Source: Chiloscyllium plagiosum
Lineage: Eukaryota
Length of the DNA stretch: 64,000 nucleotides
Assembly (NCBI RefSeq): GCF_004010195.1
Contig: NC_057757.1
Span: forward strand, 8,590,300-8,654,299
Direction of reading: 5' to 3'
Part shown: positions 1 to 64,000 of the stretch, piece after piece
Position numbering within the stretch: the stretch's first letter is position 1
How the letters are laid out: each line of letters opens with the position of its first letter
The notes under the pieces: generated by a model
The model's database searches: none
What the model was told of the DNA's origin: nothing
The model's input: the letters and a program-made list of their open reading frames with translations, nothing else
Translations under genes and position numbers: made by a program

Positions 1-599
1 CAAGTTAAGCCGGTAGCACGATAAATTATTGAATTTGGCCCAAGAAATGGAGGGTAAAATGGTTGCTTCAAACATAATATAGAAAAATAAATAATCCACC
101 AAACAAGCTTTCAATTACACTCTGATTTCTGAACTGGAGTTCATTGTTTCATAAGAGACTGACAGTTTACATTCTGCGTGTGATTATTCACATGTTAAAT
201 GAATATTTGAGTTTAGGTTTTTAAGACACTGAGGAGGAGGAAATAAATGTTCTTGCCTTTATTAATATAGACCTGGTGTATAATCAAGGCTAGTTAACTT
301 GTGTGGTAAGAACACCCTGAATCCACATTCCAATGCTTGGTTAAGATCTCTTCCCAAATTACTTTGTGATTTTTGATTCTTTCATTGATATGCTCACAAA
401 GTCCCAAATCCTGCAATTTAATTACCTCCAACAAATACATCCATCCTTCTTCAGCACTTTTAATTTTCTTTTCACTGCTTTCTCTTAGTTATTGTCCTTT
501 CATACAGAAAAGAAGAAATTCTTTGCAATAAATAAAGCTGCCATGCAGATTATCTCCACTTGAAAATAAATGCTAAAATGTCATTATCTATGAGAAATG

Positions 600-1110
600 G
601 CTGTTTTTTTCTCGGATGGGCAACTTTTTCATACAGCAGGTAGTTCATGTGTGGAATGAATTGCCAGGGGGAATGGTGGGTGTGGGCACAGTTACAGCAT
701 TTAAAATACATCTGGATAGGCATATGAATGGGAAAGGTTTATCGGGATATGGGCCAAATGCAGGAATTACTTACATTGTGGGAACAGGCCCTTCGGCCCA
801 ACAAGTCCTCACCGAACCGCCCAAGTGCAACCCATATTCACCCTTCACCTAACACTATGGCCAATTCACCTAACCTGCACATTTTGGGACTGTGGGAGGA
901 AACCGAAGCACCCAGAGGAAACCCATGCAGACACGGGGAGAATGTGCAAACTCCACACAGACAGTCGCCTGAGGCGGTAAATGAATCCGGATCTCTGGTG
1001 CTGTGAGACAGCAGTGCTAACCATTGTGCCACCAGGCCGCCCGCTTAGCTTGTAGATATGCACCAATTTGACCAAATGGTCTGTTTCTGTATGTCTGACT
1101 CGATGACTCT
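600..1110 (+). mobile_element. CR1 LINE 3' end fragment, interrupted by a SINE
   Basis: ORF 616 GNFFIQQVVHVWNELP...FKIHLDRHM resembles the CR1 ORF2 C-terminus; a CR1-like 3' tail resumes after ~1044. Confidence 0.75.
766..1043 (-). mobile_element. tRNA-derived SINE (HE1-like) nested in a CR1 3' UTR
   Basis: Reverse strand reads GGTGGCACAATGGTTAGCACTGCTGTCTCACAGCACCAG...GTGTGGAGTTTGCACATTCTCCCCGTGTCTGC...GGGCCGAAGGGCCTGTT (tRNA head, core, CR1-like tail). Confidence 0.85.
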
Positions 1111-1129
1111 CTACATCCTATTTATCTAG

Positions 1130-1300
1130 GATCTCTACAGTGTGGAAATAGGCCCTTCGGCCCTACAAGTTCACAGTGACATTCCGAAGAACAATCCACC
1201 CAGACTCCTTTTCCTACCATATTACTCTATATTTACCTCTGACGAATGCACCTAACCTACACATCCCTGAACACTATGGGCAATTTAGCATGGCCAATTC
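1130..1300 (-). mobile_element. HE1-like SINE 3' half
   Basis: Matches the 3' part of the 766-1043 SINE (GGCCCTTCGGCCC...CTAACCTACACATCC...GGCCAATTCAC). Confidence 0.7.
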
Positions 1301-1614
1301 ACTCGACTCTACACATCATTATACAGTGGGATATGGCTTGGAATTTAAAAGCTGGATACTTTAGCTTGGTTAAAATTTATTGGACACTGGACCAGTATTT
1401 CAGTTGCAGTTTTGAGTCAGAAATTTTAAAAGGTGCATCACTGTTTTGGAGGCAAGTAAAACACTGGCTGGGCTGTAGGAAGGTAGAAGCTGGTTCAGAG
1501 GAGATTTATTGGGATGCTGCCTGGGCAGGAGAGTTTCAGTTAGGAAGAGAGATTGGACAGACTGGGGTGCATTCTGTAAAGCAGTGGAGACTGGGTGCGG
1601 ATGTGATTTTCTAA

Positions 1615-1790
1615 TGATTCATTCACGGGATGAGGGCATTACTGGCAAGACCAACATTTATCGCCGATTCCTCATTTCCCAGAGCACAGTTAGGAGTGAA
1701 CCACAAAGCTGTAGGCCTGGTGTCACGTGTAGGCTAAACCTAGTGAGGATGGCAGATTTCCTACTCTCAATACATTAGGGAACCAGATGA
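1615..1790 (-). mobile_element. SINE fragment of a second family (LINE-derived tail)
   Basis: Similar to copies at 21625-21773, 29560-29826 and 58550-58710 (GGGATGAGGGCATTACTGGCAAGACCAACATTTAT...GGATGGCAGATTTCC). Confidence 0.55.
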
Positions 1791-1986
1791 TTGAGTTGCA
1801 TAAAACTATGAGGGGCGTAGATTTCTCCTGGTGAAGGAATCATTGACCTCGGGACAGAGATTTAATGCAAAAGGTAGTAGGTTTAAAGAACATGTGGAGA
1901 GCAGTGGGTTTCACACAAGTAATGAGATGTCATTCCCTCCAACGCACTTTGAAAGATCCTCGGGCACTAGGCCTGATAGTCGATCA

Positions 1987-2190
1987 TTTTTCCCATTCTT
2001 TTTCTCTGTCTTCCTTTCTTTCTCTCTTTCTCTCTTTTTTTCTTTCTCTCTCTCCTTCTCTCTTTCTTTCTTCATTTCTCTCTCTCTTTCTCATCTTTTC
2101 CTTTCTTTCATTCTCTCTTTCTTTCTCTCTTTCTTTCTTTCTTTATTCTTTCTGTCTTCCTTTCTCTCTCCGTCTATCTTTATTTATTTT
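1987..2190. repeat. Degenerate pyrimidine-rich (TC/TTTC) microsatellite
   Basis: Directly visible low-complexity tract; it produces the spurious F/S/L-rich ORFs at 1831 and 1865. Confidence 0.9.
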
Positions 2191-2199
2191 CAAACTGTA

Positions 2200-3985
2200 C
2201 GCCAATGTCTTTTCAAGGAACTCTCAACCAGATTGGTATTTGATAAGGAACCCAACAAAAGGTCAAGTCATAAGATGAGTGTGTTATGTTGGAGGGGGTA
2301 TATTGGCGTGGATAAAGAATTGGATGATGGACAGGGATCAACGGGTTACAATAAGGGACTCTTTATCGGGTTGGTGACCTGTAACCACTGGGACTCCACA
2401 GAGGTCAGTGCTGGGACTGTAACTGTCTACAATAAATATTGATGACCTGGGGGGAGGAAGTGAATGTACAGCAGCCACAATTGCAGACGACACAAAGATA
2501 TAGGGAAAGGCAAGTTGTGAGAGGGATGCAGATAGTTTACAGAGAGATAGTGACAGATCAAGTTGGTAGTCAAGAAATTGGAAAACCAGAGAAAACGTTC
2601 AGGGTGAACAAGGGCGAACAGGTTAATATTTAAGTGGAGAAAACCTGCAGAAAGCTGCAACACAAGGGGACTTTGCGGGGACTTGCACATCAAACACAGA
2701 AAGCTAACACAGAGGAGCAGCAGCAATTCAGGAAAGCAAATGGAGTGTTGGACCTTACTTCAAGGGGGTTGGAATAAATAAAGATCAAAATAAGATAATA
2801 ATCTGACTGTTAGGGGCAAAATACTGGCATAGATAGAGAATTGGCTGACTGGCAGAAGGCAAAGTGTAGGGCTAAAGTAATTGGTGGAGTTCCACAGGGA
2901 TCAGTGTTGGGACCAAGCTATTCACGTTATACATTAGCACTCTGGACCAAGGAAGTGAGGGCATTATTGTTAAATTTGCAGATGACACAAAGATAGATGG
3001 AGGGACACCAACAAAGAGAAAATGATGGAAAATCTTAGCAAGTCTGGCAGCATCTGTAAGGAGAGAAAGGAGCTGACGTTTCGAGTCTAACTGACCATTT
3101 GTCAAAATTCCAGGTGGAGCAGCATAGGTGGAGGGACAGGTCATGTTGACGAAGCAGGGAAGCTGCAGAAGGACCTGGACAGGTGAGGAGAGTGGGCAAA
3201 GAAGGGGCAGATGGAATACAATGTGGGAAAGTGTGAGGACATGCACTTCAGTAGGAAGACTAGAGGGACAGTCTGTTTTCTAAATGGGGAAAGACTTCCG
3301 GGGTATGAAGCATAAAGAGGCTTCAGTGTCCTAGTTCAGGATTCTGTTAAGGTTAGCAAGGCAAATGCGATGTTGGCATTCATTTCAAGAGGGCCAGAAT
3401 ACAAGGGCAGGGTTGTACTGCTGAGGCTGTATTAAACTCTGGTTGACTGCGTTTGGAAAATTGTGAGCAGTTTTGGGCCCAGTTTCTAAGGAAGAATGTG
3501 CTGGCTTTGGAGAGTTTTCAGAGGAGGTTTACAAGAATGATCCTGGAGATGAAGGGCTTAGCATATGAGGAGCGGTTAAGAATTCTGAGTCTCTAGTCAA
3601 TTCAGTTCAGAAGGATGAGGGAGGATCTGACAGAATATTTTCAGGCCTGGGCACAGTAGACGTGGAGAAGATATTTCCGTTAACAGGAGAGGCCCGCATT
3701 CGGAGTACAGCCTCAGGGTGAAGAGACGACCCTTTTGAACTGTGATGAGGTGGAATTTCTTCATCCAGACGGTCGTAAATCTCTGGAATTCATTGTCCCA
3801 GCGGGTTGTGGAGGCCAAGTCATTAAGTGTATTTAAGACAGAGATAGATAAGCTCTTGACTGGTAAAGGGAGATCAAGGGCTACAGGGAGACGGTGGGAG
3901 ACTGGAGTTGAGCAGCATAACAAACATGATCGAATGGTAAAGCACACTCAAATGACTAAATGGCCTAATTCTGCTCCTTTAACAT
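2200..3985 (+). mobile_element. Degenerate CR1 LINE RT/3' fragments (more than one copy)
   Basis: GVPQGSVLGP-like DNA at ~2886, KFADDTK at ~2972, NFFIQTVVNLWNSL...FKTEIDK, and a CR1 tail CCTAATTCTGCTCCT...TGGTCTTATGGTCT. Confidence 0.85.
3008..3107 (-). mobile_element. Short Penelope-like terminal-repeat fragment inserted in CR1
   Basis: Near-identical to repeats at 11763-11860 and 12400-12500; reverse strand has TTGACAAATGGTCAGTTAGACTCGAAACGTCAG. Confidence 0.7.
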
Positions 3986-4149
3986 GTGGTCTTATGGTCT
4001 AAGAGAAGGCACGTCTTCCTACACCTGTAGAAGCAACTTTGGGATAACTTGGTGATTTTGGTCCTGAAATGAAAAATAATAACTTCCATTTTAGGCAGTT
4101 CAGAGGAGATACATTCAGATGATCCCAGTTTGGAGGGACTGGCATTTGA

Positions 4150-4770
4150 GCAAAAGTCAAACAGGATTGGGCTGTACTCACTGTGACAGAGAAGGCTGAG
4201 AGGGAATCTCATTGAAATATATCGGCTGCTTCAGGGGCTTGACAGAATTAATGCGGAGAGGATGTTTTCACTCAAGGGAGCGTCTAGGACGAGAGGGTCA
4301 CAGTCTCAGAATAAAGGGGCTCCAAGGCGAGACACAAGTGAGGAGGAATTTCTTCTCTCAGTTGAGTTGAGTGTACTTGGAGCTCCTTGCCACAGAGAGC
4401 CGTGAGAGCAGAGTGCTTGTGTTTATTTAAGGCTGAGATTATTGATCAATCGGGGATCAAGCGCAAGAGCAGGAAACTGAGCATGAGGATTGTAGGATCG
4501 ACAATGATCCTATTAAATAGTGGAACAGATTCAAGGGCTGAGTGGCCTCTTCCTTTTACTAATGGTTTTATTTAGCAAGTACTTAAATATGCATTTCTGA
4601 TGCCAAAGGGTACAGGGTTACGGAGCAAGTGGTGGTAAATGGGATTAGAGTATTTCAGAGGGACGATAGGATGCAGGCTTATAAATCCTTGACAGTGGCT
4701 TTACAGGTGGACAGGATGGATGAAGAAGTTGTTTGGTACACTTGCCTTCACTGAGCCAGAGCATTATGCA
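4150..4770 (+). mobile_element. CR1 3' fragments
   Basis: CR1 ORF2 end-like DNA (GAAGGCTGAGAGGGAATCTCATTGAA, GAGGAGGAATTTCTTCTCTCAG); a second fragment from ~4680 continues after the insertion at ~6300. Confidence 0.65.
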
Positions 4771-6300
4771 AAGGAACAAAAACATAAATTGCTAGTAAAA
4801 TTCAGCACAACTGGCATCATCTGTGGAGAGAAATTAGTGTTAACGTTTCAGACCCAGTGATCCTTCCTCAGAACTGACAATTGCTCGGAAAAGTTGTTTT
4901 TATGCAGACGACCGGGTGGGGCGAGGGGGTAAGGCAACTGGAGTCTCAGGGTCTTCTTTGTGGACAGAATGTAGGTGTTCCACGAAGCGGTTACCTAGTC
5001 CACACTCCGTTTCCCAGTGTAGAGGGGACACCATTGTGAGCAGCGAATGCAGTAGGCTAGACTGAGTGAAGTGCAGGTAAAGTGCTGCTTCACCTGGAAG
5101 GTATGTTTAGGACCTTGGATACTGAGGAGGGAGGATGTATACAACAGTTGTTACATCTTCTGTGGTTGCAGGGGAAGGTACTGGGGGCTGGGGGTGTAGT
5201 CAGTTGGGAGTGAAGGAGGCATGGACCAGGGTGTCCTGGTGGGAACAATCCCTGTGGAAGGCTGATGAGGGAGGGGAGGGGGAATACATGTCTGGTATCT
5301 CCCTGGAGCTGGTAGAAATGAAGGCAAATGATCGGCTGGATGTGGAAGCCGGGCTATGGTAGGTAAGGACGAGGTGGACCCTGTCATTGTTGTAGGAGGG
5401 AGAGAGGGAGATGAGGGCGGAAGTGTGGGAGATGGGTAAGACCTGGCTGAGGGTCCTGGTGCGGGGAAATCCTCGATGTTTTGGAGAGCCCTTTTGTCAA
5501 ATCTGGCCTCATGATGCAATGGAGCCAGAGGAACTATGAGGATGGAATATGGGGTGCGGGGTGTGAGGATGTATATGCAAGGTAACTGTGGGGGTGGGTT
5601 GGTTTGTAGTGGATGTTGGTGGCCAGCTTATATCCAGAAATAGATATACAGATGTCGAACACCCTCCCTTGCAGCCTTCCGCAAAGTCTGTTCCCTCCAA
5701 CAAAGTCTGTTCCCTCCTGAGCTTCCAGTTGTCTGCCACTTTAACACAGCGTCCTGTCCCCGGGCCAACATCACTGTCTCATGCTCACTGCAGTGCTCCA
5801 GTGAAGCTCAGTGCAAGCTGGAAGAACAGCACCTCATTTTCCGCTTGGGAACTGAACAGCCTTCTCATCTCAATATCGAATTCAACAACTTTAGGGTCTG
5901 AACATCTCATCCGCACTTTCCCCAACCTCCACACGCCAGGCCGTGTTATCACATGGTCTGTTATTATACACAACCCATTATTAGCCACTAATAGTTCCCA
6001 TTAGCAGATATTACTTCTCCCAGGCTGACTGTTACGCACTCCTTTGTCTGTCCAACTGTCTTTCTCTCTCTTTGGCCTCTGCTTCCACCTGATGTTTAGT
6101 CCTTACCCCCGCACGCCCACCCTATTTACTGACAGAAACCACCATTTCCCCTGGCTACCATCAGCTCTGAAGAAGAGTGACTGGACCTGAAACGTTAACT
6201 CTGATTTATCTCCACAGATGCTGCCAGACCTGCTGAGTTTTCCAAGCAATTTCTGTTTCTGTTTCTGATTTCCAGCATCCACAATTTTTTGTGATTTTCG
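4770..6300. mobile_element. Penelope-like element (GIY-YIG), truncated and partly inverted, with hammerhead motifs at both ends
   Basis: Minus strand 4960-5060 encodes YCIRCSQ..LYTG..GNRFVEHL (GIY-YIG-like). Plus strand 5720-5900 encodes PVVCHFN...KLEEQHLIFRLGT...LNIEFNNF (PLE C-terminus). Inverted terminal sequences at ~4785-4875 and ~6160-6290. It splits a CR1 at CAGAGCATT|GAGTATAGG. Confidence 0.8.
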
Positions 6301-6490
6301 TTGAGTATAGGAGTTTGGATGTCATGTTGCAGCTGAACTAAACATTGGTGAGGCCAATTATAGAGTACTCTGTACAGTTCGGGTTGCCCTGCTATAGGAA
6401 GGATATTATTAAAATAGAAAGGCTACAGATAAAAAAAAAATACAAGGATTTTTCCAGTACTGAAGGAGTTACAAGGAGAGGCTGGATAAG

Positions 6491-9400
6491 ACCATAAAAC
6501 ATAGGACAAAGGAGTGAAAGAAAGGCCGTTCTGCCTATCGAGGCCATTCCGCCATTTAATCATAGCTGATGGACATTTCAACTCCACTTACACACATAGT
6601 CCCCGTATCCCTTAATTCCTTGCGAGGTCAAGAACTTATCAATCTCTGCCTTGAAGACATTTAACATCCCGGCCTCCACTGTGCTCCGTGGCAAAGAATT
6701 CCACAGACCCACCACTCTCTGGCTGAAGAAATGTCTCCGCATTTCCGTTCTAAATTGATCCCTCTAATTCTAAGGCTGTGCCGACGGGTTCAAGTCTCTC
6801 CACCTAATGGAAACAAATTCCAAGTGTCCATACTTTCTAGGCCAGCATTATCTTGTAAGTTTCTATTAGATCTCCTCTCAACCTTCTAAACTCTAATAAA
6901 TACAATCCCAGGATCCTCAGCTGTTCATCGTATGTTAGACCTACCATTCCAGGAATCATACGTGTGAATATCCTCTGGACACGTTCTAGTGCCAGTATGT
7001 CCTTCCTGTGTTGTGGTGCCCAAAACTGAACACAGTATTCCAAATGAGGCCTAATTAGAGCTTTACAAAGTCTCAGTAGCACAACGCTGCTTTTATATTC
7101 CAACCTCTTGAGATAAATGATAACATTAGATTCGCTTTCGCAATCACGGACTCAACCTGCAAGTTAACCTTTAGAGAATCTTGGAATTCTGGACTATCAC
7201 TCCCAGATCCCTTTGTATTTTTTCTTTAAGAATTTTCTCACTGTTTAGAAAATAGTCCATGCCTGTATTCTTTTGCTCACATTGAAATTCATCTACCATT
7301 TCCTGGATCACTCTCCTAAACTGTCTAAATCTTTCTGTAGCCTTCCCACCTGCTCAGCACTACCTGCCTGTCCGCCTAACTTTGTATCATCGACGAACTT
7401 CATGATAATGCCCCAGTCCCTTCATCCAGATCATTAATATGTAAAGTGAATAGCTGCAGCCCCAACACTGAACCCTGCAGGACACCACTTGTCACGAGTT
7501 GCCATTCCGAACAAGAACATTTTATCCCAACTCTCTGCCTGCTGTCAGACAGTCAATCCCCAATCCATGCCAATAGTTTACCTTGAACTTCATAGGTAAT
7601 AACCTTACTCCCGTGACGCACCTTATCAAAGGCCTTTTGGAAGTCTAGGTAGATAACATCCACTGAGTTTCCCTGGTCTAACCGACTTGTTACCTCTTCA
7701 AAGAATTCGAACAGGTTTATCAGGCATGACCTCTCCTTACTAAATTCAAGCTGACTTGTTCTAATCTGACCCTGCACTTCCAAGAATTTAGAACTCTATC
7801 CTTAATAATGGACTCTAGAATTTTACCTACAACCAAGGTTAGGCTATTTGGCCTGTAATTTTCCATCTTTTATCATGATCCTTTCTTGAACAAGGGGGTT
7901 ACAACAGCGATTTTCCAATCATCTGGGACTTTCCCTAACTCCAGTGATTTTTGAAAAATCACAACCAATGCCTCCACTATTTCCTCAGCTCCGTCTCTCA
8001 GAAGTCTAGGATGTAGCCCATCGGGGCCAGGAGACCTATCAATTTTTAGATCTTTTACCTTTTCTAACACTTTTTCTTTTGCAATGACTACCACACTCAA
8101 CCCTTCCCCCTGACTCTCCTTAATTGTTGGGATATTACTCAAATCTTCCCCTGTGAAGACTGAGGCAAAGTACTTAAGTTTTTTTTTAGCTATTTCGTCA
8201 TCTCCCAGCACTAGCCTTCCAGCATCACTTGGAACAACCCAATGTCTACTTTTGTCTCTCATTTATTTCTTATGTATTGAAAGAAACATTTACTATCATT
8301 TTTAATATTACTGGCTCGCCTGTCTTCATATTTGATCCTCTCCTTCCTTATTTCTCTCTTTGTTTGTTTTTGTAGTCTTCCCAATCTTCTGATTTCCCAG
8401 TGCTCTAGGCCACTTTATCAGCTCTCTTTTTTTCTTAGATGCATTCCCTGACTTCCTTTGTCAGCCATGGCTGTCTAAACCCTCCCTGGATAATCTTTCT
8501 TTTCTTTTGGATGAACCTCTGTACTGTGTCTTCATTCACACCAGAAACCCCTGCCATTGTTGCTGTACTGTCTTCCCCACTAGGCTCTTTCATCAGTTCC
8601 TCTCTCATTCCTCTGTAATTATCTTTATTTAACTGTAACGCCATTTCACCCAATTTTGCATTCTCTCTTTCAAACTGCAGACTGAATTCGATCATATTAT
8701 GTTCGCTGCCTCCTAAGTGTTCCCTTACTTTAAGATCTTTTATAAAGTCTGGCTCATTGCATAGCACTAAGTCCAGAAAAGCCTGCTCCCTTGTGGGCTC
8801 CATCACAAGCTGCTCCTAAAAGCCACCCTGTAAGCATTCCATGAATTCCCCTTCTTTGGATCCACCGGCAACATTATTCACCCAGTCCATCAGCATATTG
8901 AAGTCCCCCATGATCACATGACTTTACCTTTCTGAAATGCCCTATCTATTTCCCGGTATACCTTGCGCCCCGGTTCCTGACCACTGTTTGAAGGTCTGTA
9001 CATAAGTCCCATTATGTTTTTTTTTGCCTTTGTGGTTCCTCAACTCCACCCACACAGACTCCACATCATCTGACCCTATGTCCATTCAGTGCCACAGTTT
9101 TAATTTCATTCTTAACTAAACAGCTTCCTGTCTTTCCGACAAGTTGTATATCCTTGGATGTTTAACTGCCAGTCCTGAACACCCTGCAATCACGTCTCTG
9201 TGATGCCTATCACATCATAATTGTTCACGATGATTTGTGCCGTTAGTTCATCTACTTTGTTACGAATACTAAGGTAAAGTGCCTTCATGCTAACTTTCTT
9301 ATCAGTATTAGAGATATTGGAAATCATAAGATGTCCTGAGTTATCCTTCCTTTTCTGCTGCATTCCTAGTCTGCCTTGAGTTTAAACCCACCTGCACACG

Positions 9401-9690
9401 TGCTATCCTGCTGGTTATCTTTCCAGTTAACTCCAGACTCCCTGTTGCTTTCACTTTCCCTTCCCCTGACTCAGAAGTTTCAAGTCCTACTGCCCACCCT
9501 GTTTATCCTTTTCGCTGGAACACTGGTTCTAGATCGGTTCAGCTGGAGACTGTCCCAACGGTACGGATCCCTCCGGTTCCAAAGCTGATGCCAATGCCAC
9601 GTGAAATATAATCCCTATTTCCCACACCAATCCCTTAGCCACGTGTTTACTTCCCTAACTTTATTATCCCTATGCCAATTGACGTGTTGG
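6491..9690 (-). mobile_element. Long degenerate CR1 LINE nested in another CR1
   Basis: Minus ORFs with EPTREQAFLDLVLCN...LGGSEHN (APE), SPGPDGLHPRLL...WKIAVVTPLFKKG, DVIYLDFQKAFDKV and RPHLEYCVQFWAP; the host + strand CR1 flanks it at 6300-6490 and 9690-10090. Confidence 0.9.
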
Positions 9691-10090
9691 CTGGGACTTC
9701 TTGCCATAGAGTGTCAGAGGCTGAGGGGTGACCTTATAGAGGTTTATATAATCATGAGGGGCATGAGGGCCAAGGTCTTATTCAAAGTCTAAGGAGTCTA
9801 AAACGAAAGGGCATAGGTGGAAGGTGAGAGAGGAAAGATTTAAAAGGGACCTGAGGGAAACTTTTTCATGCAGAGGCTGGTGTGTGGAAAGAATGAGATA
9901 CCAGAAAAAGTGTAGAGGCAGGTAAAATTGCAACATTTAAAAGGCATTTGGACAGGTACATGAATAGGAACTGTTTAGAAGGATATGGGACAAACATAGG
10001 AAAATGGGATTAGTTCCGTTTCGGAAATCTGGTCGGCATGGACAAGTTGGACCAAAGGGTCTGTTTCTGTGTGGTATGGTTGGCTCCTCA
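9690..10090 (+). mobile_element. 3' end of the host CR1 LINE
   Basis: RLRGDLIEVYIIMRG, then a CR1 tail GGACCAAAGGGTCTGTTTCTGTG. Confidence 0.75.
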
Positions 10091-12023
10091 ATGATTGTTT
10101 TTGATTGGCGCAGACTCGGTCGGCTGAGGAGTTCTCTTCTGTGTTGTCAACGTCTTTGACTTCTTTATGACCCAGACAGCAAATGTAATATGTGCAATCT
10201 GATCAGTGATATGAGAGGAGTGGAGAATTCTGAGTTTTACAGATGTTATTAGATTGATAAACGATCTGGGGAATAGGGGAATGTTAATACTGTGAAAAAT
10301 ACTGAGAAAGAATTCCTGTGATGGACGGAATGTGGTCACTATTGAAATACCGTGGTGATCCAGCTGCTTGTGACGGCCATCGATAGGGTGGGATCAGAAA
10401 GTGGGACGAGAGCCAGCTAATTGTTCAGCTGTACAGAGTGGGACAAGGCGCTATGGGAATGTAGATTGGTCAGTTGATATAAGGGGCAAAAACACATTGG
10501 AGAACAGCTGATTATTTATCCTGAACGCTAGCTAAAGCAAACGAACACCCTGGCATTAGTTACACTGTGCATTGTGAAAATGACAGCAAAGTATTCAACT
10601 GATTCCCAAATAGCTTCAAATGGTTTTATTTAAGAAATCTGAATTTGTCCCCATCTTTTCCAGGTCCTAATCTCGTAAATCTTCTCTGTGTCCAGTGCAT
10701 TTACACTTTCCCTTAAACCTGTCGGCCAACAAAGTATGGATTAATCCAGATGTAGTCTCACCAATGCCCTGTACAATCTGAATCATAACCTGCGCACTTC
10801 TGTATGCAGTTCTTCTCACATAAGATCTAAGGTGCAGGAGGAGGCCATTCAGCCCCTCGATCCTGCTCTGCCATTTAATACGATCACAGTTGTTTTCCTC
10901 TCAGCCTCCCTCCACTTTCCTGCCCATTCTCCCTGACTGTATATCCACTCTTTGAAGGTATTCAAGAGCCCAGCAGCAGTACATTCCTGGGCAGGGAATT
11001 CCACAGCTTCATGATCCTTAGACAGAAGTAATTCCTCCTGGTCTGTGTTTTCAATTTGCTACTTTGGTCTAAACCACTAACGTCTTGTTCGAGATTGTCC
11101 CATTGAGGGAAACACCCTCACATTAAGTGAGAACATTCTACTAGCTTTCCTGATTGCTTGCTGTGTCTGCAACATGATTCACTTGGTTGTATCGAAGTGT
11201 CTTGCTATGAAGTCTTTTAAAACTCACTTCTAATATTTAGCCCTGATGGGTGTTAAACCATGGGTATTGATTCTCTTGGAAACTGTTGAGACAGACGACA
11301 CTGCCAGTCCGAGAGCCGGACAGGGCTGCCAGTCAAAAATTGGCGTGGAGGCAGAGCCGAGGAGTCAGACATCATGCAGAGTCGTGGTAATAGGGGACTC
11401 CATAATGAGAGGGACTGAAAGGGGTTTCTGCAGGGACAGGCGGGATTTGAGGATGGTGTGTTGCCTTCCTGGTGCAAGGATACAGGACGTCACCAACAAA
11501 GTGCAGGGAATCCTCAAGGGCGAAGGTGAAGAGCCAGAGGTGATGGTGCATGTCAGCACAAATTATGTCAGGAAGAAGAGGAGGGACATTCTACAGTGGG
11601 ACTTCAGAGAATCTGGAAGAAGGCTGAAAAACAGGACTTCCAGGGTGGTTACCTCTGGTTTGCTTCCAGTTCCTTGGTCTGGAGAGGGCAGGAACAGGGA
11701 GATAATGGGACTGGAATGTGTGGCTGAGGGACTGGTGCAGGAAGCAAAGATTTAAATTCTTGAACCCAAATAGAAATGCTGGAAAATCTCAGCAGGTCTG
11801 GCAGCATCTGTAAGGAGAGAAAAGAGCTGACGTTTCGAGTCTAACTGACGCTTTGTCAAAGTTATGCAAGTACCTGTAATCCTGGAGGCTGCATGCAGGG
11901 TGGAATTTGAGTCGAAATTCACGTGGAGTAAGTCGGAGGCAAAGACAGTCACTGAGGAAGGAAATATGGCTGTGAAGGCGAGTCTTAGTAAATACCTTAT
12001 CTAACACTGAGAGAGAAAAGGAA

Positions 12024-12236
12024 TGATTCCGAGATGCCGGTGTTGGACTGGGGTGTACAAAGTTAAAAATCACACAACACCAGGTTATAGTCCAACAGGT
12101 TTAATTGGAAGCACTAGCTTTCGGAGTGACGCTCCTTCATCATCACAACCACCTGATGAAGGAGCGTCGCTCCGAAAGCTAGTGTGCTTCCAACTAAACC
12201 TGTTGGACTATAACCTGGTGTTGTGTGATTTTTAAC
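12024..12236. mobile_element. Palindromic Penelope-derived mini-element with hammerhead motif
   Basis: Inverted arms spanning 12062-12236; TSD AGAGAAAAGGAA (12012-12023, 12237-12248); CTGATGA-A-GGAGC-GTC-GCTCC-GAAAGCTA at 12153-12181. Confidence 0.85.
12153..12181 (+). ncRNA. Minimal type I hammerhead ribozyme motif
   Basis: CUGAUGA, extra A, perfect stem II GGAGC/GCUCC, GAAA, palindromic AGCU, putative CUA cleavage triplet; activity untested. Confidence 0.65.
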
Positions 12237-12816
12237 AGAGAAAAGGAAAGCAGCGAAGGTGGACAAGGGGAGAGAGACAAACGAAAATCTGGTCGAAGAG
12301 AAGAGTAGTACTTTTTCAGGGTAGGCATTCCTGGAAGAGAGATGGCAGTGAGTTAAACACTGGAGAAGAGAAAATTACTGCAGTTGCTGGAATCTGAAAC
12401 CAAAAGAGAAAATGCTGGAAAATCTCAGCAGGTCTGGCAGCATCTGTAAGGAGAGAAATGAGCTGACGTTTCGAGTCGAATCTAACTGACCCTTTTGCCA
12501 AAGATTTAAATTCTTGGATCACTGGGCTATGTTTTGCAGTAAGCATAAATTATACAAGAGGGATCCATTACACCTTAATAGGTGGGGGACCAGCATTCTG
12601 GCAGGCTGATTTGCCAATGCAATATAGATGTGGAGGGGGGGTTGGGGACAAACTGGAAATTCATGAAGGAAGCTAAAGGGAAAGTGAAAATCAGAGAAGC
12701 TAAGAAAGGCAACAGGATCAACAGAGCAGTAAACTCAAGAAGGGATCATACAGTATGGTCAAGTGAAATAGGGATTGATAGGAAGGGTGAGGGGAGTAAC
12801 AAATTTAAAATATTAT

Positions 12817-13120
12817 ACCCTGCATGCAGCCTCCAGGATTACAGGTACTTGCATAACTTTGACAAAGCGTCAGTTAGACTCGAAACGTCAGCTCTTTTCT
12901 CTCCTTACAGATGCTGCCAGACCTGCTGAGATTTTCCAGCATTTCTATTTGGGTTCAAGAATTTAAATCCTTGCTTCCTGCACCAGTCCCTCCCCTATCA
13001 GCTTTCCGTAGAGACCACTCCCTCCGCGACTCCCTTGTCAGATCCACACCCCCCACCGACCCAACCTCCACTCCCGGCACCTTCCCTTGCAACCGCAGGA
13101 AGTGCAACACTTGCGCCGTA
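12817..13120 (+). mobile_element. Inverted duplication of 11726-11901 joined to a Penelope ORF linker fragment
   Basis: 12817-12992 is the reverse complement of 11726-11901; it is followed by PPLSAFRRDHSLRDSLVRS...GTFPCNRRKCNTC, resembling the Cys-containing PLE RT-to-endonuclease linker. Confidence 0.8.
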
Positions 13121-13204
13121 AAATCATGCGTATACTTAGGATGAAGAAGATTATGAGTACCACATATGCTTGGTCCAGTTCTTGTTGGATTCATTTGGAT
13201 ATCA

Positions 13205-13578
13205 AAGTTGAAACTTTATTGCTGGAACAGCACAGCAGGTCAGGCAGCATCCAGGGAACAGGAGATTCGACGTTTCGGGCACAGGCCCTTCTTCAGGAAT
13301 GAGCAGAGAGTGTTCAGCAGGAGAAGATAAAAGGTAGGGAGGAGGGACTTGGAGGAGGGGCGTTGGAAATGTGATAGGTGGAAAGAGGTCTTGACCTCTT
13401 TCCACCTATCACATTTCCAACGCCCCTCCTCCAAGTCCCTCCTCCCTACCTTTTATCTTCTCCTGCTGAACACTCTCTGCTCATTCCTGAAGAAGGGCCT
13501 GTGCCCGAAACGTCGAATCTCCTGTTCCCTGGATGCTGCCTGACCTGCTGTGCTGTTCCAGCAATAAAGTTTCAACTT
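13205..13578. mobile_element. 374-bp perfect palindrome of Penelope-type terminal sequence with hammerhead motif
   Basis: 186-bp arms around a 2-nt TT centre (13391-13392); CTGAAGA-A-GGGC-CTGT-GCCC-GAAACGTC at 13487-13514, mirrored on the minus strand. Confidence 0.88.
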
Positions 13579-16027
13579 ATCTACAAGCCCCCAAACAGTA
13601 GTTTGGATGTAGGGGTTAAGTTGAATAAGGTGTTGAATTTGGCCTTTCGCAAAGGTATTACGACAGTTGTTATGGGGGATTTCAACGTACAGGTAGACTG
13701 GGAGAATCAGGATGGTACTGGACCCCAAGAAAGGGGGTTTGTGGAGTTCCTCCGAAATGGATTCTAAGAACAGCTTGTACTGGAGCCTTCCAGAGAGAAG
13801 GCAATTCTGGATCTGGTGTTGTGCAACGAACCAGATTTGATCAGGGACCTCGAAGTAAACGAGCCATTAGGAGATAGTGACAATAATATGATAACATTTA
13901 ATCTGAAATTTGAGAGGGAGAAGGGAGAATCAGAAGTGTTAGTATTGCAGTTGCACAAAGAGAATTATGGAGCCATGAGGGAGGAGCTGGCCAAAGTTCA
14001 ATGTTTCAATACCCCAGCAGGGATGGCAGTGGAACAACAATGGCAGGTATTTCTGGATATAATAAGCAGGTGCAGGATTAGTTCATTCCAAAGAGGAAGA
14101 AAGATCCTAAGGGGAAACAGGGGCAGCCATGGCTAACGATGGAAGGTAAGGCCTGTATAAAGATAAAAGAGAAGTATAACATAGCAAAGATGAGTGGGAA
14201 GCCAGAGGACTGGGAAACTTTTAAAGAACAGAGGATAACTAAAAAGGCAATATGCGGAGACAAACAATGAGGTACGAAGGCAAACTAGCCAAAAATATAA
14301 AGGAGGATAGTAAAAGCTTTTTTCAGGTAAGTGGAAAGAAACAAAATGGTTAAGACTAAAATTGGGTCCTTGAAAATAGAAACGGGTGAATTTATTATGG
14401 GGTACAAGGAAATGGCAGAAGAGTCGAACAGGTAATTTGGATCTGTCTTCACTGGGAAAGACACAAGCAATCTCCCAGATGTAATAGTGGCTGAAGGACC
14501 GAGGGTAATAGATGAACTGAAGGGAATTTCTATTAGGCAGGAAATGCTGTTGGATAGACTGTTAGGTCTGAAGGCTGATAAGTCCCTGGGACCAGATGGT
14601 CTGCATCCCAGGGTACTTAAGGAGGTGGCTCTAGAAATCATGGATGCATTGGTAATCATTTTCCAATGTTCTATAGATTCAATTGCTGCGGATTAGAGGG
14701 GGGGGTAATGTTGTCCCACTTTTCAAGAATGGAGGGAGAGAGAAAACAGAGAATTATAGATTGGTTAGCCTGACGTCAGTGGTGGGAAAAATGCTGGAGT
14801 CAATTATAAATTACGACTCATTTGGATAGCAGTAACAGGATAGGTCAGAGTCAGCATGGATTTACGAAGGGGAAATCGTGCTTTACTAATCTTTTGGAAG
14901 TTTTTGAGGATGTAACTATGAAGATGGACATGGGTTAGCCAGTGGATGCAGTGTACCTGGACTTTCAGAAAGCCTTTGATAAAGTTCTACATAGGACATT
15001 AGTGAGCAAACTTAGGACAAATGGTTTTGGGGGCAAAATACTGACTTGGATTGAAAATTGGCCAGCTGACAGGAAGCAAAGAGTGGTGATACACAGGTCC
15101 CTTTCAGAATGGCAGGCAGTGACCAGTGGGGTACCACAAGGTTCGGTAATAGGACCGCAGCTGTTTACAATATACATTAATGACATAGATGAAGGTATTA
15201 AAATAATATTAGCAAATTTGCTGATGACACAAAGCTGGGTGGCAGGATGAAATGTGAGGAGGGTGATATGAGAATACAAGGCGACTTGGACAGGGTAGGT
15301 GAGTGGACGGATGACATGGCAGATGCAGATTAATGTGGATAAATGCGTGGTTATCCACTTTGATGCCAAGAACAGGAAGACAGATTACCATCTAAATGGA
15401 GTCAAGTTGGGTAAAGGGGAAGTACAATGAGATCGAGAAGTTCTTGTACATCAGCCATTTAAAGAAAGCATGCAGGTACAGCAGGCAGTGAAGAAAACTA
15501 ATGGCATGTAGGTCTTCATAAAAGGAGGAATTAAGTGTAGGAGTAAAGAGGTCCTTCTGCAGCTGTACAGGGGCTTGGTGAGACCGCACTTGGAGTATTG
15601 TGTGCACTTTTGGTCTCCAAATTTGAGGAAGGACATTCTTGTTATTGAGGGAGTGCAGTGTAGGTTCACGAGGTCAATTCCCAGAATGGCAGGACTATCA
15701 TATGTTGAAAAATTAGAGTGACTGGACTTGTATACATATGAGTTTAGAAGGATGAGAAGGGATCTGATTGAGACATATAAGATCATTAAAGGATTGGACA
15801 CTCTGGAGGCAGGAAGCATGTTTCCACTGATGGGTGAGTCCAGAACCAGAGGACACCGTTTAAATATAAGGGGTAGGCCATTTAGAACAGAGTTGAGGAC
15901 AAACGTCTTCACCCAGAGAGTTGTGGATATATGGATTGTTCTGTCCCAGAAGGCAGTGGAGGTTTTGGATTCTTTCAAGAAAGAGATGGATAGAGCTCTT
16001 AGAGATAGTGGAATCAAGGGTTATGGG

Positions 16028-16623
16028 TGAAGATTTATGACTTCTCAAGAGGGCCCTCTTGGTTCAAGATCGGTCAAAAGAATGAACGAAATGTGGTCTG
16101 TACAAAAGCAAAGGTCATTATTTTATTGAATTAAAGTACTTTGATGCAATTCTATCCAGCAATGCAGAGGTTAAAGCTTCTGCATTCTGTGGTGAAGTTG
16201 CACAATTAGATTTGAAAATTATACATTATTTATATATTTTTTTAAGAGATGGTACAGCCTTTATTACAAGAAAACTCCAAACAACTGTAATATGGTGACA
16301 TGATTACCAACAGGCTAATCCAATGGTATTCCCTGGAAAAGAACTCTTGTTTACGTAAGTTGTCATGCCATGGTAGCAGTTCAAGGTTAGTTTGAATGGT
16401 CAATTAATCTGTCAGTATTCATTTTATGAAAACTCTATTGTCCTCTTATCTTTGAATTTCAACTTAATTCTGCAAATCAGCAGTACAGGTTCACAGGGTT
16501 CAATCATTATTCTCAGCCATTTTATAGCATTCTTTTAAACTGAAAAGCCATTTTGTGGTTAGTAAAAATCTACATACACTTGTTGCTTCTAATAATAACC
16601 AAAAGTCAAATTTTAGATCCTTA
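16028..16623 (-). mobile_element. Putative 3' LTR of the env-bearing element
   Basis: On the minus strand, PPT-like AAAGGGGGGAGA (~16624-16635) just after the env stop, TATAAA at ~16230, AATAAA at ~16122-16127, and an end ...AATCTTCA abutting the truncated CR1. Confidence 0.6.
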
Positions 16624-16673
16624 TCTCCCCCCTTTGGTCATTTCATGACCATACCATAAAGGCATTGATCAGA

Positions 16674-18640
16674 TTATTCCAATTCAATGGCAGCAAAAGA
16701 CCGCCATATTTCCTCTTCCTCCGAAGAGGAACCAAGGGCAGGCAATGGTGTTTCCTCGTCTTCATTTAAGTGGAGAAGAAGCATTTTTTGGGTGGAACCA
16801 ATATTATCAATAGAAGTTAATATTTTAGCAATGATACACTTAACTATAGCAATACCAACAAAAAGACCAATTAAAACAATAGCACCATGCACAACCATAT
16901 TAATTAGCCAGTTGTACCATGAGCCAAAACGCAAACTCCCCATCTCGTACCTTCATTCATTTGGTTGACAACAGTGCGAATATTATCAGTATGTCTAGTA
17001 AGGTTTTCGATAAAATCAGTGACCCCCATAATGCATTTCCTTTAACTATACGCAAATTCCTCCTTCCTTTGCACGTATATAATAGAGGGCATAGCAAATT
17101 TGTTGTGTAAATAGGCTCAATTCTGAAAGCATGTCCCTAATTATATTAAGGCAGCAGTTCTCTCATTTCCCAAAATCGTGAGTCCACAAATGAGATAATT
17201 CTAGTTCTGATGACAAATAATTCCTGAAGACCCTCCAAATGAAAGAACGCTAAGAGCTGCATATGCCAATGAGTGAGTTTGACTTCTTGATATGGCCTTT
17301 GGATTCTTCTATTCTGCACAGAAGTCAGGAGAAACCGAATGTTTAAAAGGGGAATTTTGATCTCGTTGCCAGGTAATTGGACAGGGAACAGGAGTTGGAA
17401 AGAGTGCTCCTATAGCTACAGCGAGGAGTGCTTGCTCTATTTAGGACAAGTAGTTAGATGCCTTATTATAACTGAAAAAAAAACCCCCATGTTTAGTATA
17501 GACGATAGAGGGACCTTCCCAGTAAGGAGCAGGCCTACCTTTGTGACTACCTGGAATATGTGGATAGTCCATGATTATATAGTTTAGCATTGGGTTCTGC
17601 GGGTGAAAATCATATGATCGAATAAGGTGAGATTCTTGATAACAAATATGGTCGACATCCCAAAATGGTTCTACCCATCCCCTAATTGGGAAAATATTAG
17701 TGCCATTAGGGGTATCATAATGAAGATGGGTGTTGTTACCCTCTCCACATAGAGTTTGAATTCTAATGGTAATAGTGATACGATTTTCGTTAAGGCATAT
17801 GCATGAGATGCGAGGTCCCTCAGAAAAGCAGTGATGACTAATAGACGTATTCATAGCACAGGGAATAATTTTAGGCACTCTTACAATAGCACAACCCCAT
17901 CCCTTACCATAGCAGCAATTTGGATAGGATATTCGAGGAATTCCATAATCAAATAGCAGGTGGGGATAGGTAATATCTAAAATTGATATTACGTCCTGGA
18001 AATACTATAGTACTATTCCCTACCCCATGTTGGGATTTGGAAGGATAAACGGGGTCAGGGAGTCTCTTGCTGAAGTAAGGGCGTAAGAAACTATTTCATT
18101 CTCCTCAAGTATTTTATTATGGGTTTCTAGAAACAAATTGTTAGTGAAGGATAACATCCCCAACCCTTTCTCTCTTTTACTACGTGATCTATCTGAAAGG
18201 GGACAAGGCTTACCAGCGATGCCCATAGTACAAATATAATCAACTGGCACACAACACGTTTACAGGGAAAAGACCATTTATACCTGTTCTGTAAATGAAC
18301 TGTTTGATGCAGTTGACCACTGCAATAGTCATTCTTGGCAACTTTCAGTCTTTCGGAACACAAGGACATCTTCCTGGCATTGTTGGTACACAGTCTCTGT
18401 TTGTTCAGGATCACACAGGTGAGCTGTCCCTTCCTGCTGGCAATGGCAAGTCCACACAGGTCAAGTTCGATCTTTGTCATCTCCCCCCTTGCAAGGTTGG
18501 AGACCACGAAGTCTCCATTGTAATAAAGTATAAACCATTTCCTCCTTGTATATAAGTATATAAAATACACATAAAATTATTTAAAATAGACAGCAGCAAA
18601 GACGTAGTACAAACAAATCTAGCAGGGGTCACCCATTTCT
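16674..18640 (-). pseudogene. Degraded viral envelope/fusion glycoprotein of an endogenous retrovirus or LTR element
   Basis: Hydrophobic N-terminus, Cys-rich segment, furin-like RSRSKR followed by EKGLGMLSF, long Cys-containing ectodomain fragments, TM WYNWLINMVVHGAIVLIGLFVGIAIVKCII and an acidic tail; multiple frameshifts; upstream sequence lost in gap 18819-19318. Confidence 0.7.
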
Positions 18641-20079
18641 AGTTTGAGTATCACGGGAGTACACTATTTGAGGCTATAATTTGTGCTCTTCAGCAGGCTC
18701 AAAGCCGTAAGAACAATTTTGAAATAAATAATGCTCAAATTAATCAAACTCAAATAGTCCACGGTACTAAATATATTGCTCATACTGGCAAAAATCTCAT
18801 TCATTTTAAACTCTGCACNNNNNNNNNNNNNNNNNNNNNNNNNNNNNNNNNNNNNNNNNNNNNNNNNNNNNNNNNNNNNNNNNNNNNNNNNNNNNNNNNN
18901 NNNNNNNNNNNNNNNNNNNNNNNNNNNNNNNNNNNNNNNNNNNNNNNNNNNNNNNNNNNNNNNNNNNNNNNNNNNNNNNNNNNNNNNNNNNNNNNNNNNN
19001 NNNNNNNNNNNNNNNNNNNNNNNNNNNNNNNNNNNNNNNNNNNNNNNNNNNNNNNNNNNNNNNNNNNNNNNNNNNNNNNNNNNNNNNNNNNNNNNNNNNN
19101 NNNNNNNNNNNNNNNNNNNNNNNNNNNNNNNNNNNNNNNNNNNNNNNNNNNNNNNNNNNNNNNNNNNNNNNNNNNNNNNNNNNNNNNNNNNNNNNNNNNN
19201 NNNNNNNNNNNNNNNNNNNNNNNNNNNNNNNNNNNNNNNNNNNNNNNNNNNNNNNNNNNNNNNNNNNNNNNNNNNNNNNNNNNNNNNNNNNNNNNNNNNN
19301 NNNNNNNNNNNNNNNNNNCACAGCAGTGAATCCTCTGTTAATTAAACCAAAAACCCAGAAAACCTCACCTCGCCTCATAATTTGTTTAAATGTGAATGAC
19401 AGAGAACTCCCCAAATTCCACCAATTAAAGAAAATAACATCAATTTATTTTTTCAACTCTTAAAGTTGAACATTAAACAATACCTATTCACACCTGTAAG
19501 ACCCCATTCCTCTTAACTGCGTAATATCTGAGACCAATCTATAATACTATACTCTTCCAATAAAACAGTTAATAAAATTACATTAACTTCATTTCAAAAC
19601 CTTACAACAGGTTTTAGCTTTGATGTCTGTCTTCTTCCTTTTTACTGTGAATATGTTTCATATGAAAAGGCACCTTTACTAGAGAATATTTCCTAATTTC
19701 TTGGATCTGTGTTGATGCCAGTTGCTCTGTCCGATTTTCAAAATGCCTGCCTTTTTCATATTCCCAACATCGGATCATTTCATTGGTTTGAACTTGGCAA
19801 AACAATAAGGTCAATCGACTGCGTTTTAGAATCTTGGGCCATAATTTGATCTGGTTGTTTAAATTTGAATTGTTGTCATAACAGCAACCAACGCAGGTAT
19901 ACATTTCATAGCCAAACGTTACATATTTTCAATTTTCCTGTACACTCTGAGACTGCTACTTCATCATCACAGGTGCGAGTCAGCTCTAAGTTCAGAACAG
20001 CATTCATTCTCTCTTAAAGATACAGTACGTGTCTTCAACTTCATAACCACCTATGATCAAGGACATGGCCATTCCCCTT

Positions 20080-21260
20080 TTTGATAGATGGAATAAAGGG
20101 GCTGAATGTTATTGAAACAGCGAGAGACTGCAGAAAGTTGCAGCACAGAAGGATTCAGGAGTCAGTTGGCATGTTTTACAGAAACCGGAGCAGTCAAGTT
20201 CAATTGGTAATAGGGAAGGACAATGGGCAGGTGGCCTTTATTTCTGTGGGAAAGGAATGTAGAAAGAGGGCGGTCTTGTTAAAACAGTACAAGGCACTTG
20301 TCAGGATGTCCCTGGAATATTGTGAACAGTTTTGAACCCCATATCTCAGGAAAGATATCCTGGCATTGGAGGCAGCCCAGAAAAGTTTCACTTGGCTGAT
20401 TCTTGGAATAGAGCGATTGTCCAATGAGGAGAGATTGATGAGTTTGGGCCCGTGGTCATTGGATTTTAGACAAATCAGAGGCAACGTCATGGAAGAACCA
20501 AGATTCTTCGAGGTCTTGCCAGGTTGGAAATGGAGAGGTTATTTCCCTTCGTGAGCGAGTCCATGAATTGATGGCATCATCTCAGAATCACGGATTACAC
20601 ATTAAAGACAAAGATGAGGAGGAATTTCTTGTCTCAGAGGAGAGTGAGTGTGTATGACTCTTTACCACAGAGGGCTGTCGATGTTAGGTCTATAAGTATA
20701 TCCAAGGCTGAGGGAGACAGATTTTTAATCAGAAAGAGAATTGAGAGTTATCAAGAAAATGCAGGAAAGTACAATTGAGGATGATCAGATCAACCATGAT
20801 TTTATTGAATGGTGGATCAGACTCAATGATCCAAAAGGCTGACATCTGATCTTCCTTCCTGTGATCCTGAATGTCCTGTTCCATCCTTCCTCACATTCCA
20901 GAATATTTCAATGGCAGGAAGGTGAAGGAACCCAGTTAGTGCTGCCAGAAAACCCACAGAAAATGGTTTCCATTTCATCAATATCGATGGCAGATCATGT
21001 CGAACTGAAGTGGGAATAAATGTCTTCACTCAGAGACTGCTGACCCTGTGGAATTCTCCACCACATAAAGCTGTGGAGCTAATTCACTGAATATACTTAA
21101 GACATGAACAGATTGATTTCTGGATTCATGGTGTCAAGGGTCAACAGTGGGACCATGATATTGAGATAAAGCATCCTTCATCACCATATTGAATGGTTGA
21201 GCAGGCTCAATGGGCCGAATAGCCTACTCTTGCCTGCATTGTCTGTTTCCCGATGCTCTT
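20080..21260 (+). mobile_element. CR1 3' fragments (also duplicated at 27330-29180)
   Basis: YKALVRMSLEYCEQF, FTWLILGIERLSNEERL and CR1 tails. Confidence 0.75.
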
Positions 21261-21814
21261 CGCTACAACAATGAAATAGTTTTGTCAGCCGGGGGTTTAC
21301 TTATCAACAGGACTGTTTCAGTCATACTGGATTACACTTCTGTAAAGTTTTAGTTAGCCCATCTACACCAATCAATTCTAGCCTTTTCCTACAACTGATT
21401 CCAGGAGCATTGGCTAATGGTTACCTTTATTTATTATGCACTTTTGTCAAAAAGTCAGAATACATTTTCAGGAGTGCAGGTCACAGGAATGAATGAGAAT
21501 CTCGGTATTTTCAGGCTCAAGGCCCACTTCAATGAGATATATTACACCAGGCACATCCCCTTTTATTCAATTCCCAAGCACAGATCGGAATCACATTTGT
21601 GCACAGCTTTGTTTTGATTTGTTGATAGGGATGTGAGTGTCTCTGGCAAGGCCAGCATTCATTGGCCCTCCCTAAATACCCAGAGGGCACCTGAGACTCA
21701 GTCACATTGTTGTTGGTCTGGAGTCACATCTAAGCCAGACCCGGTTATGATGGCCTTTCTTTCCCTAAAGGACNNNNNNNNNNNNNNNNNNNNNNNNNNN
21801 NNNNNNNNNNNNNN

Positions 21815-22561
21815 NTTTTTTTCGTCCTTTATTATTTTTATTTCAATCTTCAAATGAATGTATTTAAAATTCCAGAGAGTAAAAGAGAATTCAACGAAAT
21901 AATCCTCACAGACTGACCGCCACAATTAAAAAAATGGTAAGTCAATAGACTTATTAATTACAGAATACAATGAAAGGTTCTCTGACTTTGAGAATCATGA
22001 CATCACACTCAAATTAACATTTCAACCTCACCTAGTTGATGTCTCCAAGGCTCCTAAAGAACTACAGATGGAATTGATTGAGCTCTCAGAAGATGACATC
22101 TTAAAGTCCTTATTTGACGCTAAGAAATATCCAACTGAAATATGGAAAAATGCAACAGAATACCCTTGCCTTCAGCAACATGCACGAAAAATGCTTTCTT
22201 GCTTTTCAACCACTTATTGCTGTGAATCTACATTCTCCTACTTAACCAAAATCAAGACGCCCTTAAGGTCACAAATGACGGATACCCATCTAGAGGATCA
22301 GCTAAAACTGCAGACCTCCATGCTGCAACCAAATATTCAAATGCTTTCCTACAAAAAGCAGTCACAACAAAGTCATTAAAAGGTTAGCTAACTTTAGAAT
22401 TAACTTTTTCATTTTTTTAGTTAGTTAGTACATAATAGTTAGATTTTTACAAAATAATGTGCATTTTGAAGAATATATAACTGAAGTTTCTTGGATGCGG
22501 CCTTATTAGATCACAACTAATACAATGCGGCCTTCCAATATGGAAAGGTTCCCCACCTCTG
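21815..22561 (+). mobile_element. Non-autonomous hAT transposon, copy A (left end in gap)
   Basis: ORF 22068-22379 resembles the hAT C-terminal dimerisation region (YP.L...A..MLSCFSTTYCCESTFS...KT.LRS); right TIR AGGTTCCCCACCTCTG followed by CCCCAGAA. Confidence 0.85.
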
Positions 22562-23372
22562 CCCCAGAACATTACCTTGGCCTCTGGTCACAATCCATTG
22601 ATAGTACCACTCTGCCATTGCCTCCCCTTGACACAAACGTATCAGGCTTTTTGAGTGGAACATCAAAAACATTGTAGAGGTTTATAATGAGGGTCATCGA
22701 TAGGGTGAAGAGCCAAGACTTGCTGTTGGTAATGTCCGTCTACCTACAGCACATGGACTGCAGTAATTAAGAAGGCGGCTCATCCCCATCTTCTGGACAA
22801 TAACAAGGGGTGGGAAATAAATGCTTCCTCACCCAGAGATACTCGCATTCCACGAGATGCTAAAAAACCAAAGGACTTATGTGGATAGTTCAGTTAAGTT
22901 TCTAGTCAAGGGCCCCAGGATGTTGCCAGTGGGGAAATCAGTGATTGTCGCCTCATTGAGCGTCCCCATTGAATAATGCCAACAGTGGATCTGTCTACAT
23001 ACTGACAATTAAACTCTCCCATTATAATTTCTGTGCAATATTGTTTCTTATTTCGCACTGTTGAATTGTTGGTATATAGACTATTTTATTATTGTGCCAG
23101 TTTGGACCAATATTTGAGGTTGACGAGAAAGGATAGGGTTAACTGGTCATGACATGTCCTGCTCATGTACAAACTCCCCTTGCAATAGTTATTGATTTCA
23201 TTACTTACGTTAGTGGTTGTAATTAGGCTCCATTAACTTGGGAACTGATTTTCTGATCTGATGAATTCTCCCTCCTCTAAATAATGGAAGTTTTCTCAAT
23301 CTCTGAAGGACGGAACTGACCAGGTCCTTGATCAGAATAATCAAAATAGTTATAATTTACAAAAGGGAAACC

Positions 23373-25952
23373 ATGTCTCTTAGTTTTATGCCCAAGCTGA
23401 AGATTCTGTGGGCGATCAGTGATATACAGAGAATTTACTATGCGATCTTAGCTGCTGTTGGTGTCCCGGGTAAGTTACACTTTGTGAATGATATTTCAAA
23501 AAGTGGAATGTAATCATATGTGTTATCTTAATTTTCATGCCACTTTGTTTTTGATCTTCCTGGTGTTTTCACAATGACCAGACACCAATAAGAATTCAAT
23601 TTTTCCATGATAATTCATTAACATGTATCATTTGTGAGGCAAATAAATGCTCTCTCTATCAATTTGTCACTTCCTTTTTTTCTTTCTTCCTTTCTTCCTT
23701 CCTTTCTTTCATTCTTTCTTTCCTCCTTTCCTTTTTCTTCCTGCTTTTCTTTGCTCCTGTCTCAGTATATTTCATGCTGTTTTTCTCTTTGCTTCTTTCA
23801 AAATTGCCATTGAAATGGTTTCCTCTAGGAATGGGGCTAAAGAAAAAATAATGAGCAATTCATAAGATGTACCCATGACCGACTGGAATGGATCAAAACA
23901 TCGAAGACTCTGAATGGCTCGTTTCTGTTCCAACATTTCTCTCTTGTTAGAAAATGCGGCTCCAATTTACAAAGTTACTCCTTTTATATTTGCTGAAAAG
24001 CATTTATTTTCTTTTCGTCATGTTTCACTGATCCATGTTTTGTGGCTAAACTCAACACAATTCATCTTTCATTTAGCTACTTAGGAAGCTCACAGAAAAC
24101 CAAGTATTGAAACAATAATTTAAACTTTATTCAGATCTTTCAAGTAAGCAGGTATAAGGCACGTGACCTAACTTCACCCTTACCTGATTAATGGTGAGAT
24201 CTGTCCAGGATTTCAATCAACCGTGGTCTGTCTCTGGACATGTCCAGGATTGTCCAGAGTTGGTCTTCAAAAGTCTTCGGTTGAGCTGTTCTGCTGTTGG
24301 ATCCTTATACAATTTTCTTTCTTTCAAGTTTGTGAAATGACATTAGTGATGATACAGCAGATTTTTTTGATCCTCAGCATTGAGTATATTTTTGGAGGCC
24401 TCAAGACTGCAGCTTGCCTTCTCACCATACATAACTCCGTTGTTTCAGGTTACATTAAAGGTTTGCTTTCCTGCAATTAACCCCTTCACAACATTACTGC
24501 TGAGTGCAGGTCTGAATTGCCCAGTTGTCATGACTGTAGACCATCAAGCAAATGTTATGTCCTCTGACTAAGGGAACACGTTGTTTATGTAACTCCTTCC
24601 CAGGGATGGCCAATGCACATGTTGTTGTAACTGCTATTATTGGTTTCTCATTGTCCTTTTCATCTCAAGAAACAATCTTTTCGGGGATCATCGCTGCTTC
24701 TCTGTGTGTGATATGTTATTCTTTGTGATTCATTCAATCCATGAACATTTATGAAAGTGATGAATTTTACATTGGCACACATGGCTTTGTGCCTTTTTGT
24801 TTGGCTGCACAGTTATCAGTGCCTTTGACTGCAGTTTTTGGAATCCTTTCTGGATGGAATATTAAATAGCAAATTTGTGATAAAGTTTCAGTTTGGTACA
24901 AAAACATGGGCTACCCGTTAACAATGAATTTTAGTATTATACTTCAAATAAAGCAAATTTTTAAAATATCTTCATTATATCTGAGGTATACATTATTAAA
25001 TTTGTTCTCTTCTTTCCAATTAACGTGATTGCAATGATGATCCTGGTTCAGGGGAAGTGTGGCCTTTCCAAATGTGTCACTCATTACCTGGTGGTTATGG
25101 CAGTGGCGGATCAGCTGGTCATTATCTTCGATCTGATACTACGACAAATTCCGATCACATATCGGGGGGAGTTCCTGTTTATGAATTTTGTACGCAGTTG
25201 CAACATCCATGCTGTTCTGCTTTATGTTTCCACAAACTGCTCTGTCTGGTTCACGGTCACGTTCATCTTAGATCGGTTTGTGGCAATCTGTTGCCAAAAG
25301 CTGAGAAGTAAACATTGTACCAAGAAAACAGCGGGTGTCGTTTTAGGAATAGTGACTGTACTAAGTTGTTTGAAAAACATTTTATGGTGTTTTATGTACT
25401 TAATCGATATTGACTTTCTAATAGTCCATGGTTTGTAGAGTACATCTAAATGTAAGTTTTTCAATTGTCTGGCCATTGTTGAATTGATGCATTACATAAT
25501 AACACCATTTATTCCATTTATTTTGATTGTATTGTTAAATAAAGTGACAGTCAGAAATATTATATTAGCCAACAGAGCTCGCAGGAGCCTCCAGGCTCAG
25601 ATGACTGGAGACAGTGCTAGTGACCAGAGATGGGGAGTCGAAGGAAATCCATGATTCTGTTATTTATTAAATGTGGTAATTTCATCACGTTATAGGTGGT
25701 GTTCATTGTTTGTTCTATATTGAAACTATTTCATTACTTGGGATATCCAGTTCCTCTGCCAACATTTTAAGAGAGATTGGCCTCATGCTCCAGCACCTGA
25801 GTTACTGCACAAACACCTTTATTTATGCAGTTACCCAGAGGAAATTCAGAGAAGAGTTGACGAATGGAATAATGTATCCCTTCACAAAGTTGGTCAAATT
25901 AATTTGCCCAAACCTCAAGCCAACATTCAACATTAATACAGCATTTTATTAG
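23373..25952 (+). pseudogene. GPR139/GPR142-like GPCR pseudogene 1 (exon 1 23373-23469; exon 2 from 25020)
   Basis: Exon 1 MSLSFMPKLKILWAISDIQRIYYAILAAVGVP|GTAAGT; acceptor reads AA (25018-25019) instead of AG; exon 2 has CGLSKCVTHYLVVMAVAD, ILDRFVAICC and CTNTFIYAVTQRKFREEL, broken by frameshifts. Confidence 0.88.
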
Positions 25953-26420
25953 ATTCTATGTTCTGTTAGATTATTTATTCAATGATCTTTTAGAGCAATT
26001 TGAAGTCATGGCCCTTACCAGGATCAGTGTTGTGATCCGGACTGTTCCTGTTTTACCAAATGATTTAAACATTATTGTACTAGGGTGATAAGTAAGTTGG
26101 CAGATGAGACAATAATTGGTGGGGTGGTGAATAGTGAGGAGGAGAACTTTACATGACAGGAGTACATTTCTTCATTCAGAAGATGGACAACCTGTGGTAT
26201 TCTATCCCACTGAAGACGGTAGGGGCTGGGTCACTGAGAACATTTGAGGAACAGATGGATAAATGTGATTTAATGGCATCAAGATATATAGAGTGAAAGC
26301 GGGAATATGGCATTGAGGGAGAGGATCAGGCAAGATCATATTGAATGGCAGATCAAGTTCGAAGGGCTGAGTGGCCTACTCCTATCATGGTCTATGTTTG
26401 AGACAAAACTAAGCGAAGCT

Positions 26421-27304
26421 TGCTATAACACAGCAGTGAATCCTCTGTTAATTAAATCAAATACCCAGAAAACTTCACCTCGCCTCATAATTTGTTAAAT
26501 GTAAATGACAGAGAACTCCCCAAATTCCACCAATTAAAGAAAATATCATCAATTTATTTTTCAACTGTTAAAGTTGAACATTAAACAATACCTATTCACA
26601 CATGTAAGACCCCATTCCTCTTAACTGCGTATTATCTGTCACCAATCTATAATACTATCCAAATAAAACAGTTAGTAAAATTACATTAACTTCACTTCAA
26701 AACCTTACAACAGGTTTTAGCTTTGATGTCTGTCTTCCCTTTTACTGTGAATATGTTTCATATGAAAAGGCACCTTTACTAGAGAATATTTCCTAATTTC
26801 TTGGATCTGTGTTGATGCCAGTTGCTCTGTCCGATTTTCAAAATGCCTGCCTTTTTCATATTCCCAACATCGGATCATTTCATTGGTTTGAACTTGGCAA
26901 TGTGAATATGTTTCATATGAAAAGGCACCTTTACTAGAGAATATTTCCTAATTTCTTGGATCTGTGTTGATGCCAGTTGCTCTGTCCGATTTTCAAAATG
27001 CCTGCCTTTTTCATATTCCCAACATCGGATCATTTCATTGGTTTGAACTTGGCAAAACAATAAGGTCAATCGACTGCATTTTAGAATCTTGGGCCATAAT
27101 TTGATCTGGTTGTTTAAATTTGAATTGTTGTCATAACAGCAACCAACGCAGGAATACATTTCATAGCCAAATGTTATATATTTTCAATTTTCCTGTACAC
27201 TCTGAGAGTGCTACTTCATCATCACAGGTGCTAGTCAGCTCTTAGTTCAGAATAGCATTCATTCTCTCTTAAAGATACAATACGTGTCTTCAACTTCTTA
27301 ACCA
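26421..27304. mobile_element. Possible solo LTR (also 19319-20049)
   Basis: Non-coding block bounded by TGCTATAAC...TCATAACCA-like ends between CR1 fragments; no TSD recognised. Confidence 0.3.
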
Positions 27305-29559
27305 CCTATGATAAAGGAAAAGCCGTTCCCCTTTTTGATAGATGGAATAAAGGGGCTGAATGTTATTGAAACAGCGAGAGACTGCAGAAAGTTGCAGCAC
27401 AGAAGGATCCCGGAGTCAGCTGGCATGTTTTACAGAAACCGGAGCAGTCAAGTTCAATTGGTAATAGGGAAGGACAATGGGCAGGTGGCCTTTATTTCTG
27501 TGGGAAAGGAATGTAGAAAGAGGGAGGTCTTGTTAAAAAATTACAAGGCACTTGTCAGGATGTCCCTAGAATATTGTGAACAGTTTTGAACCCCATATCT
27601 CAGGAAAGATATCCTGGCATTGGAGGCAGTCCAGAAAAGTTTCACTTGGCTGATTCGCGGAATAGAGCGATTGTCCAATGAGGAGAGATTGGTGAGTTTG
27701 GGCCCGTGGTCAATGGATTTTAGACAAATCAGAGGCAACGTCATGGAAGAACCAAGATTCTTCGAGGTCTTGCCAGGTTGGAAATGGAGTGGTTATTTCC
27801 CCTCGTGGGCGAGTCCATGAACTGATGGCATCATCTCAGAATCACGGATTATACATTAAAGACAGAGATGAGGAGGAATTTCTTGTCTCCGAGGAGAGTG
27901 AGTGTATGACTCTTTACCACAGAGGGCTATCGATGTTAGGTCTGTAAGTATAGCCAAGGCTGATGGAGACAGATTTTTAATCAGAAAGAGAATTAAGAGT
28001 TATCGAGAAAATGCAGGAAAGTACAATTGAGGATGATCAGACAACCATGATTTTATTGAACGGTGGATCAGACTCAATGATCTAAAAGACTGACATCTGA
28101 TCTTCCTTCCTGTGATCCTGAATGTCCTGTTCCATCCTTCCTCACATTCCAGAATATTTCAAGGTGGCCTTTATTTCTGTGGGAAAGGAATGTAGAAAGA
28201 GGGCGGTCTTGTTAAAACAGTACAAGGCACTTGTCAGGATGTCCCTGGAATATTGTGAACAGTTTTGAACCCCATATCTCAGGAAAGATATCCTGGCATT
28301 GGAGGCAGTCCAGAAAAGTTTCACTTGGCTGATTCTTGGAATAGAGCGATTGTCCAATGAGGAGAGATTGATGAGTTTGGGCCCGTGGTCATTGGATTTT
28401 AGACAAATCAGAGGCAACGTCATGGAAGAACCAAGATTCTTCGAGGTCTTGCCAGGTTGGAAATGGAGAGGTTATTTCCCTTCGTGAGCGAGTCCATGAA
28501 TTGATGGCATCATCTCAGAATCACGGATTACACATTAAAGACAAAGATGAGGAGGAATTTCTTGTCTCAGAGGAGAGTGAGTGTGTATGACTCTTTACCA
28601 CAGAGGGCTGTCGATGTTAGGTCTGTAAGTATATCCAAGGCTGAGGGAGACAGATTTTTAATCAGAAAGAGAATTGAGAGTTATCGAGAAAATGCAGGAA
28701 AGTACAATTGAGGATGATCAGATCAACCATGATTTTATTGAACGGTGGATCAGACTCAATGATCCAAAAGGCTGACATCTGATCTTCCTTCTTGTGATCC
28801 TGAATGTCCTGTTCCATCCTTCCTCACATTCCAGAATATTTCAATGGCAGGAAGGTGAAGGAACCCAGTTAGTGCTGCCAGAAAACCCACAGAAAATGGT
28901 TTCCATTTCATCAATATCGATGGCAGATCATGTCGAACTGAAGTGGGAATAAATGTCTTCACTCAGAGACTGCTGACCCTGTGGAATTCTCCACCACATA
29001 AAGCTGTGGAGCTAATTCACTGAATATACTTAAGACATGAACAGATTGATTTCTGGATTCATGGTGTCAAGGGTCAACAGTGGGACCATGATATTGAGAT
29101 AAAGCATCCTTCATCACCATATTGAATGGTTGAGCAGGCTCAATGGGCCGAATAGCCTACTCTTGCCTGCATTGTCTGTTTCCCGATGCTCTTCGCTACA
29201 ACAATGAAATAGTTTTGTCAGCCGGGGGTTTACTTATCAACAGGACTGTTTCAGTCATACTGGATTACACTTCTGTAAAGTTTTAGTTAGCCCATCTACA
29301 CCAATCAATTCTAGCCTTTTCCTACAACTGATTCCAGGAGCATTGGCTAATGGTTACCTTTATTTATTATGCACTTTTGTCAAAAAGTCAGAATACATTT
29401 TCAGGAGTGCAGGTCACAGGAATGAATGAGAATCTCGGTATTTTCAGGCTCAAGGCCCACTTCAATGAGATATATTACACCAGGCACATCCCCTTTTATT
29501 CAATTCCCAAGCACAGATCGGAATCGCACTCGTGCACAGCTTTGTTTTGATTTGTTGTT

Positions 29560-30748
29560 AGGAATGTGAGTGTCTCTGGCAAGGCCAGCATTCATTGGCC
29601 CTCCCTAAATACCCAGAGGACACCTGAGACTCAGCCACATTCTGTTGGTTTGGTGTCACATCTAAGCCAGACCCGGTTATGATGGCCTTTCTTTCCCTAA
29701 AGGACACTAGTGAAGTGACCATTGGCTTCATGGTCATCATTCAACTCTTGATTCAAGATGGTTTTGTTTTAATTGATTTCAAATTCCACCATCTGCTTTG
29801 GCAGGGTTTGAACAATGACCCCAGAACAGGGTTGGGGAACCTTCAGCCTTAAGGCCACATGCGCCTTCTAGGCCATTGTGTTTGGCCTTTTGAATGAATC
29901 CAAATTTTGCAGAACAAATCTTTTACTTTTTATTATTTTTTTTTCATTCTTTATTATTTTTATTTCAATCTTCAAATGTATGTATTTAAAATTTCAGAGA
30001 GTAAAAGAGAATTCAATGAAATAATCCTCACAGACTGACCGCAACAATTAAAAAAATGGTTAGTCAATACACTTATTTATTACAGAATACAATTAAAGGT
30101 TCTCTGACTTTGAGAATCATGACATCACACTCAAATTAACATTTCAACCTCACCTAGTTGATGTCTCCAAGGCTCCTAAAGAACTACAGATGGAATTGAT
30201 TGAGCTCTCAGAAGATGACATTTTAAAGTCCTTATTTGACGCTAAGAAAGATCCAACTGAAATATGGAAAAATGCAACAGAATACACATGCCTTCAGCAA
30301 CATACACAAAAAATGCTTTCTTGCTTTTCAACCACTTATTGCTGTGAATCTACATTCTCCTACTTAACCAAAATCAAGATGCCCTTAAGGTCACAAATGA
30401 CGAATAGCCATCTGGAGGATCAGCTAAAACTGCAGACCTCCATGCTGCAAACAAATATTCAAATGCTTTCCTACAAAAAGCAGTCACAACAAAGTCATTA
30501 AAAGGTTAGTTAACTTTAGAATTAACTTTTTCATTTTTTTAGTTAGTTAGTACATAATAGATTTTTACAAAATAATGTGCATTTTGAAGAATATATAACT
30601 GAAGTTACTTTGATGCGGCCTTATTAGATCACAACTAACACAATGCGGTCTTCCAATGTGGAAAGGTTCCCCACGTCTGCCCCAGAACATTACCTGGGCC
30701 TCTGGTCACAATCCATTCATAATACCACTCGACCATTGCCTCCCCTTG
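29560..30748 (-). mobile_element. tRNA-headed SINE split by the hAT insertion
   Basis: The minus-strand head GGGAGGCAATGG...GTGGTATTAT...CCAGAGGCCCAGGTAATGTTCTGGGG continues across the hAT into ...GTTCAAACCCTGCCAAAGCAGATGGTGGAATTTGAA. Confidence 0.65.
29827..30679 (+). mobile_element. Non-autonomous hAT (Charlie-like) transposon, 853 bp, both ends present
   Basis: TIRs CAGGGTTGGGGAACCT and AGGTTCCCCACGTCTG; 8-bp TSD CCCCAGAA (29819-29826, 30680-30687); transposase C-terminal ORF 30190-30501. Confidence 0.92.
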
Positions 30749-30789
30749 ACACAAACGTATCAGGCTTCTTGAGTGGAACATCAAAAACA

Positions 30790-31150
30790 TTGTCGAGGTT
30801 TATAATGAAGGTCATCGATAGGGTGAAGAGCCAAGTTGCTTTCCCTGGGGTTGGGGAGTCCAAAGCTAGAGGGCATAGGGTTAAGGTGAGAGGGAAAAGA
30901 TTTAAAATTGACCTAAATGGTACGGATTATATGCAGAGAGTGGGTCACGTGTGGCGTGAGCTGCCCGATGAAGTGGTGGAGGCTGGTGCAATTAGAACAT
31001 TTAAAAGGCATCTGGATGGATATATGAATAGGAAGGATTCGAGGGATATGGGGTGTTGTTGGCAAATGGGATTAAGTCAGATTGGGATGTGAGGTCGGCG
31101 TGGATTAGTTGGACTGAAGGGGCTGTTTCCATGCTGAATGACAGTATACC
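30790..31150 (+). mobile_element. CR1 3' fragment
   Basis: FPGVGESKARGHRVKVRG...WRELP...FKRHLD plus tail. Confidence 0.75.
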
Positions 31151-32005
31151 TTTGTTTTGGAACTGAACTCATCCAGGCAAATGGGGAGTATGTCATCACA
31201 GTTCTGATTTGTGGCATGTTGATGGTAGACAGGTTTTGGGCAGTCAGGAGTTGAGTTATTTCCTGCAGTATTCCTAACCTCTAACTTGTTCCGTGGCAGG
31301 GTGCATCTACCTATAACACATGGACTTCAGTGGGTCAAGAAGGCAACTCACCCTCACCTTCTCAAGGGTAACTAGGGTCAGACAATAAATGCTGCTCCAC
31401 CCAGGGACTCCCACGTCCCACGTGATGCTATAAAAGCCATAGCATTAATGTGGCTAGTTCAGTTCAGTTTGTAGTCAAGGGAAATCTCCAGGATATTGAT
31501 TGTGGGGAATTCAGTGATAGTTGTCCTCTTTAAATAATACCAACTCTGCCAGAGTCTATATGTTGACAATTAAATTGCCTCATTCCGCTAACTTTACAAT
31601 GTTAGTTCTTGTTTTCCATTAATGATCTGTTTTTGAAGTTACTTTCGTTAGAATTCTGTGATATGGGCCATTTCATTAATGTGCAGTTTTGAACCCCATA
31701 TCTCAGGGTCTGGGGAGAAAGAATAGGGTTAACTGGTCAGGAGTTGCACTGTTCATGTACAAATTCGCCTGATAATAGTTGTTGATGACATTACTCCATT
31801 AGGTGGCTTTAATCATGTTCTAATCATATTTCATTGATTCATAGCTTTGTGGCCACGTAATTATCAATTATTTTGAATACACGGGAGCTGATTTTCTGAT
31901 CTGATGAATTCACACTGCTATATACAAGGGATATTTTCTCAATCTCTCAAGCAGAGAACACACAAAACCTGACCAACAATCTCCGTTATTTGCAAAAGAG
32001 AAATT

Positions 32006-32890
32006 ATGTCTCTTGATTTTTGTGATCAAGTTGAAGATCCTGTGGGCAGATCCTGATGTACAGATTATTTGCTACCTGGTCTTAGCTGTGTTGGATGCCC
32101 TGGATAAGTTACTCCTAAGGGAGGTTTATTCAAGAAGTGGAATTCTATTAAATGCATCATCTTTAAGTTTATGCCTTTTTAAAATAACTTACCTTACGTT
32201 ACTAAATGACGAGAGTTCAACAAGAATTTGTTTGTTCTATTGGAGTAAAAGGCCATTGATCACCTAAGGCAAAGAAAATCTTCCTCCCTCCCTCCCTTCC
32301 TTCCTTCCTTCCTTCCTTCCTTCCTTCCTTCCTTCCTTCCTTCCTTCCTTCCTTCCTTCCTTCCTTCCTTCCTTCCTTCCTTCCTTCCTTCCTTCCTTCC
32401 TTCCTTCCTTCCTTCCTTCCTTCCTTCCTTCCTTCCTTCCTTCCTTCCTTCCTTCCTTCCTTCCTTCCTTCCTTCCTTCCTTCCTTCCTTCCTTCCTTCC
32501 TTCCTTCCTTCCTTCCTTCCTTCCTTCCTTCCTTCCTTCCTTCCTTCCTTCCTTCCTTCCTTCCTTCCTTCCTTCCTTCCTTCCTTCCTTCCTTCCTTCC
32601 TTCCTTCCTTCCTTCCTTCCTTCCTTCCTTCCTTCCTTCCTTCCTTCCTTCCTTCCTTCCTTCCTTCCTTCCTTCCTTCCTTCCTTCCTTCCTTCCTTCC
32701 TTCCTTCCTTCCTTCCTTCCTTCCTTCCTTCCTTCCTTCCTTCCTTCCTTCCTTCTTTCCCTTCCTTTCCTTCCTTCCTTCCTTCCTTCCTTCCTATCGC
32801 TCTACCTACCGATCTATGTATCCATCCATCTATCTATCTACCGACTATCTATCTATCCATCCAACCATCCATCCATCCATCCATCCATCC

Positions 32891-32973
<83 letters not shown>

Positions 32974-34284
32974 NNNNNNNNNNNNNNNNNNNNNNNNNNN
33001 NNNNNNNNNNNNNNNNNNNNNNNNNNNNNNNNNNNNNNNNNNNNNNNNNNNNNNNNNNNNNNNNNNNNNNNNNNNNNNNNNNNNNNNNNNNNNNNNNNNN
33101 NNNNNNNNNNNNNNNNNNNNNNNNNNNNNNNNNNNNNNNNNNNNNNNNNNNNNNNNNNNNNNNNNNNNNNNNNNNNNNNNNNNNNNNNNNNNNNNNNNNN
33201 NNNNNNNNNNNNNNNNNNNNNNNNNNNNNNNNNNNNNNNNNNNNNNNNNNNNNNNNNNNNNNNNNNNNNNNNNNNNNNNNNNNNNNNNNNNNNNNNNNNN
33301 NNNNNNNNNNNNNNNNNNNNNNNNNNNNNNNNNNNNNNNNNNNNNNNNNNNNNNNGTAGTTTGTTGCAAAAATATTGAATGGACATTTGAGAATTAGTTT
33401 GATTATTTTACTGAAAAGACAGTGCATAATTATTTCTGCATTCTATCTGGTCAATAAATGATCTTATTTGTTCTCTTCTTTTAAGTTAACTTGATTGTAA
33501 TTATGATCCTGGCTCGGGGGAAGCCAGGATCCAAATGTGTCACTCATTACCTGGTGGCTATGGCAGCAGTGGATCTACTGGTCATTATCTTCGATGTGAT
33601 ACTACGACAATTTCCTATTACATATCAGATGGAGTTTCTCTTTGTGCATACTCTCCATGTCTGCAACTTCCATGGTGTTCTGCTTTATGCTGCCACAGAC
33701 TGCTCTGTCTGGTTCACGGTCACATAAGTCTTTGATCGGTTTTTGACCATATGTTGCCAAAAGCTGAGAAGTACACAGTGCAGCAAGTGGGTGTGGGTTT
33801 AGGAACATTGACTGTGCTGAGTTGCTTGAAGAACATTTTCTGGTATTTCTTGCAATGCAAGTGAGATTGGCTTTCCAATAGTACCTCAAAATGTAATTAA
33901 TTCAATTGTCTGGGGCGTTATTGAATTGATGCATTACATAATAATGCCATTCATTCCATTACAGAGCTCGCTGGAGACTTTGGGCTCAGACAACTGGGAA
34001 TAGTGCCAGAGACCCATAGATGGGAAGTCTGAGGAAATCCATGATTATCTTATTTATTATATCGTATTGTGGGTGGTGTTCATTACTTATTGTATATTGA
34101 AACGATTTGATTACTTGGGATATCCAGTTATTGTGCCTACATTTGTAAGGAGATTAGCTCCATGTTCCAGCTCCTGAGTTGCTACACAAACACCTTTATA
34201 CATGCAGTTACCCAGAGGAAATTCAAAGAGATGAAGAATGGAATAACGTATCCCTTCACAAAGTTGATCAAAGTAATTTGGTGA
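32006..34284 (+). pseudogene. GPR139/GPR142-like GPCR pseudogene 2 (exon 1 32006-32103; exon 2 33486-34284)
   Basis: Exon 1 is homologous to gene 1 but has a +1 T frameshift and donor ATAAGT in place of GT; exon 2 follows an AG, has SKCVTHYLVAMAAVDLL and TDCSVWFTVT, then a stop at 33725, deletions and frameshifts. Confidence 0.88.
32281..32973. repeat. (CCTT)n tract of ~500 bp followed by (ATCC)/(ATCT)n, running into a gap
   Basis: Directly visible. Confidence 0.97.
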
Positions 34285-35299
34285 TGTTATCTTACCAATA
34301 CTTGGAACACTAAATATATATTTTCTCAGGATTAAGATTCAGAACTGAGATCCCCGGCTTTATGTCGGCTTGATCCTTGCTGAAGAGTGCTGAGCAACAC
34401 CAGCTTTCAGTTCAGGAATAGTGTGGGAGTATGCTGTGCAAACTTCACAATAACACAGCATGGGTTCTCATTGTCCTTCCTCACTGTGGGTGCTTCTTAC
34501 AGAATTACTGAGGCCATTCAGCTGTTCTGTCTGGGCTGGCTCTGCGAAGGAACAATTCACTCAGTTCCGCTATATGATCTTCTCTCTGTAATCCTGCACA
34601 CTCTCGTAAGCTGTCTTCAACTTGACAGCACAGTAAGACATCTCATACATAATAAAACACTGAAACCATTATTATATTGCATGTAGCAATGAAGATAAGA
34701 ATCCTCCAGTCAGCATGTTAAGCTTCACAACCCAACTTGGCTATGACCTGATTAGTTTGGAATTTAACCCTGATTCTAACCAAAAGTGCCTGCCTCTGCA
34801 TCACTATGGTTCAAACCTTGTGCAGCTTTCAAGAGTTCTGCCAACAACGAACCTAGGAACTGAAATTTTATACAATTTTCTGTTTGTGGTATGATATTAC
34901 TGATGATCCTTTCAATTCTTTCATCGATAGTATTGACTAATCCTATGGGAAAATTAAGTCTGCAGTTTGCCTTCTTTGTTCCCTGTTACATTTCACATTG
35001 ACTTCTCTGTTTGAAGATACAGCTTTTGTGTGACTAATTCCTTAAATTCTTGTCTAACCATTTGTCCTTGTGGCATAAGGCGGCCAGTTATCAAGCGGGT
35101 GTTAAACAGGTTTGCTTATGTAACTTCTACTCCTGCTTTTCCCAGTTATGGAGGCATGCTTTCAATGCCTGTATAACAGCTGGTCTTTGTCCCTTCACAA
35201 TTTATTCCAGGCAGAGTTATTGCCACTTCTTTTAATCCATGAATAGTTATTGCAGTCCTGACGTTTACTCACCACATTCACCTTTGTAGCTGATAATCC

Positions 35300-36290
35300 A
35301 ATTTCCTCCCAAGTGCCTCAGTTGAATCTCCCTGCACCATAATCTGTGGCATTCTATCGAGCTGCAAAAGAATTAACCATAGGAATGGGTTTTCCTCATG
35401 TCTCCATTGATTCTATCAATCTATGTTGATGTGGTTATGATTCACCCATCATTGGGATCAGCATTTATTTACTATCAACTCTGCCTGGACCCCTTATGAT
35501 GTTGAATATCTATATTCGGCATCCAATGAACCTTTCTCATTCTGTTTGAAAGGCCACTTGTTCCTTGAGGCCTACTTCCCCATTAAATACAATCAGGGCT
35601 GATTTTAACCTCGGCTCTACATCTCTGCATATCCCCCAATAAACTGTCCAACCCCTTGGAAATCAATATCTCTCTCTGCCATAAAAAGACTGAAGATTTC
35701 TGCCTCCACTTCCTATCGAGGAAGGGCATTGCAAAGGCTCACAGCCCTCTGTGAGAGATAAAAGGATCATCATTACTGTTCCTTTATATTCTAAACTATG
35801 ACCCTTTTTCTCATTCTCCCATGAGAGGAAACATCTTTTCAGTATCCAGCTGGTCAAGTCCTCACGGGATATTAAATACTTCAGTTAAGTCACCCCGGAC
35901 TCTCCTAAACGCCAGGGATATATGTAACCTTTCCTCATCAGACAACTCACTCACTCTTGCTATCATGTTTGTAAACCTTCTCTGAACTGCTTCCAATGCA
36001 TTATCATCCTTTTGTAAGTACAGTGCCCAGTGCTGTACACTGTACTCCAGATGAAGTCACACCAATGCCCGGTATCACTGAAGGATAAACTCCTTATTCT
36101 TGCATTCAATTCCCCTCACAATAAAACACAGCACATTGTCTCAGCTTTCCTGATTACTTGCTGTCCATACAAACCAACCTTGTATGATTGCTGCCCTAGG
36201 ACACCCAGATCCCTCTGTGTCTCAGAGCTCTCCAACCTCTCCCCATTTCAATAACATTCTGACCTTTATTATTCTTTCTGTCAAAGTGGA
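35300..36290 (-). mobile_element. Degenerate CR1 fragments
   Basis: Reverse-complement CR1 3' motifs (AAACCTTCTCTGAACTGCTTCC, GTACACTGTACTCCAG, ACACCCAGATCCCTCTG). Confidence 0.65.
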
Positions 36291-36939
36291 TACTCGAGCT
36301 GAAGGCATACCTAAAAGAGCATGTCTTCAGTTTGTGTTATTAAAGGGAGGGTGACTTCACGCAGAGTGGACATAGCTATTCTTTTCGAACTTTCTCCACA
36401 GCTTTAGCCACACTGTGCCTTGGAATCCAATCTCATCGTTGCAGTGGCTGTGCAGCCCTGCACTGCACGCTATCACTGTGCTTCTGATCATATAATTAAG
36501 GGCAACCTTTCCATATTAGCTCCAAACATGGAGGGGAGTTGGATTGGTATGTGGAGAGGAAATACATCTACTGACATGAAGAGTCTCTGACGCTGATAAC
36601 GTTCCCCCAGAGCCAGCTCACAGAATGAACAGAATGTCTGACACTGCTGTTCCTGTTTGTCAGCCAGGGCTCCCTGAGTGGAACAGGTTAACAGCCCCAA
36701 ACAGGGAACTCAGACTTCCATGAGGTCCACCTGGCTGACCTTATTGCAATCACTACAAAATGTTTGCAGAATGTGGGCCAAACATATCCAATGGAACAAG
36801 TTCAGTTTAGGAGACGTGGTCAGCATGGATGGGTGGGCCGAAGGGCCTGTTTCCGTGCTGTATTACTATATAACTCTAAATGTACTCAATGTCCATTCCT
36901 TTAAACATTTTCTTTCCGAAGGTGAGAATCTTTTCTTAC

Positions 36940-38890
36940 GTCATTTGCTAATTTACTGATAATTGAGAGTAGACTGGTTGAGCAGTAATTAGTTGGGTAG
37001 GATTGTCCTGCCTTATATCTGCCAGACATACCTGGAGATTTTCTGCATTTTTGTGAAGATGCCTGTGTTGTAACTGTACTGGAACAGATTCGCTAGGGGA
37101 GCGGCAAGTTGTAAACCTTCAGTACTATTGCCGGAATGTTCTCAGGGTCCGTCACGTTTGCAGCATTCAGTGTCTCCCACGCTTTCTTGAAATCTCGAGG
37201 ATTGGATCCAATTGGCTGAAGACTGGTGACTGTAATGTTGGGGACCACTGGAGGAGGCCGAGATGGATCAACCACTTGTCACTTATGGCTGAAGATCGCT
37301 ATGAAAGCTTTAGCTTGATCTTTTGTACTGATGTTCTGGGCTCTTCTATCATTGAAGATAGAGATAATTATGGAGTTGTTTAATTGTCCATCACCATTCA
37401 CGACTGGATGTGGCAAGACTGCAGAGCTTAGATCTGATCTGTTGGTTGTGGGATTCATTAGCTCTGTCTATCACTTGCTTCTTATGCTGCTTGGCAAGCA
37501 GTCCTATTTGGTGGCTTCACCATGTTAAAACCTCATCTTCAGGTATGCCTGATGCTGCTCCAGGAATGCTCTCCTCCACTCTCCATTGATCCAGGGTTGA
37601 TATCCTGGCTTGAAGGTAATGCTTGAGAGGGGGATATGTCGGGCCATGAGGTTACACATTGTGCTGGAGTGCAAGTATGCTGCTGTTGACAGCCCGCAGC
37701 ACCTCATGGCCATCTCTGAAGGTGTTCCTCAGGGGAGTGTCCTCAGTCCAACGTCGTCAGCTACTTCATCAATGACCACCCCTCCATCATAAGATCAGAA
37801 GAAGTGATGTTTGCTGATGATTGCTCAGTGTTCAGCGCCAGTTATAACTCCATGTTCAAATGCAGTGAGACCTGGACAATATCCAGACTTGGGCTGACAA
37901 GTGGCAAGTAACATTCTTGCCACTCAACTGCTAAAACCATCAGCAATAAGAGCCAATCTAACCACTGCCCCTTGACATTCACCATTACTGAAACCCCCGT
38001 TGTCAATATCCAGGAGGTTGTCATTGACCAGAAACACAACTGGACTCACCACATCAGCACACTGGCTACAAGAACAGGTCAGACGCTAGGAACACTGCTG
38101 CAAGTAACTCATCATCTGACTCCTCCAAGCCTGAGTATAAAGTTCTCTTATAATTAATAGAATGTAATGAGAGGTTTATGAATTCATGACTATCATATCC
38201 AATTATTATTGTAAATTGTGTATAACATATTATATATTATTATAAATTATATAGAATGACTCCCTAAGATTGACACCTACAGGATGGCAATATAATTTGT
38301 TGTTTGAGTATTTTTTAAATCTGAGGCTAGGAACCCTGCAATGTGCACCTCTTGACTTCTCAAAGCCTGTCCAACATCTGCAAGGCACAAGTCAGGAGTG
38401 TGATGGAATACTCCCCATTGGCCTGGAAGGGTGCAGCTCCAATAACACTCAAGAAGCTTGACATCATTCAGGACTAAGCAGCCCACTTGATTAGTACGAC
38501 ATCCCCAAACATCCACTCCCTCCACCAGCTCAGTAGCAACAGAGTGTACTATGTACAAGCTGCTCTGGAGAACGTTACCAAGGCTCCTCAGACAGCAAGC
38601 TCCAAACCCATGATCACTTCTATCTGGAAGGACAAGGGCAACAGGTATGTGGAAACATGTCCATATGCAAGTTTCCCCTCAAGTCTCCTGGCATCCTGAA
38701 TTATATTACCCCTCCTTCAGTGTCACTGGATTAAAATCTTGGAGTCCCTCGTTCACCATATTGTGGGCCAACCTATAACACATGGACTGCAGCAGTTCAT
38801 GAGGCAGCTCATCACCATCTTCTCAGGGCCAATTCAAGGCAGCCAGTAAATATTGGCCCAATCAACTATGCCCTTATCCCATTTGTGGAT
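36940..38890. mobile_element. Old CR1/L2-clade LINE with inverted 5' part (minus ~36940-37710, plus ~37715-38890)
   Basis: Minus PGYQPWINGEWRRA and A..TDPENIPAIVLK; plus GVPQGSVLSP and MFADDC, ending in a tail GGACTGCAGCAGTTCATGAGGCAGCTCATCACCATCTTCTC. Confidence 0.7.
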
Positions 38891-38924
38891 AAAAATGAAT
38901 AAATTATGGGAGCCATTATCAATG

Positions 38925-39340
38925 ACCATAGGACTATAATGTACAAGAGTAGGATTAAACCATTTGGCTCATTGAGTTTGCTCCACCATTTGATCACAAC
39001 GTTTATGTTTCTCAACCACATTCTCCTGTCTTCGACCCATAACCCTCCACCCACCTTGCTAATCAAGAACCTATCTGGCTCTGTTGTAAATACACTCATT
39101 GACTTGGCTTCCACAGCCTTCCACAGTAGTGAGTTCCACAGATTCACCATCATCTGGCTGAAGAAATTCCTCCTCATTTCAGTTCTAAAGGGTTAACCCT
39201 TCATTCTGCGGCTATGCGCTCAGACCTTAGTATCTCCTATTCATGGAAACATTCCCTCCATACCCACTCTATCTGCACCTCTTGATATTTTGGAAGTTTC
39301 AGTCAGATCCCCCCTCAGTTTTCTAAATTCCATTGAACAA
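38925..39340 (-). mobile_element. CR1 3' fragment
   Basis: MRRNFFSQMMVNLWNSL...AVEAKS. Confidence 0.8.
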
Positions 39341-39564
39341 GACTGACGTTAATGTACTATTGAGCAAGCAAAAATGAAAGGAGAGGTGACTATCTGTGAT
39401 GAGATTGTGAAATATGGCTTTGATATGAAGACATGGAGCTACACGATCTGATCTGGCCTGGGGGCTATTCTCTGATGGGGAGTTTTAAGTCATTGTTACC
39501 ATTTGTTGGAAAGTTAATTCAGTCTATTTGTTAAGTGATTGTTATTCTCCCCATTCATCATGGG

Positions 39565-39610
39565 ACTGGATTTTCTACCTGGGTAGATTCTCTCTGTGAT
39601 AAATACGTTG
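39565..39610 (+). promoter_or_regulatory. Candidate core promoter shared with paralogues
   Basis: GATTTTCT..GATTCTC..GATAAATA ~90 nt upstream of the ATG, matching 23247-23285 and 31890-31927. Confidence 0.4.
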
Positions 39611-39692
39611 AATATTCTCCATGCAGCAACTGGAGGATTGTCAGCAGCCTCTGGATCATCCACCAAAGCACCGATTACATCGAAACATAAAT

Positions 39693-42600
39693 ATGTCTCT
39701 CAGTTTTCTCACCAGATTGAAGATTTTATGGGCGCTTTATGATATACAAAGGATCTACTTCCCCATCTTGGCTGCTGCTGGTGTCCCCGGTATGTTTTGA
39801 ACTCAAGGTGGTACATTAGTCACCTCAAATTAACAGTTTGTGCTTTTGCTTTTGTTCTGTGTTGCACATTCCTTGACAAATTCAGGTTTCTCTCTTAAAA
39901 ATTGTGCCTCTCTTCAAAAATATTCTGCTGATTTTAAACTGATTTGTGACCACCCCACTTTGCAACATAGAAGTCTTTCATTTATTCCTCTCTCTCTCTT
40001 TATTTCTTTATCTCGCTTGTACTTTGTTCTTTCATTCTTTCTTTATGTTTTCTCTTTCTTTTCTGTTTTTGTTCTTTCCTTCTGCCTTTCCATCTTTCTT
40101 TCTTTTCTTACTCATTTCTTTCTTTATTTATTTCTTTTTCTTCCTTCCTTCTTTCTTCCTTCCTTTCTTTCTTCCTGCATTCTACCATTAATTCTATTTT
40201 CTATCAGATTAATTTATCCCCTTCGATCTGATTAGTTTCCCACCCTGTACCATTAAACCTCCTTCTGGATCCCTCCAACGTTGGAAACATCCTTCCTGCA
40301 TCTTCCCTACCGAATAATGTTCGGATTTTGTAGGTTTCTAGGAGACCTCCCCATCATTCTACTAACTTCTATTGAATATAGTTGTAATCAATCCAATCTC
40401 TCCCTATACTCAATGATTCCAAATCAGTACTCAGCCTGGTAAACTTTCTCTGCATGCTCAATCTTGAATATTATTTCAAGAAATGGTTCATGATATACAC
40501 TAACAGGTTTCCTGCAGGAAAGTGTTGATGCACTTAATATTTATTTATTGCACTGCAAATCATGTAATTCTTCTTTCAGTTATATTTGATAAGTGTGTCT
40601 ACGTTTATAAATGTCATACCATGAGTGCAATGTGTTCGTGTGGAGCAGATGTGTCTTTAGCTCCTGAACTCACCAAACTGGGTCTGCACTCACATTAAGG
40701 CTCAGGTCAAATAAATAATATAGCCGAACATAGAGCAGGAATAAATTATTGCAGATGCTGGAATCTGAACTGAAAACATCAAATGCTGGAAATCACAGTA
40801 GGTCAGGCAGTGTCCATGGGAAATGAGTGAGCTAATGTTTCACATCCAGATGACTCTTCATCAGAGTTGATGTGGAACGGAGACGAGGCAGCATTTCTGC
40901 AATGGTCGGGGTGGGGGGGGGGGGGGTTGGTGGGGAGGGGGAAGGTGGTGGNNNNNNNNNNNNNNNNNNNNNNNNNNNNNNNNNNNNNNNNNNNNNNNNN
41001 NNNNNNNNNNNNNNNNNNNNNNNNNNNNNNNNNNNNNNNNNNNNNNNNNNNNNNNNNNNNNNNNNNNNNNNNNNNNNNNNNNNNNNNNNNNNNNNNNNNN
41101 NNNNNNNNNNNNNNNNNNNNNNNNNNNNNNNNNNNNNNNNNNNNNNNNNNNNNNNNNNNNNNNNNNNNNNNNNNNNNNNNNNNNNNNNNNNNNNNNNNNN
41201 NNNNNNNNNNNNNNNNNNNNNNNNNNNNNNNNNNNNNNNNNNNNNNNNNNNNNNNNNNNNNNNNNNNNNNNNNNNNNNNNNNNNNNNNNNNNNNNNNNNN
41301 NNNNNNNNNNNNNNNNNNNNNNNNNNNNNNNNNNNNNNNNNNNNNNNNNNNNNNNNNNNNNNNNNNNNNNNNNNNNNNNNNNNNNNNNNNNNNNNNNNNN
41401 NNNNNNNNNNNNNNNNNNNNNNNNNNNNNNNNNNNNNNNNNNNNNNNNNNNNNNNNNNNNNNNNNNNNNNNNNNNNNNNNNNNNNNNNNNNNNNNNNNNN
41501 NNNNNNNNNNNNNNNNNNNNNNNNNNNNNNNNNNNNNNNNNNNNNNNNNNNNNNNNNNNNNNNNNNNNNNNNNNNNNNNNNNNNNNNNNNNNNNNNNNNN
41601 NNNCTCGGCATGCTGCGGTGTTCCAGTGAATCACAGCGCAAACTGGAGGAACAACATCTCATCATCAGACCAAGCACTTTAGTCTTCTGGACTTTATAAC
41701 ACCTTCAGATTGGGAACCCACTCCTATTCCTTCCCTTTATTTCAGCGATACTTGTTACATTCTCTATCACTATGACCTCTCTTCCGTCCCCCACCTAGTG
41801 CAGTGAGCCTGTTGTTCTGCCGCTCTGCCATTCTGATGACTTAATCTGCACTGTCAGCACCCTTTCTCCATCAGTTCTCCATCCCCCCACACTATGGCAT
41901 AAATGTTGCCCCCTCGACACTTCACGTCAGCTTTGATGAAGAGTCCTCTAGACTTGAAATCTTAGCTTATCCTCTCTCCATGGATGCTGTGGATATGTGA
42001 CCAGGACGTTGTGTTGAAATTATCAGCTGCGCGAAGGTCAGGGAAGGTGATTGGAATCCTCTTTGCCCCCACTTTCCATCACATTAGCCTCTGTATTCAA
42101 GGGATCATCTTCCACCATTAGTTGTCTTCAGGTCAGATTCCAGCATCTGCAATAATCTATTCCTGTTGTATACTGTGCTATGTTATGTATTTGGTAATAT
42201 TTTGTTGATTACCTTGATGCCAAAACCAAAATTCCTGACACTATGTTAAAGCTAAAAAGAACAAGTTTCAATCATTGGTTGCAAAAACAATGCTGCACTG
42301 TCCCATCTAATTTCAAGTTAAGTTGCAGGATATTAATTGTCCCTCTTCAGAAAGCTACTCTGTTGGTTCAGTGGAAACATATTCAACTTTTCTTATTCGC
42401 AGCAACTTTTAATTGGAAAGGTTATACAAATATCTGTCAGTTGCTAGTGAATAATTCCCCTGTTCGTCTCTTATTTACAGTGAACATAGTCACAATTGTG
42501 ATCTTGTTTCGCAGAAAATGTGGTCTCTCGAACTGTGTCACTTCGTACCTGCTTGCCATGGCAACAGCAGATCTTCTGGTTGTTATCATTGACCTGATCC

Positions 42601-43285
42601 TGCGCCAGATTCCAATTGTCTATCGGGAGGAATTTAATTTTGTGAGGACCGTTCCTTTGTGTAATATCCATGCAATCTTGTTGTATGTTGTCACTGACTG
42701 CTCTGTCTGGTTCACTGTCGCTTTCACATTTGATCGTTGCATGGCCATTTGTTGGCAGAAGCTGAAATCAAAATATTGCATTGAGAAGACGGCCATTGTG
42801 GTCGTTGGAACTGTGACTGTGCTGAGTTGTTTGAAGAACACTTTCTGGTATTTTCTGTATACAAGTGATTATTGGCTTTCCAATAATCCCTGGTTTTGCC
42901 GTGTGTCTTTCAATGTTTCTCGTTCACTGGTCTGGGCTGTCACTGAATTAATGCATTATATTTTGACGCCATTCGTTCCCTTTCTCTTGATTTTAGTGTT
43001 CAATGCATTGACAGTCCAGCACATTATCACAGCCAGCAGAGCTCGCAGGAGGCTGCAGTGTCAGGGTCAAGGTGAGAACCCCAAAGATCAGGAGATGGAA
43101 AACCGAAGGAAATCCATGATTTTACTGTTTGTTATCTCGGGAAATTTCATGTTGCTATGGGCCGTCTTCATGATCTCTTCCATATGGAGACGCTTGGATT
43201 ACTTGGGGTATCCTATTTCTCTGCCTACCTTTGTCCCAGAAATTGGCTCAACATTGCAACTCCTGAGTTGCTGCACAAACACCTT
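39693..43285 (+). CDS. GPR139/GPR142-like class A GPCR gene 3 (exon 1 39693-39789; exon 2 42481->43285; 3' end in gap)
   Basis: Exon 1 MSLSFLTRLKILWALYDIQRIYFPILAAAGVP+G|GTATGT; phase-1 intron ending TTTACAG; uninterrupted frame with TM1-TM7 (AMATADLL, TFDRCMAIC, LLSCCTNT). Confidence 0.88.
40740..42160. mobile_element. Penelope-like fragment with inverted ends in the intron of GPCR gene 3
   Basis: TTGCAGATGCTGGAATCTGA (40749) is inverted relative to TCAGATTCCAGCATCTGCAA (42133); RKLEEQHLI C-terminus at ~41640; hammerhead-like CTGATGAAGAGTC...GAAAC on minus ~40835-40865 and a degenerate plus copy at ~41932-41960. Confidence 0.72.
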
Positions 43286-43785
43286 NNNNNNNNNNNNNNN
43301 NNNNNNNNNNNNNNNNNNNNNNNNNNNNNNNNNNNNNNNNNNNNNNNNNNNNNNNNNNNNNNNNNNNNNNNNNNNNNNNNNNNNNNNNNNNNNNNNNNNN
43401 NNNNNNNNNNNNNNNNNNNNNNNNNNNNNNNNNNNNNNNNNNNNNNNNNNNNNNNNNNNNNNNNNNNNNNNNNNNNNNNNNNNNNNNNNNNNNNNNNNNN
43501 NNNNNNNNNNNNNNNNNNNNNNNNNNNNNNNNNNNNNNNNNNNNNNNNNNNNNNNNNNNNNNNNNNNNNNNNNNNNNNNNNNNNNNNNNNNNNNNNNNNN
43601 NNNNNNNNNNNNNNNNNNNNNNNNNNNNNNNNNNNNNNNNNNNNNNNNNNNNNNNNNNNNNNNNNNNNNNNNNNNNNNNNNNNNNNNNNNNNNNNNNNNN
43701 NNNNNNNNNNNNNNNNNNNNNNNNNNNNNNNNNNNNNNNNNNNNNNNNNNNNNNNNNNNNNNNNNNNNNNNNNNNNNNNNNNNNN

Positions 43786-46700
43786 GCGTGAGTTTCAGTC
43801 GCAGTGTTCTGTAGATCGATTTTCGAAGGTGACCTTGTACAGTGTGATTTTCTATAGCGATATTGTATTGTGTGATTTTCTGTGTTAGTGTGCGTTATCT
43901 GAATTTTCTATAGCAATCTTGTACAATGTGATTTTCTGTATCGGTGTCTTGTAGCCCGATTATATATAGCGACCTTGTACAGTGTGATTTTCTGTAGCAG
44001 TGTTCTGTATCTCAATTTTCGTTTTCGACCTTGTACAACCTGTTGTTCTGTATCGGTGTTCAGTAGTGTAATTTTCTAATGCGACCTTATACAATGTGAT
44101 TTTCGGTAAAAGTGTTCAATAGCTTGATTTTCTACTGCAACCTCGTGCAGTGTGATTTTCTATAGTGGTGTCCTGTATCATGACTTTCTGTAGTGACCGT
44201 GTACAGTGTGATTTTCTGCAACAGTGTTCTGTATCTCCATGTTCTATACCAACCTCATAAAATGAGACTTTTCTGTATCGGTGTTTTTTAGCTCGATTTT
44301 CTGTAGCGCCCTTTGACAGTGTGATTTTCTGTAGATGTGTTCTGTGGATCGATTTTCTAAGGCGACCTTGTACAATGTGATTTTGTATAGCGATGTTGTA
44401 CAGTGTGGTTTTCTGTATCAGTGTTCTGTATCTCAATTTTCTGCAGCGACATTGTAAAGTGTGATTTTCGGTTGCAGTGTTCTGTAGACCAATTTTCTAT
44501 GGCGACCTTGTACAGTGTGATATTCTGTAGCGTGTTCTGTAGCTTAATTTTCTGTAGCGACCTTGTACAATGTGATTTTCTGTAGCAGTGTTCTGTAGCT
44601 TAATTTTCTAAAGCGACCTTATGCAACGTGATTTTCTGTAAAAGTGTTCTATAGTTCGATTTTCTATTGCGATCTTGTACAATGTGATTTTTCTGTAACG
44701 GTGTTCTCTGGCTCGATTTTTTATAGTGACCTTTGCCATGTGACATTCTGTAGTGGTTTTCTGTAGCTCAACTTTGTATAGCGACCTTGTACAGTGCGAT
44801 TTTCTGTAGTGCTTTCCTGTGGCTCAGTTTACTTTTGCGACCTTTTACAATGTGATTTTCCGTCGTGATTTTCTTTGGCTGGATTTTCGATAGCGATGTT
44901 GTACAGTGTGACTTTCTGTAATGGTATTCTGTAGCTCAGTTTTCTGTTGCGATATTGTACAATGTGATTTTCCGTCGTGGTTTTCTGTGGTTCCATTTCC
45001 TATAGCGACGTTGTACTGTTCTGTAACGGTGTTCTGTGTCTCGATTTTCTATCGTGACCTTGTACAGTGTGAATTTCTGTCACGCCGTTCTGTCAATCAA
45101 TTGTCTAAAGCGACCTTATACAATTTTCTGTAGCGACACTGGACAGTGTGATTTTCTGTAATGGTGTTCTGTAGCTCGATTTTCTGTAGCGACATTTTGC
45201 AGTACAATGTATCTGTAGTGTTTTTCTGTGTCTCGATTTTCTTTAACGACCTGTACAATGTGATTTTCTATCGCGGTGTTGTGTAGCTCGATTTCCAATA
45301 GCGACCTTGTTCAGTGTGATTTTCCATAACGGTGTTCTGTCCCTCCATTTTCTGTATTGATCCTGTACAGTGTGATTTTCTATAGCCGTGTTCTGTATCT
45401 CGATTTTCTATAATGACATTGTACGGTGTGATTTTCTGTACCAGTATTCTGTATCTCAATTTTCTATAACAACCTTGTACAATATGACTTTGTGTTGGTC
45501 CATAGCTCGATTTTCTGTAGCGTCCTTGTACAGTGTGATTTTCTGTAGCAGTGTTCTGTAGATCGATTTTCTATGGCGACCTTGTACAGTGTGATTTTCT
45601 AGAGTGAAATTGCATAATTTGATTTTCTGTATCAGTGTTCTGTATCTCAATTTTCTACTGCAATCTTGTACAATGTGACTTTCTGTATCGGTGTCCTGTA
45701 GCTCGATTTTCTATAGTGACCTTGTACAGTGTGATTTTCTGTAGCAGTGTTCTGTATCTCAATTTTCTTTTGTAACCTTGTAAAACGCGATTTTCTGTAT
45801 CGGAGTTCTGTAGCCCAATTTTCTAATGCGACCTTATACAATGTTATTTTCAGTAAAAGTGTTCTATAGCTTGTTTTTTCTACAGCGACCTCGTGCAATG
45901 TGTTTTTCTGCAGTAGTTTCCTGTAACTTGATTTTTTCTATAGCGACGTGTACAGTATGATTTTCTGCAACAGTATTCTGTACTTCAATTTTCTATCCCA
46001 ACCTTGTACAATATAGCTTTCTGTATCGGTGTTCTATATCTCGATTTTCTGTAGCGCCCTTGTACAGTGTGATTTTCTGTAGCAGTGTTCTGTGGATCAA
46101 TTTTCTCAGGCGACCTTGTACAATGTGATTTTGTATAGCGATATAGCACCGTTCAGTTTTCTGCATCATGTTCTGTCTCTCAATTTTCCGTAGAAAACTT
46201 GTACAGTGTGATTTTCTGTATCAGTGTTCTGTAGCTCAATTTTTCTGTAGCGACCTTGTAAAGTGTGATGTTCTGGTAGCAGTGTTCTGTAGACCAATTT
46301 TCTATGGCGACCTTGTACAGTGTGATATTCTGTAGCGTGTTCTGTAGCTTGATTTTCCGTTGCGACCTTGTACAATGTGATTTTTCTGTAATTGTGTTCT
46401 CTGGCTCGATATTTTTTGGTGACCTTTGCCATGTGATTTTTCTGTAGTGGTTTTCTGTAGCTCAATTTTGTATAGCGACCTTGTACAGTGCGATTTTCTG
46501 GAATGCTTTCCTGTGGCTCAGTTTACTGTTGCGACCTTTTACAATGTGATTTTCTGTCCTGTTCTGTTGCTCGACTTTCTATAGCGACCTTGTAGAGCGT
46601 GCTGTTCCTTAACAGTGTTCTGTCCCTCCATTTTCTACATTGACATTACACAGCGCTATTTTCTGTAGCAGTGTTCTGTACATCGACTTTCTACACCGAC

Positions 46701-48118
46701 ATTGTACATTGTGATTTTCTGTACCAATATTCTGTATCTCACTTTTCTATAACAACCTTGTACAATATGACTTTTTGTGTCGTTGTTCTCTAGATCCATT
46801 TTCTGTGGCGACCTTCTACAGTGTGATTTTCTGCACCAGTGCATTGTAGCTCGATTTTCTGTAGCGATATTGTACAGTGTGAGTTCCTGTATCAGTGTTT
46901 TGTATTTCAATTTTCTATGGCAACCTTGTACAGTGTGATTTTCAGTATCAGTGTGCTGTAGCTCGAATTTCTATAGCGACGTTTTACAATGTGATTATCT
47001 GTATCAGTGTTCTGTATCTCAGTTTTCTATAGCAACCTTGCACAATATAATTTTCTGTATCAGTGCGCTGCAGCTAGATTTTCTATAGCGACCTTGTACA
47101 ATGTGATTTTCTGTCACGGTTTTCTGTAGCTCGATTTTCTATGGCGACCTTGTATAGTGAGATTTTCTGTTGTAGTATTCTGTAGCTTCATTTTCTAAAG
47201 TGACCTCATACAGTGTGATTTTCTGTAACGGTGTTCTGCTGCTCGATTTTGCTTGTTCCGTGTGGATTTCTATACTGCTGTTCTGGAGCTCGATTTTCTA
47301 TAGCGACCTTGTACAGTGTGATTTTCTGTAGCAGTATTGTGTAGATCGATTTTCTATAGCGACCTTATACAGTGTGATTTTCTGTAGCAGTATTGTGTAG
47401 ATCGACTTTCTATGGCGAACTTGTACAATGTGATTTTCTATAGCGATATTGTATAGTTTGATTTTCTATACCAGCATTCTGTATCTCAGTTTCCTATAGC
47501 AACCTTATAGAATGTGACTTTCTGTATCGATGTTCTGTAGCTCGACTTTCTATAGCGTACTATAGAAAGTGTAATTTTCTGTAGCAGTGTTCTGTATCTC
47601 AAGCTCTTTTTGCCACGTTTTACAGTGTAACTTTCTGTATCGGTGTTCTGTAGCTTAAATTTCTATCGTGACCTTATACAATGTGATTTTCTGTAAAAGT
47701 GTTCGATTGCTCGATTTTCTATAGCGACCTTGTGCTGTGTGATTTTCTGTAGCGGTGTTCTGTAGGTTGGTTTTCTAAAGCGACCATGTACAATGTGATT
47801 TTGTGTAGCAGTGTTCGGTCACTCAGTTTTCTTTTGCGACTTTGTACAGTGTGATTTTCTGTAGTGGTTTTCTGTATCTCGACTTTCTATAGCGATCTTG
47901 TGCAGTGTGATTTTTCTGTAACAGTTTTCAGTGACTCGATTTTCTATTGTGACCTTTACCTTGTGACTTTCTGTCGTGGTTTTCTGTAGCACAATTTTCC
48001 ATAGCGACCTTGTACTGTGTGATTTTCTATAGTAGTGTTCTGTCGCTCGACTACTATTGCGACCTTGAATAGTCTGAAGTTCTGTAGCGGTGTTCTGTAG
48101 GTCGATTTTCTGTAGCAC
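43786..48118. repeat. Tandem satellite, 56-bp unit made of two related 28-mers
   Basis: Alternating GATTTTCTATAGCGACCTTGTACAGTGT and GATTTTCTGTAGCAGTGTTCTGTAGCTC (e.g. starts at 47292, 47320, 47348). Confidence 0.95.
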
Positions 48119-49363
48119 AAAGTTGCAGAGGTCTGTCGCAGTATAGTTGAAAGACCTGTAGTCTGTAAGTAAGGCCAGCATGGCTGGGTGGAATAGACAG
48201 CATATGGGAACTATTGGATGTACCATCTTTTCAAGACAATCTACTCTGCCATGGCTGGGCGAGGGTGACCTGCACATTTCAGAACTTGTTCTGCAGATTA
48301 GCAACATCCAAATCAGAACCAATCTAAATAAATGTCTGGTTAAATGTTCACCAGTTGAATTGGAGGTTGATAACAGTGCGGCTGATTCAGTGATTGTTGG
48401 TTTAATTTCCACAGACTGTCGTAAAATGCTTGGCCAAGCCTGGTGGGGTGAAATTGGTTGAGAAAGATTCAATTTGATTGGTTCAACATTATTTGATTTA
48501 AAAACGGGTCCCTGAGATCAACCTGAATTAAATACCTGAAAGTTTTCCAGAAAGATCCAGGGGCTATCAAAGGAGCCAAGGCCACCTTTCATGGTGACTC
48601 AGAAGCAATCCCATGGTTATGCAAGGCTCACCAGTGCCATTTGCCTTAGAGGCAAAAGTAGAGGCAGAAATCAGGAGGTTGGAGAGCGAAGGAATCATCC
48701 AACCCACCCAATTGGTGGAATGGGCAGTGCTGGGCCTACTTATTGTGAAGCCCGACAGGTCGGTTCACCTTTGTGTGGATTTGAAACAAATTGTAAACTG
48801 CATTCAACAGCTGGATAAATACCCAAGCCTTCACGTCGAGGGTTTTTACACAAAGCTGGCAGGGGTTGTGGCTGTCCTTCACGAAGCTGAACATGAGACT
48901 TGTGCAGCTGTAATTGTAATTTAATAAGGATTCCCAAAAATGTGCTACAATTCATACCCAATGGGGTTTGTTAAAACATATGAGAGTGCCATTTGGGGTG
49001 TCATCATCCTGTGCCATTTTCCAGCTGATGATGATGATGGAGAACATTTTGAAAAGTCTATCCCAGCTCTCCATTTATCTGGATGACATGGTAATAACAG
49101 GAAGACTAATAAAGAGCATTTAGAAAACTTGGACATGGTGCTTGATTGTTTCTCCAAGGTGGGTGTGCACCTTCGGAGGGAATAATCTGTGTTTTCAGAC
49201 ACCCCAAGTGACCTACATGGGCTACAAAGTCGACAAGACTGGGTTATACCTTTTGGAAGATAAAGTGAGAGTGATCAAAGGAGCCCCGGCTCCGAGGTCT
49301 ATACCAGAGCTGAGGTCTTTTCTTGGATTGGTGAATTATTACTGAAAACTGAGATGTAACCTG

Positions 49364-50225
49364 CGGAGATGAGGATAGTGTAGAAGTTTATCAAAGAATA
49401 CAGCAGGTTATAGATCAGATCCAGATATGAGTGGAGAAATGGCAGATGGAGTTTAATCTGGGTAAGCGTGAAGTACTGCACTTTGGGAGATCAAATGTTA
49501 AGGAACAATATACAATTAATGGCAGGACCCTGAACAGCATTGATGTACAGAGAGATCTTGGGGTTCAAGTCCAGAGCTCCCTGAAAGTAGGCTTGTAAGT
49601 AGATAGGATGGTAAAGAAGGTGCATGGCATGCTTACCTCTACTGATTGGGGAATTGAGTACAAGAGTCAGATGTCATGTTGCAGCTTTATAAGACTTTGG
49701 TTAGGCCACACCTAGAGTATTGCATTCAATTCTGTTCATCACGTTACAGGTAGGATGTGGAGGCTTGGAGAGGTGCAGAAGAGGTTTAACGGGATGTTTC
49801 CTGAATTAGAGGGTAGGAGCTATAATGAGCGGCTGGAAAAACTTGGTTTGTTTTTCTCTGGAGCAGCAGAGACTGAGAGAGCCTTCATAGATGCATAGAT
49901 AGGGTTGATGGTCAGAATCTTTATCCCAGGATTGAATTGTCTCATACTTGGGACGTGCATTATAAGGTGAGGGGGGAAAGTTCAACGGAGGTGTGAGGGG
50001 TAAGTATTTTACACAGAGTGTGTAGGAGTCTGGAATGCGCTGCCAGTGGTGGTGGTGGAGGCAACTACGATAGGCGTGCTTATGTGATTTTCAGATAAGC
50101 ACAAGGATATGCAAGGAATGGAGAGATATGGCAGGAAGAAGGGATTAGTCTAATCTGGCGTCATGTTCAGCACAACATTGTGGGCCGAAGGGCCTGTTCC
50201 TGTGCTGTACCGTTCTATGTTGTGA
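49364..50225 (+). mobile_element. 5'-truncated CR1 inserted in Gypsy pol
   Basis: CR1 RT end and tail GGGCCGAAGGGCCTGTTCCTGTGCTGTACCGTTCTATG; flanked by a GAT(G/C)TAACCTG duplication. Confidence 0.85.
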
Positions 50226-51401
50226 TCTAACCTGACCTCCATCCTGGCACCCTTACATCCACTATTCAAAAAGCGTCAGCCTTGGGGATGGTCTTTTAGA
50301 CAAGATTTTAGGGAAGTGAAGAAATGGTTATTGTTGGTGAAAGTTTTGGCACACTCTGATCCCAAATCAGACGTGGTGCTGACATCTGATGCCTACCCGT
50401 CCAGTATCGGGGTAGGATTTGCTAACTCAAGCTCAGCGGAGAGGAACACCTGATAGTGCAGGACTTTGGCTGCTGCTGAACAGAAATATGTCAGGTAGAG
50501 AAGGAATGTTTGGCTTTATTGTGAGAAAGGTCCACCAATACCTTTACAGATGCAAATTTGCAACAGTAATGGACCACTTGCCCCTGGTAGTGCTGCGTGC
50601 TGCCATGAGCTTCAGGTGGAAGGCAGCATTGGGCTCACATTCTGAGTGCATACAATGATGTTTGGAACAACGTCCATGTGCCCAAGTGGCAAATACAGAT
50701 CGCTTGACCCCACCCCTCTCCCATTGGTAGATACATCATGGTGGGTGCTGTCACTGGAAGAGTCCGTTCAAGTTTGAAACTTTCTGGACATCCTTCCAGT
50801 CACCGCTGGCAATATCCGACTGTGGATGCAAAAAGATCTGGTCCCTGCAAAACTGAAACAGCTGGTGTTGATGGGGGAGACAAAAGGGCCATCACAACCA
50901 GAATTAAATGCTTTCTGGACCTGGTCACCGTACAGGATGGTGTATTACTATCAGGAGCGAGAGCAAAAGTCCCCACCAGATAGAGGCTGAGATCCACAGG
51001 GGTTCCAAAAATGGTTATATGAGCCAGAGGTTATATCTCATTGGTAGGATTGATGCCGACATAGCTGCACTGGTGGAGTAGTGTCTAGAGTGCCATCAAG
51101 GACAAAAATTATTGCCAACAACTGCCCCCACATTCATGGGAATGGCTGGGTAAACCCTGGACTTGGTTACACGTTGATTCTGTTGGACCTTTCATGGGCT
51201 CAATGTTCTTGTCATTGTTGATGGTCATTGGAAATGGTTGGACATGCACAGAGTTCGTTCGTTAGACACGCTGCTGATAGAAAAGCTGTGAGCATCTTTT
51301 GCAATACACAGACTACTGGACATTTTGATCACAGATAACCGTCATTTACCAGCAGGCAATCTAATTATTTCTGAAAGTTCAATGGCATTCGCTTCCGTAC
51401 C

Positions 51402-52850
51402 GTAGAATATACAACAATACAGTGCCAAAGAGGCCCTTTGGCCCTCAATGTTGTGCCGACCTGTGAGGTATTCTAAGCTCACCACACTCCCACACACACT
51501 ATCCTATCATCATCCATGTGCTTATCCAAGGATTGCTTAAATTTCCCTCATGTGGCTGAGTTAACTACATTGTCAGGTAGGGCATTGCAAGTCTTTCCCT
51601 CTCTCCACGTAAACAATCTGCCTCTGACATCTGTCTTAAATCTATCTCCCTTCAATTTGCAGTTATATCCCATTGTATACGCTGATGTCATCATCCTCGG
51701 AAAAAAGGAATTTCACTGTCGCCCATATCTAATCCTCCGATCATCTTGCATGTCTCTATCAAATCCCTTCTTAGCCTTCTTCTTTCCAATGAGAACAGAC
51801 CCATGCCTCTCAGCCTTTCCTCGTAAGAGCTTCCTTCTAGACCAGGCAACTTCCTGATAAATCCCCTCTGCACCTTCTGCAATGCTTGCACATCTTTCCT
51901 GTAATGAGGCGACCAGAACTGTACACAATATTCCAAGTGTTGCCGCACTAGCGTTTTTTATAGTTGCAGCATGACATTGCGGTTGCAGAATTCAATCCTG
52001 CTACCAATGAAACCTATTATACCATATGCCCTCTTAACAACATTATCAACTTGGGTGGCAACTTCAGAGATCTAGGTACATTGACTCTAAGGTCCCTCTT
52101 GACGTCCATACTACCAAAACATTTTCCATTGACCCATTGCCTTTCCATTGCCTTCCTATTATTCTTCCCAAAGTGAACCACCTCGCATTGAACTCCATTT
52201 GCCACCTCTCAGCCCAATTCTGCAGTTTATCCACGTCCCCTTGCAACCTGTAACATTCTTCCACACTGTCCACGACTCCAGCCAGTTTTTAATCCAAACT
52301 GCTAAATCACCCTCCATCCCATGCCTCTGCATTTTCTCAAACAGCCTACCATGTGGAATCTTATTAAAGGCTTTACTGAAGTCCATGTACACCACGTCAA
52401 CTGCCCTACTTTCATCTACATGCTTGGTCACCTTTTCAAAAAACTCAATGACCTGCTCTTGACCAAACCATGTTGACTATCTGAAATCAAATTGTTGTGT
52501 GCTAGATGATTATAAATCTTATCTCTTTTAATCCTTTCCAAAACCTTTCATACAAAGAAGTAAGGCAAACTGGTCTATAATTACCTGGGTCATCTCTACT
52601 ACCTTTATTGAACAAGGGCACAACATTTGCAATCTCCAGTTCTCTGGTATTGAACCTGTAGACAATGATGAAGCAAATATCAAAGCTCTGCTATCTCCTC
52701 CCTAGCTCCCCAGATAACTCCATCCGGCCCAGGGGACTTGTCACTCCTTGTAGAATTGATAACACCTGTTCACAACTAACCTCGATCCTTTTAGTCTAAT
52801 ATCTTGCATCTCATTAGTCTCTTCTACAATATTCTCCTTTTCCTGAATGG
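51402..52850 (-). mobile_element. CR1 fragment inserted in Gypsy integrase
   Basis: DVVYMDFSKAFNKIPH, HLEYCVQFWSP and RLRRDLIE on the minus strand. Confidence 0.85.
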
Positions 52851-54477
52851 AAACCATCAACCATCTATCAACCAACGCTGGTGGGCAGAGCAATGCAAAC
52901 TTTGAATGCAGAATTAAAGCAACAGCCTACAGTTTCACTCGATACTAAACTGTCTGAGCTCCTATTTGGTCATAGAGTTTCTCCTCACATAGCTACATGG
53001 ATAGCTCCAGCAGAGATGTTAATTGGGAGATGACTGTACACTAGTTAAAGACGATCTTCCCGGACCTGGGGTGGGGGTGGGGGCACAGGGGAGGAATGAA
53101 ACGGCATGAGGAACGCCAATGTCGGACATAAGACACATCTAAGTGAGAGAGGCAGTTTACTTCAGGGGATGAAGATTGGTGTTGAACCATGAGAGCGGCC
53201 CTGCATGGGAAAAAGACCGATTCAACGTGAGTTCGTGTCCCATAAGGTATAAAGTCTGGGAACTAGAACTGGTTTTGAACAGGCATGTGGACCATGTGAA
53301 AGCTGCCAGCTCGTAAACTGTTGGGGGGAGGGGGGTGTTGGGGGTGTTCGGGGGTGCGCAACATACACAGCCCTTCAGGACACCAGGCAAGGCTGTCAGA
53401 CAGACTTCAGAACAGGTCACATAAACCTGCTTACATTAAATTAAGAATGGTTACCCAGAGTAACTGTTGTCTTATCACATCCTATGTTCCTAATTTCTTG
53501 AGTGAGGGCTGGGCTAAAATATTATGAAAGTGGTGCAGGGTGCTTGAGGTGCCTTTGTAATGTCTGAGTCGAAAGTTGCAGGTTGAAGTCCAGTATATGC
53601 CAAACGTGTGCTTAAGAGGTTGTTGTGGTTTTTGTTTAAAAGAAGCCCGATTTGATTACTGATCTGTAAAACATGTTTATATTTCCCATGGTACTTGCCT
53701 TGATTTTAATTCAACAATTATTCTCCATGTTTTTATTGGCTGTTTGACAGTTTAATGACCACATTATTGTGCTATCCATTTAGGACTATGTGGTTACCTT
53801 TCCTGTGCAGGTGTATGCATGTTGTTTGTATGTATGTATGGTCAAATGTTGTTTGCAATTCCAAATACACAATGTCAACCACATAGGCCTCATTAACATT
53901 ATTGGGAACTGCAACTAACAGGACTAAATCAAAACACTTAACCCCGTGATAGATCAATTAAATCGTCGTAACTCATAATTCAAACTACAAAATTACTCTT
54001 GGATAATTCTTCTTTCATTCCCATTATGAAGACAGAAGGCACTTAGGTTTTGCAAATTATCTGCTGACTCATGCTCATCAACGCTTTGTTATTCCACTTT
54101 ACTGATTTGATGTTGAATTCCACAGATTTAGATACTGACCACATTATGTCTGCTGTTCATGTTGACTATCTTAAAATCTCTGCCCCCTCGCCCATTCCCC
54201 ACAGCCCCACAACCATATATTGTTTGCGTCATCTTTACTTTGCTCTCTTCCTTTCACATCTGAACATACAGCATTTTTGCCTCTCCTTTTCTCTCACACT
54301 ACAACCTTTTTTTTTCCATTGGGCATTTCACCAACTGTTCTCTTAACCCTCCTTACCCTTTTTGTCAAAAGTATTTTTTAAAACACCCACAAATTTTCAA
54401 CACTAAAATAAAGAATTAAAATGTGGATGCTGGAAATTTGAAATGAACACAGAAATTGTGAAACAACTCAGGAGATT

Positions 54478-55005
54478 AGATTCCCTACCGTATGGAAAAA
54501 GGCCATTTGGCCCAACAAGTCCATACTGACCCTCCAAAGAGTAACCACCCAGACCTATTCCCCTACCCTATGTTGACCCCTGACCAATGCACCTAACACT
54601 ATGGGCAATTTAGCATGACCAATTCACCTGACCAGCACATTTTTGGATTGTGGGAGGAAACTGGAGCACCCGGAGGGAACTCACGCAGACACAGGGAGAA
54701 TGTGTAACCTCTGCACAGACAGTGACCTGCAAGAATTGCGCCTGTAAGGCAGCAGTGCTAACCACTGAGCCAGGTGAAAGTGGGGGCTGCAGATGCTGGA
54801 GATCAGAGTCCAGATTAGAGTGGTGCTGGAAAAGCACAGCAGGTGAGGCAACATCCACAGAACAGGAAGATCGACGTTTCAGACAAAAGCCCTCCATCAG
54901 GAATTCCTCATGAAGGGCCTTTGCCCGAAACGTTGACTTTCCTGATCCTCGGGAGCTGCCTGACCGGCTGTGCTTTTTCAGCACCATTCTTACCACCGTG
55001 CTGCC
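54478..55005 (-). mobile_element. HE1-like SINE whose head is split by a palindromic Penelope mini-element
   Basis: Body 54478-54772; 5' GGCAGCACGGTGG at 54993-55005. Confidence 0.8.
54773..54992. mobile_element. Diverged palindromic Penelope mini-element
   Basis: Imperfect arms spanning 54817-54990, centred on AATT 54902-54905; same family as 63005-63220; hammerhead cores mutated (CTCATGA, CTGATGG). Confidence 0.8.
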
Positions 55006-55727
55006 AAAAACAGATCAAGCAGCTTCTCTGAGTGAGGAAGCCTAGTCAACCTTTTGAGTCCTATGACCCTTCTTTAAAACTTGAAATGTTAGCTCTACTT
55101 CTCTCTCCACCAATGCTGCCAGGCCTGCTGCGTTTCTTCAGCAATTTCTATTTTTGTTTCAATTTCCCATCTCATTGCAATTTTGAAGTAAAGTCAAACA
55201 GGATTTGAAACATTAACACTGCTTCTCTCTCCACACTCCTGCTGAGTTTATCCAGCATTATTTGTATTTAACTGCAGAGATACAGTTTTGGACTAGCAAA
55301 AGCTTCTTCATGTTTTATAAGCAAAGGTGGCGTAGTCCAACTCTCATGTTAGCGATATATTTGTTCCATAGTCACTATTATTGTGGTTAGCTTTATATTC
55401 AATGTGTAATTAAATGAATTCATGCTCTACCACATGCTAAAGTAGACTATTAGCCTGGACTATGGGATTGTATAATGTTGCTATAGCCCCAGAGAATCAT
55501 AGAGCTGCTGTCTCAGTATACTGAGATGAGTTTTACTGGTGGTGAGTTTAATCATACCTCAAACATTGGGCAAGGTTGGAAAGGCACGACATTCAAGCTG
55601 ATATCAGCCAGTGCGGGAATTGAACTTTCCACTGTTGGCACCACTCTGCATTACAAACCAGACCCCCAGCCAAATGAGATAACCAACCCCCTCCCGACAG
55701 CAGGTGTTACCCTGTTATACAGGGATC

Positions 55728-56910
55728 TATAGAACATAGAACAGTACAGCACAGAACAGGCCCTTCAGCCCACGATGTTGTGCCGACCATTGATCCTCAT
55801 GTATGCACCCTCAAATTTCTGTGACCATATGCATGTCCAGCAGTCTCTTAAATGTCCCCAATGACTTTGCTTCCACAACTGCTGTTGGCAATGCATTCCA
55901 TGCTCTCACAACTCTCCATGTAAAGAACCCGCCTCTGACATCCCCTCTATACTTTCCTCCAACCAGCTAAAAACTATGACCCCTCGTGTTAGCCATTTCT
56001 GCCCTGGGAAATAGTCTCCGGCTATCGACTCTATCTATGCCTCTCATTATTTTGTATACCTCAATTAGGTCCCCTCTCGTCCTCCTTTTCTCCAATGAAA
56101 AAAGTCCAAGTTTAGTCAACCTCTCTTCATAAGGTAAGCCTTCCAGTCTAGGCATCATCCTGGTAAACCTCCTCTGAATCCTCTCCAAAGCATCCACATC
56201 TTTCTTATAACAGGGCGACCAGAACTGGACCCAGTATTCCAAGTGTGGTCTAACGAAAGTTTTATAGAGCTGCAACAAGATCTCACGACTCTTAAACTCA
56301 GTCCCCGTTAATGACAGCCAAAACACCATATGTTTTCTTAACAACCCTGTCCACTTGGGTGGCCATTTTAAGGGATCTATGTACCTGCACCCCAAGATCC
56401 CTCTGTCCTTCCACACTGCCAAGAATCCAATCCTTAAGCCTGTACTCAGCTTTCAAATTCGACTTTCCAAAACGCATCACCTCGCATTTATCCAGGTTGA
56501 ACTCCATCTGCCACCTCTCAGCCCATCTCTGCATCTGGTCAATGTCCCGCTGCAGCCTACAACAGCCCTCTATACTGTCAACGCCACCTCCAACCTTTGT
56601 GTCATCTGCAAACTTGCTGACCCATCCTTCAATCCCCTCACCCAAGTCATTAATAAAAATTACAAACAGTAGAGACCCAAGGACAGAGCCCTGTGGAACA
56701 CCACTCATCACTGACTTCCAGGCTGAATATTTTCCTTCTACTACCACTCGCTGTCTTCTGTTGGCCAGCCAATTCTGTATCCAGACAGCTAAGTTCCCCT
56801 GTATCCCATTCCTCCTGACCTTCTGAATGAGCCTACCATGGGGAACCTTATCAAATGCCTTGCTGAAGTCCATATACACTATATCCACAGCTCTACTCTC
56901 ATCAACTTTT
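55728..56910 (-). mobile_element. Relatively young 5'-truncated CR1 LINE
   Basis: Long ORFs with YMDFSKAFDKVPH, SGVPQGSVLG, KFADDTK and RPHLEYWVQFWSP; tail ending in (TTCTATG)n-like repeats. Confidence 0.92.
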
Positions 56911-57404
56911 CTATTATATTTCCATTACCAGTCTTCAAACATTAAAGTGTCTCCATATAATGACGATTATAATTTAGATTTTATTAAACTTAACGTGAGT
57001 CAAAAAGATTGTATCATAACCTTGCCTATTGATGCATTTACCCCCAGTGATGCAAGCTTTAGATGTTCCCAGTTCGTTTTTATATGAAGCATGAGTTTCT
57101 AAACGTTTATAAGCATTTGTATTTTTTCTAAACACAAACGTTTCTGAACCGACTGCAAGACACATAAAAGCGATATAAATCTTCAACTGATTTTTGAACT
57201 TATGGTATATTCATCCCACTGGCAGGGGGAAATAAATGTGATGACGTGTTTTCTATAAAACCCATTGGTTTGTCTCAAAGTAAGACACTTGGAAAACCAA
57301 TTTCGGTGATATTTGTGAAGCTTACGGGACTACAATTCTCAAAAGAGTGGGAGTAACATAACTGCTTCTGCTGTGTCATAACCCCAAGGGAGGTTCTCCA
57401 CTAT

Positions 57405-57410
57405 TATAAA
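57405..57410 (+). promoter_or_regulatory. Candidate TATA box of GPCR gene 4
   Basis: TATAAA about 65 nt upstream of the ATG at 57472. Confidence 0.5.
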
Positions 57411-57471
57411 TCAATGCCTTCTCTCAGTTACTTATCCCACAGAGTCGGTTGGAATCTTGTGTCCAGATACA

Positions 57472-59638
57472 ATGAGAGCTCCATTCACTTTCTACCCCTT
57501 TCTCGAGCTACCTCCCATTGTACAGATCATAATGGTTTACTATCCAACAATAGCGGCCATTGCCATTCCAGGTTAGTGATTATAACCAGTTTCTAAAGCT
57601 AAAGTGTCTTTGTTTAACTCTGTTACTGACTTTATGTAAATTAGCGAAACGAGAGCTCTAACTTTGATTGAAAGACTAACTACCACAGATAGCGATTATT
57701 TGTTGCTTTCATGTGTTAAAATTGATTGTGTTGTTGAAATCGTTGCAATCTACAAAAACGGCGCCAGCTATTTTAAATTACAGGCAAAACGCCCGTGAAA
57801 GCGCTGTGGAAACATACCAGGTCAGGCCACATAACTGGAGAGAGAATCAGTGCACATTTCACGTCTAGTGTGACTTCTTCAGAGCTTAGAATAATGCAGC
57901 TGTTCTCTTCATTTAATGTCAGCCAAGCTGACACAAGATTCAGAAAGGTGGCACAGTCACAATTGGCTGTATAGCTTCATTCTGTGCTGTAGTAATCCTG
58001 TTATGCTGCCAAAGGTGATTGAAATTTTTTTTTTGCACATTATCAACCTAATTTCTCTTCATTCGTACATAAACCATTTTTGATGTTCATCTGCAAAAAG
58101 ACTCTACACCCTCTAAATTTAAAACCCAATATCGTTTTCTCATAATTCAGAGAATATATGACATTCACGTTGTCCCTGTTGAGGTGAGTAGAACTGAAAT
58201 GCGACACATTGCATTCCATCTACCCTGTCCTTCCTTTATCTCCTGATGCAATTTCTTTGATTTTCCTGCACCCACAAACACTATGCATTTCTATGATCAC
58301 CAACTCGAAAACTGAATCAGCAGCAAACTTGTTTGGGAAGCATTCAATGACCTTAACTATACTATCAACATAGATTATAAATGTAAATGTTCCAAGTATG
58401 ATGTTTACACCATACAGCTCAGTGCAACTTAATAAAATGAAAAAAAGTTATTCCAGCTACTTTGTTTCTTTATTTATTAATCAATATTTTGAGCCTATGT
58501 TACCATAACAACACATAAATCGTCACTGTTGATTGTTCTATGTTGCTCATGTTTTTAGGGAAGGTAATCTTCGATCTTTACCTGTCTAGCTGACACGTGA
58601 CTCCAGACACACAGCAATGTGTTTGCCTCTGAGCTAACTTTTGTGCAATTAGAAATGGATAGTCAATGCTGGCTTTGGCCAGTGATGCTCATATCCATTG
58701 AATGAGCATTCGATAAAGTGTCCTTCTCTTTTACAGCCAACTTGATGACAATCGTGATTCTCTCACGGGGAAATTGTGGTCTCTCTAACTGTGTGACTCG
58801 ATATTTGGTGGCCATGGCAGTGGCAGATCTACTAGTCATTATCAATTATGTGATCCTGACACGAATTAAGGACTCTTATTTCCCGACTAATTTCCTGTTC
58901 ATGACTCCTTTCTGTTCACTGCAATCTGCCCTGAATCATATTTCCACCGACATTTCAGTCTGGCTCACAGTTGCATTTACTTTTGATCGCTTTATTGCTA
59001 TTTGTTGCCACAAACTCAAGACTAAGTATTGCACCGAAAGAACAGCAACCACCGTTATAGGAACTGTCTGTCCAATCTTCTGTTTAAAGAACATACCATG
59101 GTATTTTGCATATGAAGCCTACAATATAACTGGCTTGATCCCATGGGGTTGTAGTAGAAAACTTGAGTATTACACTGTAGCTGCTTGGATAGCATTCAAT
59201 TGGATTCACCGGTGGTTGACACCATTGATTCCAATATTTTTGATATTTCTCTTCAACGCTTTTACTGTAGGACACATTTTGGCAGCGAGTAAAACCCGGA
59301 GGAGACTCAGAGCCAGTCGGAATGATAGGGATCAAAGTGATCCCAAGATACAGAGCAGGAGAAAGTCTGTTATCTTACTCTTTGCCATATCCAGCTACTT
59401 TGTTCTTCTCTGGGTGTCATATGTTGTTTATTTTGTGTTACTCCGCGTTACAACACATTATTACACAACAGGATACAGTGATCCAATGTATATCGCAGAC
59501 CAAACCAGCCACATGCTCCTCCTTTTGAGTTGCTGCACCAACACGTGTATTTATGTGATGACCCAAAGTAAATTTCGAGAGCAGCTAACCAAGCTGGTGA
59601 AATATCCAGTGAAGATTATCTGTAAATCTATTAAATAA
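57472..59638 (+). CDS. GPR139/GPR142-like class A GPCR gene 4, complete, 333 aa (exon 1 57472-57571; exon 2 58737-59638)
   Basis: Exon 1 MRAPFTFYPFLELPPIVQIIMVYYPTIAAIAIP+G|GTTAGT; acceptor TTTTACAG; the phase-1 join gives AIPANL; AMAVADLL, TFDRFIAICC, ECL2 Cys and SCCTNTCIY...KFREQL; no stops. Confidence 0.92.
58550..58710 (+). mobile_element. SINE 3' part ending just upstream of the exon 2 acceptor
   Basis: TTTAGGGAAGG...GTGACTCCAGAC.CACAGCAATGTG...AATGCTGGC..GCCAGTGATGCTCATATCC; reverse complement of the 21625/29560 SINE family. Confidence 0.6.
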
Positions 59639-60117
59639 AAAGCAAAACTGAGTGATTCTGAGCATTATTTCTCATTTGGATCATACATCCCAGCACAGAC
59701 GATTTGAATGTCTTTCACGGTCCCAACAAAATTCAGTAGAATTTTTCAAATGTAGCACTGGTAGAGTTCCATCAAGTTTGTGATTTCCAATCTCAGTCTC
59801 AGTCAACAACATAAAATTGCTACTACAATAAAACAACAACTATATTGAAAGGTTATAATAATGGAACTAAAGTCATAGAGATCTACAGCACAGGAAAAGG
59901 ACCTTCGACCCATTGCTTCCATGCCATTCAAAATCAACCACTTAACTATTCGAATTCATGTCATGAAACATTGGATTGTGACTCATTTCTCCATAACCAG
60001 GTACACTGGTGAGGTTCAGGTTGACCTGCAGCAGTTATGAAATGAAAGTAAGAATGTACAAAGCGAATACGAAATGCAAAACGTATGAGCAGTACATTAG
60101 AACTTCTGAATATATCT

Positions 60118-60250
60118 TTCCATCTATCTGTCTGTCTATCTATCTCTCCACGTCTGTCTGTCTATCTCTGTATTATCTGTATACCTGTACTGTCCGTCCG
60201 TCCGTCCGTCCATCCATCCATCCATCCATCTATCCATCCATCTATCTATT
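60118..60250. repeat. Compound ATCT/GTCT/GTCC/ATCC microsatellite
   Basis: Directly visible. Confidence 0.9.
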
Positions 60251-60559
60251 ATGCGATTGAAAATTTTATCCATTTTCCCGAAGGTCACAAAAAACATTTA
60301 TTCTACTTATCAATCATACTTCACTGTCAATTCTATAGGCTTTTCCATTTTAACATCATTGGGAGATTTCTGTCAACTCCCATCTCCAGTTCATTTCAGA
60401 GTGATGCTTACTGATGCCCTTTTGTGAGTTGATTCAATTCATTTCTTTGCCCCAATCAGAAACATCCAATTCTCTTCATTTGTGAGTTCATTTCTGAACG
60501 ACTTTAATTTTGCACTTCCTGAGTTCAAATTAGCTTGGTGACAACAAGTACACGCACCA

Positions 60560-61490
60560 TTCTTTACTGACACCACCAGGCCAATCATTGTACTGTCTTT
60601 GATATATAATCACACACTGAGCTCCAGTCACACAACCAGCCTCCTTCCATCACTATCTGTCTCCTATCCCTAAGCTAGATTGACAAGTTACACTGGATCC
60701 CACAATTTTTGACATTCTTTACCTGTTTTCCAGGTAGGACCTTGTCAAAGGCCTTAATGAAATCTATATAAACGGCATTAACTGCCCTAAACTCATTCAA
60801 ACCCTCTGTCACCTCCATGTAACTTGTTAAGCATGACCTCCCTCTAATAAAGGCATGCTGACTCTCCCTAGTCAAATCCCCACCTCTCGAAATAGAGATT
60901 AAATTTCTCCTTCACAGTTATCTCCAACGGTTTCCCTACCATGAACTTAGACTGAGCAGGAATAGTGTCAACTGAGATTATTTGTTAAGACTACCTCATT
61001 GCAAACAAACACTGACCCAAAACGTGGATGAAACGTAAGGAGAATCATTATCCAAAGATCCATTTTCACAAGACCAATAAACAGAAGTAGCACATTAAGT
61101 CAGTTCCATCATTTAAGTGGATAACAGCTGCTCTGATAATCCTCAACTCCACTTTTCTGCCATTTCCCCGTAACTCTTGATCCCCTGACTGAACAAATCC
61201 AGTCTATTTTAGCTCTGAATGCATTAATGACGCAACCCCGACAGCCCCTCTGTCGTAAAGAATTCCACAGATTCGCTTTCTTCTGAGAAACGAAATTCCT
61301 CCCCATCTCTGTCTTAAAATGACTGAGAAATTATACCCTCTGGATCCAGACTCTCCATAAGGGGGAGCAATCTTTCAGAATCTACCCTGTCAAGGCCGCT
61401 AATCATCTTATACCCTTCAATAAAATCTCCTTTCATTCTTATAAACTCTAATGAGTACAAGCGCAAACAACAAAATCTCTCCTCGTGAGA
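60560..61490 (-). mobile_element. CR1 fragments
   Basis: SQHAFIRGRSCLT, YIDFIKAFDKV and NLWNSL on the minus strand. Confidence 0.75.
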
Positions 61491-61726
61491 TTTTAGTAGA
61501 GAACAAGGAAATTTGGACTCTTTCATTTAGAAAAGAAAAGGGAGGTTTGGATATCCAGAGTGATCGTTTGACCCGGTTTATGTGTCATTAAAGGCTAGGC
61601 AAATACAAGGCAAAATCAGGATGTTTGTTAGCTTTTATGGAAGCGCGATTTGAGAATGGGTGTGTGAAAGCTGATAGAGAGAAGTAGACAGAAGCTAGTG
61701 AGTTCAACTAGACAATGGCCAAACAG

Positions 61727-61990
61727 GGCGGAAGCATGGCGTTGCTACCTCATAACGCCAGGGAGCCGGGTTCGATTCCAGCCCTGAGTCTGTGTGAAGT
61801 TTGCACGTCCACCCCGTGTCTGCGTCAGTTACCTCCGGGTGCTCTAGGGAACTCCCCCCACAATCAAAAGATGTGCAGGTTAGGATGGATTGGCCGTGTG
61901 AGGTCAGGGAGCTGGGCATGGGTGGGATGCTCTTCAAATATTCAGTGCAGGCTTGATGGTCTGAATGGCCCTTTCCTGCACTGTAGGAAT
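61727..61990 (+). mobile_element. HE1-like SINE
   Basis: B-box GGTTCGATTCC, core GTGTGAAGTTTGCACGTCCACCCCGTGTCTGCG and CR1-like tail. Confidence 0.8.
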
Positions 61991-62159
61991 TCGAAGGAGT
62001 GACATTGTTAGGGAAACCTCATGCTTGCATGGGAATTCAAACTGTGGTATTATTCACTACCCACCCAGCCAACTGAGCTACCCAACGGCTAAAGACAAGC
62101 TCACTGTCTTGATAAAAATATAAAGAACCTTGGTGTGAACCCAGCTTCTTAAGCAAGCC

Positions 62160-62640
62160 AGGATTGATTTAACCAGAGAGGGAGTGCAGAGATGTTTCAC
62201 CAGACCCATCCTGGGATAGGGGAACTTCCACAGGAGGAGAGATTGAGGAAACTGGCTCCTGAATTCAGTAGAATGAGAGGTGATCTCATTGAAACGTACA
62301 CAATTCTTGCAGAGTGTGAGAGGGTGTAACTGTTCGGGATGTTTCCCTTGGTGGGTGAACCTGGATAGTCTCAGAATTCTAAAGAGCGTTATTTAGAATG
62401 GAGGTGAGGACGAATTTCCTCATTCGGAGCTTGCAGAATATTTAGAATTCCTTTCCCGAGGGCCTGTTGGAAGTCAAGCATCAAGCGTGCTCTCGCTAGA
62501 TATCACCAGCTTGATGGGTAATGGCACCAAGGAATATGTGGATTGTCATTGGGAAACAGAATGGTGGAAGGTGATCTGTATTAATGAGGGGAAAGGCATG
62601 AATTGCATCAACTGCTTATTCCCAATTCTATTACCTCTGT
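62160..62640 (+). mobile_element. Degenerate CR1 3' fragment
   Basis: GAATGAGAGGTGATCTCATTGAAAC and GAGGACGAATTTC motifs. Confidence 0.6.
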
Positions 62641-63004
62641 TTATATGTGTTGCCATGTGGATGTGTGCCCAATATAGTGGTGTCAATTTTCCCAGCCACC
62701 TTCATCTTCGTTTCAACCATTAGCTCCAGCACTTCCATTTCACAGGTCAAATCCACCTTCGATTTCCTCTACTTTCATTATTTTTGTAACATAAAGAAGG
62801 GGGTCATCATCTGCCTGTCCTTCCAACAGGGTTCAGTAATATGTCAAAGCAGTTATGGTTGCAAGGTGGGTCAGTGGTTAGGAATGCTTCCTGATCGCGT
62901 GAGAGACCCATGCTCTCCACGTATCTGCGTAGGTTTCCTCTGGGTGCTCTGACTGCCTCCCACAGTCTGATTCAGGTTAGGTGGATTGGTCAAGCTGAAT
63001 TGCC

Positions 63005-63220
63005 GAGAGAAAGTGAGGGCTGCAGATGCTGGAGATCAGAGCTGAAAATGTGTTGCTGGAAAAGCGCAGCAGGTCAGGCAGCATCCAAGGAACAGGAGAA
63101 TCGACGTTTCGGGCATAAGCCCTTCTTCAGGATTCCTGAAGAAGGGCTTATGCCCGAAACGTCGATTCTCCTGTTCCTTGGATGCTGCCTGACCTGCTGC
63201 GCTTTTCCAGCAACACATTT
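63005..63220. mobile_element. Young palindromic Penelope mini-element with hammerhead motifs and 15-bp TSD
   Basis: Perfect arms spanning 63043-63223 around ATT (63132-63134); TSD TCAAGCTGAATTGCC (62990-63004, 63221-63235). Confidence 0.9.
63136..63163 (+). ncRNA. Minimal type I hammerhead ribozyme motif (mirror copy on the minus strand)
   Basis: CUGAAGA-A-GGGC-UUAU-GCCC-GAAACGUC; palindromic ACGU and a GUC triplet; activity untested. Confidence 0.65.
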
Positions 63221-64000
63221 TCAAGCTGAATTGCCCCATAGTGTCTACCGATGTGCAGGCTGGGTGGGTTAGCTCTGTTAATTAGGGTAGAGGGATGTGA
63301 CTGGGTGTGATCCTCTTTGGCGGGTCGTGTGAACTCCACAGGCTGAATGGCCTGCTCCCAAACTGCAGGGATTCTATAATCCATTCTGGATGAGAAGCAA
63401 TTGAAATGCCTTTTGTACCTGGCTTGGCCAAGGGCTCTAGCAGTGCAATGGCAGTGTCTCCACCTCTGAGCCAGGAGGGCCTGAGTTCAAACCCCACTTG
63501 CTCCAAGGTGTGTCATACCATCTCTGAGCAGTTTCCATTGGAAAGTACCCGGGGGGCTTCTGGTAGTCATGTCCTTGAGTTATGGAAGAACCATGTTTGT
63601 GTCCCACCTCCCACCAAGGGGTGTTAGAATATTGTGTTCACTCCAGAGAAGTGTAGGCTTTTGTTGTACATTCATACTATTTAGTTAACACGTTTGGGAG
63701 CAACCGTGGGATTATGGAAAGTGTTTCTGAGGGGACTACCATAGCTTTAGAAGGGGAGATAGGTAGTCAGTGTTATCACAAATCTTGACAAAATGAGAGA
63801 GAACATCAAAAATAAGGTAACTATCAATTATATCCTGTGTAACCAGGGAGAGTCCGCTTTATCACCATGAAATGTAAAACTCACTTTATTTACTGATAAA
63901 TCCTAACTTTAAAGAATTGCAACGTTCCTCTTGAAATTCCTTCATGTGTCTGTCCAGGAGTCTTACATTATCCGTTGTTTATCCAACAGTCTTTCACAGG

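Follow-up and report, generated by a model that had tools for sequence, protein, structure and literature searches.

The four short hairpins in the window (the whole 64,000-nt stretch of Chiloscyllium plagiosum contig NC_057757.1 analyzed here; Table 1) are probably 3'-terminal pieces (85-190 bases) of Penelope-like elements (PLEs) joined in head-to-head pairs, each arm with all or part of a minimal hammerhead, and rewritten at each insertion by an RT-endonuclease that primes twice. That they are PLE stubs we hold with high confidence, because their 3' ends point outward, the tail is one-sided, target-site duplications (TSDs) are present, and the ends of families B, C and D are kin to PLE ORFs. 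Their rebuilding at each insertion is very likely, we lean toward twin priming over fold-back, and the chances are even that the RNA 5' end causes the pile-up of inner ends at the hammerhead.

Table 1. Hammerhead-bearing ends, duplications and PLE coding remnants in the window
Feature	Position	Strand	Description
Hairpin A	12024..12236	.	Two family A 3' ends head to head; tail 12024-12061, left side only; sits inside family C insertion
TSD of hairpin A	12012-12023, repeat at 12237-12248	+	12 bp
Hairpin B1	13196..13578	.	Centre lies 94 nt before core; left side has 9 nt of tail; component of complex insertion into LINE
Hairpin B3	54773..54992	.	Old; centre at hammerhead edge (54903/54904); 42-nt left tail; both cores mutated
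Hairpin B2	63005..63220	.	Perfect arms; centre 63133 at hammerhead edge; 41-nt left tail; two intact cores (63136+, 63130-)
TSD of hairpin B2	62990-63004, repeat at 63221-63235	+	15 bp
Family A minimal hammerhead	12153..12181	+	C3 at 12153; helix II 5 bp; AGCU tetramer; predicted cut after 12181
B1 minimal hammerhead	13487..13514	+	Mirror copy 13296-13269 on minus strand; helix I 4 bp, helix II 4 bp
Family D long version of layout	4772..6294	.	Two head-to-head truncated copies enclosing decayed PLE coding sequence; hammerhead ends face outward (4871-, 6167+); tail at right only
Broken PLE ORF	4933..5659	-	RT C-terminal part, Cys-rich linker, start of GIY-YIG endonuclease; tblastn with P0001, E 3e-26 and 4e-09
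Broken PLE ORF	5722..5898	+	Endonuclease C-terminus, then 3' UTR and hammerhead end; tblastn with P0001, E 9e-12
PLE coding fragment with CX2-5CxxC linker	12983..13114	+	73% identical to P0001 over 44 aa, E 2e-11
Family C insertion in LINE	11763..12503	-	Hammerhead end and tail, ORF N-terminal piece, second hammerhead end; U3-A8 core
TSD of family C insertion	11745-11762, repeat 12499-12516		18 bp
Inverted duplicate (99%) of 11726-11901	12812..12992	+	Family C end and 40 nt of its LINE flank
Solo family C end, U3-A8 core	3008..3123	-	15-bp TSD, one mismatch (2993-3007/3124-3138)
Decayed cluster, three ends	55010..55267	.	Inverted pair and tandem copy beginning at core
Decayed solo end	57799..57890	-	
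Decayed inverted pair across assembly gap	40700..42193	.	Both arms extend beyond tail; exception to one-sided rule

An earlier note on this DNA had described four palindromic hairpins lacking an intact ORF, two of them with TSDs of 12-15 bp, and both observations were borne out. The self-complementary arms match at 100% in B1 (13205-13390/13393-13578, 186 nt) and B2 (63043-63132/63134-63223, 90 nt) and at 78% in B3 (54817-54903/54904-54990, 87 nt); hairpin A is self-complementary over 12062-12236, with arms 97.5% alike and a 2-nt indel. Pfam gave no match inside the hairpins at 13205, 54773 and 63005 for the five stop-free frames crossing them, the sole weak match of those frames (E 0.0024) falling in the flanking LINE. 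The two duplications measure 12 bp (12024) and 15 bp (63005), and TSD lengths at four insertions are 12, 15, 15 and 18 bp. No TSD was found around B1, whether it is taken as 13205-13578 or from a start at 13196, and the flanks of B3 share 3 bp at most. Where the note saw several families, the hairpins belong to only two, A (12024) and B (the other three), with three more related families in the window, C, D/E and a decayed F/G. Family A is a single copy with no likeness to other ends in the window and no linked ORF there, and its class is assigned from hammerhead, tail and TSD.

The hairpins are lopsided, with extra left-end sequence of 36 nt (12024), 41 nt (63005) and 42 nt (54773). This makes a one-sided tail of 35-42 nt in three of the four; the true start of the element at 13205 is 13196, which includes 9 nt of tail, and 167 RNA reads run on into the tail at that point. 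Tail-less outer ends lie 83-91 nt after C3 of the core and tailed ones 119-127 nt after it. Among gap-free inverted pairs, four of five have a clear one-sided tail and the fifth has a 9-nt part of one.

D ends are joined directly to RT/GIY-YIG remnants, and B and C are tied in by shared end sequence: the ends of B, C, D and E align, with core and downstream motif in common. The two arms of the 4772-6294 pair hold different coding parts, and its hammerhead at 6167(+) follows the endonuclease C-terminus by ~270 nt. The minus-strand motif reported at 4850-4864 has the stem described for it, but it lies outside any short hairpin and ends this 1.5-kb inverted pair with PLE coding sequence. The window contains remnants only and no intact PLE ORF. 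Pfam returned 0 families in 12 frames of the decayed coding sequence, which took tblastn with relatives to detect; the related protein P0001 has Pfam matches to GIY-YIG and RVT_1. N-terminal PLE matches in the family C insertion range from E 7e-07 to 2e-04, and the 49-aa N-terminal piece, searched as protein, matched nothing. The CX2-5CxxC linker, found at about 13090-13114(+) and 5170-5144(-), is invariant in the alignment of relatives. Upstream of GIY-YIG it is present in Neptune and Nematis and missing in Penelope/Poseidon (PMC8557442, excerpts); linker and domain order suggest that the coding remnants are Neptune-type. A strict sense motif follows the ORF end within 900 nt in 17 of the 54 related PLE loci that have an ORF end and at least 300 nt downstream, compared with 0.2 matches in all 90 loci after shuffling. 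The exact DNA pattern of the B/C/D end had 0 matches in metagenome, viral and prokaryote collections, and viral contigs held no related ORF. Remnants joined to related ends, the one-sided tail, the TSDs and the motif after the ORF in related loci together support the note's proposal of truncated PLE insertions.

A strict scan (CUGAnGA..GAAA, stem II of at least 4 pairs) found six cores in the window (12153+, 13487+, 13296-, 63136+, 63130- and 4871-), each followed by ACGU or AGCU; 100 dinucleotide shuffles of the window averaged 0.22 cores (maximum 2), or 0.02 with the palindromic tetramer. The stems that the note had listed as varying yet remaining paired (GGAGC/GCUCC, GGGC/GCCC and GGAUC/GGUCU) were all confirmed. 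Its picture of back-to-back intact cores held for 13205 and 63005 but not for the other two hairpins, because the minus arm of hairpin A, interrupted inside the core at 12142, lacks C3 at 12143 and both arms of 54773 carry core changes. The features of the minimal type I hammerhead (extra base after A9, G10.1-C11.1, palindromic 15.2-16.2) are intact in 12153, 13487/13296 and 63136/63130 and decayed in older arms; the U3-A8 core occurs in all three independent family C junction copies. Helix I was absent from the search pattern. Of its 92 possible pairs in 23 related loci, 77 are Watson-Crick (28 on average in shuffles, with 77 reached in 0 of 10000), and of 48 in 12 window arms, 35 are (average 23.6; 6 of 10000), both figures being uncorrected for kinship of the loci or arms. 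Helix I covaries, which indicates that the hammerhead structure is under selection. On the note's criterion of core conservation above flanks, B1 and B2 show 0/23 core against 7/57 flank differences, which falls short of significance (p 0.18).

In none of four window arms did the folding energy of a single motif stand above shuffles (z -0.76 to 0.61); so weak a minimal motif would be expected to behave this way, and the result lends no support. Rfam gave 0 matches in the window at the gathering threshold; at 11700-13650 it gave 68 matches up to E 10, none of them to a hammerhead family, and the microRNA matches there were rejected as generic hairpin matches far under their cut-offs. In folding predictions, the probability of helix II is 0.0 in all four whole hairpins versus 0.84-1.0 for a single arm, so that the hairpin is predicted to bury the sense hammerhead in double strand, in line with the long double-stranded RNA that the note foresaw for read-through transcripts. 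With the two hammerheads on opposite strands and the sense one predicted to be buried, a cis dimer of the back-to-back motifs was rejected.

Inner ends accumulate at the hammerhead's 5' edge, not at its cut site. With centres counted in the window rather than genome-wide and arm boundaries placed by eye (9 of the 11 edge arms have a recognisable junction partner), they lie within -4..+3 nt of C3 in 11 of 19 arms (binomial 1e-7, p0 0.09) and in 7 of 10 insertion events (5e-6, p0 0.09). Placing is limited because alignment between families fails in the native upstream UTRs; the arm end at 3105 is fixed within 18 nt only, and 57882 is uncertain. Families A, B, C and F share this edge in hairpin, solo and tandem forms. 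Second copies in related ORF-bearing loci stop there in one of 11 cases (L083, -3), the rest ending at -46 to below -700.

RNA depth in one run dropped fivefold across this edge, from 1099 at 13284 to 223 and 221 at 13304 and 13323, respectively, and 208 loose read ends of mixed sequence (agreement 0.4) lay at 13300; the step could partly reflect other subfamilies with diverged UTRs. Reads came from both strands (e.g., mean depths of 605 and 427 at 13280-13299), and this run, a weak test as a polyA single-cell library, showed no site with many molecule starts or ends, the cut site included. Contigs aligning to 592 bases numbered 50130 and 35950, which makes the family very abundant, and coverage is far higher over its hammerhead-bearing end than over the UTR upstream. 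Among the 15 of 97 DNA-contig joints listed, positions varied, contigs being unable to show perfect hairpin centres. As a look at RNA editing, sites showing A>G or T>C were set against sites showing C>T or G>A, at 63:68 in the RNA run X21, 18:40 in X1 (p 0.04) and 30:52 in X9 (p 0.12); these runs stem from different individuals and mix subfamilies, which blurs the comparison.

In the mechanism that we favor, the PLE enzyme would nick both target strands 12-18 bp apart and start reverse transcription at two internal RNA positions separated by ~40 nt, one for each cDNA, so that one end carries the tail and the other lacks it. The two cDNAs would pass through the uncut hammerhead, often drop off a few bases beyond, most likely at the RNA 5' end, and then be joined via 1-5 nt of microhomology. 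The hammerhead would be a passenger from the parent element, double-stranded in the hairpin transcript. Because the pile-up falls at the 5' edge and not at the cut site across several families, the copied RNA appears to be uncut, and the origin of the inverted copy becomes testable from genome data alone. Against this reading, the 40700-42193 pair breaks the one-sided-tail rule, and perfect arms suit fold-back equally well. In D. virilis, transcription starts 46 bp before a 75-bp intron (PMC2377424, excerpts) whose end maps to helix I (PMC4209133, excerpts), so that the RNA there does not start at the hammerhead.

Fold-back from the same PLE origin, in which the 3' end of the first cDNA or an antisense RNA self-primes at a short palindrome and copies back, is the less likely course, though one we take seriously. 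It would account for arms that are 100% complementary within B1 and within B2 while B1 and B2 differ by 9%, and for the near-perfect short palindromes at centres 54903 and 63133; self-priming on an antisense template has been proposed (PMC3846280, excerpts). Alone, however, it leaves the set 36-42 nt shortfall of the shorter arm unexplained, and it is at odds with hairpin A, where the inner ends are unequal (+1 and about -10), and with the 4772-6294 pair, whose arms hold different coding parts. That the perfect hairpins are assembly artefacts is very improbable: the window has gaps and near-identical duplications, and no listed contig spans the stretch examined, but two hairpins have TSDs, the arms of 12024 and of 54773 differ from each other, and four pairs show the same tail asymmetry. 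DNA transposons of the MITE type, having long terminal inverted repeats and an incidental hammerhead, would also be short, non-coding, palindromic and TSD-flanked. Yet TSD length varies, the tail is one-sided where termini should be symmetric, and solo and tandem forms occur; because related ends join RT/GIY-YIG coding sequence, this reading is largely refuted and merits almost no credence.

The note's second proposal, self-propagating non-autonomous ribozyme elements, was not supported. Such a family would spread in SINE-like or retrozyme-like fashion, the stubs giving rise to a short RNA headed by the hammerhead, or to a transcript of the full palindrome, which the PLE enzyme would insert in trans; in our view this is improbable. 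The abundance of the family and the better coverage of the hammerhead end would fit, non-autonomous PLE derivatives exist (bioRxiv 10.64898/2026.07.22.740005 and PMC8557442, excerpts), and two B hairpins (216 and 220 nt) have centres at the core within one base of each other; those two are, however, only 81-84% alike with different junctions, and the third B centre lies elsewhere. On the note's own check of fixed against variable centres, the three B hairpins have fixed outer ends but centres at -94, -3/-4 and -2/-4 and are 81-91% alike; this check is blurred, both by the small number of copies and by the tendency of separate families to have their centres at the hammerhead edge. That the same edge recurs in four families and in every form, that RNA reads come from both strands with no sharp starts, and that a hairpin would bury the ribozyme also count against it. 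Nor does the window hold a head-to-tail, retrozyme-type tandem array: in the same-strand hammerhead pair of 11763-12503 the first core is damaged. The idea of family C as a mobile mini-unit with two hammerheads was rejected, since ORF start and hammerhead are seldom joined (contig depth 134 vs 226535).

Minimal hammerheads, opposite-strand pairs and the inverted copy with its tail have all been published previously. Metazoan PLE pLTRs carry minimal hammerheads in many consensus families per genome, mostly stubs (PMC4209133, excerpts), and the window resembles them in core, extra base between 9 and 10.1, G10.1-C11.1, palindromic 15.2-16.2, short helix I, U3-A8 variant, multiple consensus families and prevalence of stubs. 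Dual motifs in those excerpts lie on opposite strands about 100-700 bp apart, whereas here they are as close as 6-10 nt in perfect hairpins; helix II has 4-5 bp here and 7-8 bp in Schistosoma, and the same excerpts mention neither sharks nor a breakpoint pile-up. EN+ PLEs form complex insertions with an inverted 5'-truncated copy, a pLTR and a one-sided 30-40-bp tail (PMC8557442, PMC3846280, PMC8969392; excerpts), like ours in their head-to-head copies, one-sided tail, palindromes at the inverted junction and microhomology joins. Their TSDs measure 8-10 bp compared with 12-18 bp here, where only the final 85-190 nt of both copies remain and the inner ends gather at the edge of the hammerhead.

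For the Anolis Poseidon element PAc in vitro, both target strands are cut and extended, internal RT starts bound the tail, and insertion is independent of hammerhead cleavage (PMC11167929, excerpts). Two RT starts bounding the tail, a dispensable cleavage and no RNA ends at the cut site are points of likeness; PAc, however, belongs to the Penelope/Poseidon clade with an ORF beginning inside the hammerhead, unlike remnants with the Neptune/Nematis linker, and the excerpts give no model of the inverted copy. Non-LTR retrozymes are likewise non-coding, with a type I hammerhead, kinship to PLE pLTRs and one chondrichthyan genome among their hosts, but they are head-to-tail tandem units with two same-strand hammerheads, while ours are head-to-head with one sense motif per strand (bioRxiv 10.64898/2026.07.22.740005, PMC7229834; excerpts). 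Neither breakpoints at the hammerhead nor short PLE palindromes in sharks were found in the open-access literature (Creative Commons PMC, bioRxiv); subscription papers and supplements may cover both.

A more speculative and rather doubtful extension is that the PLE end is a self-contained transcription unit, whose short RNA would start a few bases before the hammerhead, arise from full elements and stubs, and be copied uncut by the PLE enzyme from two internal starts, twin priming rebuilding the hairpin at each landing. If so, stubs would form a SINE-like population that renews itself and is headed by a ribozyme, and hairpins would preserve, like fossils, an unresolved second-strand step in Penelope insertion. 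As an already described kind of insertion, easily misfiled as MITEs or microRNA-like hairpins, these elements matter mainly for correct annotation. The shark genome also offers very many natural minimal-hammerhead variants, including the U3-A8 core, in which putative cleavage can be tested. Long perfect hairpins stand near a receptor gene cluster, where they could yield double-stranded RNA if transcribed.

The four palindromic insertions that the earlier note placed at 12024, 13205, 54773 and 63005 are all present in the window sequence, with arms 78–100% complementary, and the target duplications (TSDs) of 12–15 bp claimed for two of them were recovered (12 bp around 12024–12236; 15 bp around 63005–63220). 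We conclude that the hairpins are a real feature, of a kind already known; the points of interest are a pile-up of breakpoints and a family with U3–A8. Arms always face outward, with the 3′ end at the edge and the hammerhead close to the centre. Positions are counted from C3, in hammerhead numbering. Ends without a tail (extra 3′ sequence on one arm) lie 83, 84, 85 and 91 nt past C3, versus 119, 125 and 127 nt for tailed ends, so three hairpins carry 36–42 extra bases, on one side only. In the 13205 element the tail amounts to 9 nt, starting at 13196, and 167 RNA reads run on into it. An arm-profile search of the window gave 21 matches (20 with E ≤ 0.005), which with the two family A arms make up about five families.

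Hairpins, other copies of the ends and neighbouring coding features in the window
Feature	Position	Remarks
Hairpin A	12062-12236	arms 97.5%, plus an indel
Hairpin B1	13205-13578	arms 186 nt, 100%
Hairpin B2	63043-63223	arms 90 nt, 100%
Hairpin B3	54817-54990	arms 87 nt, 78%
Solo end	3008-3123	
Solo end	57799-57890	
Same-strand pair of ends	11763-12503	family C
Same-strand pair of ends	55079-55267	
Long inverted pair of ends	4772-6294	
Long inverted pair of ends	40700-42193	
Rhodopsin-family receptor gene	24965-25438	cut short at 157 aa
Rhodopsin-family receptor gene	33432-34280	
Rhodopsin-family receptor gene	42198-43285	runs into gap
Rhodopsin-family receptor gene	58706-59638	open frame, 310 aa
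hAT transposase C-terminal remnants	21930-22379, 30097-30501	inside ~3.4-kb duplication

Scanning the window for CUGAnGA, a stem of at least 4 pairs and GAAA returned 6 matches, compared with a mean of 0.22 over 100 dinucleotide shuffles, and a self-complementary tetramer was present in 6/6 (shuffle null 0.02), which bears out the motif first described; helix II, and likewise the 15.2–16.2 pair, varies in sequence by family and keeps its pairing, as had been claimed for stem II. Helix I, left outside the search pattern, had 35/48 Watson–Crick pairs in 12 window arms (shuffle mean 23.6; 6/10,000 as high) and 77/92 in 23 related loci (shuffle mean 28; 0/10,000 as high), kinship being ignored in both counts. 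The window motifs show all four hallmarks listed for minimal hammerheads in PMC4209133. Rfam did not detect hammerhead motifs in the window, and their folding energy was not above that of shuffles. The suggested conservation of the core above its flanks was not significant between the two young B copies, B1 and B2 (0/23 vs 7/57 differences, p = 0.18). Family C, overlooked by the earlier note, has U3 with A8 in 3/3 independent copies, the same exchange that PMC4209133 reports for Schistosoma. In published work, cleavage by minimal motifs is weak and seen with dimers (PMC4209133), or it requires the Penelope-like element (PLE) protein (PMC11167929). The two motifs of a hairpin lie on opposite strands, and the predicted probability of helix II was 0.0 in 4/4 folded hairpins versus 0.84–1.0 in the arm alone.

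The proposal that these are truncated PLE insertions held up. The pair at 4772–6294 has the hairpin layout with coding sequence retained in the middle: against P0001, a whale shark PLE protein (domains RVT_1 and GIY-YIG; 96 longer relatives found), its minus copy matches the reverse transcriptase (RT) C-terminus, Cys-rich linker and GIY-YIG start (E = 3e-26), and its plus copy the endonuclease C-terminus (E = 9e-12). A fragment at 12962–13120 shares 82% identity with P0001 over most of 53 aa, in keeping with the shark-like character of the window. A family C tail is followed, on its downstream side, by a piece of the ORF N-terminus (E = 7e-07 to 2e-04). Ninety related loci were fetched with an alignment of 18 PLE proteins (best 80 of 544 metagenome matches); a strict sense-strand motif lay within 900 nt, 3′ of the ORF, in 17 of the 54 that retain the end of the ORF plus 300 nt of sequence past it, against 0.2 matches in total in shuffles of all 90. 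Several of the loci additionally carry the end as an inverted copy. By its CX2-5CxxC linker, the element would fall in Neptune or Nematis, not Poseidon (PMC8557442). Family A is a single copy without linked ORF, counted as a putative PLE by its motif, tail and TSD. Ten loci (L081–L090, eight from one assembly) come from prokaryote genome records and hold PLE ORFs of animal type, which most probably reflect contamination of the bins by host DNA.

The earlier note set a fixed hairpin centre, as in an independent family, against variable ones. Centres of the three B hairpins vary (−94, −3/−4 and −2/−4 relative to C3). Inner ends across the window gather at −4 to +3, in 11/19 placeable arms or 7/10 insertion events (binomial at p0 0.09, 1e-7 and 5e-6). 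Arm boundaries were judged by eye, with a recognisable junction partner for 9 of the 11, and the count excludes a duplicate at 12812 and motif-less fragments at 54474 and 42110. None of the 19 arms ends at the cut site. Our literature search, covering Creative Commons papers in PMC and bioRxiv, found no report of a breakpoint pile-up at the hammerhead edge. There is little in favour of self-propagating non-autonomous ribozyme elements, since the B centres differ and the two nearly coincident ones, one base apart at the junction, belong to copies 81–84% alike.

Among 2888 raw RNA reads placed on 12800–13391 (both strands), depth was 1099 at 13284, had dropped to 223 by 13304 and then stayed level (221 at 13323), with 208 loose read ends of mixed sequence at 13300. 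About half of the reads past the step carry another subfamily's letters; divergence is thus not the whole cause, and may be part of it. DNA-contig joints fell at varied positions among the 15 of 97 listed, perfect centres being invisible to contigs. In related ORF-bearing loci, chosen for length, 1/11 second copies ends at the edge (L083, −3), an uneven comparison that does not support a universal edge rule. The non-shark L083:228–745 has the same small layout: the inverted end breaks off 3 nt short of the core, scraps of hammerhead sequence recur at the junction, the direct end is longer, and ~17 bp are duplicated on the flanks.

An inverted, 5′-truncated copy with a one-sided 30–40-bp tail is standard in PLEs (PMC8557442, PMC3846280), and hammerhead pairs on opposite strands, 100–700 bp apart, were already noted (PMC4209133). 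With the Anolis enzyme, both target strands are cut and extended, two internal RNA start sites bound the tail and hammerhead cleavage is not needed (PMC11167929). We infer that two cDNAs, one per internal start, would pass through the uncut hammerhead, often ending just beyond, and that their ends would be joined via short microhomology, giving a hairpin between TSDs. The main rival derives the second arm from fold-back priming, a mechanism of the kind proposed in PMC3846280. The likeliest cause of the cDNA stop is the 5′ end of the RNA; no starts were seen in RNA reads, which came from a library ill-suited to detecting them. Alternatively, the stop could reflect RT stalling at structure, microhomology or a splice junction, the last known at helix I in D. 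virilis (PMC4209133, PMC2377424).

A complex event at 11726–13578 lies within a LINE, with LINE sequence lost and no TSD; the host LINEs are presumably CR1-like. One part is a PLE end with 40 nt of its LINE flank, duplicated in inverted orientation (99%); after it come a PLE coding scrap, 72–80 nt of single-copy sequence (found in related organism B too) and hairpin B1. Hairpin A is inserted into the ORF N-terminal piece of the family C insertion (11763–12503), which has a possible splice acceptor directly before a candidate start codon (~12328, minus strand).

The window also contains LINE and hAT remnants and a cluster of receptor genes of the rhodopsin family, related to one another and each with a single exon; three that were tested matched Pfam 7tm_1. 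A near-identical duplication (19319–22724/26429–30840; ~3.4 kb, 95–99%) with internal tandem repeats adjoins an assembly gap; it either arose recently by segmental duplication or is an artefact of the assembly. Immediately after a gap, 43790–48120 is a satellite of 56-bp period (28-bp subunit) with ~70% identity among units.

Follow-up and report, generated by a model that had tools for sequence, protein, structure and literature searches.

The nearest characterised relative of the receptors described here is GPR139, for which published work gives 70% identity between human and zebrafish and a tryptophan/phenylalanine pocket formed by E3x32, F3x33, H5x43, W6x48, R6x51 and N7x38. An orthologous relationship of GPR139 and GPR142 to the MIP peptide receptor of invertebrates has been suggested (PMC7270403), and the catshark possesses true orthologues of both, with 81.3% and 58.7% identity to mouse, respectively (PMC13200729 supplement). 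A catshark study credits this species with only 8 OR-type genes, a handful of ORA, TAAR and TARL genes and 32 annotated V2Rs, the latter being its main olfactory family (PMC11979771). The invertebrate FMRFamide- and MIP-receptor-like expansions occupy the same broad receptor neighbourhood as the shark genes and also grew in tandem, as exemplified by the approximately 450 tandem FMRFamide-receptor-like GPCRs of the snail Lymnaea (PMC11589774); however, their growth is independent, and their rows fall outside the vertebrate group in our trees, where they were set as the outgroup. The established vertebrate chemoreceptors (OR, TAAR, V1R/ORA, V2R and T2R) resemble the shark genes in their tandem arrays, many pseudogenes, short N-termini and a variable pocket on a fixed signalling core, but they are of different ancestry. 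The nematode srw genes encode chemoreceptors, and the Pfam Srw model matches 16-74% of the members of look-alike clusters, which serves as a lead only.

The window, a 64,000-nt stretch of Chiloscyllium plagiosum contig NC_057757.1, contains four neighbouring two-exon class A GPCR genes, all on the plus strand (Table 1). The initial annotation had proposed four same-strand paralogues of common design, and this was borne out at the sequence level, as exon 1 of each gene ends in TM1 and is followed by an intron, in phase 1 at the P-x-N of TM1, and then by a single large exon 2. The GPR139 intron may lie at the corresponding TM1 codon; a literature search for its position found nothing. The GPR139 gene comprises two coding exons (PMC7318219), and human GPR139 (PDB 7vug, 9m42) and GPR142 share with the cluster this organization, class A membership and the absence of the proline at 7.50.

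Table 1. Features of the receptor cluster and its flanking blocks within the window.
Feature	Position	Strand	Remarks
Block upstream of gene 1	19319..22724	+	95-99% identical to block preceding gene 2
Gene 1 (pseudogene) exon 1	23373..23469	+	97 nt, ATG to TM1, GT donor
Gene 1 exon 2	25020..25930, end approximate	+	acceptor AG lost (reads AA); five 1-nt deletions relative to gene 3; two in-frame stops
Block upstream of gene 2, second copy	26429..30840	+	counterpart of block preceding gene 1
Gene 2 (pseudogene) exon 1	32006..32103	+	98 nt, frameshifted by 1-nt insertion, donor reads AT in place of GT
Gene 2 exon 2	33486..34285	+	six deletions (3, 7, 17, 53, 13 and 1 nt), three stops
Gene 3 exon 1	39693..39789	+	97 nt, GT donor
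Gene 3 exon 2	42481..43285	+	open frame TM1 to TM7, ends at assembly gap
Assembly gap, 500 N	43286..43785	.	conceals gene 3 3' end
Gene 4 exon 1	57472..57571	+	100 nt, GT donor; N-terminus matched by P0005, P0008, P0009
Gene 4 exon 2	58737..59638	+	902 nt including stop

The description of the cluster as two dead and two open genes was correct for genes 1 and 2, which are dead, and for gene 4, which encodes a complete 334-aa class A GPCR, is interrupted by a GT-AG intron of 1,165 nt and has an exon 1 with counterparts in annotated relatives such as P0008 and P0009, but gene 3 (intron of 2,691 nt, including a 652-N gap) can be read only as far as TM7. The gap that begins at 43,286 lies just past N7.49-T7.50, and roughly 30 final codons are therefore absent, so that the NTxIY motif reported for TM7 is unreadable in gene 3. 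The CGLSxCVTxYL motif preceding TM2 is present in genes 1, 3 and 4 but has decayed in gene 2, while 149 of 174 relatives carry a looser form. The missing NPxxY proline and the short N-terminus are real features of the cluster, though not special to it: GPR139 has NFFLY at this site, and in the single-copy relatives discussed below NPxxY is likewise missing and N1.50 falls at about residue 26-28. The very different extracellular loops noted for genes 3 and 4 were confirmed (identity of 4/12 in ECL1, 5/24 in ECL2 and 1/9 in ECL3), but ICL3 is equally divergent (3/15), with 7/9 identical residues in ICL1 and 6/10 in ICL2.

The class A motifs N1.50, D2.50, D/E-R3.50, W6.48, N7.49 and Y7.53 were all identified. 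Pfam 7tm_1 matched with E-values of 9e-19 and 1.2e-19 (68 and 71 bits; cut-off 30.5), and an AlphaFold2 model of gene 4 exon 2 is a helical bundle with a mean pLDDT of 87.6, on account of which the resemblance of the cluster to class A GPCRs is not due to chance. The Pfam models for OR, TAAR, V1R and TAS2R gave no match, 7tm_1 being the only one to pass, and membership in the OR, TAAR, V1R, V2R, T1R or T2R families was rejected on this basis and because the nearest relatives are GPR139-like orphans. The invariant signalling core consists of D-R3.50, W6.48, N7.49, Y7.53 and one cysteine each in TM3 and ECL2, with ICL1 and the start of TM6 likewise conserved in the family, and an alignment of 101 sequences shows almost no variation in the core motifs.

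The designation GPR139/142-like is appropriate in that GPR139 is the nearest solved relative, but these genes are not copies of GPR139 or GPR142, of which the catshark has separate orthologues. GPR139 was the best PDB match of gene 4 as a single sequence (40.6 bits, about 23% identity to the human protein; next match 36.5 bits), of the family profile (84.2 bits; next 67.9), of both single-copy receptor types and of P0260, while in a structure search against the PDB 7vug ranked seventh among near-equal class A matches and GPR139 was not separated from the others. Two other types of vertebrate paralogue match gene 4 better, at 122-128 bits. Genes 3 and 4 each retain two of the six GPR139 pocket residues, namely the histidine at 5x43 and W6.48, and gene 4 lacks E3.32, F3.33, R6.51 and N7x38. 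GPR139 also differs in having Asp at the aligned TM3 position where the shark family has C3.25 (95%) together with a conserved ECL2 cysteine, in P6.50, which is mostly lost in the shark family (13% retain it), and in being one conserved gene, of which the catshark has its own copy, as against an expanded family. The low identity, the 2/6 pocket residues and the separate catshark orthologues argue against orthology to GPR139 or GPR142. As judged from its nearest characterised relative, the family is provisionally assigned to the wider GPR139/142/'GPR210' group.

Two single-copy receptor types are informative with regard to the origin of the family. The first is an amphibian and sturgeon receptor (RefSeq 'probable GPR139', e.g. 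XP_069092602.1, P0230), for which no studies were found in a literature search. It is represented by a single cluster in each named species among 20 amphibian matches plus one sturgeon match, out of 25 matches, is 66-74% identical across amphibians and about 29% identical to gene 4, and has a short N-terminus, C3.25 and a D-x-E-x-x-x-R[RK] motif before TM6 (21/21, versus 167/174 shark-family relatives) in common with the shark family; it differs in its invariant pocket (Y3.32, F3.33, Q5.42, K6.51 and N7.39, with P6.50). The second type (Latimeria XP_005988539.1, P0227; best PDB match GPR139, 70.4 bits) shares 34% identity with gene 4; its conservation extends from sharks to squamates and turtles, and three sharks have an orthologue of it. 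It probably corresponds to one of the 'GPR210' groups in Rinne et al. 2019, a study whose available text describes three additional groups, found in coelacanth, gar and fishes, and leaves sharks unmentioned (PMC6504862). In trees that lack GPR139 and GPR142 themselves, and from which, as from the 74-member set below, representatives matching fewer than 235 residues of gene 4 were left out, the shark family falls in a single clade with the gene of amphibians and sturgeon (99/94, LG+G4; SH-aLRT 95 under the mixture model), and grouping of the shark family with the second single-copy type was rejected (AU p 0.007). Support is weak (76/31, LG+G4) for the branch that parts the shark family from the amphibian gene, and this branch is absent from the mixture-model tree, which makes the amphibian/sturgeon receptor a sister or nested lineage and means that several ancestral copies are possible.

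In agreement with the lineage-specific expansion by birth and death that had been proposed, two of the four genes in the window are dead, and 41 of the best 120 matches to gene 4 derive from the horn shark, with a median mutual identity of 64%. The family is large and arranged in tandem: 2,151 of 2,909 candidate clusters at 90% identity match gene 4, the best 120 of these being all elasmobranch, and a separate search yielded three members in the chimaera Callorhinchus at different positions in the tree. Genes of this family carry the RefSeq automatic name 'probable GPR139'; no published description of the expansion was found in a literature search of mostly open-access journals, and PMC11886862 mentions neither GPR139, GPR142 nor sharks. 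These data point to a huge chondrichthyan receptor family whose predicted pocket differs between copies and which is likely to be an undescribed chemical sensor set.

The pocket itself was compared across sets of relatives. Among 74 diverse family members entropy was higher at 31 positions, which we take to line the pocket, than at 34 other outer-helix positions (2.44 versus 2.03 bits, p 0.024), a modest contrast, and one that does not amount to testing for positive selection. The pattern was reversed in 21 amphibian/sturgeon orthologues (0.15 versus 0.58 bits) and among 120 second-type orthologues (0.73 versus 1.14 bits), and no pocket contrast was observed in the 116 closest matches (1.49 versus 1.42 bits, p 0.78), a set that excludes the fused double models P0012, P0018, P0019 and P0021. 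Of the 19 TM positions with the greatest variability, 14 belong to the pocket, and 144 distinct ten-residue pocket signatures occur in 174 proteins. A pocket that is variable in diverse family members and nearly invariant in their single-copy sister fits a ligand-diversified repertoire.

We give about an even chance to the explanation that a very large chondrichthyan family arose from one ancient GPR139-related gene and serves as a chemical-sensor repertoire in which each copy has its own ligands. Its origin would lie in the lineage that amphibians and sturgeon retain as one conserved gene, its growth would have begun before the chimaera-elasmobranch split, and the copies would share one G-protein pathway while binding many ligands, which on ancestry only may be of amino-acid or short-peptide type; each copy is predicted to bind different small waterborne ligands in sensory epithelium. 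The parts of this explanation that were directly observed are the tandem arrangement, the frequent death of genes, purifying selection acting on open copies, the invariant signalling core and the highly variable pocket positions. It is more tentatively suggested that these genes represent an additional chondrichthyan chemoreceptor family of hundreds of genes, predating the shark-chimaera split and derived from a GPR139-related orphan that is single in amphibians and sturgeon. If so, this family would outnumber all chondrichthyan OR, TAAR, V1R and V2R genes together and would upset the view of shark olfaction as dependent on a small repertoire made up of V2Rs only. The known smell receptors of sharks reportedly number no more than a few dozen, although the animals' chemical sense is strong, and a large, old, pocket-variable family under the label 'probable GPR139' is a direct candidate for the missing repertoire, while the single conserved sister gene of frogs and salamanders offers a practical way to approach the ancestral ligand and tissue. 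Against the sensory-repertoire explanation, the single-cell sampling described below recovered no gene 4 read, V2Rs are reported to be the main olfactory family of the catshark, and no GPCR is reported among the 50 genes most specific to a catshark brain-plus-olfactory library, the last being a weak test for genes expressed at a low level (PMC11979771).

An unlikely, though serious, alternative is a sensor repertoire for immunity or barrier defence, in which leukocytes, mast-like cells or sensory nerve endings would use the family to detect microbial or damage peptides; the family would then be a candidate for an undescribed immune sensor system. GPCR arrays with variable pockets also occur in immune and pain-sensing cells, the formyl-peptide and Mas-related receptors of mammals being the relevant comparison. 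Tandem growth, gene death and variable pockets would leave the same genomic pattern, the ancestry lies among peptide-type receptors, and the spleen-specific expression of catshark or1 and or4 indicates that sensor-type receptors are used in the spleen (PMC11979771). Against this, the names GPR139, GP139, GPR142 and 'coupled receptor 139' were absent from four supplements of a single-cell atlas of immune cells from cartilaginous and bony fishes (PMC11372145) and from the 12 of 19 files searched of a thymus study (PMC12286861), negatives that are weak because the tables may use other gene identifiers. The eight supplementary files of PMC13188829 gave no match.

It is improbable that the family comprises receptors for diversified endogenous peptides or reproductive signals in gonad, gut endocrine tissue or brain, or that its members are scattered across tissues with no single role. 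The nearest solved relatives are indeed GPR139 and peptide receptors, and catshark V2R and OR paralogues have frequently shifted to testis, rectal gland and stomach (PMC11979771), but a receptor for a fixed endogenous ligand conserves its pocket, as is seen in both single-copy sister types, and dozens of divergent copies per species would require a matching family of ligands.

Mainly neutral duplication in repeat-rich regions, with few working copies and most drifting to death, is very unlikely, although the dead half of the cluster is consistent with it. Genes 1 and 2, which are part of a tandem unit of about 8 kb, have diverged in a near-neutral manner (dN/dS 0.80), and on sequence comparison the block upstream of each appears to be the product of recent copying or conversion. 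A frameshift common to both near TM7 was considered and rejected, as the alignment is better with two separate 1-nt deletions. Sampling of 2% and 6% of two runs from one single-cell sample of unnamed tissue recovered no gene 4 reads, though one partial read with 90-95% identity fell in its exon 2; this sampling is shallow. Neither a transcript of gene 4 nor a joint across its intron was seen in runs X5, X1 or X7, the last matching only an intronic repeat, and X6, with no aligned read, is uninformative. Neutral drift is disfavoured by purifying selection on the open genes, with pairwise dN/dS of 0.23-0.32 for pairs with gene 3 (dS being saturated for gene 3 versus gene 4), and by the near-invariant core motifs. 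Gene 4 moreover has relatives with 85% identity in Stegostoma and 73% in Heterodontus, and gene 3 is placed by the tree in an old subfamily, other than that of gene 4, together with Heptranchias and Pristiophorus.

That these are duplicated GPR139 or GPR142 genes still sensing tryptophan and phenylalanine is scarcely credible, despite the PDB matches by sequence and profile and the two coding exons, given the separate catshark orthologues and the retention of at most two of the six pocket residues in 162 of 174 relatives, E3.32 occurring in 0/174 and R6.51 in 6/171.

Contigs from the DNA-like run X1 of the same species span gene 4 exon 2 with one synonymous difference. Over TM2-TM3 they reach 20- to 100-fold single-copy depth, which does not equate to copy number, and translation of their loose ends gives TM2 motifs of paralogues.

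A tblastn search of the window with its two long open frames as queries gave four receptor loci and no more, each of them on the + strand (see table). The initial annotation had described four same-strand paralogues of shared architecture, with a short exon 1 ending in TM1, a phase-1 intron and a single long exon 2, and this was borne out; its division into two dead and two open genes stands for genes 1, 2 and 4, whereas gene 3 is open only to a gap and is therefore not callable as complete. Nucleotide identity is 81% between genes 1 and 2, 68-70% between these and gene 3, and 53-55% to gene 4. Genes 3 and 4 are identical at 45% of residues; both open frames match only 7tm_1 in Pfam. Pairwise dN/dS with gene 3, by the Nei-Gojobori method (own script), came to 0.24 for gene 1, 0.32 for gene 2 and 0.23 for gene 4, dS being saturated in the last pair; between the dead genes 1 and 2 it was 0.80.

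Receptor genes and flanking features by window position
Feature	Position	Strand	Description
Gene 1	23,373-25,930	+	dead: AG acceptor lost, five 1-nt deletions, two stops
Gene 2	32,006-34,285	+	dead: exon 1 frameshift, AT donor, six deletions, three stops
Gene 3	39,693-43,285	+	300 open codons, then 500-N gap in TM7
Gene 4	57,472-59,638	+	encodes 334 residues
Block 5' of gene 1	19,319-22,724		bordered by N gap
Block 5' of gene 2	26,429-30,840		contains tandem copies, 155 bp and about 680 bp long
Open fragments	21,930-22,376; 30,097-30,498		one in each duplicated block
17-bp inverted arms	22,545-22,561; 29,827-29,843
Degenerate satellite	43,818-48,116		4.3 kb, 56-bp (2 x 28) unit, starting right after the gap cutting gene 3
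YCCCNNGGGR match	57,382-57,391		about 80 bp 5' of gene 4 ATG, directly ahead of a TATA-like box

These genes belong to a large family of cartilaginous fish. Gene 4, whose best match is a Stegostoma protein (85%), matched 2,151 clusters of 2,909 candidates (E up to 0.001), and the best 120 of the 2,151 were all from sharks, skates or rays (by hand count, Heterodontus 41, Heptranchias 34, Pristiophorus 17, Rhinoraja 10, others 18), the 41 Heterodontus proteins having a median mutual identity of 64%. With clustering at 50%, a family member was the best match for 136 of the 150 best representatives, and 20 divergent family representatives comprised 18 clusters with a named cartilaginous-fish protein (three of Callorhinchus) and two without a name. 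As the members from this chimaera are scattered over different tree positions, we infer that family growth began before chimaeras and elasmobranchs split. In X1, a DNA-like sequencing run of the window's species, contig depth on gene 4 was 9-15 over most of the gene and 266-1,753 over TM2-TM3, where loose contig ends translate to paralogous motifs; this shows many more copies in the species, although it gives no copy count. The sole coding difference listed between X1 and gene 4, at 59,293, is synonymous. Several public models of the family (P0012, P0018, P0019, P0021 and P0003-P0007) are apparently fused across adjacent copies or have a wrong first exon, and catalogue counts will therefore be unreliable. 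Public annotation already lists the family genes with automatically assigned names, for most among the best 120 'probable G-protein coupled receptor 139'; an account of the expansion was not found in the literature searched, which took in few subscription journals and only part of the supplements. Tested in the present analysis were the family's distinctness from true GPR139/142, its sister lineage kept as a single copy in amphibians and sturgeon, and the contrast in pocket variability.

Among solved receptors gene 4 matched human GPR139 best, though weakly (40.6 bits), and the family profile scored 84.2 bits against GPR139 and 67.9 against the next solved receptor. Identity as GPR139 itself was rejected, as the catshark has its own GPR139 and GPR142 (81.3% and 58.7% to mouse in the orthologue table supplementing PMC13200729) and the pocket residues are mostly not kept. 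In the representative listing for gene 4, which goes down to 67 bits, the full-length non-shark vertebrate rows were other receptor types (coelacanth, 34%, 128 bits; salamander, 29%, 122 bits; teleost proteins). The Trp/Phe pocket of GPR139 is given as F109, H187, W241, N271, R244 and E108 in PMC7318219, and PMC12775434 confirms E108, R244 and N271; read across the GPR139 alignment, genes 3 and 4 keep H and W only, and among relatives E3.32 occurs in 0 of 174 and R6.51 in 6 of 171. Further differences are C3.25 and an ECL2 cysteine in the family, with Asp taking the aligned TM3 position in GPR139, and the loss of P6.50 from most family members. Because of these differences the earlier ligand argument, made from mammalian GPR139/142 as receptors for aromatic amino acids, does not transfer.

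Two single-copy, GPR139-related orphan types were identified. The coelacanth type (P0227, Latimeria XP_005988539.1, with P0303-P0420) shows conservation from sharks through to turtles and squamates; three sharks have an orthologue of it separate from the family, and birds and mammals are absent from the names of the best 120 of 145 matches. Two of its models either are fused to TMEM183A or bear its name, which suggests that TMEM183A adjoins the gene. The amphibian/sturgeon type (P0230, the salamander protein XP_069092602.1, with P0273-P0292) has an invariant pocket (K6.51, N7.39, F3.33); its 25 matches comprised 20 clusters from amphibians, with a single cluster for each named species, a sturgeon protein at 46% and four members of the shark family at 32-33%, with none from an amniote or teleost, and a published study of it was not found in the literature searched. 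Extra groups beside GPR139/142 ('GPR210A/B') are described in coelacanth, gar and fishes by Rinne et al. 2019 (PMC6504862), the accessible part of which never mentions sharks, and the two types likely correspond to them. The shark family and the amphibian/sturgeon gene formed one clade in a 42-row tree (support 99/94), regained under a mixture model (95); the trees exclude GPR139 and GPR142 and were rooted on five rows (one leech protein by name, four unnamed). The branch parting the family from the amphibian gene has support 76/31, compatible with both sister and nested placements. Grouping with the coelacanth type, specified post hoc from the tree, was rejected (AU p 0.007).

Among 74 diverse family members, mean entropy was 2.44 bits at the positions that we took to form the pocket, 2.03 at other outer positions (p 0.024) and 0.99 in the inner helix halves, and pocket positions were 14 of the 19 most variable TM positions; the contrast of pocket with outer positions ran the other way in the two single-copy types and was not seen in the 116 closest matches (p 0.78), these sets being unequal in depth and not independent samples. 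The best reading is that the family is a sensor repertoire, in which a single signalling core common to the copies would serve many different pockets and tandem duplication and loss would turn the repertoire over. As its role environmental chemosensing is favoured because known shark chemoreceptor repertoires are small (PMC11979771) and related invertebrate receptor groups show comparable expansion (PMC11589774, PMC7270403 and the Srw share in look-alike clusters). Immune or nerve-ending sensing is a serious rival that matches the genomic pattern equally well. No gene 4 reads occurred in one single-cell sample (two raw-read runs, 2% and 6% read), a result compatible with both expression and silence; in the raw-read run X5 there were seven partial reads on the locus, of which, by our reading of the depth table, six fall in an intronic repeat and one, with 90-95% identity, over ~34 bases of exon 2.

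YCCCNNGGGR, matched before gene 4, is the Olf-1/EBF motif, a site found in B-cell genes as well as in the promoters of olfactory receptors; the window has two matches (2.67 expected), none of them before genes 1-3, and the observation is post hoc and weak. Identity is 95-99% between the blocks 5' of genes 1 and 2 and only 81% between the genes themselves, for which recent gene conversion, mosaic unequal crossing-over and an assembly artefact are alternatives. The open fragments within them presumably resemble a hAT-type transposase, and the inverted arms may be terminal repeats of such an element. Genes 1, 2 and 3 have in common a non-coding element, lying some 90-130 bp before the ATG and ending in a TATA-like motif, which is a candidate core promoter of their subfamily.
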